Assembly (NCBI GenBank): GCA_963845185.1
Contig: CAWJRG010000001.1
Coordinates: 64,001-128,000 of the forward strand
Direction of reading: 5' to 3'
DNA length: 64,000 nt
Origin: an uncultured bacterium
GTDB taxonomy: Bacteria; Oederibacteriota; PGYV01; CAWJRG01
Below are positions 1 through 64,000 of this stretch, one piece after another. Below the pieces are notes generated by a model. That model had not been told where the DNA came from and searched no databases. It saw only the letters and a list, made by a program, of their open reading frames with translations. Position 1 is the stretch's first letter; every line of letters starts with the position of its first letter. A program made the position numbers and the translations under genes.

Positions 1-3000
1 CCTGCGCGTTTTTCCCGTCCCATGTAATATAGCTCACGCCTGAGGTTGTATAAACTATTCCTATAGGCAGCGCTCCATTGCCCACAGCCACCACATTATT
101 AACCTTTAATTCCATCTGGCCTCCTGTGGGATTCGGCTCTGATATTGTCTGTACAAGCTCTCCCGCGCTGTTGAATATATTCACCTGCACGTACTGGTCT
201 TCGTTAATCGCGGTTATCTGCTTTGTTATTATATCTGAATGCCCGTACGGGTCTATTGTCGTTTCTTTTATGTAATACACACCGTCCGCCACATTCTGGC
301 CCGCGCTGTTTGTCCCGTCCCATGTAAAGCTCGCGTACCCGTTTTTCTGCTGGTCAGGCGTCTCCAGGCCCGGCACCTTTATTGTCAGCGGTGTCCCTGA
401 ACCGGGCGACACCACTGTTGCCTGATTGCCGTTCAGCAGCAGCTGCACCTGCTGCGCCTCCTGCGATGTCGTAGTACTTACTATTGTTTTCACAAGCTCG
501 CCTGCTTCGTTATACACGCTTATGTTCATTACATACGGGAACGGCACAGGCGTTATAGTTATTGTCACTGTCTGCGTGTTTGTGGATGTGTATGTTATTG
601 TCGCGCTTAGCGTGTTTGTCGCCGTGTTTGTTGTAGTCAATGTTCTTGTGTTTGTCCACGTCATTGTTGCTGTTATTGTGTCCGTGTATGTGTATGTCTG
701 CGTAAGTGTGCTGGTATATGTCGGTGTCGACGTTGACGTGTATGTAGGAGTATCCACCGGCGTATCTGTGTATGTCGATGTCAATGTGTATGTGTATGTC
801 AGTGTAAGCGTGCTGCTTGAAGTAATGCTTACAGTAGGCGTGAACGTAGGCGTGTCTGTCGGCGTATCCGTGTTTGTCGGTGTATCTGTCGGCGTGCTGC
901 TAGGTGTCGGGCTTACAGTCGGCGTATCCGTCGGCGTATCTATTGGCGAATTCGTATATGTAGGTGTCGCTGTATCTGTCGGTGTCCACGTCGGTGTGTT
1001 TGTATACGTCGATGTCGGCGTACCCGTATCAGTTTCTGTACTTGTGTATGTATATGTCGGCGTATCTGACGGGGTATCAGTTTGCGTATATGTCAGGGTC
1101 GTTGTTTTTGTCACAGTATATGTAGGCGTGAACGTCGCTGACAGTATCACAACCGTGAATGTCATTGTTATCGTGTATGTCGGCGTATCTGTATTTGTAT
1201 ATGTAGGCGTCGACGTGCTTGTGTCAGTCACTGTCTGCGTGTATGTATATGTAGGTGATGTCGTGTTTGTGTACGTTGGTGTTGCCGTCGGTGTATCTGT
1301 CTGCGTGTCTGTCACGGTTATTGTCCTTGTTGCCGTGTATGTTGGCGTATATGTCGCGGACAGTATTACAACCGTGAATGTCATTGTTATAGTGTATGTC
1401 GGCGATACCGTATCCGTATATGTCCCTGTCGCCGTACTTGTGTCTGTTACTGTTTGCGTGTACGTGGATGTAGGCGATGTCGTGTTTGTGTATGTTGGTG
1501 TCGCCGTCGGCGTATCCGACTGCGTATCTGTCACGGTTATTGTCCTTGTTGCCGTGTATGTCGGCGTAAATGTCGCGGACAGTATCACCACCGTGAATGT
1601 CATTGTTATCGTGTATGTAGGCGTTACTGTATTTGTATATGACGCCGTATTCGTGCTTGTGTATGTTACTGTCTGCGTATATGTAGGTGTAGGCGATGTC
1701 GTGTTTGTGTATGTCGGTGTCGTAGTCGGCGTATCTGTCTGCGTATATGTCACGGTTATTGTCCTCGTTGCCGTGTATGTTGGCGTGAACGTAGCCGATA
1801 GTATTACAACCGTGAATGTCATTGTTATCGTGTATGTAGGTGATACCGTATCCGTATATGTCGCAGTATTCGTGCTTGTGTACGTCACTGTCCGCGTGTA
1901 TGTTGGCGTGGGTGACATTGTATCTGTGAATGTCGGCGTTGCCGTCATTGTAACCGTCTGCGTGTCTGTCAGGGTTATTGTATCTGTAGGCGTATTTGTC
2001 CTGGTTATCGTGTATGTTGGCGTATATGTCGCGGATAATATAACGACAGTGAATGTCATTGTTATCGTATATGTCGGCGTCACTGTATTTGTAACTGACG
2101 GCGTATTCGTCATTGTGTCTGTGTATGTGTATGTATATGTCACTGTCCTCGTGTATGTCGGCGTCGGCGACATCGTATCCGTGTATGTAGGCGTCGCTGT
2201 CGGCGTCACTGTCTGCGTATCTGTAAGCGTTATTGTATACGTCGGTGTATTTGTCCTGGTTATCGTAAATGTCGGCGTATATGTCGCGGACAGTATCACT
2301 ACAGTGAATGTCATTGTTATCGTGTATGTCGGCGTTATTGTAGACGTATCAGTAGGCGTTACCGTAACGGTATCCGTATATGTATATGTGTATGTGACTG
2401 TGCGGGTGTATGTCGGCGTCGGTGATGCCGTGTTTGTGAATGTCGGCGTAGGGGTCGGTGTATCAGTCAGAGTGAATGTCGGAGTATATGTCCTGGTAAA
2501 TGTCACTGATACTGTAATTGTCACTGTTGAAGTATAAGTCGGCGTCGCTGTCACCGTAACAGTATTTGTATATGTGTATGTCACTGTCTGAGTGTATGTA
2601 GGCGTATACGTCCTGGTAAATGTAACTGACACTGTATCTGTCACAGTTAAAGTGTCGGTCGGCGTAGGCGTCACTGTAATTGTATCTGTGTATGTATACG
2701 TCACTGTCCGCGTGTATGTGGGCGTCGGCGATAGCGTGTTTGTGAATGTCGGCGTCGGTGTCGGCGTATCAGTCTGCGTGTATGTCGGCGTATCTGTCCT
2801 TGTGAATGTAACTGACACTGTATTTGTCACTGTTAAAGTAAACGTAGGCGTCGGCGTTATGGTGACGGTATCCGTGTATGTATATGTAACTGTCTGGGTG
2901 TATGTGGCCGTCGGCGTATTTGTCCTTGTAAATGTCGGTGTGGGTGTTGATGTATTTGTATATGTAGGTGTATATGTATTCGTGTATGTCGGCGTCTGCG

Positions 3001-5323
3001 TAGGCGTATTTGTCCTTGTCGCTGAAGGCGTATAAGTATTTGTATAAGTGTAAGTATATGTGTAAGTGTATGTTACTGTGTTTGTATAAGTATCTGTCGG
3101 CGTCGGGGTCCTTGTAAATGTCGGCGACGGCGTATTTGTATAAGTATACGTGCTTGTCGGCGTATCTGTCCTGGTAAATGTATATGTTGGAGTAAATGTT
3201 GGCGTGGGTGATGCATTTGGGTTAACAGTAGGTGTAGGTGTCATTGTAGGTGTTACAGTGAAAGTCGGGGATACGCACGAAACGCTGAATACCACAGGAT
3301 TTGAAAATTCTGAGACTATGCCTGTCGCGCCTATGCCTCCGACATTTGTAAAAGTCACGGCGCACGCTGATGTTGTTGCCCACCACGTGTATGAGCCGCT
3401 CTGGTCGCTTATATTGCCCATGCTCCAGTTTAGCAAGCCGCCTGTATCTGTCCCGACCGGATTTGAATTTACATAAGTCAACCCTGTCGGTATCGTGTCA
3501 AACAATGTCGCGTTTGCTGCTACTCTTGGGATAAGTGTAGTAAAGTTATTATATGAATCCTGCACACTGCCATCCTGGTCGCCTCCCTGCTCGTTCACGC
3601 CGGGCCTCCAGTCAGTGTATGTAGCGCCTGTACCACAGTTAAAATCAGTAGTAGCCGCGCCAGTGTCTGTCCATGTTATCTGGTATGCTGTCGGCTCAGG
3701 CTGGCCCACTAACCAAATCTTTGACTGGAACACATAATCATTGCCGTTTTGCGTCATCCATGTCTTTGTATGGTACCATGTATTCGCTGTTATTGTCAAA
3801 GTTGTGCCGCCAGTCTGCGCCGGCGAATATATACATGAACCCGATCCTGTACCCAAGCATTTCTGGTATGCTATATAAGCATTTGCCGGAGCCGTATCTA
3901 TTGATAAAAGCAGGTTATAAGTACGCAGGTTCGTATCTGTGTACCCATTTGCCCTTAAAATTATCAGGGCATCCGCGCCCGGGTAATCCCCGGGATTAAT
4001 CATTGCATCTGCTTCAACTATACCTGTGCACATCTGAACATTGGCAGGTGTCGGGTCGTCTAATAGCAATCCCGGATACTGGGCAGCTGCCGAAACACTG
4101 CCTGTCATTATCCTGTCGCCGGTACCACACGGGTCTGATATTGTCCACGTGCCGTTATATGTTCCGCCAAAAGGCAAAAACTTCCATCCCGAAGGCGGCA
4201 AGCCTGAATAAGCCCCTGTTGTAGTATCGTCAAATGACCTGTATGCCTTGAGCTGGTCCCCGTTTACCTGGTAATTGAGATAATATGTTATTGTAATTGA
4301 AGCGCCTGTAGTTTTTATAAAACTTGTCTGGCTCTCTATTTTTTGCACTGATATTGCTGCCTGGCCAACAGTCAGCGTCGCTGATGAACTGGTGTTATTT
4401 GTGTTAGCTGTGCCGTTTGCTGTATTTACCACCTGCGTGCCTGATGCCATTGCCGTGGTCATCCTCAATAGCATCCATACTGTCCCCGATTTTGTATAAG
4501 TTGAGGTTGGGAACGTCCATGTTACTGTGCCTGAAGTAGAACCTACCGCAGGCGAGCTCACTGTTCCTCCTGTTATTGAAGCAGGCCCTACTGACACGAG
4601 CGCCAGGCTGCCTCCGCCTGGTATAGCGTCTGTTATTGTAAGCGGCCCATTGCCGTATGTGTAATCTACGGAAAACAAAACCAGGTCCCCTACATTTTGC
4701 AAAACACCTTCTACCCTTTTATTTAATGCAAGTGAATTCGCGGGCGGCGCAGGTACGGTCCATGATACTACGTTCATTTCACAGCCGGTTAAAGCAGGCC
4801 AGCCTCCCGATGAACCTTCAAGGTCGTACTCTGCCGTACCTACAAGTAAATAAAGCGTGCTTGCGTTTCCGTTGCATGCTGACGCACCCAGGTCGCTTGC
4901 GACCGGCATGGTAAGGTTGTATGTCAATGTGCGTAGTCCGCCGTTGGAACCGCTGCAATCAGTGCAGGTGTCTTCATTATACGCTACATTTGACACTGCT
5001 TCGTACCCAAGTTCACCGCCCTGCCATAGATTCTGGTATGTATTTTTTACATTTACGCCGTTAACGCCTACCAGAAAAATCTGCTTTCCTGAACCTGGGG
5101 TTGATGGTGTATTTTGTGTACTTATTGCGACTCCTATATATGCCCCTCCGCTGTCCTCATCGCATATTTGCATGGTCAAAACAAAAGCCTGTCCCCATCC
5201 TGGGTTTGCAGGAGACATTGAAATAGACTCAACTTTCGGTCCCGCAGCATATAGGAGAGTACCTAATAAGGAAACAAGTGCTGTTAATATAAAAACCTTT
5301 TTTAACATTCTTAAGTTAAACAA
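1..5323 (-). CDS. Giant secreted Thr-rich surface protein (DUF11-like and ConA/LamG-like N-terminal domains, long T-x-T stalk, FlgD-Ig-like C-terminal domains); runs off the left edge
   Basis: Absent from the ORF track because there is no stop in the window. Manual reading gives (LFNLR)MLKKVFILTALVSLLGTLLYAAG.. with TTG 5323 (GGAG upstream) or ATG 5308. The same frame reads ..ITWDGKNAQ at positions 2-28. C-terminal part is paralogous to 8327..13498. Interior not checked codon by codon. Confidence 0.85.
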   Translation of the reverse strand, partial: MFNLRMLKKVFILTALVSLLGTLLYAAGPKVESISMSPANPGWGQAFVLTMQICDEDSGGAYIGVAISTQNTPSTPGSGKQIFLVGVNGVNVKNTYQNLWQGGELGYEAVSNVAYNEDTCTDCSGSNGGLRTLTYNLTMPVASDLGASACNGNASTLYLLVGTAEYDLEGSSGGWPALTGCEMNVVSWTVPAPPANSLALNKRVEGVLQNVGDLVLFSVDYTYGNGPLTITDAIPGGGSLALVSVGPASITGGTVSSPAVGSTSGTVTWTFPTSTYTKSGTVWMLLRMTTAMASGTQVVNTANGTANTNNTSSSATLTVGQAAISVQKIESQTSFIKTTGASITITYYLNYQVNGDQLKAYRSFDDTTTGAYSGLPPSGWKFLPFGGTYNGTWTISDPCGTGDRIMTGSVSAAAQYPGLLLDDPTPANVQMCTGIVEADAMINPGDYPGADALIILRANGYTDTNLRTYNLLLSIDTAPANAYIAYQKCLGTGSGSCIYSPAQTGGTTLTITANTWYHTKTWMTQNGNDYVFQSKIWLVGQPEPTAYQITWTDTGAATTDFNCGTGATYTDWRPGVNEQGGDQDGSVQDSYNNFTTLIPRVAANATLFDTIPTGLTYVNSNPVGTDTGGLLNWSMGNISDQSGSYTWWATTSACAVTFTNVGGIGATGIVSEFSNPVVFSVSCVSPTFTVTPTMTPTPTVNPNASPTPTFTPTYTFTRTDTPTSTYTYTNTPSPTFTRTPTPTDTYTNTVTYTYTYTYTYTNTYTPSATRTNTPTQTPTYTNTYTPTYTNTSTPTPTFTRTNTPTATYTQTVTYTYTDTVTITPTPTFTLTVTNTVSVTFTRTDTPTYTQTDTPTPTPTFTNTLSPTPTYTRTVTYTYTDTITVTPTPTDTLTVTDTVSVTFTRTYTPTYTQTVTYTYTNTVTVTATPTYTSTVTITVSVTFTRTYTPTFTLTDTPTPTPTFTNTASPTPTYTRTVTYTYTYTDTVTVTPTDTSTITPTYTITMTFTVVILSATYTPTFTITRTNTPTYTITLTDTQTVTPTATPTYTDTMSPTPTYTRTVTYTYTYTDTMTNTPSVTNTVTPTYTITMTFTVVILSATYTPTYTITRTNTPTDTITLTDTQTVTMTATPTFTDTMSPTPTYTRTVTYTSTNTATYTDTVSPTYTITMTFTVVILSATFTPTYTATRTITVTYTQTDTPTTTPTYTNTTSPTPTYTQTVTYTSTNTASYTNTVTPTYTITMTFTVVILSATFTPTYTATRTITVTDTQSDTPTATPTYTNTTSPTSTYTQTVTDTSTATGTYTDTVSPTYTITMTFTVVILSATYTPTYTATRTITVTDTQTDTPTATPTYTNTTSPTYTYTQTVTDTSTSTPTYTNTDTPTYTITMTFTVVILSATFTPTYTVTKTTTLTYTQTDTPSDTPTYTYTSTETDTGTPTSTYTNTPTWTPTDTATPTYTNSPIDTPTDTPTVSPTPSSTPTDTPTNTDTPTDTPTFTPTVSITSSSTLTLTYTYTLTSTYTDTPVDTPTYTSTSTPTYTSTLTQTYTYTDTITATMTWTNTRTLTTTNTATNTLSATITYTSTNTQTVTITITPVPFPYVMNISVYNEAGELVKTIVSTTTSQEAQQVQLLLNGNQATVVSPGSGTPLTIKVPGLETPDQQKNGYASFTWDGTNSAGQNVADGVYYIKETTIDPYGHSDIITKQITAINEDQYVQVNIFNSAGELVQTISEPNPTGGQMELKVNNVVAVGNGALPIGIVYTTSGVSYITWDGKNAQ

Positions 5324-5348
5324 GTATCGTCTCCATTGTTCAATAGAG

Positions 5349-5383
5349 TGTCATTGCGAGAAGCGTAGCGACGAAGCAATCTC
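5349..5383. repeat. REP/RPE-like palindrome half (TGTCATTGCGAG..AGCGACGAAGCAATCTC)
   Basis: Resembles the widespread GTCATTGCGAG..GAAGCAATC short palindromic repeat; second arm not seen. Confidence 0.55.
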
Positions 5384-5470
5384 GCCTTTAGAGGACCACG
5401 CTCCCTTTAATTGCCCGCAATCACAAAAACATTAGTTTTTCATTAATATTTTAAAGGTTAATACTAAGTT

Positions 5471-5498
5471 TTAGACAACAAAAAAGCGTTTTAGTTTC
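5471..5498 (-). promoter_or_regulatory. Putative ECF sigma promoter GAAACT-N16-GTCTAA
   Basis: Identical hexamers and spacing recur at 13607-13634 upstream of the paralogous gene. Confidence 0.65.
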
Positions 5499-5636
5499 GG
5501 TGTATTTTTATCTATTTTTTACTATATTTTATTGGCTAGTGGAGCTACTTTAAAAACCACCGGAGGTTTATCATAAGCTCCCTCCGGAAAGATATAATTC
5601 AATCCCCCAAACCCGGTTGGGGGATTGCTTTCTGGA

Positions 5637-5665
5637 TTTATAGCACATTTTATGCATTTTATCAA
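5637..5665 (-). promoter_or_regulatory. Putative sigma70 promoter TTGATA-N17-TATAAA (extended -10 TG)
   Basis: Consensus-like hexamers with 17-nt spacing just upstream of a hairpin-rich leader. Confidence 0.45.
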
Positions 5666-5758
5666 TTATAAAAGTAATCTTTTGTTTGTTTTATACCTAA
5701 TTTTCGGCTGATTTGTAAATGTTTTGTCCTATAAATCGTCTAAAAAATCAAACCAATT

Positions 5759-8197
5759 TTAATCACCTTGAATTTTCTTGATCATATCATATGCTTGCTT
5801 AAGTCCCAATTCTCCGGCCTTATTTAAATCTTCAATTGCTCCTTGTTTATCTCCTAAATTATTTTTAACAATTCCCCTGTTATAATAAGAAACCGCATAT
5901 CTTTGATTAAGTTCTATTGCTTTATTTAAATCCTTTAATGCGCCCTGCTTATCACCTAAATGATATCTAGCAACTCCGCGGTTACAATAAGTTTCCGCAT
6001 ACTTTGGATCAATCTCAATTGCCCTATTATAGTCTTCAATAGCTTCTTTATAATCACCTGAGCTGTTTTCGGCATCTCCCGACTGCAGATATTTACCCGC
6101 TTTATTATTATCAGAACTAACTAATTCAAGAACCTTGCTGTCATGGCTGCCATAATTTTTTGCATTTTCAAACATTTCCTTTGCCATTTTCAAATTTCCA
6201 TCCTTAAAATAAACAATCCCAAGTTCCTGATAAGCCTGCCAATAATCATGTTTCAACCCTATAGCCTTATTTAAATATTTTATTTGGTTGTCTTTGTCAT
6301 TTAAATCTTTATAAATATAAGATAATTTATAATAAAAAATAGGTTTATTTTCTTTCATTTCGCCTTCATAAGGAAAAAGCATAGCTTTTTTATAAAGTTT
6401 TAGTGCTCCGGCCGGATTTCCATCATGTAAAAGGTCCTCGCCCTGCAGCATCATGCAATAAAGATAAAATACAACGAGGTCTAAAGTTTGTTTGCTATAT
6501 TCAATGTATTTATCATATAATCCTCGATTATAAGAATAAAGCTCAAATATTTTAGGAGACATTGGTTTATCGTTTTTTAAATATTCCTGCAATAAACCAA
6601 TTTGTTTGAAATTATACCCTTTTAAATTATCCAGGAGTGGTGAATTTGTACTTTTAAATATTTTGATATTATTATTGCTGTAGTAAGTAATAATATTGCT
6701 TAAATTGTACGATGGATCTTTTTCTTTTAGTGGGATATTCCCGTATTTTTTAACAAAATTATCTATTCCCCATTTAAAGAATAAAGGAAATACGGATGCA
6801 AGTTTTACATCTTGTCTTTGTTTTTCAATTATTTGAATATAATAAAGCGGTATAAAATTAAAGTCGTCTTCGCAAAAATATAAACTATCCTTGTCTAAGG
6901 TTTTTAAAATATTATTACCGAAATCATATGCCTGATAATTATACCTGCTGTTGTTTTTTTTAAAATTTTTGTATCCAATAAATAATATAAATAAAAAAAT
7001 TACGGCCAAAAAAATATATTTAAAAGTTTTTTGTTTAAAAAATCCTAAAATAAAATGCATTCCTGCGGTAAGAAATAACAACAAAATATATTGGAACGGC
7101 ATAAGAAAAATACTGATAACCCATAGCAACCTTTCTTCGCTGTGGTTGTAGAAAACGACTGCAAAAATGATTATTAGAACTGCACTTAAATAAAAATAAA
7201 AAAGGTTTTTACTCTTTTTATTTATTGTATAACCGCCTGCAAACATTAAAATCCAAAGAATAGAATAATTGTTGAATAAAAGCGTAAAAAATTCTTTTAT
7301 TTGGTTTTCATATAGCTGTAAAGTTGGAGGCGTAGGATTACCATACGCAGTTCTTAATACTGTCCACCAAAAATATTCCCACGTGTTTGGTCTTGCCATA
7401 AAAACAAAAATGCCGTCTGTGCCGGCTCTTACAGGCAGGTAAAGATACGGGCTTAAACCGGCAAGCAGAAGCAAAATTATTGTAATAGTGTTTTTCTGAT
7501 TTATTTTTTGTCTGTATATAAAGAATATATATCCAAAAACCGGCAAAAGTATTATCATGCTGGGCCAGTGATTGCAAAGTGAAAGCCCGTAAATAAACGA
7601 CATAAGATAAAGATATTTAATAGCGGAGCTACCCGCTTTCATAGGCTCCTCAATATGCTCCCTCCCCGAAGCACTATCAATCCCAGCCTCTACAGCAGGC
7701 TGGGATTTTCGCGAAGCGGGATTAAACCCTTTAAATAATTTTATGCTTAGATATATCAATATTGCAAGAAACAAAAGATTCAGTATATATATGCCGCCTT
7801 TTGCCTCAATAGCCTGATTCCAGAAAATATAGGAAAAAGCCAGTATGAAAACGCCAAAAAAATCTATTATTTTATTTTCATAATTTAAAATATTAAAAGT
7901 AATTTGTTTGATAATATAATAACTTAATAACAGAACCAATATGGCAAGAAATATGGCAAATGAATTAATCCTGAAAGCTGGCGAGCCAATTGGCAATAAC
8001 GAAAACACTTTTCCAGCCATTGTGAAAAGCGGGTATCCGGGCGGGTGGCTTATTCCGAGGGTATATGCGGATGCTATTGTTTCAGGCGAGTCGTCATTGT
8101 TGAACGCAGGAAACATGGTATAAAGATACAATTGGGATATGGCTATTAAAGAAACCATTAGTATTATAATTTCTTTGTATTTTTTAATCATTTTCAC
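5759..8197 (-). CDS. DUF2723 / TMEM260-like GT-C glycosyltransferase with C-terminal TPRs
   Basis: N-terminal motif DDSPETIASAYTLGISHPPGYPLF, multiple TM helices, WNQAIEAKGGIY, TPR repeats (YNRAIEIDPKYAETYCNRG). Confidence 0.85.
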   Translation of the reverse strand: MKMIKKYKEIIILMVSLIAISQLYLYTMFPAFNNDDSPETIASAYTLGISHPPGYPLFTMAGKVFSLLPIGSPAFRINSFAIFLAILVLLLSYYIIKQITFNILNYENKIIDFFGVFILAFSYIFWNQAIEAKGGIYILNLLFLAILIYLSIKLFKGFNPASRKSQPAVEAGIDSASGREHIEEPMKAGSSAIKYLYLMSFIYGLSLCNHWPSMIILLPVFGYIFFIYRQKINQKNTITIILLLLAGLSPYLYLPVRAGTDGIFVFMARPNTWEYFWWTVLRTAYGNPTPPTLQLYENQIKEFFTLLFNNYSILWILMFAGGYTINKKSKNLFYFYLSAVLIIIFAVVFYNHSEERLLWVISIFLMPFQYILLLFLTAGMHFILGFFKQKTFKYIFLAVIFLFILFIGYKNFKKNNSRYNYQAYDFGNNILKTLDKDSLYFCEDDFNFIPLYYIQIIEKQRQDVKLASVFPLFFKWGIDNFVKKYGNIPLKEKDPSYNLSNIITYYSNNNIKIFKSTNSPLLDNLKGYNFKQIGLLQEYLKNDKPMSPKIFELYSYNRGLYDKYIEYSKQTLDLVVFYLYCMMLQGEDLLHDGNPAGALKLYKKAMLFPYEGEMKENKPIFYYKLSYIYKDLNDKDNQIKYLNKAIGLKHDYWQAYQELGIVYFKDGNLKMAKEMFENAKNYGSHDSKVLELVSSDNNKAGKYLQSGDAENSSGDYKEAIEDYNRAIEIDPKYAETYCNRGVARYHLGDKQGALKDLNKAIELNQRYAVSYYNRGIVKNNLGDKQGAIEDLNKAGELGLKQAYDMIKKIQGD
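7622..7720. repeat. 99-bp GC-rich palindromic element inserted in frame in the DUF2723 gene
   Basis: Adds PASRKSQPAVEAGIDSASGREHIEEPMKAGSSA, absent from paralog 20845..23187; hairpins ATCCCAGCCT/AGGCTGGGAT and CCCGCTT/AAGCGGG. Confidence 0.75.
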
Positions 8198-8280
8198 CCT
8201 TGCAATTGTTTTTTATATTGCTCCCCATTAATTTACCACAAAGAAATATTTTTTCTATCAAAAGTCGTACTTATTTAAAC

Positions 8281-8307
8281 AAAAAAGGCGGCTTTTGCCG
8301 CCTTTTT
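8281..8307 (-). terminator. Intrinsic terminator (possibly bidirectional)
   Basis: AAAAAAGGCGGC-TTTT-GCCGCCTTTTT just after the stop at 8327. Confidence 0.85.
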
Positions 8308-8326
8308 AACAACTTATTGCCAAATA

Positions 8327-11300
8327 TTACTGCTGAATAAACCTTATGCGCGCTGAGAATTTCACTATCTTTCTCTCCTTATTGCCGGTGTTATCTGTGC
8401 CTTCCACCACGCATATATATGTTCCGCTCGATACAATATTCCCTGCCACGCTTCTAAAATCCCAGTTTATATTTGCCGCAGCCAGGTCGCCGGTTAATGT
8501 CCTTACCAGTTCGCCTGCTATATTATATATCTTAAACTTAATTGTACCGCCTGCGTTCGGCTGCCATGTAAACTTCATTGGAGTTGACGTGTCCCCGTCA
8601 TACGGATTCGGTAACGCCTTCACAGTGCCGAGCACGCTTGCATTGCCTTCGTTCAATATCGTTACTGTCTTGCTCGCCTTGACGCTGTAACCCTGGTTTG
8701 TTTTCACGCCTACCTGTATTTCATATGTCCCGCTCTGCACATAATCGCCCTGCGGATTTTTTCCGTCCCATGTCACGCTCGCGTTTACCGTGTAATTTAT
8801 GATTATCGGGGGAGTGCCATTGCCTACGGCCAGCACATCCTTTACTCCCAGGGATATCGGTTCGCCGCTCGGGTTCGGCTCCAGTATAGTCTGCACAAGC
8901 TCGCCCGCGCTGTTGAAAATATTTACCTGCACATACTGGTTTTCGCCGATTATTGTTATCGGCTTTGATATCAGGTTAGTATGCCCGTATGGGTCTGTTA
9001 TGGTTGTCTTTATGTAATAAATCCCGTCTAATATCTGCTGGCCAGCGCTGTTTGTACCGTCCCAGGTAAATGACGAGCCGGTAGTTTTCTGCTGGTCCGG
9101 TGTCTCCACATTGGGCACCATTACAGTCAGCGGCGTGCCTGACCCAGGAGACATTACAGATGTCTGGTTGCCGTTCAGCAGCAAAAGCACCTGCTGGGGT
9201 TCCGCTGACGACGGCGTACTGACTATTACTTTTACCAGTTCCCCTGCCTCGTTATACACGCTTATGTTCATTATATATGGGAAAGCCACCGGAGTAATCG
9301 TAATGGTAGCCGTCTGTGTGCACGTGTATGTAAATGTTATTGACGGCGTCATGGTAATGGAAGCGGTATATGTTATCGTCATTGTGGCCGTATTAGACGC
9401 GGTCCCGGTATAAGTCCTTGTGGCTGACGCTGTGTCTGTGGTTGTCAAAGTAAGTGTTTCCGTATATGTCGGTGTCGGCGTGTATGTGAAGGTTGATGTC
9501 CTCGTATCTGTAAACGTATATGTCGGTGTCGCTGTGTTTGTGATTGTGCGTGTAGCCGTGAATGTCATTGTCGCTGTTATTGTTGGAGTGGCAGTGAAAG
9601 TGTCTGTCGGCGTCCATGTCGGGGTATATGTCGGCGTGACAGTCCAGGTATTCGTCTCGGTCGCAGTCGGCGTAGCAGTATATGTGCTTGTCGCAGTCGG
9701 CGTAAATGTGAGGGTACTTGTCTCGGTGAATGTCGCTGTTGCGGTCTTTGTGTCTGAAGCCGTAGGCGTTGCCGTAAATGTATCTGTCTCAGTCGCTGTC
9801 GGCGTGGCCGTGTATGTGAATGTTGGCGTCAGTGTGTCTGTAAACGTGCTGGTAGCGGTAAATGTGGAAGTATCCGTGCGCGTATTTGTCTGCGTCGCCG
9901 TTACAGTCCCGGTATTGGACGGCGTGGCTGTGTTTGTCACTGTCGGCGTATTTGTAAATGTGCTTGTAGCGGTAAATGTTGATGTATCAGTACGCGTATA
10001 CGTCAATGTTAGCGTATCTGTCTGTGTCGCTGTTATAGTCCCCGTATCTGACGGCGTGATTGTGTTTGTCGCTGTAGGTGAATCTGTAAATGTGCTTGTC
10101 GATGTAAATGTTGCTGTATCTGTCTTCGTGTCTGTCTGCGTGGCGCTTTGAGTCGGCGTAAAAGTGAATGTCGCTATAAAAGGCGTTCCTGTCAGTGTCA
10201 ATGTGGATGACTGTGTATATGTGGACGTGGATGTACTGGTAAGCGTATATGTCCTTGTTGCCGTATATGTCGGCGTATCTGTTGCTGTATTTGTTGCAGT
10301 AAATGTCGGTGAAGCTGTATAAGTCGGCGTATCTGTTGCAGACAGTATCACAGGCGTGTATGTCATTGTTATTGTGTATGTGGACGTCACGGTGTTTGTG
10401 GATGTAAGCGTATACGTTACGGTATATGTATACGTGAGCGTCTCGGTCCTTGTTGCCGTGAATGTCGGCGTATATGTCGCGGACAGTACCACAACTGTGA
10501 ATGTCATTGTTATTGTGTATGTCGGCGTCACTGTATCCGTGTAAGTAGCTGTGTTTGTTGATGTATAAGTAACTGTCAGCGTGCTTGTCGCTGTTATTGT
10601 TTTTGTTACCGTGTATGTCGGGGTGAAAGTCGCTGATAATATTACCACTGTATATGTCATCGTTATCGTGTAGGTTGGAGTTATTGTATTAGTATATGTC
10701 GCTGTATTCGTGCTTGTGTATGTAACTGTCTGAGTGTACGTGGATGTCGGCGATGATGTGTCTGTGCGTGTCGGCGTTGCCGTATATGTCGGTGTAAATG
10801 TCGCCGATAAAATAACCTGCGTAAAAGTCATTGTTATTGTATATGTCGGCGTTGTTGTGGTAGTAACCGTACGGGTTACAGTGGCTGTGTCAGTGAATGT
10901 AAAAGTATATGTAACCGTCTGCGTGTATGTAGGCGTCGGTGACTGCGTGACCGTGTACGTTGGCGTTGCTGTGGGTGTTGATGTCTTTGTGCTGGTTAAC
11001 GTCATTGTATATGTCGGCGTCGTTGTCAGTGTTATTGTATATGTCGGGGTAAATGTTGCCGATAAAATAACCTGAGTGAAAGTCATTGTTATTGTATATG
11101 TCGGCGTTGTTGTCATAGTAACCGTGCGTGTTACTGTGGCTGTGTCAGTGAATGTAAAAGTATATGTAACCGTCTGCGTGTATGTAGGTGTCGGTGACTG
11201 CGTGACCGTGTATGTTGGCGTTGCTGTGGGTGTTGATGTCTTTGTATCGGTCAACGTCACTGTGTATGTCGGTGTATTTGTCGTAGTTATAGTATATGTG

Positions 11301-13498
11301 GGCGTAAACGTGGCTGATAATATTACTACGGTAAAAGTCATTGTTATTGTATAAGTCGGAGTTATGGTTGCAGTAACCGTGCGTGTAACTGTAGCCGTGT
11401 CCGTGTATGTAAATGTATATGTCACTGTCTGTGTGTATGTAGGTGTCGGTGAAGCCGTGTTTGTGTATGTCGGCGTGTTTGTCCTGGTGGCTGTATATGT
11501 GAACGTTGAGGTTACAGTGTTCGTAAAAGTCACACTGGTAGTTATTGTCACTGTCGGCGTATATGTCCTTGTATCTGTGGCCGTGGCAGTGTATGTGAAG
11601 GTATATGTCACTGTCTGTGTGTAGGTAGGTGTCGGTGACTGCGTATTTGTGTATGTGGGCGTGTTTGTCCTGGTGGCAGTGTATGTCGGCGTTGTCGGTA
11701 TCGTGCTTGTAAAAGTTACGCTTGGTGTTATCGTCACCGAAGGCGTGTATGTCTTTGTGAACGTAACTGTATCGGTAAATGTATACGTATATGTCACTGT
11801 CTGCGTGTATGTATAGGTATTTGTTACTGTAACAGTATAAGTTGGCGTATTTGTCCTGGTGTCAGTGGATGTAGGTGTTGATGGTTTCGGGGTAAATGTC
11901 GGACTCGGTGTAAAGGTAAAAGTATATGTAGGTGTCGGGGTAAGCGTTGGGGTAAAAGTGTATGTGTTTGTTGGGGTAAAACTCGGAGTTGGTGTATAAG
12001 TAGGAGTATTTGTTTTCGTCGGGGTATTTGTCAAAGTATTTGTAAATGTGTTTGTCGGGGTCAACGTAAAGGTATTAGTGAATGTGTTCGTCGGGGTAAA
12101 AGTAGGAGTATTTGTTTTTGTCGGGGTACTTGTCAAAGTATTAGTGAATGTGTTAGTTGGGCTCAGAGTAAAGGTATTGGTGAATGTGTGCGTTGGGGTC
12201 AGAGTTGGAGTATTAGTAAATGTATTCGTCGGAGTGAAACTCGGTGTTGGGGTAAAGGTATTGGTATACGTGTTCGTCGGAGTATTCGTTTTAGTCGCGG
12301 TATTTGTAAAAGTATTTGTGAATGTTTTCGTCGGGCTCGGCGTCGGCGAAGGAGTATATGTATAAGTGTTGGTAAATGTGAACGTCGGTGTAAATGTATT
12401 GGTAGGGCATACATGACTGACGTTTACCGTATTCGAATTATTGGAACCGCCTGTATATGAAATGCTGGCCATATTAGGCCATGTCATGCACCAGTATTGG
12501 GACCCAAGGTAATAATTCTCGACTGTATATGTAAAATCATTGCAGGTATTACTGGCATAACCATCTGGCCATGTAAGGGCAAAATTATAAGAGCCGTTTG
12601 ATTCGTTTGGCCCCATGCTTCCATTGGATGCGCCGTATGGCCCCGAAAACTGGTCATCGGTCGAGCTGTAGCTACTCCAGTCATCCGTCAATATAACCTG
12701 GTTAGCAGTATATCCTCCTGTGTTGCATATATGCAGGACAAAAGTTACTATATCTGCCGCGTTTATTACCCCCATGTATGCGCTGCCAATCGCTGTTTTT
12801 GTTATTGTAAATTTCGGCGGCCCTGGTGTATTCACAGGATTCAAATTAAACCCCTGGCTGAAAAACATGAACTGGCATGCATCGCTCGATGCGCCGGTCG
12901 AGCTGAAAGATATTGGCATAATTCTCTGGCCCGTGGCAGGGTTCCATATATATTTACCCCACATGGAACCCGTGTCTGATATGGCACTGCCCCATGAACT
13001 TGCGCCTGTATAATTCGGGCTCCACCATGTATAACCATTTGAGTCGTTGGGAGGTACAGTAGCAGGTGAATTTGTTGATCCGCAATTGCCTGTAGTATTA
13101 TACAGCTTTGCCGTTGTGTCGCTGGCTGTATAAGCATGCTGGCCGTTGCTGCAGGTCGCGTCTACCAGCCATGTGCCCCATGTTTCGTTTGGAGCTGTGT
13201 TTTGAACCTGTACGGATATAACATTGCCTGATTCCTTTAAGAAAGAAGGGCTGAAGCTTATGCAATTGACCGAGCTTCCCGAGTCCCAGTTCACATAATC
13301 AATCACGCCTATATAATTGCCGTTTATCCATACAGTCGCTATATCATCGCTTTCTGAGCAAATCTGGGCTGCAGTGGCATTACATGCGGCATTTGCGATT
13401 GAAGGAAATAAAAAAATTGACAGGATGATAAAAAATGAAAAAAAGAATATAATACGGGAAAGGGTTGATTTAAGTAATTTCCCATCCCTGTTTTGCAT
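8327..13498 (-). CDS. Giant secreted Thr-rich surface protein, 1723 aa (beta-sandwich and DUF11-like N-terminus, T-x-T stalk, three FlgD-Ig/CTD-like domains)
   Basis: Signal peptide; about 1000 aa of alternating Thr; motifs [48 protein letters not shown]. Confidence 0.9.
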
Positions 13499-13606
13499 TA
13501 AATTTCACCGCCGTTAAATTTGTTAACTACCCGCCTTAATTTCGTTTCTTCTTTCAACGCACTCTGCATTATTATCATCTATTATATATGGTATTTCTTA
13601 ATTATA

Positions 13607-13634
13607 TTAGACAACTAAAGACTCATTTAGTTTC
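13607..13634 (-). promoter_or_regulatory. Putative ECF sigma promoter GAAACT-N16-GTCTAA
   Basis: Same motif and spacing as 5471-5498. Confidence 0.65.
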
Positions 13635-14083
13635 GCACTATTTTCATTTAATTTTGTTTGATTTTATTAATAATATTATAATTTATATTTGAATAATTAT
13701 CAAGTTTTTATATGGTGAAACTATATTTTGATTATACTAGAGCCCCACGGGCAAACAGACTGTGTCATAATGTTTTTGTAGTCTGAAACGATATTTGACA
13801 GATAAAAAATGGTATAATGTCTCCAGAAAACACATCAGAAAAGGAGACAAAAATGGCATACCGATATGGAGACCGAAGTCAGTTGACAATGTTTCCGCAG
13901 AGCATAGAAGAATATGTAGGGGAAGATGATCCTGTAAGGGCGTACGACGCGTTCGTAAAGGCGTTGAAAATGGAAGAACTTGGGATAGTAATAGATGAAA
14001 CGCAAATGGGAAATTCGGAATACGACCCTGAGGCTATGATAAAATTGCTGGCGGAGTTTTTCAGCTTAATTGACCTCAAACCG

Positions 14084-15085
14084 TCACCCAATCACTACTT
14101 GAAGCTTGGAAGCCCTGAAAGCCTCCAACCTTATAATGTTTGCAGTGATCAGGTTGTTCTTTCTCTGGCTTAAAATCACCTCCATTTTTCCCGCGAACGC
14201 CTCAGCCGGTGTAACATAATGTAGCGAGCTATGAGGATCGTTGTTATGCAGTGGTTTAAATTTTTCTAACCAGTCCAGTACATCTGAAACCGTTGGAAAG
14301 ACAGCCGGCACATCCCTGTGATACTTCGAGTTTTTATTCAGGGCCTCAATCCATGGTTCGTCATCCGGCGTGTTTGGGCGTCCGTAGCGTACAGGAATTT
14401 TTAGCACATCTTCCAGGAAGGCAACAGTCTTTTTGGCTTTCATAGCAGATCCGCGGTCTGAAAAAGCCACTATGTTGTCAGGAAAGTCATCCGGCAGTTC
14501 AAGTATGGCTTGAGCAACGGCATCCCGTAAATCCGCTGAACTGACGCCGCGTAAACTGTGTCCGATATGCAGCAGATACCTGTAAGGCAGAAGCAGAACC
14601 GGTATGGACCAAACAGTTACGCCGGACTCGGTTTTGAAGCATGAACCGTCATAGGTCAAAAGGGAAAATCCAGCATCCAAAAGATCGTGAGCCGAAACAT
14701 GATTAGATTTCCGTTTTTTGGGTTCGAATGGTTTTACGAGATCTTCGGCTTTTAGATACCTGTATACAGTCGATAGAGAAGCATGAAAAGCGCCTGAATT
14801 ATGGCCATATACGTAAATATGGCTCAATGGCTTGCCTATATTTTCAGGTCTAAAGGCAGAGTCAATAATCGATGTCTTTTCAAACGGCAACAGTTTGTTA
14901 CATGCCGTTCTTGGCGTTCTCTTTTTTAGTTTAGCCCAGCGTCTGAATTTTCTGGCGTCTATGTCAAAGATCAAACAAGCTCTTTTCTGCGTGAAACCGG
15001 ATAGTACGGCTTCGTTTATAGTGATAACAACTATCTGCCTAACTTGGGCCGGATAGTGCCCCTTCAAAGGACCCTTGAGACTCAA
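14084..15085 (-). CDS. Transposase OrfB (DDE/integrase core)
   Basis: TYDGS..FSDRGSAM..PDDEPWIEALNK DDE-like triad; HSSLHYVTPAE tail typical of rve-domain transposases. Confidence 0.85.
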   Translation of the reverse strand: MSLKGPLKGHYPAQVRQIVVITINEAVLSGFTQKRACLIFDIDARKFRRWAKLKKRTPRTACNKLLPFEKTSIIDSAFRPENIGKPLSHIYVYGHNSGAFHASLSTVYRYLKAEDLVKPFEPKKRKSNHVSAHDLLDAGFSLLTYDGSCFKTESGVTVWSIPVLLLPYRYLLHIGHSLRGVSSADLRDAVAQAILELPDDFPDNIVAFSDRGSAMKAKKTVAFLEDVLKIPVRYGRPNTPDDEPWIEALNKNSKYHRDVPAVFPTVSDVLDWLEKFKPLHNNDPHSSLHYVTPAEAFAGKMEVILSQRKNNLITANIIRLEAFRASKLQVVIG

Positions 15086-15414
15086 CTCATCTTTTTTTTT
15101 AACAACGCAAGCTCATGCCCGACAGCAGCCAGCGCGTCCTTTGTTTGAGAAAGTTCCTTATCCACTTGAGCAAGGCTTTCTACGGGAACCATGGACTTCT
15201 TTCTGCCGGATTTTGCCGGATTCGATAGTTCTGACAGGGCAGCTTGCTTGATTCTCTTACGCAAGGCAATAAGATGCCACGGTTTAAGCCCGCACCGTTC
15301 CAGGATGGCTTTTACTGGCGCGTTGGGTAAGGAACATTCCTGATAAATATCAAAAAGTTGTTCTGGGGTTAACTTTGGTTTCTTCAATCCGTTATTCTGT
15401 TGGTTGTCAGTCAT
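15082..15414 (-). CDS. Transposase OrfA (HTH plus coiled coil)
   Basis: 110 aa ending ELALLKKKMS on an A9G slippery run that overlaps orfB in the -1 frame. Confidence 0.8.
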   Translation of the reverse strand: MTDNQQNNGLKKPKLTPEQLFDIYQECSLPNAPVKAILERCGLKPWHLIALRKRIKQAALSELSNPAKSGRKKSMVPVESLAQVDKELSQTKDALAAVGHELALLKKKMS

Positions 15415-16984
15415 TTGTCACTCTCCTCGATGAAAGTATACATAAAAATTTGCTTTATGCAAACCCTTACGTTTGGTACAATTAATTAACTGATACAAGT
15501 AGTCAATTCTTTTTGAGTTTGAGGACACTATCGCTGAAAAACGCGGCTGGTATACGGATATTCATACGGGACACGAAGTTCGAGAAAACTGGAAAGAGCG
15601 ACGCATCATAATGTGTCTTTTATGTGGCTGCTGGGAGGATTGAAGCCGGATCATAAAACAATAGCAAGGTTTCGAAAAGACAACCGGGAAATGTTGAAAA
15701 ACGTGATGAAACAAAGCGCAAAGATGTGTATGAAACTGGGATTGATAGAAGGAAACACGCTATTTGTAGACGGGAGCAAGATAAGGGCGAACGCGTCGAT
15801 AAATAACACATGGACAATGGAGCGGTGTGAAAAAAGGATAAAGAAGATAGAAGAAAACATAGAAGCGATAATAAAGGAGAGCGAAAAGATAGACGAGGAA
15901 GAAAGCGGCGCTGAATCACTGGTAAAGATGAAGGAAAAATTAAGAGGCAAAGAGAAATTAAAAGCAAAGATAAAAGAGGTAATGGAAGAAATAAGGAACG
16001 AGGGGAAAAAGTCGATAAATACGACAGACAAGGAATGCGTGAAAGTAAAAGGGCGTCAGGGAACGCATGCGGGATATAACGGGCAGATAGTGGTAGATGA
16101 AAGACACGGACTGATAGTGCATAGCGACGTAGTAAACGAAAGCAATGACCGCAAGCAATTCGGGAGTCAGATTGAAGAAGCGGCGAAAACAGTTGAAAAC
16201 AAATGCAAAAATGCGTGTGGGGATGCCGGATATGCCAGCATAGAAGAAATGAAAAAGATACACGACAAAGACATAAATGTAATAGTACCTTCTCAGGAAC
16301 AGGTAGAGAAAAAAGACATCGGGCCGTTTGGGAAAGATAAATTCCAATACGATTCAGAGAAAGATACCTACACTTGTCCCGAAGGACAGATATTGACATG
16401 GCATAGTTTTGATAAAAAAAAGAATCTTGAAGTATATAGGTCTACTGAAGAAAAGGCTTGTATAGAATGTAAAAACTTTGGAGTATGCACCCGGTCTCCG
16501 AAGGGCAGAATGATAAAGAGGCTAAAAAACGAAGAACTAAAAATATTGCTTGAAGAAAAATATAAAACAAAAGAATCGCAGGATATTTTCAAGTTGAGAA
16601 AAGAGAAAGCAGAGTTGCCGTTCGGACATATTAAAAGAAATCTTGGAGTAAGCGGGTTTCTGCTGCGAGGGCTTGAAGGAGCAAGAGCTGAGATGGCGTT
16701 GTTCACAAGTTGTTTCAATATGGCTCGAATGATAAGCATTGTAGGTGTCAGGGAGTTGATTGCGCAGCTTGGATAGCAAGAAACATCGGGCCACGCAGGT
16801 TTTTTGTATAAAACAGGATATTTTGTAGATTTTTTAATTTACCTACGGCAATCAGCTGTGGACGGAGACTTATGACACAGTCTGTTTGCCCGTGGTACCA
16901 GTTAACAACACACGGCTCGACATCGTCTCGCCGTGAAGTACTAACTAAATACACTGTTGCTCTCAAATACATATAATATGCGAC

Positions 16985-17049
16985 GTCCGCCGAAGCAGAA
17001 CGCATTCAACCACGTGCATAGCACGTAGTGTTCTGCGCAGGTGGATAAA
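16985..17049. repeat. REP/MITE-like nested palindrome
   Basis: TCCGCC..GCAGAAC..ACGTGC-ATA-GCACGT..GTTCTGC..GGTGGA nested stems. Confidence 0.55.
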
Positions 17050-17819
17050 CCCGAAAATTCCGGCAATGCTAAATTATATAATTTACTCTTTGAAAACACA
17101 GGTTATTTCCTTTTTATGCCTTGAAAATTTATTTATATTTATGTAAACTTTTATCAAGGTAGTTTACGTCTAAATTTACAGTATTAATAAGCAAAAATCT
17201 TTTTTGTGTATGAAAAAATATAAATTCAACACGGAGGTTGAAAATGAAAAGAATTGTTTTAATTTGTCTTTTTATGGCTTTTGCGTCTGCTTCCCTGCTT
17301 TATGCTGGCGGTTACTACACCACGCTCGTTGGCGGCTACACCACGGCTTCAATGTCGCAGGTTAATTCGGATATTATCGGCAATGGATCCGGCCCTGGTG
17401 TCACGAACATACAGCTTGGCAGCGGTATGTATTTTGGTGTTGACGGAATGTTGATGTCTCAGGAAGGGCTCGGCTTGCACTTGAGAGCAGAATATGTTTA
17501 CATCTCCCCGGGCGAAATAAAATATGCAAATGGCACTCCTGACGGTAATTATCAATACGCTGATGCGCAGGTTTCGCCTTATATGATACCTCTCCTGCTT
17601 GGGCTTTCATACACATTTCACAGCAAGGGTGACAGGTTTTCGTTAACAGCAGGCATTTACGGCGGTATCACCGACGCTTATCTTGATTATTATCAGCACA
17701 CCATTGACTCATCAGGAAACGACTCCATGTACGATCTGCTCTTTGAGAGCTGGGGTTTCTGCGCCGAAGGCGCAGTTAGTTTAAATTACTGGTTTACTCA
17801 ACATTTTTCCTTCGGCCTT

Positions 17820-19449
17820 CAGACTGTGTCATAAGTCTCCGTCCACAGCTGATTGCCGTAGGTAAATTAAAAAATCTACAAAATATCCTGTTTTATACAA
17901 AAAACCTGCGTGGCCCGATGTTTCTTGCTATCCAAGCTGCGCAATCAACTCCCTGACACCTACAATGCTTATCATTCGAGCCATATTGAAACAACTTGTG
18001 AACAACGCCATCTCAGCTCTTGCTCCTTCAAGCCCTCGCAGCAGAAACCCGCTTACTCCAAGATTTCTTTTAATATGTCCGAACGGCAACTCTGCTTTCT
18101 CTTTTCTCAACTTGAAAATATCCTGCGATTCTTTTGTTTTATATTTTTCTTCAAGCAATATTTTTAGTTCTTCGTTTTTTAGCCTCTTTATCATTCTGCC
18201 CTTCGGAGACCGGGTGCATACTCCAAAGTTTTTACATTCTATACAAGCCTTTTCTTCAGTAGACCTATATACTTCAAGATTCTTTTTTTTATCAAAACTA
18301 TGCCATGTCAATATCTGTCCTTCGGGACAAGTGTAGGTATCTTTCTCTGAATCGTATTGGAATTTATTTTTCCCAAACGGCCCGATGTCTTTTTTCTCTA
18401 CCTGTTCCTGAGAAGGTACTATTACATTTATGTCTTTGTCGTGTATCTTTTTCATTTCTTCTATGCTGGCATATCCGGCATCCCCACACGCATTTTTGCA
18501 TTTGTTTTCAACTGTTTTCGCCGCTTCTTCAATCTGACTCCCGAATTGCTTGCGGTCATTGCTTTCGTTTACTACGTCGCTATGCACTATCAGTCCGTGT
18601 CTTTCATCTACCACTATCTGCCCGTTATATCCCGCATGCGTTCCCTGACGCCCTTTTACTTTCACGCATTCCTTGTCTGTCGTATTTATCGACTTTTTCC
18701 CCTCGTTCCTTATTTCTTCCATTACCTCTTTTATCTTTGCTTTTAATTTCTCTTTGCCTCTTAATTTTTCCTTCATCTTTACCAGTGATTCAGCGCCGCT
18801 TTCTTCCTCGTCTATCTTTTCGCTCTCCTTTATTATCGCTTCTATGTTTTCTTCTATCTTCTTTATCCTTTTTTCACACCGCTCCATTGTCCATGTGTTA
18901 TTTATCGACGCGTTCGCCCTTATCTTGCTCCCGTCTACAAATAGCGTGTTTCCTTCTATCAATCCCAGTTTCATACACATCTTTGCGCTTTGTTTCATCA
19001 CGTTTTTCAACATTTCCCGGTTGTCTTTTCGAAACCTTGCTATTGTTTTATGATCCGGCTTCAATCCTCCCAGCAGCCACATAAAAGACACATTATGATG
19101 CGTCGCTCTTTCCAGTTTTCTCGAACTTCGTGTCCCGTATGAATATCCGTATACCAGCAATTTTATCATAGCCTCAGGGTCGTATTCCGAATTTCCCATT
19201 TGCGTTTCATCTATTACTATCCCAAGTTCTTCCATTTTCAACGCCTTTACGAACGCGTCGTACGCCCTTACAGGATCATCTTCCCCTACATATTCTTCTA
19301 TGCTCTGCGGAAACATTGTCAACTGACTTCGGTCTCCATATCGGTATGCCATTTTTGTCTCCTTTTCTGATGTGTTTTCTGGAGACATTATACCATTTTT
19401 TATCTGTCAAATATCGTTTCAGACTACAAAAACATTATGACACAGTCTG
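17820..19449 (-). mobile_element. IS1182-family element, copy 2 (intact, 1630 bp)
   Basis: Same IRs as copy 1; 3-bp target duplication CTT. Confidence 0.95.
17928..19352 (-). CDS. IS1182-family transposase
   Basis: YDPEAMIKLLVYGY..SSRKLE..PDHKTIARFR, VDGSKIRANAS, DAGY, YTCPEG, ELPFGHIKRNLG; start at MAYRYG after AAGGAGA. Confidence 0.93.
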   Translation of the reverse strand: MAYRYGDRSQLTMFPQSIEEYVGEDDPVRAYDAFVKALKMEELGIVIDETQMGNSEYDPEAMIKLLVYGYSYGTRSSRKLERATHHNVSFMWLLGGLKPDHKTIARFRKDNREMLKNVMKQSAKMCMKLGLIEGNTLFVDGSKIRANASINNTWTMERCEKRIKKIEENIEAIIKESEKIDEEESGAESLVKMKEKLRGKEKLKAKIKEVMEEIRNEGKKSINTTDKECVKVKGRQGTHAGYNGQIVVDERHGLIVHSDVVNESNDRKQFGSQIEEAAKTVENKCKNACGDAGYASIEEMKKIHDKDINVIVPSQEQVEKKDIGPFGKNKFQYDSEKDTYTCPEGQILTWHSFDKKKNLEVYRSTEEKACIECKNFGVCTRSPKGRMIKRLKNEELKILLEEKYKTKESQDIFKLRKEKAELPFGHIKRNLGVSGFLLRGLEGARAEMALFTSCFNMARMISIVGVRELIAQLG

Positions 19450-19700
19450 CTTGATTTGGGTTACAGGTTTGCCAATATATCAAGGGTGACGTCTGTTGCC
19501 ACTGTTTACGATAGTCAAAATAATTTTGTGGTTGACCAGGGCGCCGGGACGGATAGTATTTCGATCTCCGGGGGTAATGTCCCTGTTGATTTTTCCGGCT
19601 TGACAATCGGGATTAATTTCGTTTATCACTTCCGTGGTTTGGCGGTAGAAGAATAATAAAAACGCAGGCCCGTTTCTGGCCCCTGACGGTTTGCTAAACA

Positions 19701-19737
19701 AATAAAAAAGCGAGGACTAAATCCTCGCTTTTTTATT
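19701..19737. terminator. Bidirectional intrinsic terminator
   Basis: AATAAAAAAGCGAGGA-CTAAA-TCCTCGCTTTTTTATT between convergent genes. Confidence 0.85.
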
Positions 19738-19973
19738 TTATGGCGGGCTGACAAGGACAAGACACAAAACCTTTTGGAGCAGTTAATTGAGTGGCTCAAA
19801 ACCGATGAACCTCTTATACTTTTTGATGAAATAAAATATTATAATTTGATTACTTATTAATAAATATATATTTGGATTTGACCGGATGTCGCTCTTCACC
19901 ATTATTTTGTTTTCTTTCCCGCCTGCTGAATCTGATTGTACAAATTTACAGGCTGCGGATTGTTGCCGTTGAT

Positions 19974-20807
19974 TTATTTTTGAATCATTTTTGAATAAAC
20001 TCTTTTTACACAATCATATGCTTCTTTTATTCCGAGTTCCCCTGCAGCGTTATAATCCTTTATAGCATCTTGATTTTTTCCCATTTTTTCTTCAACTAAC
20101 GCACGGTTATAATACGCATCTGCGTCTTTGGGATTGAGTTCTATTGCCTTGCTGTAATCTTTAATTGCGCTCGAATGGTTTCCCGAATCGTCCTCAGCAT
20201 TTCCCCGGTTAATATAAGCAATAATTAATTTAGGATTAAGTTCTATTGTTTTACTAAAATCCTTAATAGTTGCATCATAGTCTTTAAGAGAGTATTCTGC
20301 AAGGCCACGATCATAATAAGATGTTTCATTTTTCGGGTCAAATTCAATGGCTTTGTCAAAATCCTTAATCGCGCCGGTATAGTCACCAATAGTATATTTC
20401 ACAGTTCCCCTGTTATTATAAACCTTTGCATATTTGGGATTAATAGCAATAGCTTTGTCAAAATCTTTAATCGCGCCTGCATGGTTGCCGAGACTATTTT
20501 TTGCTGTTCCCCGGTTAAAGTAAGCTTCAGCAAGTTTTGGGTCAAGTTCTATTGCTTTAGTATAATCCTTTATTGCACCATTAAAGTCTCCAAGATACGT
20601 CTTGGCAAGACCGCGATTATTATATGAACCTGCAAATTTAGGATTGAGTTCTATAGCTTTATCATAATCTTTAATGGCACCATTAAAGTCGCCATTTTTG
20701 ACTTTTGATTGCCCGCTATTATAAGGCGATTCCGCTTTGTTATCTCGAGAATAAATTTTTACAACTAATAATATAAAACATATAAAAAAACAAAATTTCC
20801 TTTTCAT
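19974..20807 (-). CDS. Secreted TPR-repeat protein
   Basis: Signal peptide plus about seven 34-aa repeats (GAIKDYDKAIELNPK..YNNRG). Confidence 0.92.
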   Translation of the reverse strand: MKRKFCFFICFILLVVKIYSRDNKAESPYNSGQSKVKNGDFNGAIKDYDKAIELNPKFAGSYNNRGLAKTYLGDFNGAIKDYTKAIELDPKLAEAYFNRGTAKNSLGNHAGAIKDFDKAIAINPKYAKVYNNRGTVKYTIGDYTGAIKDFDKAIEFDPKNETSYYDRGLAEYSLKDYDATIKDFSKTIELNPKLIIAYINRGNAEDDSGNHSSAIKDYSKAIELNPKDADAYYNRALVEEKMGKNQDAIKDYNAAGELGIKEAYDCVKRVYSKMIQK

Positions 20808-20844
20808 TTAGGTACTCCTTTCATTTCAGTTTTCTACACTTATT

Positions 20845-23187
20845 TTATTTCAATCCTTCTGCCTGTTCTATCTGATTGTATAAATTTTCAAGTCGTGGAT
20901 CATTACCAAATATTTGCATTGCTTCTCTTAAAGTATTCAATGCCTTGCCGGCTTGTCCCAATTTATAATATGTATAAGCGATATATGAGTAAATCGCAGC
21001 GTTCTTATCCCGTTCTTTTGCTTTTTGAAAATATTTTAGAGCTTCGTTAAAATTGTTTGTTTGAAAATTATATACACCTATATTTTTGTATATATCTACT
21101 GTTCTATAATAATTTTTATTCAAAAGGAATTCATAAATGTCCATAGCATTATCATATTCTCCTTTGGATAATAAACTTGTTGCCTGGTTAAACATGACCT
21201 CGTATTGAGTTGTTGCATCGCCATTTCTTATTGCGTTAATGTATGTTTGAAGTAATTCTTTTTTATCACTACCGTATTGTACTGCCTTTTCAAACATTTC
21301 TTCTGCCATAGGCAAAATTTTTTCATTGTAATAAATCATACCCAGTGCCGCGTATGCTTGCCAGTCGTCATTTTTCATCGCTATGGATTTTTTCAGGCAT
21401 TTCATTGATTCTCCTTCATAGCCCATTTCGTTATATCCCCAAGCTATATTAAAATACATGTGCTCTTCATCGCTTTTTTCTGCATATATAAGAGCTTTAT
21501 CATATAGTTTCTTCGCCTCAATGAAATTCTTTTCTTTTAAAAAATCCTTTGCCTGCATTGCCATCCTTTCGCCATACAATGACGCAATCAACTTATCATA
21601 ATAACTTTTCACATCATAAATATTCCTGTATGAATAAATTTTAAAAATATACGATGGCATGTGATCTTTTTCAACTGATACTTTATAAAGCAATCCTTTT
21701 GCTTTTAAAACGTAGTTTGAATTACTTCCCAAAATGTCGTTTGGATAACTGAAATAAAAATTGCCTTTAGATATAAAATTAATAATAATATTGCGTGTGT
21801 TATTCGTAAGCTCATGTTCTTTTAAATTAGAATATCCATATTTTTTTATAAAATCTTTTATTCCCCATTTAGTCTGTAAAGAATTAAAATTTACATAATT
21901 AAAATCGTTTCCACGATGTTCTATGTTCCGATAATATCCAAGTGGAATTTCATAAAAATCACTCGCAGGAATATATAAACTACCCGGATCAATTGTTTTA
22001 ATTTCATTACTTCCAAAATCATATGAAAGATAATTATATCTTTCATCATTTATTTTAAAATGCAAAAACAAGACATATAATAATATTACTATTAGAATTC
22101 CCAAAAAAATATTTTTGTGGATTTTTTTAATGAATACACCGGCTACAGTATATATTCCGTTTATTGAAAAACTCGCCAATAAATACAGAGAAGGCATTAA
22201 AAAAGTGCCTACTGACCATTCAAATTGCTCGGTCAAATGTACGGAAAAAGTTACTATAAACAGATTCAATGCTAATATGCTCAAATAAAGAAATGAAATT
22301 TCCTTTTTTACCCGTCGTAGTGAATAAAACCCAAAAATAGCAAATATCAAAAATAAGTATATATTTATAAAAAATAAATTCAGCATTTCTTTTATATGAT
22401 AATTCTTGACATGTATAGTCGGAAAACCGGCATGCCCATAATCACGCAAGAAAATCATCCGGAACAAATTCTCTAAATTATCAGGTTTAATCATAAGGAC
22501 AAAAATATTTTCAGTTCTAGATCTTATCAGAAGATAAAGGTATACGCTCAAACCTACAAATAAAAACAACAAACAAATAATGTAATTTTGTAAATTTAAT
22601 TTTTCCCTGTATTTATAAAAAAAATAACTAAGAAAAGGTAAAAAAATTATGACACTTGGCCAGTGATTTGTAAGCGAAAGTCCAAAAATATAGATTATAA
22701 AGTATAAATATTTAATATCGAAAGCATCTAACAAACGCAAACTTAGAAACATTAAAGCAGATAAGAATAAAAGGTTTAAAATATATATTCCGCCTTTTGC
22801 CTCAATTGCCTGGTTCCAGTACATATAGGAAGACGCAAGAAGAAAAACACCTAAAAAATTAATAATTTTGTTCTCATAATTAAAAATTTTAAAAATAATA
22901 CTTTTAGTAAGATAATAAAACAATAACAGCACTATTATAGCAAGAAATATGGCAAATAAATTCACCCTAAAAGCGGGAGAGCCAAGCGGCAAATACGAAA
23001 ATACTTTTCCCACAATTGTATAAAGCGGGTATCCGGGAGGATGGCTTATTCCGAGTGTATATGCGGATGTTATTGTTTCAGCCGAGTCGTCACTTTTAAA
23101 TGCCGGAAACGTTGTATAAAGATACAATTGATATATAGCAATTAAACATACTAATAATATTATAAAGTCTTTGTATTTTTTAAGCAC
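20845..23187 (-). CDS. DUF2723 / TMEM260-like GT-C glycosyltransferase with TPRs (paralog 2)
   Basis: DDSAETITSAYTLGISHPPGYPLY, WNQAIEAKGGIYILN, TM helices, C-terminal TPRs. Confidence 0.85.
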   Translation of the reverse strand: MLKKYKDFIILLVCLIAIYQLYLYTTFPAFKSDDSAETITSAYTLGISHPPGYPLYTIVGKVFSYLPLGSPAFRVNLFAIFLAIIVLLLFYYLTKSIIFKIFNYENKIINFLGVFLLASSYMYWNQAIEAKGGIYILNLLFLSALMFLSLRLLDAFDIKYLYFIIYIFGLSLTNHWPSVIIFLPFLSYFFYKYREKLNLQNYIICLLFLFVGLSVYLYLLIRSRTENIFVLMIKPDNLENLFRMIFLRDYGHAGFPTIHVKNYHIKEMLNLFFINIYLFLIFAIFGFYSLRRVKKEISFLYLSILALNLFIVTFSVHLTEQFEWSVGTFLMPSLYLLASFSINGIYTVAGVFIKKIHKNIFLGILIVILLYVLFLHFKINDERYNYLSYDFGSNEIKTIDPGSLYIPASDFYEIPLGYYRNIEHRGNDFNYVNFNSLQTKWGIKDFIKKYGYSNLKEHELTNNTRNIIINFISKGNFYFSYPNDILGSNSNYVLKAKGLLYKVSVEKDHMPSYIFKIYSYRNIYDVKSYYDKLIASLYGERMAMQAKDFLKEKNFIEAKKLYDKALIYAEKSDEEHMYFNIAWGYNEMGYEGESMKCLKKSIAMKNDDWQAYAALGMIYYNEKILPMAEEMFEKAVQYGSDKKELLQTYINAIRNGDATTQYEVMFNQATSLLSKGEYDNAMDIYEFLLNKNYYRTVDIYKNIGVYNFQTNNFNEALKYFQKAKERDKNAAIYSYIAYTYYKLGQAGKALNTLREAMQIFGNDPRLENLYNQIEQAEGLK

Positions 23188-23292
23188 TTGTCACCTTTTT
23201 AATTGTTCTTATATGGTACTACCTTTAACTTATCACAAATAAAGAGCCATTTCATTAAAAATTTTAGTAGTTATTTGCTGCTGAATATTAAT

Positions 23293-23324
23293 AGAAAGAG
23301 CGGATTTTTGAATCCGCTCTTTCT
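23293..23324 (-). terminator. Hairpin, probable terminator
   Basis: AGAAAGAGCGGATT-TTTG-AATCCGCTCTTTCT. Confidence 0.65.
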
Positions 23325-23446
23325 CGAAAAAACTAACATTATGTGTTATAAACTTATATTATTTAAAAACCTTATGATGTTTTTCTGTGTTTCATCTTTT
23401 ACTTACCATTTATATCTATCGTTATTATTATTTTGCTATTACTTCG

Positions 23447-23767
23447 TTACTGGTGTCTTTGCATAACTGGCGATACGACAGTTGCAACTTTTTTTAGCCT
23501 TTGGGCTTTTTTGGCTTTTAAAGAAGCTTCTAACATTTCTTTTGGTGATACTGCTGTATTTTCCATAGCTGCCGTTTTCATTGCTGGTGTCGTTGCCGCA
23601 ACAGGCGATGAAATAGCTACAACTGTTTTCGGCCTTTTCGCCTTTTTGGCTTTTAGCATGACTATTTTTTCCAATGCTGTTCCCGTTGTATTTCCCGGGG
23701 CTGTCGTTGCAGCGAAAATCGATACTGCAAACAGCAAAGCTGCCGCTGTTACGATTAACTTTCTCAT
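23447..23767 (-). CDS. Small secreted basic protein with an internal duplication
   Basis: AGGAGG RBS, signal peptide, LKAKKA..SPV motif twice. Confidence 0.7.
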   Translation of the reverse strand: MRKLIVTAAALLFAVSIFAATTAPGNTTGTALEKIVMLKAKKAKRPKTVVAISSPVAATTPAMKTAAMENTAVSPKEMLEASLKAKKAQRLKKVATVVSPVMQRHQ

Positions 23768-23792
23768 GATATTACCTCCTGAATTTTATATG

Positions 23793-26700
23793 TCACTTTA
23801 TGACCGCTATTTTTTTCCTTACAACCTTTCCTTCCGCCTGAATCGTGAGTAAATATACGCCGTTTGCCACTTCAACGCCAGCGTCATTCCGCAAATTCCA
23901 TATAACATAGTTTACTCCTCTGTTAACCGAAGCTGCATTTAAACTCTTGCCCCATACCTTACGGCCGTTTATGTCATATATCCCGATATTGACGTCCGTA
24001 GGCGCGGATAATGAGAATCTTATAGTTGTCGGGCCATTGCACGGATTCGGGAAATTATACGTATTGTTTGCCGACATTGCCTCCGGCGTAGGCGTAGTTA
24101 CATTTTTTACTATACTATTAGCCTTTGCTGCCTTGATGACATTACCTGTCACCCCTGGACAGTTATATTCCATTACTGAAGCTCCTAAATAAGAAGTTGA
24201 AAAATCCTGAAATGCCACATAAGGCGTTCCGTTAGAAATATATAAGGATGGATAGTCGACCTGCTCTGACGTGAAATCCTGACTTCCTACGTAATACCAA
24301 CCAAATACACTATTTTCCGTTGTATATTCTTCTACTGAGAGTTTTTCTGCTCCAACTGCTGAATCATCCACATAAGCCACATATGGAGTTCCGTTAGAGA
24401 TATATAAAGATTCTCCGTATGCATTCCCTGGCGAGAACCCTTCATTTCCTACATAGTACCAACCAAGTACACTATTTTCCGTAGTGTATTCTTCTACTGT
24501 TGCTGGACCGTTGCTACCATCTTCATACGCCAGATACGGTATGACAGTTGTTCCGTTATTATAGACATACAAAGATTCAGAGTATGCCGCACTTGCCGAG
24601 AACGCAGCTTTTCCTACTGTGTACCAGCCAAGTACACTATTTTGTGTAGTATATTCCATCACTGTCGCGCCAGACGAATTCTGAACATCCTGATATGCTA
24701 CATACGGTATCCCGTTAGAAACATATAAAGATTCATAATATGCAGCACCTGCCGAGAATCCCTCGGTTCCTACGTAATTCCAGCCAAGTACACCATCTAC
24801 CGTAGTATAGTTCATCACGGTTGCTGCACCATTTTTATTACTATCCGAGAATGCCACATACGGTATAGGCGTTGCTGTGCTATCATCTATAAATAGGGAC
24901 ACATCCTGTGCTGACCAAATCGAGAACCCTTCATTTCCTACGTAGTACCAACCAAGTCCGTTTTTTCCCGTATAATATTCCATTACTGTTACCGCACCGT
25001 TTTTATTACTATCCGAAAACGCCACATATGGATTCCCCGAGCTATTATCTATAAATAGAGATGTATAGGATGCCGCACCTGGTGAGAATCCTTCGTTTCC
25101 TACGAAGTACCATCCCAGTGTATCACCTATCATAGTATATTCCATTACTGTTGCTGCCTGGCTTTTATTATAATCCGAAAATGCCACATAGGGCGTATCT
25201 CCATAAAAATATAAAGATTCATATGTTGCCTGCTGCACACCTCCAGAGAACCCCTGCGTACCCACATTCTGCCAGCTCATGGCGCATGTCGCCGTACTTG
25301 TCGGTGTTCCAGTATATGTCGGCGTTGCTGTCGGCGTCCATGTCGGTGTGAATGTGCGTGTAGATGTTGGCGGCAATGATTTGGTTGAAGTGACTGTATA
25401 TGTTACGCTTCTTGTTTTTGTCGGTGTATTTGTAGGCGTCCATGTCGGCGTATTTGTCCGTGTTGCTGTGCGTGTACCTGTCTTTGTTGCTGTAGGTGTA
25501 GCCGTATATGTCACGCTTCTTGTTTTTGTCGGCGTATTAGTCGGTGTATAAGTGTGTGATACTGTGGCTGTTCGCGTGCCTGTTTTTGTAATTGTCGGCG
25601 TGAATGTACGTGATACTGTAACTGTTCGCGTGCTAGTTCTTGTGTTTGTTGGTGTCCATGTAGGCGTGTTTGTACGTGTTGCTGTCTGAGTAAATGTGTA
25701 AGTGGCAGTTATGGTATATGTGAATGTCGGCGTCTGTGTGATGGTATTTGTCGCACTTGGGCATTTACCGAATTCCTGGATTCTGTCATTACCAGTATCT
25801 GCAACGTAGATGTCTCCGCTGCTGTTTGCTGCCATTCCCCACGAATCATTAAACTGCCCGTTATTGCTCCCGGGAGTACCCCATTGCGTTATAAAGCACC
25901 CTACATTGTTAAATTCTTCGATTCTATTATTGTTCCTGTCGTCAACATAAACGTTTCCGCTGCCGTCTACTGCCAATTCAAAAGGACCGTTAAACTGACC
26001 ATTGCCGCTTCCCATATTACCCCATTGCAGTATGTATGCGCCTGTATTGCTGAATTTTTCGATTCTGCTATTACCAGTATCTAAAACATAAATGTTTTCG
26101 TTGCTGTCTATTGCGATTCCTTCGGGACTATTAAACTGCCCGTTGCCGGTTCCATTACTGCCCCATTGTGTTACATATATGCCTGTACTGGTGAATCTTT
26201 GGATATTTTGAATCCCATTATCTGCAACAAAAACGTCTCCATTACTGCTTCCACCGCTATTGTCTACTGCCAGTTCCCAAGGATACACAAACTGCCCGTT
26301 GCCGCTTCCATAACTACCCCATTGTAGTATGTAATTACCTAAGCTGTCAAATTTTTGAATCCTAAAATTACCCTGGTCCGCAACATACACATTGCCACTG
26401 CTGTCTACTGCCACTCCAATAGGACTAGAAAACTGCCCAGTGCCATTACCTCCACTACCCCATTGCAGTATGAAATTACCTGAGCTATCAAACTTTTGGA
26501 TATTATTATTAGTATAATCTGAAACATATACGTTCCCGTTGTTATCAACAGCTATTCCAAAAGGATTATTAAACTGGCCGTTGCCGGTTCCGGGAGTGCC
26601 CCATGCTGTAATAAAACACGGAGTCGGTTCCGGTGATGCTATGCAAATAGTAGCCGTTGGTGTATATGTCGGCGTCGGTGTACTGGTATAGGTTGGGCTA

Positions 26701-29700
26701 GCGCATGTACCGAATTTTTCGACTCTGCTGTTATTCGTGTCCGCGACATAAACATCCCCGCTGCTGTCTGTCGCCACTCCAAAAGGCATATTAAACAGCG
26801 CACTGCTGCCCAATTGCATTATATAGCATCCCGCGCTGTTGAATTCCTGGATTCTGTTATTATCCGTATCCGCAACATAAACATCCCCGCTACTGTCTAC
26901 GGTTATTCCATAAGGATTCTCAAACATTCCTGCGCCATTTCCAGCATAACCCCATTGTTCCAGAAGTGTTGTTCCCGTACTGTTAAATTCTTCAATTCTG
27001 TCATTACCGTAGTCTATGACATAAACATCTCCGCTGCCGTTTACTGCAACTCCCGAAGGGCCATTTAACAGCCCATTCATGGTTCCGGAACCATTCCATT
27101 GCCTTATATATCCTCCCGAATTATTGAATTCTATGATTCTATTATTACCATAGTCCGCGACATACACTCCGTTGCTGTCTACTGCTATTCCAAAAGGAAA
27201 ATTAAAGTTCCCGTTGCCGCTTCCGGAACTGCCCCATTGCGCTAAAAGTGTCGTCCCCGAGCTGTTGAATTTTTCGATTCTGTTATTCAACATGTCTACA
27301 ACATAAACGTTCCCGCTGCTGTCTAAGGCTATTCCAGCAGGACCATCAAACTGCCCGTTGCCGCTCCCGGTACTACCCCATTGTGCCAAAAGGGTTCCTG
27401 ACGAGTCTAATTCATCAACTACGTCATTGCCAAAGTCTGCAAAATATACGTCCTCGCTGCTGTTTACTGCTATTCCCCATGGACTTTCAAACAGCCCATT
27501 ATCAATCCCTCCACTACCCCATGTTGAAAGTAAACACGGGGTCGGTTCCGGTGATGCTATACAAATAGTAGCCGTCGAAGTATATGTCGGCGTAATTGTC
27601 ATTGTGCTCGTTGGCTGTGTGCTTGTACATGTCGGTGTCTGTGTGAACGTGTATGTCCCTGTTGATGTAAATGTTACATCCAGAGTATTGGTCGGTGTGG
27701 TGCAGGCACATGTGTTTTTAAACTTGTATATCGTCATGCCAGGCCCCGCGACGAATATGCTTTGCGTTGAATTTTCAAGCGCCATGCACTCTGTGTAATT
27801 TCCGGTATTAACACTGCCGCCGTTGAACGTAGTGTCAGGGTAGCCATTCCCCAAAAAGGCCCAAAGTCCCCCGTTAGGGCCGCTAGGACATCCATATCCT
27901 TGTACTATTATTCTGTTGCAATAATCAAATCCCACTGTCCACGCCAAGGAAGGTCCATAAACAAAATTATTATCTACATAGAATCCATTTCCGTTAAAAC
28001 TCAAGTCCGGGTTTCCTGTGCTGCTGCTTAATCTCCCGACAAACATTGCCTCTTCTATGGCACTGCTTGTAATGCCCGTTATAACTATATTCCCAGAGCT
28101 GTCTATTTTTATATCATATCCTCCTACAGAACTAGGGTTTAGTCCACCCGATGCAGAAGACATTGTTCCCGGTATCGGGTAATAAATCCCCGCTCCGCCG
28201 AGACTGCCAAAAGTACCTACAGGAATACCAGATGAATTTAATTTCCATACAACTACTTCAGGGCCTGCACCTGCCGGATATTCGGCACCGGCAACATAAA
28301 CATTGTCCGAACTATCTAATGTAATGCCCCAACCAACAGAATTTGATGTTAATGTATCAATATAATAGCCTGTCTGGCTACCAGGGCTGCCCGAACCGAA
28401 ATTTTGGTCAAGAGTCCCATCTGGCAGATATCTTGCGACAAACATGGTTGAATTGCTATAATTTGAAATGCTAAACCCTGTAACATATATCCTATTGGAA
28501 GAATCTACCACAACTTTCCACGCAATACTTACACCGTTACCCGTAAATAATTGAACATAACCCGTGCCTGCAAAAGTTGTATCAAGGCTTCCATCCTGGT
28601 TATATCGCCACACCATAGCAGACCCTGTACCCCCCCCAAAGTATGGGTTGGCACATCCATATCCAGACGCAACAATTTTATCCTGATAATTCCCGCCAAC
28701 TAGCATCCTGCTTATTGCTACACCATATGCCCATGTAGTTGTATTAGGCAAGGTACTAAAAACCGTAAATCCCTGACCGCCATAATTAAGGTCCAAAGTC
28801 CCGTTGGGAGTATATCTCCATATTACCATGTAATTTAAAAAATTTATATCGTTATAACTTTCACCAACTGTTATAACATTATTACTTGAGTCAAGCGCGA
28901 TGCCATATGCAAAGTCATTTCCATATGGGGTGCCTGCTGAATAATTCTTGGTCACCTGGCCTGTGCCGCCAAAACTTTTGTCAGGGACTACACATGTTGA
29001 GCTGACAAGCGGCCCCATAGACATGGGTCCGGCACCACCTCCCGGAGCAGTACCCAAAATTGGAACCCCGCTTAAATATGCTGGTATTTGGGTATTATTG
29101 ACAAAATCCGTCGTATTAATATAGCTCCAGTCATTTGACTGGTTATAATCGCTCCAGTCGCTCTTATGGACGTTGACTTGCACCTCTATGTATTGTCCCG
29201 GCAAAAGAAAACCGGTTTGTATATCAAAACTGATTTCTATGAATGAATCCTGGGTGCCTTGTGTTTGCTTGACAATGTATGCTCTGGTGTGTCCCGAAAT
29301 ATCAGTTCCCTGCGGCATTATTTTTGATGATACCATCTGCAGGATTTCAGGCTGGCTTGACCCCTCATCTTTCCAGTAACGTATTTCGGTCATGCCAATC
29401 AGCATTGGCGCATAGTAGTAGTTATAAAGCCTGATTATGGGATTTATTACATTCGGCATTATTGCGGCTGGCCTGTAAGTTAAATTCAAAGCGGATGGCG
29501 GCGGGGTTGGTGTTGTTGTCGGAGTACTCGTCAATGTTGAAGTGGCTGTGGCTGTTACCAGAAATATCTGTACCGTTTCATTGCCGCTGTTGTCCCCGCA
29601 ATAACCGCCGTAAACATCATCCGTGGTAAAATATAAATAATTTTTTGTTGCCGTTATTACCACCGGATTATATGGCTGATAAAAACCGAGAATTTGCGCG

Positions 29701-30260
29701 TCGCTGCAGTTATAAAATACCGGGCCGTTATTATATGCGCCGTACCCTACTGTCGAATATGAACTGGTAAGGTTTGTGCCGTTTGTATCCGCTGCCTGCC
29801 TTATCCTCAGCCGTGTTCCATACAAATTATTGTCTGTGTTGTCGGTTCCGTACGATATGCACCCGCTCAACAGGTTCACTTCGTATAAATTTCCCGGTGT
29901 CACCTGCACCTGGACCGCCGCTGCTGCCTCTGTAACGGGATAAGGCTCTTGGGGACAATTTAAAAGGCCATTCACTGTTATAGTTTGGCCAGAACCTGAC
30001 TGCATGGAAGACATGCTGCTCCCTGTAGTCTGGGCCTGTGCGGCCGTATTTACGGTAAGACTGCTCGAACCGGATGATTGTATTATTTGGGGCGTCGGTC
30101 CTGGCGGTACAGGCGTAGGCTGGCCTGCATATAATATTGAATTTAAAATGAAAAATAACAAAATAACAAAATAAGAAATTTTTTTCGATTTATTTGATTG
30201 TTCCCTTGCCCTCGCATCCATAAAGCACCCCTTTTCATGTTTTTTATTTTTATAGTTCAT
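23793..30260 (-). CDS. Giant multidomain surface protein: CBM3, delta-60-like propeller, two NHL propellers, Thr stalk, third propeller, T9SS-CTD/FlgD-like tail
   Basis: CBM3-like EIRYW..IEISF..VHKSDWSDYNQSNDWSY; DGSLDTTF repeats; FNNPFGIAVDSSGNVYVAD repeats; YNFPNP..IYDINGRKV..ANGVYL..KKIAVIK. Start may be ATG 30221. Confidence 0.9.
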   Translation of the reverse strand: MNYKNKKHEKGCFMDARAREQSNKSKKISYFVILLFFILNSILYAGQPTPVPPGPTPQIIQSSGSSSLTVNTAAQAQTTGSSMSSMQSGSGQTITVNGLLNCPQEPYPVTEAAAAVQVQVTPGNLYEVNLLSGCISYGTDNTDNNLYGTRLRIRQAADTNGTNLTSSYSTVGYGAYNNGPVFYNCSDAQILGFYQPYNPVVITATKNYLYFTTDDVYGGYCGDNSGNETVQIFLVTATATSTLTSTPTTTPTPPPSALNLTYRPAAIMPNVINPIIRLYNYYYAPMLIGMTEIRYWKDEGSSQPEILQMVSSKIMPQGTDISGHTRAYIVKQTQGTQDSFIEISFDIQTGFLLPGQYIEVQVNVHKSDWSDYNQSNDWSYINTTDFVNNTQIPAYLSGVPILGTAPGGGAGPMSMGPLVSSTCVVPDKSFGGTGQVTKNYSAGTPYGNDFAYGIALDSSNNVITVGESYNDINFLNYMVIWRYTPNGTLDLNYGGQGFTVFSTLPNTTTWAYGVAISRMLVGGNYQDKIVASGYGCANPYFGGGTGSAMVWRYNQDGSLDTTFAGTGYVQLFTGNGVSIAWKVVVDSSNRIYVTGFSISNYSNSTMFVARYLPDGTLDQNFGSGSPGSQTGYYIDTLTSNSVGWGITLDSSDNVYVAGAEYPAGAGPEVVVWKLNSSGIPVGTFGSLGGAGIYYPIPGTMSSASGGLNPSSVGGYDIKIDSSGNIVITGITSSAIEEAMFVGRLSSSTGNPDLSFNGNGFYVDNNFVYGPSLAWTVGFDYCNRIIVQGYGCPSGPNGGLWAFLGNGYPDTTFNGGSVNTGNYTECMALENSTQSIFVAGPGMTIYKFKNTCACTTPTNTLDVTFTSTGTYTFTQTPTCTSTQPTSTMTITPTYTSTATICIASPEPTPCLLSTWGSGGIDNGLFESPWGIAVNSSEDVYFADFGNDVVDELDSSGTLLAQWGSTGSGNGQFDGPAGIALDSSGNVYVVDMLNNRIEKFNSSGTTLLAQWGSSGSGNGNFNFPFGIAVDSNGVYVADYGNNRIIEFNNSGGYIRQWNGSGTMNGLLNGPSGVAVNGSGDVYVIDYGNDRIEEFNSTGTTLLEQWGYAGNGAGMFENPYGITVDSSGDVYVADTDNNRIQEFNSAGCYIMQLGSSALFNMPFGVATDSSGDVYVADTNNSRVEKFGTCASPTYTSTPTPTYTPTATICIASPEPTPCFITAWGTPGTGNGQFNNPFGIAVDNNGNVYVSDYTNNNIQKFDSSGNFILQWGSGGNGTGQFSSPIGVAVDSSGNVYVADQGNFRIQKFDSLGNYILQWGSYGSGNGQFVYPWELAVDNSGGSSNGDVFVADNGIQNIQRFTSTGIYVTQWGSNGTGNGQFNSPEGIAIDSNENIYVLDTGNSRIEKFSNTGAYILQWGNMGSGNGQFNGPFELAVDGSGNVYVDDRNNNRIEEFNNVGCFITQWGTPGSNNGQFNDSWGMAANSSGDIYVADTGNDRIQEFGKCPSATNTITQTPTFTYTITATYTFTQTATRTNTPTWTPTNTRTSTRTVTVSRTFTPTITKTGTRTATVSHTYTPTNTPTKTRSVTYTATPTATKTGTRTATRTNTPTWTPTNTPTKTRSVTYTVTSTKSLPPTSTRTFTPTWTPTATPTYTGTPTSTATCAMSWQNVGTQGFSGGVQQATYESLYFYGDTPYVAFSDYNKSQAATVMEYTMIGDTLGWYFVGNEGFSPGAASYTSLFIDNSSGNPYVAFSDSNKNGAVTVMEYYTGKNGLGWYYVGNEGFSIWSAQDVSLFIDDSTATPIPYVAFSDSNKNGAATVMNYTTVDGVLGWNYVGTEGFSAGAAYYESLYVSNGIPYVAYQDVQNSSGATVMEYTTQNSVLGWYTVGKAAFSASAAYSESLYVYNNGTTVIPYLAYEDGSNGPATVEEYTTENSVLGWYYVGNEGFSPGNAYGESLYISNGTPYVAYVDDSAVGAEKLSVEEYTTENSVFGWYYVGSQDFTSEQVDYPSLYISNGTPYVAFQDFSTSYLGASVMEYNCPGVTGNVIKAAKANSIVKNVTTPTPEAMSANNTYNFPNPCNGPTTIRFSLSAPTDVNIGIYDINGRKVWGKSLNAASVNRGVNYVIWNLRNDAGVEVANGVYLLTIQAEGKVVRKKIAVIK

Positions 30261-31015
30261 AATTCTTAAAAATATTATTACAGATTAAGTTTACAAATTT
30301 ATTCATAATTTGTCAAAAAGTTGTGTGTTCATTTTGAACAAAATATTTTTATATCCCCCGATAAGATTTGATTTATGAAAGTTCACTTTTTTTAGCTATA
30401 ATCCTTCTTACAGTCATTATAGATGTATCTGCTTTTTTTGCTAGTTCATTGTAAATCACCATTGTTTTGTAATTCGGATGCGCTTTTTTGATTTTTTTGT
30501 AGCAATATATAGATCATCTTTTTATGATTTTTTATAATTTCAAGTATTTCATCAATATCAAGTAATCCATAAAATGACTTTTTAATTTTGCTTTGGATAT
30601 GTTTTTCAGTGATTGAGGAAAAATTTGGATTTGTAATCATACGCAACCTTCCGAAATCTTCCCCTGTGCTTCTTTTAACGGAAAAAATAAAACCATAAAA
30701 TCACTTCCCATTTGCAGTGTCTATGCGTTATTTTTTCGCAAGGCGCGTGATATTACCCCAAAATTTTACTTCATTTGTATTCCCTTAAAGTCTATTAAGG
30801 TATACAATAAAAAATCCGTTTTGTAAAGGAAATTCCTAAATATTTGATTTTTTATTTAACGGGGGTTTGTAACGGACTTTTATTTAATATCTCAAATGTT
30901 ATTAACAATAATGTTTATAGCAGATTAAGAATTAAAAACTGTCCGCGCATGTCTTATGCGAGCCCCTGACTACTCTCTGTAAAAACAAAAAATGCAAGGA
31001 ATAAATCCCCGCTTA

Positions 31016-31130
31016 ACGGGACTAGGTCACCTCGCCGCTACCCGCGGCTCCTCGACCCCGGGTAATCGCTTTCGTTCGCCTCAGTCTCACTTTTCCTCCT
31101 GTTCGTCGGCGCGATTACCCTTCGAGTCCC
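31016..31130 (-). repeat. tRNA-Asp-linked structured repeat
   Basis: ACGGGACT (Asp T-arm copy) .. shared core .. TTCGAGTCCC (inverted T-arm). Confidence 0.7.
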
Positions 31131-31189
31131 TGACTACTCATTATAAATGCAAAAGCCCTCAGGGATAAACCCTAAAGGCTTTGCATTTA

Positions 31190-31268
<79 letters not shown>

Positions 31269-31346
31269 AATATAATTTCTATTACCTTGCTCTACTATTC
31301 AACTTTCTACTATCAACTTTCTCCAAAATTTTGCTCTGCAAAATTT

Positions 31347-31475
31347 TGGAGTGGGAGACGGGGCTTGACTACTCCGCCCTTACTTCAGGGCTGCGCAGTC
31401 CCACCTCGCTCACTTCCACTCGGCTCCGCCTCGTTCTTCCTCGCTTTTCGCTCGGCGTTCGTTCGCTTCAAGCCC
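31347..31475 (-). repeat. tRNA-Gly-linked structured repeat
   Basis: Copy of the Gly 3' end (TGGAGTGGGAGACGGGGCTTGA), core, inverted T-arm TTCAAGCCC. Confidence 0.75.
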
Positions 31476-31497
31476 TAAAATCATATTATAATTTCTC

Positions 31498-31572
31498 TGG
31501 AGCGGGAGACGGGGCTTGAACCCGCGGCATCCAGCTTGGAAGGCTAGCGCTCTACCACTGAGCTACTCCCGC
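31498..31572 (-). tRNA. tRNA-Gly (TCC)
   Basis: GCGGGAG..CTTCCAA..GTTCAAGCCCC..CTCCCGCTCCA. Confidence 0.95.
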
Positions 31573-31619
31573 TTGTTTATTTTACAATATCCATTATTAA
31601 AATCTTTTTAAAGACCAAT

Positions 31620-31893
31620 GCGCGAGACGGGGCTTGGTCACCTCGCGCCTACCCGGCGCTCCTCGACCCCCTCGCCTGCCTTTCGCTCGCTCCTGCTCGC
31701 TTTTCATCCACAGGATGCGGCAGGCTCGCATTAGGCTAAATACAGCCTAATCCCGCGGCATCCAGCTTGGAAGGCTAGTGCTCTGAGATGTTGTGCGAGT
31801 ATTACGAGCACTCGAAAATCAATGCTTATCGTCATCTCATCTTGTCCGCCGCAGCTCAAAGAGCTATGGCGGACTCCACTGAGCTACACCCGC
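31620..31893 (-). pseudogene. tRNA-Gly(TCC) copy interrupted in the T-loop (about 31637-31751) and D-loop (31785-31875)
   Basis: Three segments match tRNA-Gly 31498..31572; acceptor stem mismatched and CCA absent. Confidence 0.8.
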
Positions 31894-31944
31894 CCGCAAT
31901 AAATTATTTCCCAATTCTTTTTAATTGTCAATGAAAATGAGTCC

Positions 31945-32019
31945 TGGAGCTGGCGAGTGGACTCGAACCACCGACCGTCCGCTTACAAGGCGGATGCTCC
32001 ACCACTGAGCTACGCCAGC
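31945..32019 (-). tRNA. tRNA-Thr (TGT)
   Basis: Anticodon arm TCCGC-CTTGTAA-GCGGA; CCA end. Confidence 0.95.
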
Positions 32020-32082
32020 ATCCTTTATCTACTTTCAAATTTCTATTATCCACTCTCTGATTTTTGCCTTAGGCAAAAATTC

Positions 32083-32161
32083 TGGTGGGCGCTACTGGGA
32101 TCGAACCAGTGACCTCCTGCTTGTAAGGCAGGCGCTCTAACCAAAACTGAGCTAAGCGCCC
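32083..32161 (-). tRNA. tRNA-Val (TAC)
   Basis: Anticodon arm CCTGC-CTTACAA-GCAGG; CCA end. Confidence 0.95.
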
Positions 32162-32166
32162 TGATG

Positions 32167-32545
32167 CTTCATTATATATTTTTTGCCTTCGGCAAAAATA
32201 TGGTGGGGAGAGAAGGATTTGGCTACTCCGCTGCTACCCGCAGCTGCGCAGCCCCTCCTCGTCCGCCTTCCGCTCGCTCCTGCTCGCTTTTCATCCACAG
32301 GATGCGGCGGACTCGTTTCGAATCCTTTACTTCATTATATAATTTTTGCCTGTGGCAAAAATATGGTGGGGAGAGAAGGATTTGGCTACTCCGCTGCTAC
32401 CCGCAGCTGCGCAGCCCCTCCTCGTCCGCCTTCCGCTCGCTCCTGCTCGCTTTTCATCTACAGGATGCGGCGGACTCGTTTCGAATCCTTTACTTCATTA
32501 TATAATTTTTGCCTGTGGCAAAAATATGGTGGGGAGAGAAGGATT
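32167..32545 (-). repeat. 163-bp tandem repeat containing the tRNA-Tyr 3' end
   Basis: TGGTGGGGAGAGAAGGATT at 32201, 32364 and 32527; units almost identical. Confidence 0.92.
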
Positions 32546-32613
32546 CGAACCTTCGAAGGCGCAAGGCCGACAGATTTACAGTCTGTTCCATTTGACCGCT
32601 CTGGTATCTCCCC
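32527..32613 (-). tRNA. tRNA-Tyr (GTA)
   Basis: ACAGA-CTGTAAA-TCTGT anticodon arm, long variable arm, CCA. Confidence 0.95.
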
Positions 32614-32618
32614 GGTAG

Positions 32619-33338
32619 TTAATTTTTTCTTTTACTCGCTTCATAAAAAGCTATGGCTGCGGCGTTTGACACATTCAGAGAGCCTATTTTCCCTTTTTGC
32701 CTTATTTTCACCAAAAAATCGCACTTGTTTTTCACTATATCCCTCATTCCCCTGCCCTCGCTGCCAAAAACAAGCGCCGACTTTTTGTCAAAACTGCTTT
32801 CATCAAGGAATTTCTCTGCTGCGGCGTCAAAGCCGTATATCCAGAAACCCATATCCTTTAATTTTAAAAGAACATTTACTATATTGGTTGCCTGAATTAC
32901 ATCGACGTATTCCATGGCGCCGCTTGACGCTTTATATACTGTTTCATTCAGCGGAGCTGCCCTTTTTGAGCCTTGAATTATACCACAAACGCCAAATATT
33001 TCGCAACTTCTTATTATTGCTCCCAGGTTGTGCGGGTCTTCCACCCCGTCAAGCACGCATATTAACGCTTCCTGCAAATCTTTAATCTTGCTTAAAAAAT
33101 CCTCAATTCCAAGCGGCCGTATACCTTCCACTTTTGCAGCTATGCCCTGGTTTTTTTCGGTCCCTGTTATGTTTTCAAGTCCGTGCCTGCTCTCAAAAAT
33201 CGTGCTTATGCCGCGCTGCTGTATTTCCATTAATATATCGTCAGCGCCCTTTAAATCCTTTATCATGTAAACCGTATGGATTTTTCTCTTATTGTTTTTT
33301 AATACTTCGCGTATTACATTGCGGCCGTAGATTATCAC
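32619..33338 (-). CDS. rlmB: 23S rRNA Gm2251 2'-O-methyltransferase
   Basis: LDGVEDPHNLGAIIRS, FGSEGRGM, SLNVSNAAAI (SpoU family); follows cysS. Confidence 0.92.
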   Translation of the reverse strand: MIIYGRNVIREVLKNNKRKIHTVYMIKDLKGADDILMEIQQRGISTIFESRHGLENITGTEKNQGIAAKVEGIRPLGIEDFLSKIKDLQEALICVLDGVEDPHNLGAIIRSCEIFGVCGIIQGSKRAAPLNETVYKASSGAMEYVDVIQATNIVNVLLKLKDMGFWIYGFDAAAEKFLDESSFDKKSALVFGSEGRGMRDIVKNKCDFLVKIRQKGKIGSLNVSNAAAIAFYEASKRKN

Positions 33339-33364
33339 GGATAACCCCTTTATAGAGCTTTATT

Positions 33365-34741
33365 TCATGCTTGCTTTATTACAAAAGTGCCGTTGCGCGT
33401 GTCCTCAACCGAATATCCTTTTGTTTTCAATTCATCCTTGACTTTGTCAGCCTCGTTGAATTTTTTTTCTTTCCTGAATCCGTTCCTTTTTTCTACAAGC
33501 GCGGCTATTTCCCCTGTCGGCTGCTTTATTTCCGGTTTTATCTTCAGGACACCGGTCATTTCATCCATGGCTTTTGCATGCGTTTCAAAGTCCAGCATTG
33601 ACCTTACGCCGGCAAAAGGCTTGTTTATATCTGTCTTGACAATGTTAGCCAGCTTGAAAATTACGGACAGTGCCACAGGAGTATTAAAATCATTGTCAAG
33701 CGCGTCTACCAACTCATTAACGCATCCGCTTTTTGTTTCTGTCTCCTGGCCGGTCTTTTTAATTTGCACCAATATCTGCATTGCCGCGCTTATTTCATTA
33801 TACCCGTTTCTGATCGCGTCGATATTTTCTTTGGTGAAATCAATCGGGCTCCTGTAATGCGCCGACAAAATAAACATCCTTATAACTTCTGCCGGGTATT
33901 CTTCCAGCAAGTCGCGGCAAAGCACAATGTTTCCGATGGATTTCGACATTTTCTCGCCGTTTATGTTCATGAATCCGTTATGCATCCAGTAATTTACGAA
34001 TTTTTTGCCGCTCGCGGCTTCGGACTGGGCTATCTCGTTTTCATGGTGTGGGAATATCAGGTCATTGCCTCCGCCGTGTATGTCAAATGTATCACCAAGG
34101 TTCTTTGAAGACATTACCGAACACTCGATATGCCAACCGGGCCTGCCTTTGCCCCACGGGCTTTCCCACTCTGGCTCTCCCGGCTTTGAAAATTTCCACA
34201 GCGCAAAATCAAGCGGGTTGTTCTTTTTCTCGTCAACTTCCACCCTGGCGCCTTCCTTGAGCTCGTCGATGTTTTTATGCGACAGTTTGCCGTAATCTTT
34301 AAATTTTTCTACGCTGAAATAAACGCCGTTTTTCGAAACATATGCATAGCCTTTGTCCATAAGTTCTTTTATTAAGCCAATCATACCTTTTATCTCTTCC
34401 GTAGCTTTCGGACTCACATCAGGCCTTTTTATTTTCAGCTTATCAATGTCTTCAAAGTAGGCATCCGTATATTTTTTCGCGACCGAATCCCACGCAATGC
34501 CTTCCTCGGCAGCTTTTTTTATTATCTTATCTTCTATGTCCGTAATATTCTGCACAAATTTAACCTTGTAGCCTTTGTATTTCAAGTAATTCCTGAAAGT
34601 GTCAAAAACAATAAAAGGCCTGGCATTGCCTATGTGAAAATAATTGTATGCCGTAGGCCCGCACACATACATATTTACTTCATTTTCTTTTATGGGTTTG
34701 AACTCTTCAACTTGCCTTGTAAGGGTGTTATATATCCTCAC
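33365..34741 (-). CDS. cysS: Cysteine--tRNA ligase
   Basis: MYVCGPT, HIGNAR, GRPGWHIECS, KMSKS. Confidence 0.98.
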   Translation of the reverse strand: MRIYNTLTRQVEEFKPIKENEVNMYVCGPTAYNYFHIGNARPFIVFDTFRNYLKYKGYKVKFVQNITDIEDKIIKKAAEEGIAWDSVAKKYTDAYFEDIDKLKIKRPDVSPKATEEIKGMIGLIKELMDKGYAYVSKNGVYFSVEKFKDYGKLSHKNIDELKEGARVEVDEKKNNPLDFALWKFSKPGEPEWESPWGKGRPGWHIECSVMSSKNLGDTFDIHGGGNDLIFPHHENEIAQSEAASGKKFVNYWMHNGFMNINGEKMSKSIGNIVLCRDLLEEYPAEVIRMFILSAHYRSPIDFTKENIDAIRNGYNEISAAMQILVQIKKTGQETETKSGCVNELVDALDNDFNTPVALSVIFKLANIVKTDINKPFAGVRSMLDFETHAKAMDEMTGVLKIKPEIKQPTGEIAALVEKRNGFRKEKKFNEADKVKDELKTKGYSVEDTRNGTFVIKQA

Positions 34742-34790
34742 ATTTTCCGCCTTTATAAATTATGATTGTGCAATGGTATATATGTTCTCG

Positions 34791-35267
34791 TTATTTTTCC
34801 ATCAGCGTCGCCACAGCATGCGCTGCCACGCCCTCTTTCGCGCCTGTAAAGCCCAGCCCTTCTTCGGTTGTGGCTTTAATAGCCACCTGTTTCACAGTGA
34901 TTCCCAGGGTTTCGGCAAGCGTCTGCCTTATTTTATCTATATAAGGCGCGATCCTCGGGTATTCTGCCACGACTATGGCGTCTATATTGTTTATCTCATA
35001 TCCTTCTTTTTTTATAATATCGTTTGTTTGCTTCAGCAGTATGGTGCTTTTTATTCCCTTAAACCTCTCGTCGTTGTTCGGGAAATAATTGCCAATGTCT
35101 TTCAGCCCTGCCGCACCAAGCATTGCATCCATTATGGCATGAATGAGTACATCCGCGTCCGAATGTCCTTCAAGCCCGAATTCTGCTTTTTCAAACTCAA
35201 TCCCTCCCAGAAAAAGTTTCCTGCCCCTTGCCAGCTTATGGACGTCGTAACCTATGCCGACTCTCAT
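34791..35267 (-). CDS. ispF: 2-C-methyl-D-erythritol 2,4-cyclodiphosphate synthase
   Basis: GIGYDVH, GHSDADV, KATTEEGLGFTG. Confidence 0.97.
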   Translation of the reverse strand: MRVGIGYDVHKLARGRKLFLGGIEFEKAEFGLEGHSDADVLIHAIMDAMLGAAGLKDIGNYFPNNDERFKGIKSTILLKQTNDIIKKEGYEINNIDAIVVAEYPRIAPYIDKIRQTLAETLGITVKQVAIKATTEEGLGFTGAKEGVAAHAVATLMEK

Positions 35268-35319
35268 TTTGTTTAATCCTCCGGATATTTAATTGTGGTA
35301 AACTTTATTTAAAATGGTT

Positions 35320-36003
35320 TTACTTTTCCAGCATGTATTTCAGTATCTTCAGGTCCTGCTCGGTTGTTATTTTCAGGTTAAAACTGTCGTCCTCAAGCGC
35401 CTTTACGCGGTAACCAGCCCTTTCAAAAAGCACGCCCTCGTCAGTTGGCTTTGTCTTGTCAAGCCTTATCCTGTTGTACAGCTTTAAAAGTATTTTATAC
35501 CTGAAACCCTGCGGTGTCTGCGAAGTCCTCAAAAACTCCCTGTCAACGGTCTTTTCTACATAATTCGTACCTATCATTTTAACAGTGGCGAATATTCTTT
35601 TTACCGGTATGACTGCAGTTTCTTTGTTGAGCTCTTTTAAAATTTTCGATACAAGCGACTGGTCAATCAATGGCCTTGCACCGTCGTGTATCAGCACGTT
35701 CACCGGGTTGATTTTTCTCAGGTATTTAACTGCGTTATAAACCGAGGTGAACCTTTCTTTCCCGCCCACGATAACTGCCAGTACCTTGTCAAGCCCGTAT
35801 TTTTTGACTATTTTATCCTCAACAAAGTTCCTGTATTTATCCTCAACGACCACAAGTACGGCGTCTATACCTGCGATTTCCTCAAAACCTTCTATGGCGT
35901 GGGCAAGCATTTCCTTTCCCGCTACTTTTATATATTGCTTAGGGATTTTTGTGCCGAGCCTTTTTCCCTTTCCTGCCGCGACTATTATCGCCACGTTTTT
36001 CAT
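35320..36003 (-). CDS. ispD: 2-C-methyl-D-erythritol 4-phosphate cytidylyltransferase
   Basis: AAGKGKR..PKQY, IHDGARP, QTPQGF, NLKITT. Confidence 0.96.
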   Translation of the reverse strand: MKNVAIIVAAGKGKRLGTKIPKQYIKVAGKEMLAHAIEGFEEIAGIDAVLVVVEDKYRNFVEDKIVKKYGLDKVLAVIVGGKERFTSVYNAVKYLRKINPVNVLIHDGARPLIDQSLVSKILKELNKETAVIPVKRIFATVKMIGTNYVEKTVDREFLRTSQTPQGFRYKILLKLYNRIRLDKTKPTDEGVLFERAGYRVKALEDDSFNLKITTEQDLKILKYMLEK

Positions 36004-36048
36004 GTTTGCTTTGCTTTCTCCTTTTCAATATTTTCCTTGGCATGCCAT

Positions 36049-36085
36049 AAAAGGAGAGGGCTGCTGCTAGTTTGCCGCCCTCTCC
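36049..36085 (-). terminator. Terminator-like hairpin upstream of ispD
   Basis: GGAGAGGGCGGC..GCAGCCCTCTCC-TTTTAT on the minus strand. Confidence 0.55.
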
Positions 36086-36147
36086 GTAATCTGGCGTTTA
36101 TCCTGCGTATTTCCGGTATGGGTTCACACCGAAACTTTTCAAATTCA

Positions 36148-36960
36148 TCAATGGTTGTGCCTGTGATTTTGGTTGTGGTTTTGCCCCTGGTTTTGGTTTT
36201 GGCCCTGGCCTTCAAATTTAGCAAAAATCATCCTGCCCGCCTCGGTCTGCAGGACATTTGTCACAACAACCTCTATCCTTTTATTAAGCATTTTCCTGCC
36301 GTTATCGACAACTATCATGGTACCGTCGCTCAAATAGGCCACGCCCTGCTCCCTTTCTTTGCCCTCCTTCATTACCTTTACATAAATTTTCTCTCCGGGC
36401 AAAAATATAGGCTTTATCGCGTTTGAAAGGTCGTTGATGTTTAAAACTTCCACGCCCTGGATTTCCGCGATTTTATTAAGGTTGTAGTCGTTTGTTATAA
36501 CCTTCCACTTAAACTCCTTTGCCATGAGCACGAGCTTCTCGTCAACCTGCCTTGTGGACGTATAATCCTTGTCAGTTATCACTATGTTGACATACTTGCA
36601 TTTCTTTAAATTATTCAGCACGTCCAGCCCTCTCCTGCCCTTTGTCCTTTTCATTGGCTCGGGCGAGTCAGCTATGTGCTGAAGCTCCAGCAGGACGAAT
36701 TTCGGCACCATCATGTTTCCTTCCAGAAAGCCGCTCTCGCAAAGGTCTGATATCCTGCCGTCAATAATTACCGACGTATCCAGGATCTTTGCGACAATTT
36801 CTGTACCATGTTTTTTCTTTCTATCAATAATAATTTCAATTATTATTAATATTAAAAATGCGGCTGCTGTGGATATGCCTACCCAAAGCGATTTTGGCAA
36901 AATGCCGAATCCCGCCACGCTTCCTATAATAAAATATAAAGCGTATAAAATGTATTTCAT
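36148..36960 (-). CDS. PIN/TRAM domain protein (YacL-like)
   Basis: [42 protein letters not shown]; between radA and ispD. Confidence 0.93.
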
Positions 36961-36995
36961 TGTTTTTCACCTCCTTCCTTTATGGATTTAAACAC

Positions 36996-38357
36996 CTATA
37001 ATTCCTCCGTATCTTTTATTGAGCTGAATAAGTCTCCGATATTTTTCACTTTAATTATTTCTATCGCGCCCGGGACTGTTTTTGACCTGTCCGGGATTAT
37101 TGCCTGCTTAAAACCGAGCCTTTCCGCCTCCTGCACCCTCTGCTCTATAAATCTCACCGGCCTTATCTCGCCGTCAAGCCCAAGCTCGCCTATATACACG
37201 CTTTTTGTCGAAAGCGGCTTGTTTTTAAAACTGGAGTAAATTGCGGCCGCTACTCCCACGTCCGCCGCTGTTTCAGATACCCTTATGCCGCCTGCCACGT
37301 TGATAAAAACATCCTGGTTTTCAAGGTGCATGTTCAGCTTTTTTTCGATTATGGCGAGTATCAAAAGGAGCCTGTTGTAATCAATCCCGGTGACTGTCCT
37401 CTGCGGGTTGCCGAAGTTCCTCCGCGACGTAAGCGCCTGGATTTCAAGGAGTATCGGCCTTGATCCTTCCATTACGGTCACTATGCTGCTGCCTACTTTG
37501 TCGTCCTTTATGTTATCAAGCAGTATTTTTGACGGGCTTTTTATTTCGGTTATCCCTGCGGCGTCCATCTCAAAAACTCCGATTTCGTTTGTGGAGCCGA
37601 AGCGGTTTTTTTCGGCGCGTAATATCCTGAAATGGTAGTATTTCTCGGCTTCAAAATACATGACTGCGTCTACCATATGCTCGAGTGTTTTTGGCCCGGC
37701 AATCATGCCTTCTTTTGTGACATGGCCGATTATTATTATTGGTATGCCTGACTTTTTTGCAGTGTATAAAAGGTGGGCTCCGCTTTCCTTCACCTGCAGA
37801 AAACTGCCGGCTATGGAATCAACTTCTTCCTTGTATACGGTTTGTATGGAATCTATTACTGCCACAGCGGGTTTTTCTTTCTCTATTATTTTTGTTATTT
37901 TTTCCACGGATGTCTCTATTACGAGGAATAAATTATTTGAATTTATTTTTATCCTGGATGCCCGCATCTTTATCTGTTCATTTGATTCTTCGCCTGACGC
38001 ATAAATGACTTTTTTGCCCTGTTCCGCTATTTTCTGCGCTATTATGAGGGCCAGGGTTGACTTTCCTATGCCAGGCTCGCCTCCTATCAGAGTAACTGAG
38101 CCTTTCACTATCCCACCGCCGAATACACGGTCTATTTCCTCCAGGCCGGTCTTCAGCCTTTCATCCTTTCCAGTCTCTATATCTGCCAATGAACTCATTT
38201 TTGTATCGTCAAATTTCCTGTAGGAATCGTCTTTTTTTCTCTCGACCTGCTCTTCTTCCACGAAAGTATTCCACTGGCTGCATGACGGGCACTGGCCGAG
38301 CCATTTTGACGAGCTGTAACCGCAGTTACTGCAAAAAAATACTGTCTTTTTCTTCAT
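36996..38357 (-). CDS. radA: DNA repair protein RadA/Sms
   Basis: C4 zinc finger, GEPGIGKST, KNRFG; start taken at MKKKTVFF. Confidence 0.97.
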   Translation of the reverse strand: MKKKTVFFCSNCGYSSSKWLGQCPSCSQWNTFVEEEQVERKKDDSYRKFDDTKMSSLADIETGKDERLKTGLEEIDRVFGGGIVKGSVTLIGGEPGIGKSTLALIIAQKIAEQGKKVIYASGEESNEQIKMRASRIKINSNNLFLVIETSVEKITKIIEKEKPAVAVIDSIQTVYKEEVDSIAGSFLQVKESGAHLLYTAKKSGIPIIIIGHVTKEGMIAGPKTLEHMVDAVMYFEAEKYYHFRILRAEKNRFGSTNEIGVFEMDAAGITEIKSPSKILLDNIKDDKVGSSIVTVMEGSRPILLEIQALTSRRNFGNPQRTVTGIDYNRLLLILAIIEKKLNMHLENQDVFINVAGGIRVSETAADVGVAAAIYSSFKNKPLSTKSVYIGELGLDGEIRPVRFIEQRVQEAERLGFKQAIIPDRSKTVPGAIEIIKVKNIGDLFSSIKDTEEL

Positions 38358-38416
38358 TAATTTTATAAGTCCTTTCGCTGCGGTGATTCCTTCAACGAAC
38401 ACCGCTTTACGTCTAA

Positions 38417-40336
38417 TTATATATTAATATCTTTATCCTTTATTTTTTTAAGGAGCATATCAAGGAAGGCAGCGGGATTTACTCCCTTTTCCTCTTCCCC
38501 TGACCTTTTTCTCACGGACAGAGTCCCTGCCTCGACTTCCTTTTCGCCTATTATAAACATATATGGTATTTTCTGTAAAGTGGCATTTCTTATTTTTGCC
38601 CCGATTTTTTCATTGTCATTGTTAAATTCAACCCTTATGCCTGCCTCTTTATATTTGTCATAGATTCCCTTCGCGTATTGTTCCACTTTTTCATTTATGG
38701 TGAGTATGCTCACCTGTTTTGGCGAGAGCCACACAGGGAAAGCGCCTTTGTAATGTTCGATTAAAACCCCGAAAAACCGCTCAAAAGAGCCGAGCAATGC
38801 CCTGTGTATCATAACTGTCCTGTGTTCTTTGCCATCGCTGCCAGTATACATCAGGTCAAACCTCTCGGGCAAATTAAAGTCCACCTGTATGGTTGAGCAC
38901 TGCCATGTCCTGTTCAATGCGTCTTTTATCTTTATGTCGATTTTGGGGCCATAAAAAACTCCTTCGCCTGGGTCTATCTGAAAGCTAAGTTTAGTCTTTT
39001 CAAGCGCGGATTTAAGCGCATTTTCGGCCTTTTCCCACATTTTTAACTCCCCAACCGAGTTTTCCGGCCTTGTGCTCAAATATACCTCATACCTGTCAAA
39101 ACCAAAAACCTTGAGCACATAAGTGACGAAATCTATCAGGCCCACTAGCTCGTCTTCAAGCTGGTCCTCCCTTAAAAATATATGCGCGTCATCCTGCGTA
39201 AACCCCCTGACTCTCATGAGCCCGTGGAGCACCCCTGATTTTTCATATCTGTATACTGTGCCGAGCTCGCACCAGCGCAAAGGCAGGTCCCTATAGCTTT
39301 TCATGCTGTTTTTGTAAATCTGAATATGAAATGGGCAGTTCATCGGCTTTAACTGGTATTCAACATCGTCCATTTGCATTGTCGGGTACATGTTTTCTTT
39401 GTAAAACCCCGTATGTCCCGAAGTGTGCCATAAATCAATTTTTGCCACATGGGGCGTATAAAGTATATCGTAATCCCTTTTTAAATGTTCGTTTCTCCAA
39501 AAATCCTCAATTTCTTTTCTTATTATGCCACCTTTTGGATGCCAGTATATGAGCCCGGGCCCGAATTCCTCGTGCGTGGAGAATAAATCTAGTTCTTTGC
39601 CCAGCTTCCTGTGGTCTCGCTGTTTTGCTTCCTCAATCCTGAAAAGGTATTCTTCCAGCATTTTCTTGTCCGGGAATGATATTCCGTAAATCCTTTGTAG
39701 CATTTTGTTCTTTTCACTACCGCGCCAGTATGCCCCTGCGACTTTTAAAAGCTTGAAGCTTTTTATTTTTCCGCTGGACTTTACGTGCGGCCCGCGGCAG
39801 AGGTCCGTAAATTTATCCACCGTGTAAAGGCTTACAATATCATCCTTTATTTCGTTTATGATTTCCACTTTGTAATTTTCCTTCATGTCAGAGAACATTC
39901 CTACAGCCTCTTTTTTCGAAATTTCCCGCCTGGAAAAATCATGGTTTTCCTTTACAATTTTTTGCATTTCTTCCTCTATTTTTGCTAGTTCGTCTTCTGT
40001 AAAAGGCCTGTCCCTGTCAAAATCGTAGTAAAACCCCTCCTCTATCGCAGGGCCTATGGTTACTTTCACGTCCGAGTAAAGCCTTTTCACCGCTGCCGCC
40101 ATTATATGAGAAGTGCTGTGCCAAAAAATTTCTTTTCCTTCAGGCATGTCGAACGAAACAGGCTCCAGTTTCCCAGCCTCTTTTATTCTGGAATACAGGT
40201 CTACCAGTTTGCCGTTTGACCTTACCGCTATGATATTGGAAAAATCCTCATTTATTCCCTTTAAAAAATCAAATATTGACTGTCCGACCTCTGTTTCATA
40301 ACTTTTATCCTTGTATTCAATCTTCAACTTGCTCAT
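38417..40336 (-). CDS. thrS: Threonine--tRNA ligase
   Basis: HSTSHIMA, DLCRGPHV, RDHRKLG, KPMNCPFH, FYGPKID. Confidence 0.98.
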   Translation of the reverse strand: MSKLKIEYKDKSYETEVGQSIFDFLKGINEDFSNIIAVRSNGKLVDLYSRIKEAGKLEPVSFDMPEGKEIFWHSTSHIMAAAVKRLYSDVKVTIGPAIEEGFYYDFDRDRPFTEDELAKIEEEMQKIVKENHDFSRREISKKEAVGMFSDMKENYKVEIINEIKDDIVSLYTVDKFTDLCRGPHVKSSGKIKSFKLLKVAGAYWRGSEKNKMLQRIYGISFPDKKMLEEYLFRIEEAKQRDHRKLGKELDLFSTHEEFGPGLIYWHPKGGIIRKEIEDFWRNEHLKRDYDILYTPHVAKIDLWHTSGHTGFYKENMYPTMQMDDVEYQLKPMNCPFHIQIYKNSMKSYRDLPLRWCELGTVYRYEKSGVLHGLMRVRGFTQDDAHIFLREDQLEDELVGLIDFVTYVLKVFGFDRYEVYLSTRPENSVGELKMWEKAENALKSALEKTKLSFQIDPGEGVFYGPKIDIKIKDALNRTWQCSTIQVDFNLPERFDLMYTGSDGKEHRTVMIHRALLGSFERFFGVLIEHYKGAFPVWLSPKQVSILTINEKVEQYAKGIYDKYKEAGIRVEFNNDNEKIGAKIRNATLQKIPYMFIIGEKEVEAGTLSVRKRSGEEEKGVNPAAFLDMLLKKIKDKDINI

Positions 40337-40371
40337 GACAATATGCCTCCTGTATCAATCCCTAAAAATAA

Positions 40372-40995
40372 TTATTGCTTGTTCGTTAAGAAAAACGTCA
40401 GTTGCTCCATCTCAAGCCCAAGGTCAACGTTCCTTATAATAATATTTGCCTCGTCCATCAGGTGCTTCCCTGCAAAGTTCAAAATGCCTTTTATGCCTGT
40501 ATTTTTAAGCCTTTCCATGACCGTTGCAAGCGAGTCTTTTGGGGTTGTAATTATTACTATTTCAATTTTTTCCTTTTTTATTATTTTCTCTATGTCCTGG
40601 AAATCGTAAATCTTGACATCGTCTATTTCCCATCCTATTTTATCCTGGGCCGTGTCGAATCCGGCCACTACTTTAAATCCTCTTTCCTGAAACCCTTTAT
40701 ACATTGCCAGCGCACTGCCTAGTTTCCCGACTCCTACGACGCCCACCCTCCATTGTTTATGCGTTCCAAGTATTCTTGATATATGCTCTTTCAACTGTGT
40801 CACATGATATCCAACGCCCCTACGCCCGAACTGACCGAAATACGCCAGGTCTTTTCTCACCTGCGCAGCGTTTATGCCTATGCATTTTGCAACTTCCTCA
40901 GAAGACGCATATTCGACGTCCTGGCCGGTGAGTTCGGAAAAACATTTCAAATACAGCGAAAGCCTGTTGACTGTGGACGGCGGTGTTTTTTTCAT
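40372..40995 (-). CDS. rex: Redox-sensing transcriptional repressor Rex
   Basis: RLSLY, AAQVRKDLAYFGQFGRRGVGY, GVGKLG, GILNFA. Confidence 0.96.
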   Translation of the reverse strand: MKKTPPSTVNRLSLYLKCFSELTGQDVEYASSEEVAKCIGINAAQVRKDLAYFGQFGRRGVGYHVTQLKEHISRILGTHKQWRVGVVGVGKLGSALAMYKGFQERGFKVVAGFDTAQDKIGWEIDDVKIYDFQDIEKIIKKEKIEIVIITTPKDSLATVMERLKNTGIKGILNFAGKHLMDEANIIIRNVDLGLEMEQLTFFLTNKQ

Positions 40996-40996
40996 A

Positions 40997-42617
40997 TTAC
41001 TGTCCTTGTTTTTCTTCCTGTTTTTCCACGTCGCCGAAATTCACTATATCATTCATTGTTATTTTATGTTCGTGGGTTTTAATGTAATTATCAACTTCCT
41101 TTTTTTCTTCAAGACTTTCAAGCTCTTTTGAACTCAGGTAAACCTTTTTCTGGTCTTTGTCAATTTTGTTTATTTTTGCCTTGATAATGTCGCCTTTTTT
41201 ATAAGGAATTTTATTCTTGTTTTTTATCGGCAGCCTTCCGTTTACACCTTCGACTATCTGGCACAGGATTGCCGCGTCGTCAATCTCAAGGATTTTTACG
41301 TCTATGAAACTCCCTTCCTTGTATTTGTGCATAAAACTGTCCCATGGCGATGCTTCCATCTGTTTTAGGCCAAGCAGTATCCTGTATTTTGCCTTGTCAA
41401 TGCCCAATACCCTGAATTCCCTTTTGTCACCGATTTTTAAAACATCCGCTATTTTGCTAAAAGAAAACCACGATATATTTGAAATATGCGCGAAAGCATC
41501 GGCATTTTCCTCTATCTCGACATCAACGCCTTCGCCTTCCCTTATTTCCTTGACCGTGCCCACGAGCCATGCATTCACCGGATATTCTCTCTTCCATGTT
41601 TGCCCACGGATTCTTCTCGGTCCTTTTCACGCTCAAATATATTTTGCTTTCCTGCTCGTCTATTTTTACTATGACTACTCCAACCTCGTCTCCGGCCTTG
41701 TAAAAATCCCCAATATTATTTATCCTGCGCAAATAAGACAGTTCTGATATATGGACAAACCCGTCAAGGTCCGGAGAAAGTTCGACAAGCAGGCCTTCGT
41801 TTAAAATTTCTTTTATTTTCACTTTTATTTTATCCCCGGGCTTCTTGTCCTTAATAAAATTTACAAACGGGTTTTCCGTGAGTTTCTTCATGCTGAGCAG
41901 TATTCTATCCCTTTCGTTGCCGATAACGAGCACGTCAACCACGTCTCCGGCCTTAAATTTTTCCCCCAGGTTGTGTATCCTTGCCCATGATATTTCATGG
42001 GTTGGTATAAAACATTTAATGCCTTCTTTTTCAGCCTCAAGCCCGTTGTCCTTTACCTCGGTTATTGTAAGCTGTATTTTTTCGCCCGTAGGGAAAAGTT
42101 TTTTTACTTTCCCTTCTTCCGCCTGCTGTTTCGCAGCCATGTACTCTTTATAAGACACAACTACGTTCCTTCTTTCCTCGTCTATCTGTATAACTTTCAA
42201 AGGCAGCACCTTGCCTATTGCATCTCCCTCATACGATTTCGAATGTGATATGGGTAAAAAAGCGGTAACATTTGCGCCAAAGTCCACGATATATCCGCCC
42301 TTTATGGCTTTTATTACCTTGCCGTCTATTGAACCGCTTTCTTTATAGGCTTTCCTGATATTGTTGAATATGATTTTTTTATCTACTATTATTTTTGAAA
42401 GCAGCACATTGCCTTCGTCGCCGTCTATTTTCTTGATATATACTTCTATTTCGTCGCCTTCCTTAAGCGCGTCAAAATAAGTATATTTAATTGTCTCGTC
42501 CTTCGGTATTATGCCTTCAGACTTATAATTGATATCGACAAAAACGTCTCCGTCGGATTTCCTTACTACCCTGCCTTTTATGACCGTTCCTTCTTTTATT
42601 CCATTAAAATCTTCCAT
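40997..42617 (-). CDS. rpsA: 30S ribosomal protein S1 with an apparent 1-nt frameshift near 41585
   Basis: Tandem S1 domains across ORFs 41523..42617 and 40997..41578; deleting one base gives NPWANMEER-YPVNAWLVGTV; follows ispH. Confidence 0.85.
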
Positions 42618-42618
42618 T

Positions 42619-43482
42619 TTATTCCGTCCCTGTCTCCTTTAGCTTTTTTATCACGGCGTTAATAATCCATGATGGTGTAGAAGCCCCAGCGCTTATTCCT
42701 ATGTTTTTTTTACCTTTTAGCCATCGCTTTTTTATTTCTTTTTCCGTCTCTATGTGGTGAACTTCTTTTAATATTTTCCTGCTTAATTTGTAAAGCCGTC
42801 CCGTGTTTGCGCTGTTTTTTCCGCCTATTATTAACATGGCGTCCACTTTCCCGGCAAGCTTTATGGTAGCTTCCTGGCGTTTTTGCGTCGCATCGCATAT
42901 GGTGTTGAAGATATGTATGTCCGAGTAATTTTTACAGAACGCCTTTTCCAAAATTCCATTTATAATATCCCTATATTCAGCTGCGTTTTGAGTGGTCTGG
43001 GAAACAACACCTATTTTATTTTTCAAGACGGTTTTTTTTAAATCTTTTTTCCCGCTTATTACAACGCCGTTTCCTTTTGCGTAACCCTGGATCCCCTTGA
43101 CTTCAAGATGGCGCTTATCTCCAACAATTATAACCTGATAACCACCGCTGGTCAATCTTTTTACAATATTGTGTATTTTTTTTACATAAGGGCATGTGGT
43201 GTCAAGGATTTTTACATTTTTGCTTTTAAGAATATTTTCCTCGCGCGGCGTTGTCCCGTGCGTGCTTATAATAACCATTGTGCCGGGCTTTGCCTCATCG
43301 ACTTTTTCAATACGCTTTATACCTTTTTTTTCAAGCCGCGCCTCCTCCTGGTGGTTATGTATAATTTGTTTCAGGGAATATACCTCGCCTGTTTTATTTT
43401 GCCCTGCGTATTCATACGCCATTTCCATGGCCCTTTTCACGCCGAAGCAGAAGCCCGAACCGCGGGCAATGTGTATTTTCAT
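42619..43482 (-). CDS. ispH: 4-hydroxy-3-methylbut-2-enyl diphosphate reductase
   Basis: GFCFGVKRA, DTTCPYV, NTICDAT, SAGASTP. Confidence 0.97.
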   Translation of the reverse strand: MKIHIARGSGFCFGVKRAMEMAYEYAGQNKTGEVYSLKQIIHNHQEEARLEKKGIKRIEKVDEAKPGTMVIISTHGTTPREENILKSKNVKILDTTCPYVKKIHNIVKRLTSGGYQVIIVGDKRHLEVKGIQGYAKGNGVVISGKKDLKKTVLKNKIGVVSQTTQNAAEYRDIINGILEKAFCKNYSDIHIFNTICDATQKRQEATIKLAGKVDAMLIIGGKNSANTGRLYKLSRKILKEVHHIETEKEIKKRWLKGKKNIGISAGASTPSWIINAVIKKLKETGTE

Positions 43483-44150
43483 TATTTTACCGCCTTCTCC
43501 ATATATTCGCTTTTTAATTTTCTTATTTCAGACATGATTTTTCCTGTAATTTCAATATATATTTGCTTGTTTTCTTGCCTGCCGTAATACTCGTCAAAAC
43601 ATAAAGGCTTGCCAAAGGTTACCGCTATACGTACTCCGAATAACCTCGGAATCTTTTTATGCCTTGGGAATGCCGTGTACGAATTATTAATATATACAGG
43701 CACAACAGGAACCTTTGCCATACATATAAGCATGCCTGTTCCTGGCTTACCGTCATGTATTTCGCCGTCGCTGCTCCTGGTGCCTTCAGGGAAAAATACC
43801 ACTCCATAACCTTTCTGCGTGTAATTTTTAAAAACTTCCCAGGCTTCCCTATCAATTGTTCCCCTTTTTAATCTGAAAGAACCCCATGATTTTAAAATAA
43901 AACTTATAAGTGGATTTTTAAAAAGTGTGTCTCTTGCCGTGTATTTTAGCTGTCTGGGAAAAATGCAGCTTCCGATAAGCGGTGGGTCCAGATGGCTTTG
44001 ATGGTTTGACGCCAATATGAATCCTCCTGCCTTCGGCAGGTTTTCAAGCCCGTAGGCTTTAAGCTTGTAAAAAAACTTGAACAGTGTAAAAAAAACAAAC
44101 CAGCCGATAAAGTACGAAACAGCGCTGAAAATCCTGTAAAATAAGTTCAT
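43482..44150 (-). CDS. plsC: 1-acyl-sn-glycerol-3-phosphate acyltransferase
   Basis: NHQSHLD, FPEGTRS. Confidence 0.9.
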   Translation of the reverse strand: MNLFYRIFSAVSYFIGWFVFFTLFKFFYKLKAYGLENLPKAGGFILASNHQSHLDPPLIGSCIFPRQLKYTARDTLFKNPLISFILKSWGSFRLKRGTIDREAWEVFKNYTQKGYGVVFFPEGTRSSDGEIHDGKPGTGMLICMAKVPVVPVYINNSYTAFPRHKKIPRLFGVRIAVTFGKPLCFDEYYGRQENKQIYIEITGKIMSEIRKLKSEYMEKAVK

Positions 44151-44151
44151 G

Positions 44152-45438
44152 TCATTTTTTCAGGTTTTTTAATATGTTGAAAAACTCTGGGAAAGAAGTA
44201 TTTACACATTCGACATCCTTTATTAAAAGCCCGTTATCCGACACAAGCGCGGCTATTGCAAAAGACATGGCTATCCTGTGGTCTCCGTAAGAATCTATAT
44301 CCGCGTATTTAAACGGCCGTCCGTTGCTGCCGTATATTATCATTCCGTCTTCTTTTTCCTCCACTTTCACGCCCATTCGCTTTAAATTTTTTACAACAGT
44401 CTCTATCCTGTCAGTTTCCTTTACCCTGAGTTCTTTCGCATCTTTTATTATTGTCCTGCCTTCTGCAAACGCTGCTGCTACGGCGATAACCGGTATCTCG
44501 TCGATAAGTTTCGGAATAAGCCCGCCTTTTATAACCGTGCCTTTTAAACCTGATGTTTTGGCAATAATATCGCCTACGGGCTCGTTGTTTCTCATCTTTA
44601 TATTTTTAAATATTATTTTCGCTCCCATTTTTTTCATTACTTCCACAATTCCTGTTCTTGAAGGGTTTAAGCCTGTTTCTCTTATTGTAATTTTCGAGTT
44701 TTTCATAAGCAACCCTGCGATTATAAAATAAGCCGAGGACGATATGTCGCCCGGAACATAAATATTCCGCGCTTTTAGCTCTTTGCCCGGTTTTATTTTT
44801 ATCCGGTTTTTCGACATTTTTATATCTGCACCGAAATATTTGAGCATGCGCTCGGTATGGTCCCGCGATGGCATTGGCTCGATTATTTCCGTGCTTTTTT
44901 GCGCGTGCAGCGCCGCAAGCATAATTGACGATTTTACCTGTGCGCTTGCCACTGGCATCCTGTATGTTATGCCGCGTAGGCTCGTTCCTGTCACTGTCAC
45001 CGGAGCATGACCGTTTGTGCTCTGGAATTTCGCTCCCATCTGCGACAGCGGTAGTATTACACGGTTCATGGGTCTTTTCTCCACCTGCGCATCGCCTGTT
45101 ATGGTGGATGTAAAATGCTGGCCCGACAGTACCCCGAGTGTCAGGCGTATGGAAGTCCCTGAATTTCCTACGTATAATGTCTTTGACGGTTCCCGAAAAG
45201 AAAACAGCCCGTTACTTTCCACCGAATATATGTCCTTTTTCTTTTCTATCCTTATTCCGAGTTCCCTGTAGACATTTATGGTGTCAAGGCAGTCTTCTGC
45301 CTCGAGAAAATTTTTAATTTTTGTAGTCCCCTTAGCAAGGCTGCCTATTATTACCGCCCTATGTGAGATCGACTTGTCGCCCTGCACCCGGATGGTTTTA
45401 TTGCAGTTTTCGACAGGCTCCACGTAATGCTTTTTCAT
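44152..45438 (-). CDS. aroA: EPSP synthase
   Basis: DKSISHR, GNSGTSIRL, SAQVKS, ELRVKETDRI, DHRIAM. Confidence 0.97.
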   Translation of the reverse strand: MKKHYVEPVENCNKTIRVQGDKSISHRAVIIGSLAKGTTKIKNFLEAEDCLDTINVYRELGIRIEKKKDIYSVESNGLFSFREPSKTLYVGNSGTSIRLTLGVLSGQHFTSTITGDAQVEKRPMNRVILPLSQMGAKFQSTNGHAPVTVTGTSLRGITYRMPVASAQVKSSIMLAALHAQKSTEIIEPMPSRDHTERMLKYFGADIKMSKNRIKIKPGKELKARNIYVPGDISSSAYFIIAGLLMKNSKITIRETGLNPSRTGIVEVMKKMGAKIIFKNIKMRNNEPVGDIIAKTSGLKGTVIKGGLIPKLIDEIPVIAVAAAFAEGRTIIKDAKELRVKETDRIETVVKNLKRMGVKVEEKEDGMIIYGSNGRPFKYADIDSYGDHRIAMSFAIAALVSDNGLLIKDVECVNTSFPEFFNILKNLKK

Positions 45439-46289
45439 TTATCAAGTGCCTCCCTTAAAAGCCTCGAGCTTTTTATTATTTTCATCAGCCGTAGCCTTTT
45501 CCGACCCGCCACCAGCGCCCTTAATTTCCGCACTTCCCTTATATAAGCATCGGTTTTTTTTACAAGTTCTTTATTGTTGGTTATAAATATGTCTGACCAA
45601 ATCTCCTCGCCCGAAGCCGCTATTCTGGTTGTATCTTTAAAACCTTTACCTATAACCTTTTTTAAATTCGTAATTATATCTTTCTGAGAGTTGGTGAGCG
45701 CAAAAGCCAGCAGGTGCGGCAAATGGCTTATACCTGCCACATAACCATCGTGTCCGGCCGGTGAAAGTTCTATGGTTTCCATACCCATTGCGCGCCAAAA
45801 ATCTTTGATTATGCCGGTTTTTTTCTTGTCAGAATATTTATCGGGAGTGACTATGCAAACTCCGCCTTCGTACAAATTATCCTTTATATTATTCACGCCT
45901 CTTTTTTCAGAGCCAACCATGGGGTGTGAACCTACAAAAAGCCTGTGTTTGTCAGTCCTGCGTATATTGTCGACAATATATTTTTTTACGCTTCCAACAT
46001 CCGTCACTGCGGTTTTTGCCTCAATATAAGGATACATTTCTTTATATTTTTCCGGTATAAGCGTCACATTCTGGCATAAAACCACGATGTCAGAGTATTT
46101 CACCGCATCCTCTATGTTCGTAGTAAAATCTGTTATTGCGCCTTTTTGACAGGCTATATTCAGTCTTTCCGCGTCCTTGCTGAACCCTTTAACTACCCTT
46201 GCAAGCTTTTTTTTCTGAATTTCCAATCCCAGACTGCCTCCCATGAAACCCATGCCTGCGATGGTAATTTTATTGTATTTAAAGCTCAT
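45435..46289 (-). CDS. tyrA: Prephenate/arogenate dehydrogenase
   Basis: GMGFMGGS, DVGSVK, HPMVGSE, SHLPHL, FKDTTRIA. Confidence 0.93.
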   Translation of the reverse strand: MSFKYNKITIAGMGFMGGSLGLEIQKKKLARVVKGFSKDAERLNIACQKGAITDFTTNIEDAVKYSDIVVLCQNVTLIPEKYKEMYPYIEAKTAVTDVGSVKKYIVDNIRRTDKHRLFVGSHPMVGSEKRGVNNIKDNLYEGGVCIVTPDKYSDKKKTGIIKDFWRAMGMETIELSPAGHDGYVAGISHLPHLLAFALTNSQKDIITNLKKVIGKGFKDTTRIAASGEEIWSDIFITNNKELVKKTDAYIREVRKLRALVAGRKRLRLMKIIKSSRLLREALDK

Positions 46290-46400
46290 AATGACTCCTT
46301 ATTTTAAAAGTGATAACTGTTATGTGTCATGTGGTAAGTGAAAAATTTAAATCTCTAAACTAACCACTGTCCACTTATCACCTACCACTTACCACATGTT

Positions 46401-47417
46401 TTATATGCTTCTACCCACTGCCGCCGCCACTTTTTTCAATTCTTTCACAAGATTTTTATAATCATCCGGAAGCATCGATTGTTCGCCGTCGGAAAAAGCT
46501 TCTTCAGGTTTTGGATGCACTTCGATAAGAATTCCGTCCGCACCTGCGGCGACCGCTGCCTTTGACATGACCCCTACAAGCTCTCTCTTGCCTGTGGCAT
46601 GCGACGGATCTACCATTACAGGCAAATGGCTCAGCTGCTTTACTACAGGCACTGCTGAAAGGTCGAGCGTATTCCTCGTGGCTGTTTCAAATGTCCTTAT
46701 ACCCCTCTCACACAGGATTACGTTCATATTGCCATTTGCAAGGATATATTCCGCCGACATCAGCCATTCGACTATTGTAGCCATCATACCTCTTTTTAAA
46801 AGCACGGGTTTTCTTGTTTTGCCTACTTCTTTTAACAGCTCAAAATTCTGCATGTTCCTGGCACCTATTTGAAAAACATCGGCGTATTTGTTTATAAGTT
46901 CAACATGCCTTGTATCAAGCACTTCAGTGACTATCGGGAGGCCGTATTTTTCCCTTGCCTGCGCAAGTATCTTCAAACCTTCTTCGCCCATACCCTGAAA
47001 CGAGTAAGGAGAAGTCCTCGGTTTGAAAGCTCCGCCGCGCAAAAGGTGCGCGCCTGCTTCTTTTACAAGTTTCGCGACCAGCATGAGAGGTTTTTCTCCT
47101 TCCACTGAGCATGGTCCCGCGACCAGTATGACCCTGTTGCCGCCTATCTCTATACCGTCTTTAATTCTTACAACAGTATCAGTCTTTTTAAAATCGCGGC
47201 TAGCGAGCTTATAAGGCTTTAATATCTGCATGACTTTTTCAACGCCCGGGAAGCTCTCAAAAGGTACTGCCTGCAGTACCCTTTCGTCTCCTATGATTCC
47301 TATTATTGTGCGCTCGGTGCCCTTTGATATATGCGGTTGAAGTTTATATTCTTTAATTTTATTGACAACCTCATCCACGTGTTTTTTCGTGGCTCCTGGC
47401 TTTAGCACTATTATCAT
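46401..47417 (-). CDS. aroF: DAHP synthase (type I-beta)
   Basis: [38 protein letters not shown]. Confidence 0.96.
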
Positions 47418-47467
47418 CTCTTGCCTCCTGGAAAATTTTGTTTTTAGCCTTTATTTCGGCTTTTAAT

Positions 47468-48550
47468 TTAAAGCACTTGCTTTAAAGCTTTTATGAGCCT
47501 TTTGTTTTCCTCCATTTTGCCTATGGTAATCCTGGCAAAATTGTCAAAAACAGGCCTTATTATTATACCCTTTTTCAGCAGATTTTCAAAAACAATTTTG
47601 CTGTTCTGGTTAAATATAGTAAATATAAAATTTGCATAGGTTTCTACATACTTTATACCGAATTTTTTAAATTCCTTATAAAGATATTTTTTACCCTCTT
47701 CATTTACTTTGATTGTTTCTTTCACATGCTCCCTGTCTTTTAAGGCAGCTTCAGCCGCTGCCTGTGCCGGTATATTCGTATTAAAAGGTGCCCTTACCCG
47801 CTCAAGAATTTCTATAATATCCTTGTCAGCCGCCGCAAAACCTATGCGCAGGCCTGCCAGACCATATATCTTTGAAAATGTCCTTAAGACCACAAGGTTT
47901 GGATATTTTGCCATATATTTTAGTCCGTCCGGGTAATTTTTGTCATGAACGTATTCAAAATACGCCTCGTCAAGCGCAACTATTGTTCGTGATGATGTTT
48001 TTTGCATAAACTTTTCAAACTCGTCTTTTGTTATAATGGTCCCTGTCGGGTTGTTCGGGTTACAAATGAAAACAAGTTTGGTTTTTGGCGAAAGCCTTTC
48101 TATAAAAGCATCCATATCATGCCTGAAATTTTTATGCGGTATTACGATTGATGTAGCGCCGGCCATATCTGCTACTATAGGGTAAACAACAAAAGAAAGT
48201 ACAGAATACATCACCTCATCGCCGGCTTCAACAAAAGCCTGGGCAAGCATGATTTCAAGCTCGTTTGAGCCGTTGCCGAATATTAAAGTGCGTGGGTCAG
48301 TTTTTAATTGTTTTGCCAGCGATTCCCTTAAATAATAAGCCGATGTCTCCGGATATAAATTAATTGTTCTCAACTTTCCTTCTATTGCCTTTACTGCCTT
48401 TTTTGACGGACCAAGCGGGTTTTCATTTGACGCAAGTTTAATAACATCCCTTATTTGTAACTCCCTTTGCACTTCCTCAATCGGCTTGCCCGGAACATAA
48501 GGCTTTATCTTCATAACGCTCTCTTTTGCTGTATTTTCAAATTTATTCAT
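47468..48550 (-). CDS. hisC: Histidinol-phosphate aminotransferase
   Basis: KLASNENPLG, NPNNPTG, DEAYFEY, RTFSKIYGLAGLRIG; start at MNKF after GGAGG. Confidence 0.95.
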   Translation of the reverse strand: MNKFENTAKESVMKIKPYVPGKPIEEVQRELQIRDVIKLASNENPLGPSKKAVKAIEGKLRTINLYPETSAYYLRESLAKQLKTDPRTLIFGNGSNELEIMLAQAFVEAGDEVMYSVLSFVVYPIVADMAGATSIVIPHKNFRHDMDAFIERLSPKTKLVFICNPNNPTGTIITKDEFEKFMQKTSSRTIVALDEAYFEYVHDKNYPDGLKYMAKYPNLVVLRTFSKIYGLAGLRIGFAAADKDIIEILERVRAPFNTNIPAQAAAEAALKDREHVKETIKVNEEGKKYLYKEFKKFGIKYVETYANFIFTIFNQNSKIVFENLLKKGIIIRPVFDNFARITIGKMEENKRLIKALKQVL

Positions 48551-48733
48551 AATGCCTCCAAATATACGCTGTCGTGTGTCCGTTTCACTCCTGTGCATGT
48601 GGCTAAATTTTGTCCCGTATCGTAAAATACTTTGTGCCATCAATTCACAATCTTTGCTATAGAACTATATTATAAACTTATTTATTGGGATTTTCAACGG
48701 TAAAAATTGCGAATTGGATTTTACAAAGCTGGA

Positions 48734-49585
48734 TTAAAATTCAACCTTTATAATATCCACCTTGTACTCATCCGTGGATTTTATGAATTTCTGCGTTTCA
48801 TCATCATTAAATTTGTTTGCCGATACCACGGAACCATATACGCTTGACAAATAAAAGAAAATCTCTGGTATGCCGAATACAACTTCCATTACGTTCTCAT
48901 TGCGTATATGAACCTCATAAATATTATATATGCAAAACGCGTTAAGCAGAAGCGAAAATATTCCATCCGACCATCTGCCGCAGTACATATGTCCGCTCCC
49001 CGGGATAATAAGCGACAATATGCCGGAAATTACCGGCAAGCGTGTAGGTATTTCATTGCTTTTATTTAAAACCGCCCTGATTGACGCAGACGACCCGCTA
49101 AGCTCAGTTCCGCTTATTTTAGCGAATTCAGCGTCAGACGCCTTAAAATCCCCCTGATTCATGTAGTTAAAAGCCGTGATATAATGCGCCTTATCCAAAT
49201 ATTTCGACGCCACGTTGTCGTTCAAAATTCTGGCAGCCACGGATGTCGAATACACATAATCTTTTTTCGAAGCGGCCGATAATGCTTCGCCTATCAAGGA
49301 AAGGTATTTTAAATCCCCGCTGTACTTTAAAGAAATGCCATCAAAAGAATCCACAGCTTCATCATATTTACCTGCCATTAAATACGACAGAGCGATTTTA
49401 TATACCGCATTTTTTACAAACTTCCCCTGTTCATTGTAAAATATGTATCTTTTGTACTCCGTAATAGCCCTGTAGTAATCACCAGAATCATAAAGGGCGT
49501 CAGCAAAGTTCATCTGTTTTATATCCTCGGCGAATATGTTTAATCCACAAAATATCAGGCCACATATTAAAAGTATCCTTTTCAT
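48734..49585 (-). CDS. Secreted TPR protein with a C-terminal hydrophobic (TM2-like) segment
   Basis: YYRAITEYKRY TPR; LSLIIPGSGHMYCG. Confidence 0.7.
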   Translation of the reverse strand: MKRILLICGLIFCGLNIFAEDIKQMNFADALYDSGDYYRAITEYKRYIFYNEQGKFVKNAVYKIALSYLMAGKYDEAVDSFDGISLKYSGDLKYLSLIGEALSAASKKDYVYSTSVAARILNDNVASKYLDKAHYITAFNYMNQGDFKASDAEFAKISGTELSGSSASIRAVLNKSNEIPTRLPVISGILSLIIPGSGHMYCGRWSDGIFSLLLNAFCIYNIYEVHIRNENVMEVVFGIPEIFFYLSSVYGSVVSANKFNDDETQKFIKSTDEYKVDIIKVEF

Positions 49586-49607
49586 AAATCCTCCGTTTAT
49601 TTATTTG

Positions 49608-50042
49608 CTAAAAGTTCAGCCAGTCAAATATAAAGTTCAATGTATCATTGCTTTCCACTGAGTCTGATAAAAGGCCGTGTTCATAATCAATAGGGTAACC
49701 TGCCGTATAAGCGTACCAGTTACACCTCATGATCCTGTCGATTGCCATTATCGAACCCTTAATTGCTCCGAATTTTTTTACAGCGGTAAACCCGTAACGC
49801 GAACAGCTTGGATAAAAATTACATTCACCGCCTGTTTTTCCTGATAGTGTTAACTGATACAGCCTGATTAACCCCAGTGCCAAAATCTTGGGCACCGAAG
49901 TTTCTCCAGCCAATGCTTTATTAAGGGCTTCCGGGGAATATCTGTCATTTACAGGCGTTATATCCCATTCGCCATCCCAGTAAGCGTTTAATGCGGAACC
50001 TGTTAATAATAGAACTAAAAGCAAAAAACAAGCGTGTTTCAT
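49608..50042 (-). CDS. YidD-like (membrane protein insertion efficiency factor domain) protein with a signal peptide
   Basis: LIRLYQ..CNFYPSCSRYG..RIMRCN. Confidence 0.8.
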   Translation of the reverse strand: MKHACFLLLVLLLTGSALNAYWDGEWDITPVNDRYSPEALNKALAGETSVPKILALGLIRLYQLTLSGKTGGECNFYPSCSRYGFTAVKKFGAIKGSIMAIDRIMRCNWYAYTAGYPIDYEHGLLSDSVESNDTLNFIFDWLNF

Positions 50043-50743
50043 TAAAATTTTACCTTTGATATTTTAGCGTCTTCAGGTATTTTAAAATTTTGTATTATTT
50101 CCGGCAATTTTGAATTTTCCTTAAAATTTGTTATTTTGATCATTTCCTCATAGCTGCCCTTATCCCCGCCCGCGTAAGTCTTTATAAAAAAAGGTATTTG
50201 CTTATTACCGATTTTTACATAATCCTGATATTCGAGTCTTGTCATGACATTGCCGTCCTTTCCTTTCATTTCCATCTTAAGCAAACGTCCTTTTCCGTCC
50301 CTTTCAAGCAGTATGCTTTTTATCGGCACCCCTACTATATTTCCCGGAGCCCATACTTCCTTTGATCCCTCCTTGCTCTTTTTCGAGTCCACAAGCTTGA
50401 ATCCAAGACTTTTTAAGTCCATCTTTTTTGTTGCGGGCTCCATAAAATTTACTTTTGAAATGTCCTCGCTATTTTCCATAATAATTGCTTTTTTTTCGTC
50501 CGGGTAATATACCTGCGTTTCTTTTTTTGAAAGCACCATTATCTGGTTTACGGGATAAGTAATATGAAAATAAATATTATTCGCCTCTGAACCGCTGCCG
50601 GCTTTCATGTAAATAAAACCGCCTATTTTTTCCAGCTTGCCGTTATCATAAGACTCTTTATAAAAATCAAAAGTTAAATTCCCTGCCTTTATCGAGCATG
50701 CACATAAAGCCAGCATAAAAAAAAGCGTTATTTTTCTTTTCAA
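50042..50743 (-). CDS. Secreted protein, possibly LolA-like fold
   Basis: Signal peptide, VYYPDEKKA, F(K)IP..KI tail; weak. Confidence 0.5.
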   Translation of the reverse strand: MKRKITLFFMLALCACSIKAGNLTFDFYKESYDNGKLEKIGGFIYMKAGSGSEANNIYFHITYPVNQIMVLSKKETQVYYPDEKKAIIMENSEDISKVNFMEPATKKMDLKSLGFKLVDSKKSKEGSKEVWAPGNIVGVPIKSILLERDGKGRLLKMEMKGKDGNVMTRLEYQDYVKIGNKQIPFFIKTYAGGDKGSYEEMIKITNFKENSKLPEIIQNFKIPEDAKISKVKF

Positions 50744-50760
50744 TTCTTCCTCCCAAAATA

Positions 50761-50797
50761 ACTAAAGTGGGGCCTTGTAAAAAAGCCCCACTTTAGT
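50761..50797 (-). terminator. Hairpin between genes
   Basis: ACTAAAGTGGGGC..GCCCCACTTTAGT. Confidence 0.55.
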
Positions 50798-50828
50798 CTA
50801 TAAAAATCGATGTTTGAACTATTTGTGA

Positions 50829-51287
50829 TTAACCACCACTGCTCATGCCAAACAGGGCGGCACCTAAAACAACAACATAAACAACATAAAATATGATTGA
50901 ACAAACGCACTCTGTTACGCAACCCCACACTGCCATCATTCCGTTCTCGTTCTTTGTAAACTCCTGATAGCATCTTGTGTACTCTTCCACGTAAGCCGAT
51001 GATTTTCCCATTACTCTGTTATTGGGAACCGCCATCGGTATAAAAAAACCGCCTATAATCCCAATAAAACCTAATAAACATCCGGCGCCGAACCATACCC
51101 ACTTCATTCCCGAATTGTCAACAGTTGCGTCAGCTTTTGCTTGCGCGCATACTTCGTCCTCCCCTGCAGTTTGGGCAACTGCCGTAGTCGCCGTTTGCGG
51201 ATGAGACAAATGTGCCGCAAGTGACAAAACCGGCGAGCATACAACCAACGAAACAGCAATCAAAAAACAAATAAAAGCTTTTTTCAT
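50829..51287 (-). CDS. Hypothetical membrane protein
   Basis: AGGAGG RBS, signal peptide, two hydrophobic segments; paralogous to the C-terminus of 51492..52274. Confidence 0.75.
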   Translation of the reverse strand: MKKAFICFLIAVSLVVCSPVLSLAAHLSHPQTATTAVAQTAGEDEVCAQAKADATVDNSGMKWVWFGAGCLLGFIGIIGGFFIPMAVPNNRVMGKSSAYVEEYTRCYQEFTKNENGMMAVWGCVTECVCSIIFYVVYVVVLGAALFGMSSGG

Positions 51288-51491
51288 TCCAATATCCTCC
51301 TTTTTAAAAGTTTTATATGCATATTAATATCATACATATTTGACAAAAAATTATCATATTTTATGGCCTTTGTCAACAATTTTTTCGACAACTGTTGTTA
51401 ACTATTAGGTTTCTTAAACCTTCTATTTCATTCCAACATAAAAAATATCAATGGTTTTCTCAATCGACGGCTTTTATTTATTTATAAACCC

Positions 51492-52274
51492 TTACAAACC
51501 TAATCCATGCAATATATAGTTAATAGTAAGTCCTAATAATACTCCAGCGCAACCGGCACATGCATCTTCCCACTGCTGCGTTTTTGCTGAATTCTTATAA
51601 CAATTTGTAAAACCGGTTACATAATCCGCGGATTTGCCCATAAGATATTCAGGCGGAACTTGAGGCTCTATTACTAATCCTAGAAGTATTCCTATTGGTC
51701 CAAGGAAAATCCCTGCAATACTCCAGCCAACCGCATTAACATCAATATTTCCCTTTATGGCTCCATCGTTACAGCCTGTTGTATAATCTCCAAAAACAGA
51801 AGCCATTACTTTTGAAGTATTTTCCGAAGGCGCTGTGTCTGAAGACTGTTTTAACTCTGCCGCTGTTGAGTTCGAGCCTGCAGCAGATGCATACTCATCC
51901 TTCCGTATCTCTGCTATAAATGCTCTTATCTGCTTGTCCGGTATTAGCCTCTCAGCCCGCCGGAAATAATCAAGAGCCTTGACGTAATCTTTTTGGGTGT
52001 AATTTTCGTATCCTTCATGAATAAACATCATGCTTTTTTCCTCATTAGAATCCGGCTGTTCGCCCTTTTTTAGTTTTGTCATAAATGCCTCTATTTGCCG
52101 ATCCGGCATTATTTTATCCGCCTGCTGAAAATAATCAAGAGCTTCATCGATTTTATTATCCTTATAGCTTTCGTAAGCGTCATGAATAAGTGCAAGACTT
52201 TCTTCTGCATTATTTTCAGAAAAAATAAAAACAGGAAGAACAACTATCAGTACAACAAATAAGGTTTTTTTCAT
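51492..52274 (-). CDS. Secreted TPR-like plus membrane-domain protein
   Basis: Start MKKTLF after AAGGAGA; repeats shared with 53120..53875. Confidence 0.75.
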   Translation of the reverse strand: MKKTLFVVLIVVLPVFIFSENNAEESLALIHDAYESYKDNKIDEALDYFQQADKIMPDRQIEAFMTKLKKGEQPDSNEEKSMMFIHEGYENYTQKDYVKALDYFRRAERLIPDKQIRAFIAEIRKDEYASAAGSNSTAAELKQSSDTAPSENTSKVMASVFGDYTTGCNDGAIKGNIDVNAVGWSIAGIFLGPIGILLGLVIEPQVPPEYLMGKSADYVTGFTNCYKNSAKTQQWEDACAGCAGVLLGLTINYILHGLGL

Positions 52275-52421
52275 ATTTTCTCCTTTAATAGAAGCAATAA
52301 ACTCCATTAGCTTCCTTTCTTAATATTTATCTATTTAATTATAGTGTTTTTCTAATTTATGTCAATTCGTTATCATCCAAAAAAAATAAATAATCCGCAA
52401 TTGGTATTAAAAATATATTTC

Positions 52422-52449
52422 TTGACTTAAACATTTTTTAGGATAAAAT
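52422..52449 (+). promoter_or_regulatory. Putative sigma70 promoter TTGACT-N16-TAAAAT
   Basis: Consensus-like, upstream of 52491. Confidence 0.45.
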
Positions 52450-52490
52450 TAGTGTGTTAAAAGAAAGCATAAAAAACGAAAGGAGTATGA

Positions 52491-53006
52491 ATGATGAAAA
52501 AAAATAGTTTGTTTTTTGCATTAATCGTTCTTATCTTTGCAGTTTTATTCACTTCGTGTGGTCCTGTCTTTAATTCCGCATACCTTATTAAGGCGGATTC
52601 TCCGGAAAAACAAAAAATATGCAGGGAATGCATGAATACCGCGCAGCTCACTACAAAGAATATACTTGGGTCCTGGGTTGCTATGGATGCCTGCCTGGAA
52701 ACTGAGCCTTCCATTAGCTTTATTCACGGATATGTGGAGACCAAAAATCCCAATGAAAATTCAAGAGGATTAGCTGAAGAAGACATATTAAACGATGCCG
52801 TCCAAACAGGTTTCAAATATACTTCTGCGGGCAATGACACAAGTAAGCTTATTCACTATGTTTTCAATTATAGCGGGTCTAATAACGATTTCAAACAAGT
52901 CAAAGCGCCAAATCCCGACGATAGCAGGATTAAGATTAAGGGCGATGGCTGGATAGTTTTTGAGTTTTATGAAAACAATATTAACTACGATATCTGGAAA
53001 AAATGA
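52491..53006 (+). CDS. Hypothetical lipoprotein
   Basis: AAGGAG RBS, lipobox LFTSC. Confidence 0.7.
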   Translation: MMKKNSLFFALIVLIFAVLFTSCGPVFNSAYLIKADSPEKQKICRECMNTAQLTTKNILGSWVAMDACLETEPSISFIHGYVETKNPNENSRGLAEEDILNDAVQTGFKYTSAGNDTSKLIHYVFNYSGSNNDFKQVKAPNPDDSRIKIKGDGWIVFEFYENNINYDIWKK

Positions 53007-53119
53007 ATCATTACCGGTTTTTGGCTGTTGTGGCAGAGCCGGTTTGCAGATATTTTTGTAAAAAATCACCACAGGTATAAATGGTTTTTTAAAATCAAAT
53101 TACTGCTTAAGGAGGAGAC

Positions 53120-53875
53120 ATGAATAAAATTTTATTGGCGTTACTGGCTGTTATAATCCCTGTTCTAATTTTTGCCGAGACTGAAGAAGAAAACTGGCTG
53201 GCTTATGGAAACGATATGTATGCGCAAAAAAATTATCAAAAAGCTTCTGTGGCTTTTAAAAAAGTCCTCAGTTTAAACCCGAAGAACTTCGAGGCGCTTG
53301 TTAAAGAGGGTTCCACAATGTATGCGCTGAACGACAATGAAAAAGCAGCCGATTATCTGGAACAGGCACTCGCTATAAATTCGGATCCGGAACTGGAAGC
53401 GTTCCTGGCTAAGTTAAGGCCGGATTCCCATATGTTGGGAAGGTCAAACGCTGCAGCGGAACCAACCTCAGTTGCGACAGCCGCAGCGGCTCCAAACACA
53501 TCTACAGTTCCGGCTTCATCCGTATCTTCTTCAGCAATAACTGCCGATGAAGATCAAAGCTTGGCTCTTATTCATGACGCTTACGAAAGCTATACTCAGA
53601 AAAAAACTGACGAAGCTCTTGATTACTTTCAGCAGGCGGATAAGTTGATCCCCGACCAGCAAATAAAGTCATTTATGACAAAACTGAAAAAGGGTGAGCA
53701 GCCGGCTGATAATGAAGATCAAAGTATGGCTCTTATTCACGATGCTTACGAAAGCTATATGCAGAAAAATTACAGTGAGGCTGTGGATTATTTCCAACAG
53801 GCAGAAAATCTGATTCCTGACCAGCAAATAAAGTCATTTGCGGCAAAGGTAAAAAAAATAAAGGGTCCCAAATAA
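53120..53875 (+). CDS. Secreted TPR protein
   Basis: Signal peptide, TPRs, Ala/Ser linker, duplicated SLALIHDAYESY module. Confidence 0.8.
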   Translation: MNKILLALLAVIIPVLIFAETEEENWLAYGNDMYAQKNYQKASVAFKKVLSLNPKNFEALVKEGSTMYALNDNEKAADYLEQALAINSDPELEAFLAKLRPDSHMLGRSNAAAEPTSVATAAAAPNTSTVPASSVSSSAITADEDQSLALIHDAYESYTQKKTDEALDYFQQADKLIPDQQIKSFMTKLKKGEQPADNEDQSMALIHDAYESYMQKNYSEAVDYFQQAENLIPDQQIKSFAAKVKKIKGPK

Positions 53876-54112
53876 GGTTTGAGCCTCGATATAGCGTTAA
53901 CAACGGCAAAAAGACTCATTCATTCAGGGTTGCAGTTAAAAAAAATTAACAGTTAAATTCACAACTTGTTTTTAGTCTAATAATATAATGTTTTCTTACT
54001 TTTATTTTTCAAATATATACGGCAAGCTTTGCCGCTTGACATCATATAGTTCATTATGATATAAGCTTAAAATACGTAGTTTCACGAAACATTAATGCCT
54101 AAGGAGAAAACA

Positions 54113-54304
54113 ATGGCAAAAGAATGCATCGTATGCAAAAAAAAAGCAATTTCAGGACACCTTGTGTCCCACGCCAACAATAAAACAAATACAAGGATAA
54201 AACCCAATTTGCAAAGAGTTACAATAGTTATTAAAGGAAGAGTATCCCAGGAATGGGTCTGCACAAGGTGCTTGAAAGCCGGAAAAGTCAGCAAAGCTTC
54301 ATAA
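54113..54304 (+). CDS. rpmB: 50S ribosomal protein L28 (Zn-ribbon type)
   Basis: MAKECIVCKK..VSHANNKT..KPNLQ..VCTRCLKAGKV. Confidence 0.95.
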   Translation: MAKECIVCKKKAISGHLVSHANNKTNTRIKPNLQRVTIVIKGRVSQEWVCTRCLKAGKVSKAS

Positions 54305-54497
54305 TTTCCTAATTTTGTATTTTTAATGCCTGTTAAACTATTTAAAAATTTATCAAATGCAGAATATTATTTATTATAAGTTCTCATTCCCGTGGTATTA
54401 TGGCATATAATAGACTATCCAGCAAAAAAACCATAAAAACTAGTAATTTTTTGGTTTTATGTGACAAAACTAATCTGTTTTTACCGCCTGCTAACAG

Positions 54498-54525
54498 TTG
54501 ACTTTTAAATTAATATTGTTATAAT
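54498..54525 (+). promoter_or_regulatory. Putative sigma70 promoter TTGACT-N16-TATAAT (extended -10)
   Basis: Near-consensus. Confidence 0.55.
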
Positions 54526-54570
54526 TTATCTATGTTTGGAATTATTCAAAAACTTAAAAAGGAGGAAAAG

Positions 54571-54903
54571 ATGAAAAAGATATTTCTGGTTTTTCTTGCA
54601 GTACTTATTGTTTTTGTTTTTATGTCGTGCTCTACAGTAAAAGTTGCAACACCAAACAATTCCTTTGCTTATCTAATGCCCGACCAGGCAAAATGGCAGG
54701 TAAAGGAAGTCCGCAGTAAAATGAATTTTTATATTTTATGGGGGCTTATACCGCTCGGTGATAATAGTTCACAAGACCTTATTCGGCCGAAAGAGAAAGT
54801 CAGGGTAACCACATCCGTGACCATCGTAAATTGGATTCTTAACTGCATTATAGGTTGTGTTACACTTAGCACAAACACTACTGAAGTAGAGGTTATTAAA
54901 TAA
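54571..54903 (+). CDS. Bor/TRL-like lipoprotein
   Basis: Lipobox FMSC, YILWGLIP, C-terminal TTEVEV; AGGAGG RBS. Confidence 0.65.
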   Translation: MKKIFLVFLAVLIVFVFMSCSTVKVATPNNSFAYLMPDQAKWQVKEVRSKMNFYILWGLIPLGDNSSQDLIRPKEKVRVTTSVTIVNWILNCIIGCVTLSTNTTEVEVIK

Positions 54904-54916
54904 CCTACAGCGTTAG

Positions 54917-54952
54917 AAAAAGGGGCGGCTATTTATTAGCCGCCCCTTTTTT
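54917..54952. terminator. Bidirectional intrinsic terminator
   Basis: AAAAAGGGGCGGCTA..TAGCCGCCCCTTTTTT between convergent genes. Confidence 0.88.
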
Positions 54953-55048
54953 ATTTACAGGCTATTGAATAAAACTTATAGTGAATTTTAAAATAATAAA
55001 ACCAGGGCATACAGCGAATGCGCGCAAATGAAGAAAAGCACGGAGTTG

Positions 55049-57187
55049 TTACACATCTATTCTTTCCACTGTCGATAAGTCCTTAACTTTCCTTAATAAA
55101 TTCATTATTTCATTAACATGCGCCTGACTTTTTACTTTCAGTGTCAATTCTCCTGTCAGGCTGCCGTCGCTCGCCGCATGTGAATTTAACGATGTCACAA
55201 AAGCACTATTATGGTTTACTGCATTTAAAACATCATTTAAAAGCCCTTCCCTGTTTTTCCCTGTTATCTTTATCCTGCTTTTAAAATAGCTGCTGACTTC
55301 ATCGCCCCAATTTACAGCGACAAACGGCGCTATGGGCTTGTTTGAATCAAGGGTCTGACAATTTTTCCTGTGTATTGAAATACCCCTTTTAGTAAATATT
55401 CCTGTGATGTCGTCCCCGGGCACCGGATTGCAGCACTTGGCGAACCTGTAAGCGATGTCCGAATATTCGCCCTGCACTATTATCTCACCCTTTACTGTTT
55501 TCTTCTGAGCATCAGTCGCGGGCGCTGTCTGCTTTATTTTTTCTGTAATCATATTGACTATATTATTCGCTATTTTAGCCTCGGAAAATTCGCCGTAACC
55601 CACTGCAGCCAGTAAATCTTCGTCTTCTTTTAAATTGTAATTCTCCTTAATTTTTAACCATATTTCTTTCGGCACGTCGTCGAGCTTAATGTCCTGCTTT
55701 AGAAGTTTCCCGGCAATAAGGTCTTTTCCCTTTTCTATGTTCTCCTTCATATTCTGGTTTGTCCTCAGCCAGTGCCTGATTCTGTTTTTTGCCTTTGTTG
55801 TTTTTACCGCTTTAAGCCAGTCAATTGTAGGGTGTTGCGTTGAAGATGTGACAACCTCGGCTATATCGCCATTTTTGAGCTGATATTTTATATTAACCCA
55901 TTTGCCGTTTACTTTCCCGCCCGCGCATGTGTCGCCCAGGTTTGAATGTATGCTGTATGCGAAATCCAGCAGTGTCGCGCCTGCTACAAGTTCTTTTACT
56001 TCTCCCTTTGGTGTGAAAACAAAAACTTCCTCTTCAAACAGGTCGAGCTTTAATTCCTTAATAAATTCATCCGCGCCTTTTAAGTTCCCCTGCCACTCCA
56101 GCACCTGCCTTATCCACGCGAATGTAGTATCTGTTTCCTTGTCAAAGGGTTTTTGCTCTTTATAGCTCCAATGCGCGGCTATCCCATCTTCCGCGCCTTT
56201 TTCCATGTCGTATGTCCGTATCTGAAATTCAATAGGCTTGCCCTTCTCGTCGAGCACCGTGGTGTGAAGCGACTGGTACATGTTTGACTTAGGCATTGCT
56301 ATATAATCCTTAAACCTTCCGGGTATAGGCTTCCACATTTTATGTATTATACCTACGGCAGAATAACATTTGCTCACGTCATCGGTTATCACGCGTATGC
56401 CTAGCAGGTCGTAGATTTCCTCGAAACTTTTGTTGTCTTTTTCCATTTTCTGGTAAATGCTGTAAAAATGCTTGGGCCTGCCTGTTATTTCCGCTTTTAT
56501 GCCGGCGGTTTCAAGCTCTTTTCCTACCTGCGATTTTATTTCTATTACGCGCCTTTCGCGTCCTTCTTTTTTCTCAGATATTTTTATAGCTATTTCCCTG
56601 TAAGCCGCCGGGTTTAATATCGAGAACGCTACATCTTCAAGCTCTGCCTTGACCTTTGCCATGCCGAACCTGTGCGCAAGCGGCGCATAAATATTAAGTG
56701 TCTCGTCAGCTATAATTTTCCGCCTGTCCTCCGGCAGGTATTTTATCGTCCTCATGTTATGAAGCCTGTCCGCGAGCTTTATTATTACTATCCTTATGTC
56801 GTTTGCCATGGCAAGGAACATCTTGCGCAGGGAATCGCTGAAAATTTCTCCCTTTGACTGGAAAACTTTAGCCGTTACATGGGTAAGCGCCTCTACAAGG
56901 AAAGCCACCTCCTCGCCCGCTATGCTTTTTATTTTTTCAGGCGTGCTTCCCGTGTCTTCTATTACGTCGTGTAAAAGCCCGGCGCTTATTGTAACCGCGT
57001 CCATTTTCATTTCTTTTAAAATTTTCGCTACTTCAATGCTGTGGGTTATATACGGCTCGCCCGACATCCTCGTCTGTCCGGCATGAGCGGATTTCGCGAA
57101 CTCGTATGATTTTCTTATAAGTTCCCTGTCTTTTTCGTCAAAACCCTCAATGACATCCTTTATTTCATGGTATGTTTCTTCCGTCAT
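55049..57187 (-). CDS. rel: Bifunctional (p)ppGpp synthetase/hydrolase (long RSH)
   Basis: LLHDVIED, KLADRLHNMRT, RFKDYIA..YQSLHT, TGS, CCNPVPGD, ACT domains. Confidence 0.96.
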   Translation of the reverse strand: MTEETYHEIKDVIEGFDEKDRELIRKSYEFAKSAHAGQTRMSGEPYITHSIEVAKILKEMKMDAVTISAGLLHDVIEDTGSTPEKIKSIAGEEVAFLVEALTHVTAKVFQSKGEIFSDSLRKMFLAMANDIRIVIIKLADRLHNMRTIKYLPEDRRKIIADETLNIYAPLAHRFGMAKVKAELEDVAFSILNPAAYREIAIKISEKKEGRERRVIEIKSQVGKELETAGIKAEITGRPKHFYSIYQKMEKDNKSFEEIYDLLGIRVITDDVSKCYSAVGIIHKMWKPIPGRFKDYIAMPKSNMYQSLHTTVLDEKGKPIEFQIRTYDMEKGAEDGIAAHWSYKEQKPFDKETDTTFAWIRQVLEWQGNLKGADEFIKELKLDLFEEEVFVFTPKGEVKELVAGATLLDFAYSIHSNLGDTCAGGKVNGKWVNIKYQLKNGDIAEVVTSSTQHPTIDWLKAVKTTKAKNRIRHWLRTNQNMKENIEKGKDLIAGKLLKQDIKLDDVPKEIWLKIKENYNLKEDEDLLAAVGYGEFSEAKIANNIVNMITEKIKQTAPATDAQKKTVKGEIIVQGEYSDIAYRFAKCCNPVPGDDITGIFTKRGISIHRKNCQTLDSNKPIAPFVAVNWGDEVSSYFKSRIKITGKNREGLLNDVLNAVNHNSAFVTSLNSHAASDGSLTGELTLKVKSQAHVNEIMNLLRKVKDLSTVERIDV

Positions 57188-57190
57188 GAT

Positions 57191-57844
57191 TTAACGCAGC
57201 GCCTCCTCGCACTCTTTGTCTATGCGCAGCATTTCTTCCTGCAGCCTTTTCCTGTATATTTCAATGTCCGCCGTGCCAGCCGGGACCTTAAGCGGCTTGC
57301 CGAACACTACAACGCCTTTTGTAAATGGCAGCGGTATCAAAAACCTGTCCCAGGAACCGAGCTGCATTTTCCACTTCGCATCAAAAGCAAAAGGCACTAT
57401 TTCCTTTCCTGTCAATTTCGCGAGGTACAGTATTCCGTTACCTACTGTATTCCTAGGCCCGCGTGGACCGTCCACTGTTATCGCTATGTCCCTGCCTTCA
57501 TCTGCCAGTTTCTTTAAATACATCAGCGCTTTTGCCCCGCCCCTTGTCGTCGAGCCGCGCACAGCAAAAAAACCGAAGCGTTTAACCATTTCAGCGGCTA
57601 TCTCCCCGTCCTTATGCATGGACGCCAGAACTACTGCGTTAAAATTCCTGTAAAAATGCAGGCTCGCGAGCATCCTGGAATGCCAGAAAGCGAATAAATA
57701 ATTGCCTTTATTTTTTTGGTAAGGGCTTAATCCGGCTCCGTTTAGTTCTTTAAAACGGTAGGTAAAAGCTATTATTTTATAAACAAAAGCCGCGAGCGGT
57801 ATGGCAATCTTGAAAAGTAAAAAATCAGAAAAATCTTTTTTCAT
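57191..57844 (-). CDS. Lysophospholipid acyltransferase family protein (DUF374)
   Basis: FWHSR, HKDGE, VRGSTTRGG, DGPRGP, SWDRFLIPLPF. Confidence 0.9.
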   Translation of the reverse strand: MKKDFSDFLLFKIAIPLAAFVYKIIAFTYRFKELNGAGLSPYQKNKGNYLFAFWHSRMLASLHFYRNFNAVVLASMHKDGEIAAEMVKRFGFFAVRGSTTRGGAKALMYLKKLADEGRDIAITVDGPRGPRNTVGNGILYLAKLTGKEIVPFAFDAKWKMQLGSWDRFLIPLPFTKGVVVFGKPLKVPAGTADIEIYRKRLQEEMLRIDKECEEALR

Positions 57845-57892
57845 ATAAAGTTAAAGTTTTTCTCCTTCCCTGCTTGAAAAATCATTACAAAT

Positions 57893-57924
57893 AAAAAAGG
57901 GTGCGGCATTCACCGCACCCTTTT
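57893..57924 (-). terminator. Intrinsic terminator
   Basis: AAAAAAGGGTGCGG..CCGCACCCTTTT after the LysM gene. Confidence 0.85.
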
Positions 57925-57951
57925 GCCTGCATATATGTTTTAAATTATTCG

Positions 57952-58626
57952 TCAGCTTTTATTGGCTTCCTCTTCGTCTTCATCTTTCTTTCTTTGCATT
58001 GTCAAGAATATGGTTATGCCTGCGCCAAAGCACGCAAGAACTAGTATTACCAGCATCATATTAATACCGCCCTTTTTCTGCGCGCCCTTTGGCGGTTCAG
58101 GTATTGGCGTGGGCTGCTCTTCCATCGTTCCTTCCTCGGAACCGGCTGCTTTGCCTGCCTTGGACGCTAAATGCGTTTTGCTCCCGGCCTGCTCCTCTTT
58201 ATTTACAAGGCCTGCAACTTCGCCTTCTCTCTTTTCCTTTGGCGGCACGCCAAGTTCCATCGCTCTTTCTTTTGCCGCTTCTATTTCAACCGCGCTGACA
58301 TTGCGCGGGATTATTAATTTTTGGCCTTCTTTGACGTCTTTATAGGAATTTAAAATATCCCTGTTTGCATCATAAATCAGCGGCCACTGCCACTTTGTCC
58401 CGTAAATACTGGCTTTCTGGGAAATACCCCACAGGGTATTGCCAGCCTTGACGTCATAAGTTGTCGGCAACTCTTCTTTCTGTACTTCCTTTGATTCCTC
58501 GTTTATTTCCTGGTTTTCGTCTGCAGCGCCGTTTATCTGCTGGCTTTTCCCGCCTCCGCAGCCTGCAAAAATCAGCAATCCTGTTATGAAAAATCCCGTA
58601 GTCAAAAGCGTAAAAAATTTCTTCAT
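57952..58626 (-). CDS. LysM-domain lipoprotein with a C-terminal TM helix
   Basis: Lipobox FAGC; YDVKAGNTLWGIS..WPLIYDAN..GQKLIIP. Confidence 0.88.
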   Translation of the reverse strand: MKKFFTLLTTGFFITGLLIFAGCGGGKSQQINGAADENQEINEESKEVQKEELPTTYDVKAGNTLWGISQKASIYGTKWQWPLIYDANRDILNSYKDVKEGQKLIIPRNVSAVEIEAAKERAMELGVPPKEKREGEVAGLVNKEEQAGSKTHLASKAGKAAGSEEGTMEEQPTPIPEPPKGAQKKGGINMMLVILVLACFGAGITIFLTMQRKKDEDEEEANKS

Positions 58627-58669
58627 GCTTTCCTCCTGTTAATTATTTGAATATTTCTTGATTTTTTAA

Positions 58670-58697
58670 ATTATAACATTTTAGCCCCTCTTGTCAA
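58670..58697 (-). promoter_or_regulatory. sigma70 promoter TTGACA-N16-TATAAT
   Basis: Perfect hexamers plus TG extension upstream of the LysM gene. Confidence 0.7.
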
Positions 58698-58726
58698 GAT
58701 TTTAATATTTGGCGCTATTTTTACAT

Positions 58727-60254
58727 TTATACAGTGCCCTTTCTGTCCAGCTTTGTCGGGTCAGTATAAAGCACCCCGTATTTTTTGGATATCATATTCG
58801 ACGAAATCCTGCCTGATTCGTATATGGTAGGCAGTCCCGAACCCGGATGCGTGCCTCCGCCCACAAGATAAACATTATCAAGGCATTCAAACCGGTTTCT
58901 TGGCCTGAAATAAAGCATCTGCTGAAGATTATGTCCCAGGTTAAATGTGGCTCCGTAGTACACATTCAGGTCGTCGCGCCAGGTGTCAGGCGTGTAAATC
59001 TTTTCCACCTCAATGTTTTCCCTCAAGTCCTTCATCTCTGTGCGCTTTACAACCTCATCAAGCACCCTTTCCTTAAAGGCATCTTTTTCTTTTTCCCAAT
59101 CTATATTTGCTTTTAGATTTGCCACTGGCACTAATATGTATATGGTTGATTTGCCTTCAGGCGCCAGCGTAGGGTCGGTCATTGACGCGTTCTGTACATA
59201 AAATGATATTCTGGTCGGAAAGTATAAGACGCGTGAATATATCCTCCACGTTCTTCCTGTAATCCTTGGCAAAAAATACATTATGATGTGGAAAATTGTA
59301 CTTTTTCTTCACGCCCAGGTATAACATAAATGTAGAACATGAATATTTTCTCTTTGCCAGTTTCCCCGGACTGTATTTTTTAACGCACTTTTTATCCATA
59401 AGGGCCGTGGCAGCATATGAAAAATCAGCGTTAACTATGACTTCGTCCGCGTTTATCATTGTGCCGTCTTCAAGCTCGATTCCTTTTACTGACTTACCTT
59501 CATTTACAAGCCTTTTAACTTTTGTGTTGAGCCTTAACCTGCCGCCTTCTTCCTCAAATACCTTTGCCATGGCCTGGGATATTTTATTCAACCCGCCCAT
59601 GACATGGTATATCCCCCACGCATGCTCTATAAATGCCACCATGGCAAAAGCCGCCGGGCATTCCCATGCCGACATCCCCAGATATTTTGACTGAAAGGTG
59701 AAACAGAACTTTAGGTTGTCGATTTCAAAATACCTTCCAAGCGCCTGAAACACGCTCAAATGAAGGTCAAGTTTAGGAACGGCCTTTAAAAAAGGATTAA
59801 CAAGCATATCCTTGAACGAACTGTACGGTTTCTGCAGGCACGGGAAAAGGTAGTCAAACCTTTCCTTCTCTTTTTTCAGGAATTTCTTCAGACCGCCTTC
59901 CTATCCGGGAAACTCCCTTTTTATCTCTAATTCCATCTTATCATGGTCGTCATAAGCCCTGATTTCGTTGTCGTAAAATTTCAGCCTGTACATAGGGTCG
60001 AGCCGCCTGAAATCAAGGTAATCTTTTGCCTTCCTGCCTGTTTCCTCAAACATCTCTTCAAGGATAAAATTCATCATCAAAAAAGTAGGGCCGATATCAA
60101 AAGTAAACCCGTTAATTTTAATCGGCGCGTTCCTGCCGCCGGCAATAGGTTCTTTTTCAAATATTTCCACATCAAATCCCCTGTGTGCCAGTATCATGCC
60201 TGCCGTTAAACCGCCAGGCCCAGCTCCTACTATAGCTATCTTTTTCTTTTCCAT
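58727..60254 (-). pseudogene. crtI: Phytoene desaturase family (CrtI/CrtN) with an in-frame TAG (59901-59903) and a 1-nt frameshift near 59209
   Basis: IVGAGPGGL..FDIGPT, GGLNKIS, YSCSTFMLYLG, GGGTHPGSGLPTI spread across three ORF fragments. Confidence 0.85.
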
Positions 60255-60279
60255 TTTTCCTCCAAAATAATAATTATAA

Positions 60280-60738
60280 TTAAAAATTAAAATTCATTCT
60301 TAACCCTAAGGTACACACATTCATTTCTTGATCCGTGTAGCTAAACGGTGTAATAAATAATATATTACTAAATTTTGACTCATCTAGCAATCCTGATATC
60401 CAATTGTAAGTCCCCCATAACGAAAGAACGATTCCGACAGTAGCAGCCGCGATTATCCATGTCATATTATTTTTTAATATATTCGTTGTTCCTTGGCCAT
60501 AAAATGAGTTCATCGAGTTCGTCATGCTCTGAAAAGACCAATAATAAAAATCTGCTCCCAGGATTATGCAGCCGCCGCCCGTCATTAAAATCCCTGAAAA
60601 TATTTTTACGTTATCAGCTTTGATTTCATTCTTTATTTGCTCTTGGCTAAGGGTTGTTCCCTCATCAGCAGCAATAACCGGTAGAGAAAAAACGATGACT
60701 ATGGAAAAAACTAGAATTACTATTACTAATTTCCTCAT
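60280..60738 (-). CDS. Hypothetical secreted/membrane protein
   Basis: AAGGAG RBS, signal peptide, two hydrophobic segments, terminal Phe. Confidence 0.7.
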   Translation of the reverse strand: MRKLVIVILVFSIVIVFSLPVIAADEGTTLSQEQIKNEIKADNVKIFSGILMTGGGCIILGADFYYWSFQSMTNSMNSFYGQGTTNILKNNMTWIIAAATVGIVLSLWGTYNWISGLLDESKFSNILFITPFSYTDQEMNVCTLGLRMNFNF

Positions 60739-60864
60739 TTTCCCACTCCTTTGATTATTTTTTTATGTCATAAAATTTTATTATAAAAATAAAGTTTTAA
60801 AAGTTTGTTTTATTTGTGCTGGTAAATTTGTATTAAAACAAATATATTTTATAAAATTTATTTT

Positions 60865-61872
60865 TTAGAATTGCACGTTCAGGCCGATTTTATTGTTATT
60901 CCCCAGTACCCCGTATGGTATAAACACATAGTCAAGCCCGTAGGAAATTTCCCCGGCCTTCATTGAAAATCCGGCTCCCAGTGAAAGCCCGCTAGCTGTC
61001 CTGTCAACAAAGTTAAGGTCTTCCCCTGCCCTTAGCGCAAAATTATAATTACCCAAAACTGCCTGCAGATATTCAGCACCTACCTTTACGTCTGCTCCAT
61101 AGCTGAGCCCGTACCCTGTGTCCAGGCTCACGCGTACACGGTTGTTCTCCACAACCATGTTTTTCCACTGCGAATACGCTCCTATGTTAAATGTCATCGG
61201 CGTTATGCCGTTTTCAAAGCTTGTCCCGAGGTTCATGCACGATATACCGAACCCTATCTTGTTCCATATCATTTCTCCCCTGTTCTCCATAAAATCCGCT
61301 TCCTGCAGTGTTATTGTATATATCGCTCCTATGTCTGCTGTTATCCCTGTATTGCTGTATGCGTTTCCAAGGCTCTCTCCGCTCACCTTGAGCTCCATGC
61401 CAAGGTCTATATTTTTTAATGCATCGCTTTTCGTGAATTTATCCAGGCTGCTCCCGTATGCAACTCCTAACAGATAATCATAGCTCCCCACCGTTGCCCC
61501 CTGTCCTCCGTATGTGCCGTTTACGTTCTCGTTTGTCTGCGTGATTTTCCCGCCTGATAGGTACTTAAACGCCGCCCCTATTGTCCCGGCTCCTTCCAGC
61601 GCCTGCTCGTAATAGCCCGAATCAAAAAATACGTCTTCAAAATATATGTCGTGAATAAACGATGCCTCGTGCGCGCCCATAAGTCCAAGCCCTGCAGGGT
61701 TTATGTCAAGCGCGTCTGTATCGTCGCACACTGCTGTGTATGCCCCTCCCATGGACTGGCTTATTATTCCTGCTGGTACTTTCAGGATATCTATTGCTCC
61801 TGTACCCGGCCCTGCTTTTATCAGGCTTATTGCCGTCATCACCGCTATTGCTGTTATTACGATTCTTTTCAC
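60865..61872 (-). CDS. PorV/PorQ-like (UPF0164) outer-membrane beta-barrel
   Basis: ILKVPAG..SMGGAYTAV.DD..L.INPAGL; C-terminal LDYVFIPYGVLGN..IGLNVQF. Confidence 0.8.
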   Translation of the reverse strand: MKRIVITAIAVMTAISLIKAGPGTGAIDILKVPAGIISQSMGGAYTAVCDDTDALDINPAGLGLMGAHEASFIHDIYFEDVFFDSGYYEQALEGAGTIGAAFKYLSGGKITQTNENVNGTYGGQGATVGSYDYLLGVAYGSSLDKFTKSDALKNIDLGMELKVSGESLGNAYSNTGITADIGAIYTITLQEADFMENRGEMIWNKIGFGISCMNLGTSFENGITPMTFNIGAYSQWKNMVVENNRVRVSLDTGYGLSYGADVKVGAEYLQAVLGNYNFALRAGEDLNFVDRTASGLSLGAGFSMKAGEISYGLDYVFIPYGVLGNNNKIGLNVQF

Positions 61873-61960
61873 TTTTTACTCCTTATAGTCCGTTGATTTT
61901 GCCAAGCATATCTTTTGCGAAGCCAAAAATCTTATGGACTCTTGTACCCGAAGTGGTACT

Positions 61961-64000
61961 TCACTTTGTCAGATATATCTTGCCTTTATAAGTACCATTT
62001 GTTGTGGTCACAATGTAGAAATATATGCCTGCTGCAACCTGTTCCCCATTTTTATTCTTTCCGTCCCATTCTATCCTGCCTGTTACCCCGTTTATCTCGT
62101 ACATCTTAAAGCCTTCTATATTATATATAACCACATTGCTGTTTGGAGGTAGGAAATCAAATTTCAGGGTGTGGTTAAAAGCCGTTTCCCTGTTATATGG
62201 GTTTGGATAAACTGCTATTACATCCGGTGTCGGCGTCGGCGACAGGTAAGGCGTGATGGTTGCACTTACGCTTATTGTCGGCGTTATCGTGTATGTGGGG
62301 GTTATAGTATATGTGAGTGTTATCGTGTATGTCATTGTTATTGTATAAGTCTGCGATATTGTCGGGGATATTGTCATTGTCGGCGTTAAAGTCAGAGTTA
62401 ATGTTAAAGTTTGTGTCATTGTAATTGTCTGTGTTATGGTGTTTGTCCATGTAATAGTCGGCGTTATTGTGCATGTTGGCGTTATTGTCCATGTATATAT
62501 AGTTGCTGTATATGTCGGGGTTATTGTAAAAGTCTGTGTTATTGAAGGTGTATCTGTTATTGTAGGCGAATTGGTCAAAGTCTCGGTTATAGTGTAAGTC
62601 GGCGTTTCTGTGTATGTGTCCGTACATGTATCTGTTGCAGTTAATGTTAGGGTCAGCGTCAATGTCTCTGTTTCTGTTATTGTCGGCGTATCTGTGTATG
62701 TAGGCGACCATGTAGCTGTATCCGTGGCAGTAATCGAATATGTAGGCGTTATTGTAGCTGTCTGCGTTATAGTACCAGTCAATGTAATAGTAGGTGTTAC
62801 TGTATAAGTTTGTGTGATTGTCCACGTAAATATAGTAGATGTATATGTAGGTGTTATAGTATAAGTCTGTGTTATTGACGGCGTGTCTGTTATCGTCGGC
62901 GAATTCGTAAATGTAACGGTTATTGTAAAAGTATATGTTGATGTAAAAGTGCATGTCCATGTAGGCGTAGCCGTCGGCGTCCAAGTCTGAGTATTTGTTG
63001 GCGTCCATGTCTGCGAACTTGTTGGCGTCCAAGTCTGAGTATTTGTTGGCGTCCATGTCTGCGAGCTTGTCGGCGTCCAAGTCTGAGTATTTGTTGGCGT
63101 CCATGTCTGCGAGCTTGTTGGCGTCCATGTCGCCGTATTTGTCGGCGTCCGCGTTGACGAGCTTGTTGGCGTCCATGTAGGCGTATTTGTCGGCGTCCAT
63201 GTAGGCGAGCTTGTTGGTGTCCATGTAGGTGTATTTGTCGGCGTCCATGTAGGCGAACTTGTCGGTGTCCATGTCGGTGTATTTGTCGGCGTCCGTGTCG
63301 GTGTATTTGTCGGCGTCCATGTCGGTGTATTTGTCGGCGTAGCTGTCGGCGTCCATGTATATGTCGTGGTGGCTGTTGGTGTCCATGTAGGAGAGTTTGT
63401 TGGCGTGGCTGTCTGCGTCCATGTCCTTGTCGCTGTCCTGGTGGCAGTGTTTGTATAGGTTGCTGTAGGAGCGCTGCTAACCACTATATTATTGCTTGTA
63501 CCGGTTTCTGATGAATATGTCGTATCGGTTACACTTATTTTCTGGGTTCCGTTTGTATTCAGAGTTGCCGTAAAAGAATGCACTCCGTTATCTGTACCTA
63601 TAAATGTATAATTGGAAGGCAGGGTTGCACTGCCGTCAGTAGATGTAAAATGCACCGTACCTAAGTAATTTGCTACCGTGACACCGTAAGCGTCCCTTGC
63701 CCTGACTATCACGTTAAATGACTGGCCTCCGTAAACCGAGAATGGCGCAGACACATCAAATGATATTAAAGGCTGGGAAGTTATTGTCGCGGACACGCCT
63801 GCCCCGTCCGGGTTTGACATGTTGGCTGTTACCCAGTGCTTGGCTCCCTGCACAATTGAAAGTGTAAGGTTTACTATTGCTTGTCCGTTCGCGTCGGTGT
63901 TATTTGTTAAGGGCGCAACTGTGCCGTTGTTTGTGGAGAAAGTCATTGGTACATTTTGTATGCCTACCGTATTTCCTTTTTCATCCACAATTCTTGCTGT
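61961..64000 (-). CDS. Thr-rich surface protein (Big/Ig-like domains, TWTPT repeats, T9SS-CTD-like tail); 5' end lies beyond the window
   Basis: Frame is open to the edge (TARIVDEKG..); [35 protein letters not shown]. Confidence 0.88.
62960..63425 (-). repeat. 24/48-bp coding tandem repeats (TWTPTNTP / TWTPTSSQ)
   Basis: Near-exact 48-bp units at 62976, 63024 and 63072. Confidence 0.85.

Follow-up and report, generated by a model that had tools for sequence, protein, structure and literature searches.

Serine-rich repeat (SRR) adhesin loci of Gram-positive cocci encode, beside a repeat-rich stalk adhesin, its own glycosyltransferases (GtfA/GtfB) together with an accessory Sec system; these enzymes work in the cytoplasm from nucleotide sugars, and the adhesin leaves through SecA2/SecY2. 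O-mannosyltransferases of the PMT family (GT39) have a MIR domain, work from a lipid-phosphate sugar donor on unfolded exported acceptors and, in yeast and actinobacteria, mannosylate Ser/Thr/Pro-rich regions of secreted proteins. OGT (GT41) is a soluble GT-B enzyme using a nucleotide sugar and, like TMTC1-4 (GT105), it joins a catalytic module to a TPR superhelix whose repeats read the acceptor. In the Bacteroidota, a general O-glycosylation system acts in the periplasm on many exported and T9SS-type cargo proteins at the motif D(S/T)X (excerpts of PMC10897501). Human TMEM260 (PDB 9rql, 9rqm, 9rqn) is an ER protein O-mannosyltransferase for IPT domains, built from a GT-C, a Rossmann-like and a TPR part. 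It has been compared with TMTC and OGT (excerpts of PMC10214176) and, according to excerpts of 10.64898/2026.03.17.711096, its residues D52, H67, R264, Y267 and D441 are required for activity, its R355A variant retains about 20% activity and its acceptor peptide is selected by the TPR part.

Here, we analysed a 64,000-nucleotide stretch of DNA (the window) from an uncultured peat-bog bacterium that is FCPU426/Goldbacteria-like. On its minus strand, the ORF list and Pfam placed a Thr-rich giant with a Thr stalk (8327..13498, 1723 aa, 32% Thr), a first DUF2723/TMEM260-like GT-C gene with TPR (DUF2723#1, 5759..8197, 812 aa), located 130 nt downstream of the stop of this giant, and then a second Thr-stalk giant surface protein (1..5323, ORF from position 2) that the window holds in part: in full, it has 1913 aa and spans 63582-69323 of contig C1, with its 3' end 418 nt past the window start. 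Across a nest of insertion sequences (IS), the same minus strand carries a secreted giant with NHL repeats (NHL giant, 23793..30260, 2155 aa), a small ORF (23447..23767) encoding a Lys/Ala-rich protein of 106 aa with a signal-peptide-like N-terminus and without known family, a second DUF2723 gene with TPR (DUF2723#2, 20845..23187, 780 aa) and, beginning 37 nt after it, a stand-alone TPR gene (19974..20807) whose 277-aa product has seven repeats and a hydrophobic N-terminus. Gene order and sizes were as the initial annotation had described them, and the pair formed by a DUF2723 gene and a stand-alone TPR gene was seen again at the paralog at C5 4156-6522 (281-aa TPR ORF). Gaps between enzymes and giants measure 115-436 nt, and a consensus scan, the sole source for these elements, found minus-strand terminator-like hairpins in two of them: one with an 11-bp stem (5600..5627), past the stop of DUF2723#1 and ahead of the start of the next giant, the other with a 14-bp stem (23293..23324), in the interval from the small gene to DUF2723#2. 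The first of these putative terminators would set DUF2723#1 apart from the giant that follows it, and the second would set DUF2723#2 apart from the NHL giant and the small gene.

The IS nest (13752..19453, from repeat-arm comparison and Pfam) consists of one complete DDE IS (17820-19453) and a second, inverted copy that is interrupted by another IS (rve_3 ORF, 14084-15085), with a 198-aa OMP-like ORF enclosed between the two DDE copies. Since the arms of this nest (1339 nt and 300 nt) are 100% identical (complementary) and since the nest alone splits the two gene groups, these groups formed one array until recently: that they are separate, as first annotated, holds for their present positions and not for their recent past.

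Both DUF2723 proteins scored far above the curated PF11028 (TMEM260-like) cut-off of 24.2 bits, with 96 bits (E 3e-27) for DUF2723#1 and 90.7 bits (E 1.3e-25) for DUF2723#2, and both matched the human TMEM260 chain 9rql_A through its TM and Rossmann-like parts (E 2.9e-22 for the former; E 1.4e-20 over residues 16-446 for the latter), which confirmed by HMM search an assignment that had been made from a motif in the first periplasmic loop (DDSPE...HPPGYPL in DUF2723#1, DDSAE...HPPGYPL in DUF2723#2). The five catalytic or donor-binding residues D52, H67, R264, Y267 and D441 of human TMEM260 correspond to D36, H51, R282, Y285 and D445 in DUF2723#1 and are also kept in DUF2723#2, where the D441 equivalent is the Asp of 'PASDF'. 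Among the 25 paralogs of this genome, the D52 equivalent (acidic, first periplasmic loop) was found in 25/25, the H67 equivalent (the HPPGYP histidine) in 24/25 and the D441 equivalent in 24/25, the sole miss being an IS-truncated copy; as for the donor-phosphate and sugar contacts, the Y267 equivalent was found in 25/25 and that of R264 in 20/25, with some alignment slippage in this count. Across the 53 sequences of alignment A1, D36, E39, Y285 and D445 were invariant. Human R355, a sugar contact in TMH 10, is replaced by Ile in DUF2723#1 and by Thr in DUF2723#2, and is Arg in 1/25 paralogs; considering the activity left in the human R355A variant, this residue is not essential.

An AF2 model of DUF2723#1 (pLDDT 88.1) showed a TM module (residues 1-415), a five-stranded alpha/beta, Rossmann-like domain (about 420-545, strands 439-539) and TPR helices (about 569-773). 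Against a fold library without the TMEM260 structure itself, this model matched STT3 (Z 25.9, 422 aligned), yeast Pmt1-Pmt2 (Z 25.2, 372 aligned), ArnT (Z 25.2, 445 aligned), Pmt4 (Z 24.1) and AftA/B (Z 19-21), with STT3, PMT, ArnT and PglB spanning Z 22-26. Within its TPR part, the window protein matched OGT TPR chains (E about 3e-18). The catalytic acidic residues and the GT-C fold, whose loss would have spoken against the initial proposal, are kept (D36, D445; Z about 25). As judged from sequence and model, both window genes are intact genes of TMEM260-family GT-C enzymes with a predicted periplasmic Rossmann-like and TPR module, and their products are very likely active transferases.

These proteins share with human TMEM260 the PF11028 family, homology in the TM and Rossmann-like parts, the five residues and the three-part build, but they belong to a set of 25 paralogs where humans have one gene, they do not keep R355, and the acceptor proposed for them, a (T-x)n stalk, is of low complexity instead of being a strand of a folded domain. 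Since they are bacterial, they would take their sugar from a bacterial polyprenyl phosphate instead of from Dol-P-Man. A catalytic module with a TPR superhelix is common to them and to TMTC1-4 and OGT, which however belong to different catalytic families, the window proteins matching PF11028. With the PMTs they share the fold and would share the type of donor and acceptor, but they are not PMT members, considering that their best family is PF11028 and that they have a TPR domain. The locus resembles SRR adhesin loci in idea, except that its enzymes would act post-export; no GtfA/GtfB-type glycosyltransferase and no SecA2/SecY2 was found among the window ORFs scanned against Pfam. In contrast to the general system of the Bacteroidota, which transfers a preassembled oligosaccharide onto a three-residue motif, such a motif is not enriched here: D[ST][AILMTV] occurs 10, 17 and 7 times in the three giants, versus shuffled means of 11.4, 14.9 and 7.4.

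In the giant at 1..5323 (28% Thr; P(T at +2 | T)=0.74), a signal peptide is followed by a head that matched no Pfam family, by a (T-x)n stalk that alternates strictly and, at the C-terminus, by a FlgD_ig domain, and the giant at 8327..13498 (P(T at +2 | T)=0.81) ends with three FlgD_ig stretches. The NHL giant combines NHL and other beta-propeller repeats with Thr-rich linkers reaching 38% Thr in 200 aa, and its C-terminal domain is Por_Secre_tail/FlgD_ig (Por_Secre_tail 32.6 bits, cut-off 27); the CBM3 label that it had initially been given was not reproduced, as a Pfam search of its residues 225-400 gave no family with the threshold relaxed to E<=1. All three thus bear a T9SS-type C-terminal sorting domain (CTD), and the giant at 61961-63988 bears CHU_C. 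A SprA_N search of the genome for T9SS machinery gave no match, and neither did it in control genomes. At E<=0.01, Pfam reported no IPT/TIG domain in any of these three giants next to the enzymes.

The whole genome contains 25 PF11028 matches above the cut-off (24 of them complete, and one, locus L005, interrupted by an IS) and 54 Thr-stalk genes. Two expansions peculiar to this lineage gave rise to 19/25 of the copies, and the paralogs are under purifying selection (dN/dS 0.15-0.30), with TPR or Rossmann-like parts that diverged more than the TM part in several pairs. A Thr-rich ORF directly flanks 5/25 paralogs when 0.88 are expected from 1271 other genes of at least 300 aa (binomial P=0.0016), and a Thr-rich or FlgD_ig-CTD ORF flanks 8/25 when 1.93 are expected (P 4e-4). 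Five adjacencies within 500 bp were attained in 0/2000 random placements. Placing these five adjacencies on the paralog tree takes five changes, so that they are independent events. Among controls, low-GC3 genes of other families stood beside giants in 1/112 cases, and neither PMT_2 GT-C genes (1/28, 1.04 expected) nor Wzy_C genes (0/11) were enriched there. Placement by Thr-stalk genes is therefore enriched in this genome, and specifically so for the DUF2723 family.

In related genomes, the picture is different. Among five genomes of the same order, 1/45 paralogs adjoins a Thr-rich ORF and one more lies within three genes of such an ORF, with about 0.6 expected by a rough scaling made by hand from pattern counts, and with several of these paralogs standing at contig ends (L060, L062, L075 and L078, and L065 to within about 200 nt). 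A repeat gene left out of the assembly could go unseen at such ends. In other lineages, 0/126 family ORFs (77 loci) were adjacent to a Thr-rich ORF. Over a phylum sample of 61 genomes, copy number and TxTx repeats were uncorrelated (rho -0.03): 17/61 genomes have at least two copies and yet zero TxTx repeats, and 12/61 have at least 400 TxTx hits and yet 0-1 weak copies. At the level of the order, higher copy numbers go with higher TxTx content (rho 0.61, n=12, uncorrected for kinship). The pairing of enzyme and stalk genes is thus not conserved in the related genomes sampled, and the two traits are uncoupled over the phylum sample. The neighbourhood enrichment that the initial annotation expected in relatives is absent from these samples, so that, of the dedicated pairing it proposed, the part that stands is the enrichment within this one genome.

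The reading that we favour, with confidence falling slightly short of even, is that the window proteins are TMEM260-like transferases for which the stalks are the best candidate acceptors, without any conserved system of one enzyme per neighbour. The multi-helix membrane module should bind a polyprenyl-phosphate sugar, and the periplasmic Rossmann-like domain would contribute the Asp that is equivalent to the human catalytic base. Most likely, polypeptides exported by Sec and not yet folded would receive, on the outer face of the inner membrane, a single sugar on Ser/Thr from the lipid-phosphate donor, with the diversified Rossmann-like/TPR part (TPR 'fingers') picking the acceptor; that TPRs select substrates, as initially suggested for this locus, is true of human TMEM260 (excerpts of 10.64898/2026.03.17.711096). 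Members of the two lineage expansions have landed several independent times by Thr-stalk or CTD surface-protein genes, and it is this repeated landing that makes the stalks the best candidates for the two window enzymes. These enzymes are probable periplasmic protein O-glycosyltransferases, and protein Ser/Thr is a reasonably likely acceptor. That the targets of the window paralogs include Thr stalks is possible but somewhat doubtful, and that these stalks are targets of a lineage-specific subset of the enzymes is plausible.

Much of the same evidence may be explained if the 25 paralogs carried out a general O-glycosylation, modifying many periplasmic and surface proteins via peptide features read by their TPRs, with a position beside giants that is functionally meaningless. 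New copies could, for example, simply prefer plastic, repeat-rich surface-protein arrays, which would fit with the IS elements within the array and the IS-split paralog, with the foreign-looking GC3 of giant-adjacent paralogs (0.25-0.33 versus a genome mean of 0.46), with the rarity of adjacency in relatives and the uncoupled traits of the phylum sample, and with the unrelated contexts of 17/25 paralogs (ribosomal proteins, RNase Y-YmdB, ParAB, UvrC or polyamine genes, for instance). If that was the case, however, one would not expect that other low-GC3 genes avoid the giants, that enrichment there is absent for other membrane glycosyltransferase families that have expanded, or that the five placements are independent, so that we regard this explanation as rather unlikely. 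At the other extreme, every paralog would be the partner of its adjacent giant(s) in a fixed system building a mucin-like glycocalyx. The enrichment in this genome, the diversified acceptor-binding parts and the T-D-T and T-T-T-T-D-D-T arrangements, each wholly on one strand, are in line with this idea, but 17/25 paralogs lack a Thr or CTD neighbour, 48/54 Thr giants lack a DUF2723 neighbour, the arrangement is not kept in relatives, and some lineages have plentiful TxTx proteins with next to no family matches. The claim that each paralog glycosylates its neighbours is not supported on these counts, and the strict version appears very improbable: the DUF2723 family is not a conserved one-enzyme-per-neighbour system, and as a whole it must serve other acceptors too.

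The acceptor might also not be a protein, the enzymes decorating a lipid, lipopolysaccharide or polysaccharide as do ArnT, mycobacterial arabinosyltransferases or YfhO, with the TPR part serving for assembly. ArnT and AftA/B matched the fold about as well as protein transferases did, some paralogs adjoin Wzy_C-TPR, YfhO-like and GT4 genes, and the sugar-contacting R355 is not conserved. Nevertheless, the sole characterised PF11028 member in the excerpts cited is a protein O-mannosyltransferase (10.64898/2026.03.17.711096, PMC10214176), the Rossmann-like Asp with which the human enzyme activates the Thr hydroxyl of its acceptor is almost always kept, and the predicted peptide-gripping architecture (Rossmann-like and TPR) is retained, which makes a non-protein acceptor quite improbable. 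As for the donor expected under the favoured reading, several of the 18 GT2 genes of this genome resemble, at scores below the curated cut-offs in all cases, polyprenyl-phosphate sugar synthases (ArnC, PgfS, dolichyl-P-hexose transferase-like).

The first 30 kb of the window form a single minus-strand array of giants, DUF2723 enzymes, a TPR gene and a nest of insertion sequences. In transcription order, the array opens with a 2155-aa NHL/beta-propeller giant carrying a Por_Secre_tail domain (23793-30260), followed by a 106-aa ORF whose start resembles a signal peptide (23447-23767), by the 780-aa TMEM260-like enzyme DUF2723#2 (20845-23187) and by a 277-aa TPR protein with seven repeats (19974-20807). 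Beyond the nest (13752-19453) come a 1723-aa Thr giant (8327-13498; 32% Thr), that is, a gene for a giant surface protein with a Thr-rich (T-x)n stalk, then the 812-aa enzyme DUF2723#1 (5759-8197) and lastly a second Thr giant, of 1913 aa in full, that extends from 5323 to past the window start. The nest contains two inverted copies of a DDE-type insertion sequence (DUF772 plus DDE_Tnp_1_6) with 100% identical arms, one copy being interrupted by a second insertion sequence with an rve_3 ORF. Given this identity, the two gene groups were contiguous until recently: both groups that the initial annotation had described as separate are present, but only this recent insertion splits them. Between the copies lies a 198-aa ORF resembling an outer-membrane barrel protein, and the layout as a whole is like that of a composite transposon. 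Two gaps contain terminator-like hairpins, the one separating DUF2723#1 from the giant downstream of it and the one separating the small gene from DUF2723#2, and none was found on that strand in the 130-nt gap from the 1723-aa giant to DUF2723#1. The CBM3 label previously given to the NHL giant could not be confirmed with Pfam, no such match being obtained even at E<=1, a threshold at which the heads of both Thr giants matched no Pfam family either.

The remaining 30-64 kb of the window hold mostly housekeeping genes and one further giant, with a CHU_C domain (61961 onward). Directly downstream of it lies a 335-aa ORF without Pfam match (60865-61872, minus strand), which belongs to a six-ORF family whose members are all (6/6) located within two genes of Thr giants. 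This 335-aa ORF might represent a PorP/SprF-like partner for T9SS cargo of type B. A SprA_N search for T9SS machinery gave no matches, the control genomes being equally silent.

Both window enzymes scored far over the Pfam cut-off for PF11028 and could be aligned to the human protein O-mannosyltransferase TMEM260 (PDB chain 9rql_A) from the membrane part into the luminal domain, with E-values of 2.9e-22 for DUF2723#1 and 1.4e-20 for DUF2723#2. The sections available to us of a 2026 structure preprint (10.64898/2026.03.17.711096) and of a 2023 PNAS paper (PMC10214176) assign D52, H67, R264 and Y267 of human TMEM260 to donor binding and the role of catalytic base to D441 in the Rossmann-like domain; they also report that an R355A mutant keeps ~20% activity and that the TPR domain is both required and sufficient for binding of the acceptor peptide. 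The equivalents of D52, H67, R264, Y267 and D441 are kept in the window enzymes, while that of R355 is not. A 53-sequence alignment (24 intact paralogs from the source genome, G000, and 29 sequences from five relatives) shows no variation at D36, E39, Y285 and D445. Using this alignment, AlphaFold2 predicted (pLDDT 88.1, pTM 0.83) a membrane module, a five-strand alpha/beta domain and TPR helices, the same three-part build as that described for human TMEM260 in the available part of the preprint (10.64898/2026.03.17.711096). Foldseek alone ranked TPR proteins top, and GT-C matches became visible only after a second look with VIA, which aligned 360-445 residues to STT3, ALG12, Pmt1-Pmt2, ArnT and Pmt4 at Z ~25, in a fold library without TMEM260 entries. 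Altogether, the PF11028 scores, the 9rql_A alignment and the AlphaFold2/VIA comparison bear out the DUF2723 family, catalytic residues and GT-C fold proposed in the initial annotation. Judging from sequence and model, the window proteins are very probably active GT-C transferases, and most likely they belong to the TMEM260 type of protein O-glycosyltransferases, acting on the periplasmic face. For a stalk piece of 66 residues modelled in complex with residues 1-775 of the enzyme, the prediction scored 0.00 against a mark of 0.32. A single-protein scan for close relatives returned none from genome contigs and one locus from metagenome contigs, which matched the TPR tail only.

G000 (3.5 Mb, 99.4% complete, 11 contigs) contains 25 PF11028 matches, all 25 of them over the cut-off. 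After one of them, a 334-aa match on contig C5 (468901-469905), come an IS3-type element and, next, a 500-aa TPR ORF; since the element (HTH_Tnp_1 and rve ORFs; locus at C5 466250-469905, L005) lies between the N-terminal and the TPR-bearing ORFs, this paralog was split by insertion. A tree of the 25 copies together with 31 copies from five same-order genomes displayed two G000-specific expansions, one with 15 own copies against one or two in relatives and the other with four against one. Paralog pairs have dN/dS values of 0.15-0.30, and in several of them the TPR or Rossmann-like parts are more diverged than the membrane part. Fourteen of the 25 copies, including every giant-adjacent one, belong to the lowest 5% of gene G+C (GC3 0.25-0.33 versus a genome mean of 0.46); in the five relatives, DUF2723 GC3 equals that of neighbouring genes. 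The low-GC3 copies group in clades confined to their own genome, at dS near 1, so their composition is explained neither by recent transfer nor by simple duplication. The order RNase Y, YmdB, DUF2723 is common to G000 (L015) and, judged by ORF sizes, to four same-order genomes (L050, L055, L068 and L080), so that at least one paralog is old and housekeeping-linked.

Defined by a Thr content of 40% or more in any one stretch of 200 residues, Thr giants account for 54 of the 2906 non-overlapping ORFs called in G000 (55 in the raw ORF list, covering 284 kb or ~8% of the genome). Five of the 25 enzyme genes, at four loci, directly flank a Thr giant, when 0.88 are expected from 1271 other genes of at least 300 aa (P 0.0016), and none of 2000 trials with random 2.3-kb intervals reached five within 500 bp. 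When neighbours with a Thr stalk or an FlgD_ig C-terminal sorting domain (CTD) were counted (110 genes), eight of the 25 enzymes were adjacent versus 1.93 expected (P 4e-4). The recurrent families found within two genes of giants were CTD proteins (14), DUF2723 (6) and an unnamed family (6), with all others at three or fewer. Several less specific causes of this adjacency can be set against these counts. A shared location in AT-rich islands or plastic regions is rejected by the finding that only 1/112 other low-GC3 genes lies beside a giant, and a general effect of membrane glycosyltransferases by the proportions of giant-adjacent PMT_2 (1/28) and Wzy_C (0/11) genes. En-bloc duplication of enzyme-giant units is rejected as well: on the paralog tree, five changes are required to account for the five adjacencies, compared to a shuffled mean of 4.7, showing that adjacency was not inherited via duplicated units. 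These three controls speak for a specific adjacency.

We compared G000 with its relatives by taking the surroundings (20 kb at most) of each of the 45 Pfam matches in five same-order genomes (39 regions). A Thr-rich ORF adjoins only one of the 45 enzymes (L085), and another enzyme has such an ORF at a distance of no more than three genes (L084), for a rough expectation of ~0.6 that was scaled by hand from pattern counts; four of the 39 regions start with the enzyme at a contig end and a fifth ~200 nt away from it, where unassembled repeat genes could hide. When one genome per species was scanned with a motif, 77 loci were obtained (FCPU426, Goldbacteria, Firestonebacteria, Elusimicrobia and others), in which none of the 126 ORFs matching the full-length family profile was adjacent to a Thr-rich ORF and a single locus held any Thr-rich ORF. 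In a phylum sample, 57/61 genomes contain the DUF2723 family, typically in 5-16 copies, and 44/61 contain runs of ten alternate Thr codons, but copy number and number of runs are not correlated (rho -0.03 over 61 genomes): 17 of the 61 have at least two copies without any such run and 12 have at least 400 runs with 0-1 weak match. A positive trend appeared only within the order (rho 0.61, n=12, kin not being independent). Thus, the neighbourhood enrichment anticipated in the initial annotation holds for G000 but not for the same-order genomes or the 77 loci. Within G000 itself, 17 of the 25 enzymes sit amid unrelated genes (those for ribosomal proteins S7/S12 and for EF-G, RNase Y-YmdB, ParAB, UvrC, polyamine synthesis, ammonium transport and others) and 48 of the 54 giants have no adjoining enzyme, which, together with the counts from relatives, argues against a dedicated enzyme for each neighbouring giant.

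Considering that newly expanded copies were repeatedly placed inside Thr-stalk surface-protein gene arrays in this one lineage, the stalks are the best candidate acceptors for the giant-adjacent copies, rather than for the whole family. In the two Thr giants (8327-13498 and 1-5323), T occupies alternate positions, the probability of a T at +2 after a T being 0.81 and 0.74 and that at +1 being 0.03-0.04, and x is mostly P, Y, N, S, F, V, D or I. The Bacteroidota D(S/T)X glycosylation motif was also considered and rejected, as it is not enriched in the giants. As an extended chain, a strictly alternating (T-x)n sequence would have one face made entirely of Thr, which could mean a regular folded structure instead of a disordered mucin-like stalk. 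According to the part of the preprint that we could consult, human TMEM260 holds a peptide that is extended and has prolines at regular intervals (10.64898/2026.03.17.711096); by analogy, such a grip would fit a Pro-containing (T-x)n stalk leaving the Sec channel unfolded. A bolder and rather doubtful proposal is that the 25-copy radiation constitutes a code with one reader per substrate class, in which each diversified Rossmann-like/TPR module would recognise its own class of (T-x)n stalks or linkers at the Sec exit, the enzymes jointly glycosylating some 54 giants, which take up 8% of the genome, to form a mucin-like coat on the bacterium. If so, this would be the first function assigned to bacterial TMEM260 homologues.

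G000 offers a concrete pairing, with intact enzymes that have the key residues beside simple (T-x)n repeats that can be made as peptides. If the link between enzymes and stalks is true, the TMEM260 branch of protein O-glycosylation would be older than animals, the very large Thr-rich surface layer of these uncultured cellulose-degrading peat bacteria would be explained, and the 25 paralogs would be a natural collection in which to study the control of acceptor choice by TPR modules. If it is false, the family still needs a substrate, whose importance is marked by the multi-copy presence in 57/61 genomes. No description of the DUF2723/Thr-giant pairing was found in the main texts of the literature searched, where DUF2723 is mentioned in a single paper that notes only distant bacterial homologues. 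The words threonine, glycosylat*, linker and mannosyl were absent in a word search of the accessible text of a Goldbacteria single-cell paper (PMC7031533), and a literature search for bacterial TPR-linked O-oligosaccharyltransferases returned only Bacteroidota glycoproteome and unrelated work.

Besides the 25 DUF2723 copies, G000 carries 28 PMT_2-type GT-C genes, encoding proteins of 482-1503 aa, as well as 11 genes of the O-antigen-ligase-like Wzy_C type, of which several have TPR tails. For 3.5 Mb, this is an unusually large membrane glycosyl-transfer set. At one locus (L014; C9 975780-982387), a sigma54 activator, a DUF2723-TPR, a Wzy_C-TPR and a ROK kinase gene stand in a row. Several of the 18 GT2 genes resemble polyprenyl-phosphate sugar synthases, all under curated cut-offs, and lipid-linked sugar donors are therefore plausible; the best candidate measures 317 aa, has a pair of hydrophobic stretches at its C-terminus and matches PgfS at 3e-50 and ArnC at 4e-46, likewise under the cut-offs. 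Three of the 18 lie near giants versus ~1 expected, a number too small for a claim. On contig C6 (24462-25175; L169), a 237-aa GT2 that resembles ArnC or dolichyl-phosphate hexose transferases, again under cut-offs, is encoded two genes away from a Thr giant of the C6 array and is a candidate maker of a lipid-linked sugar donor.
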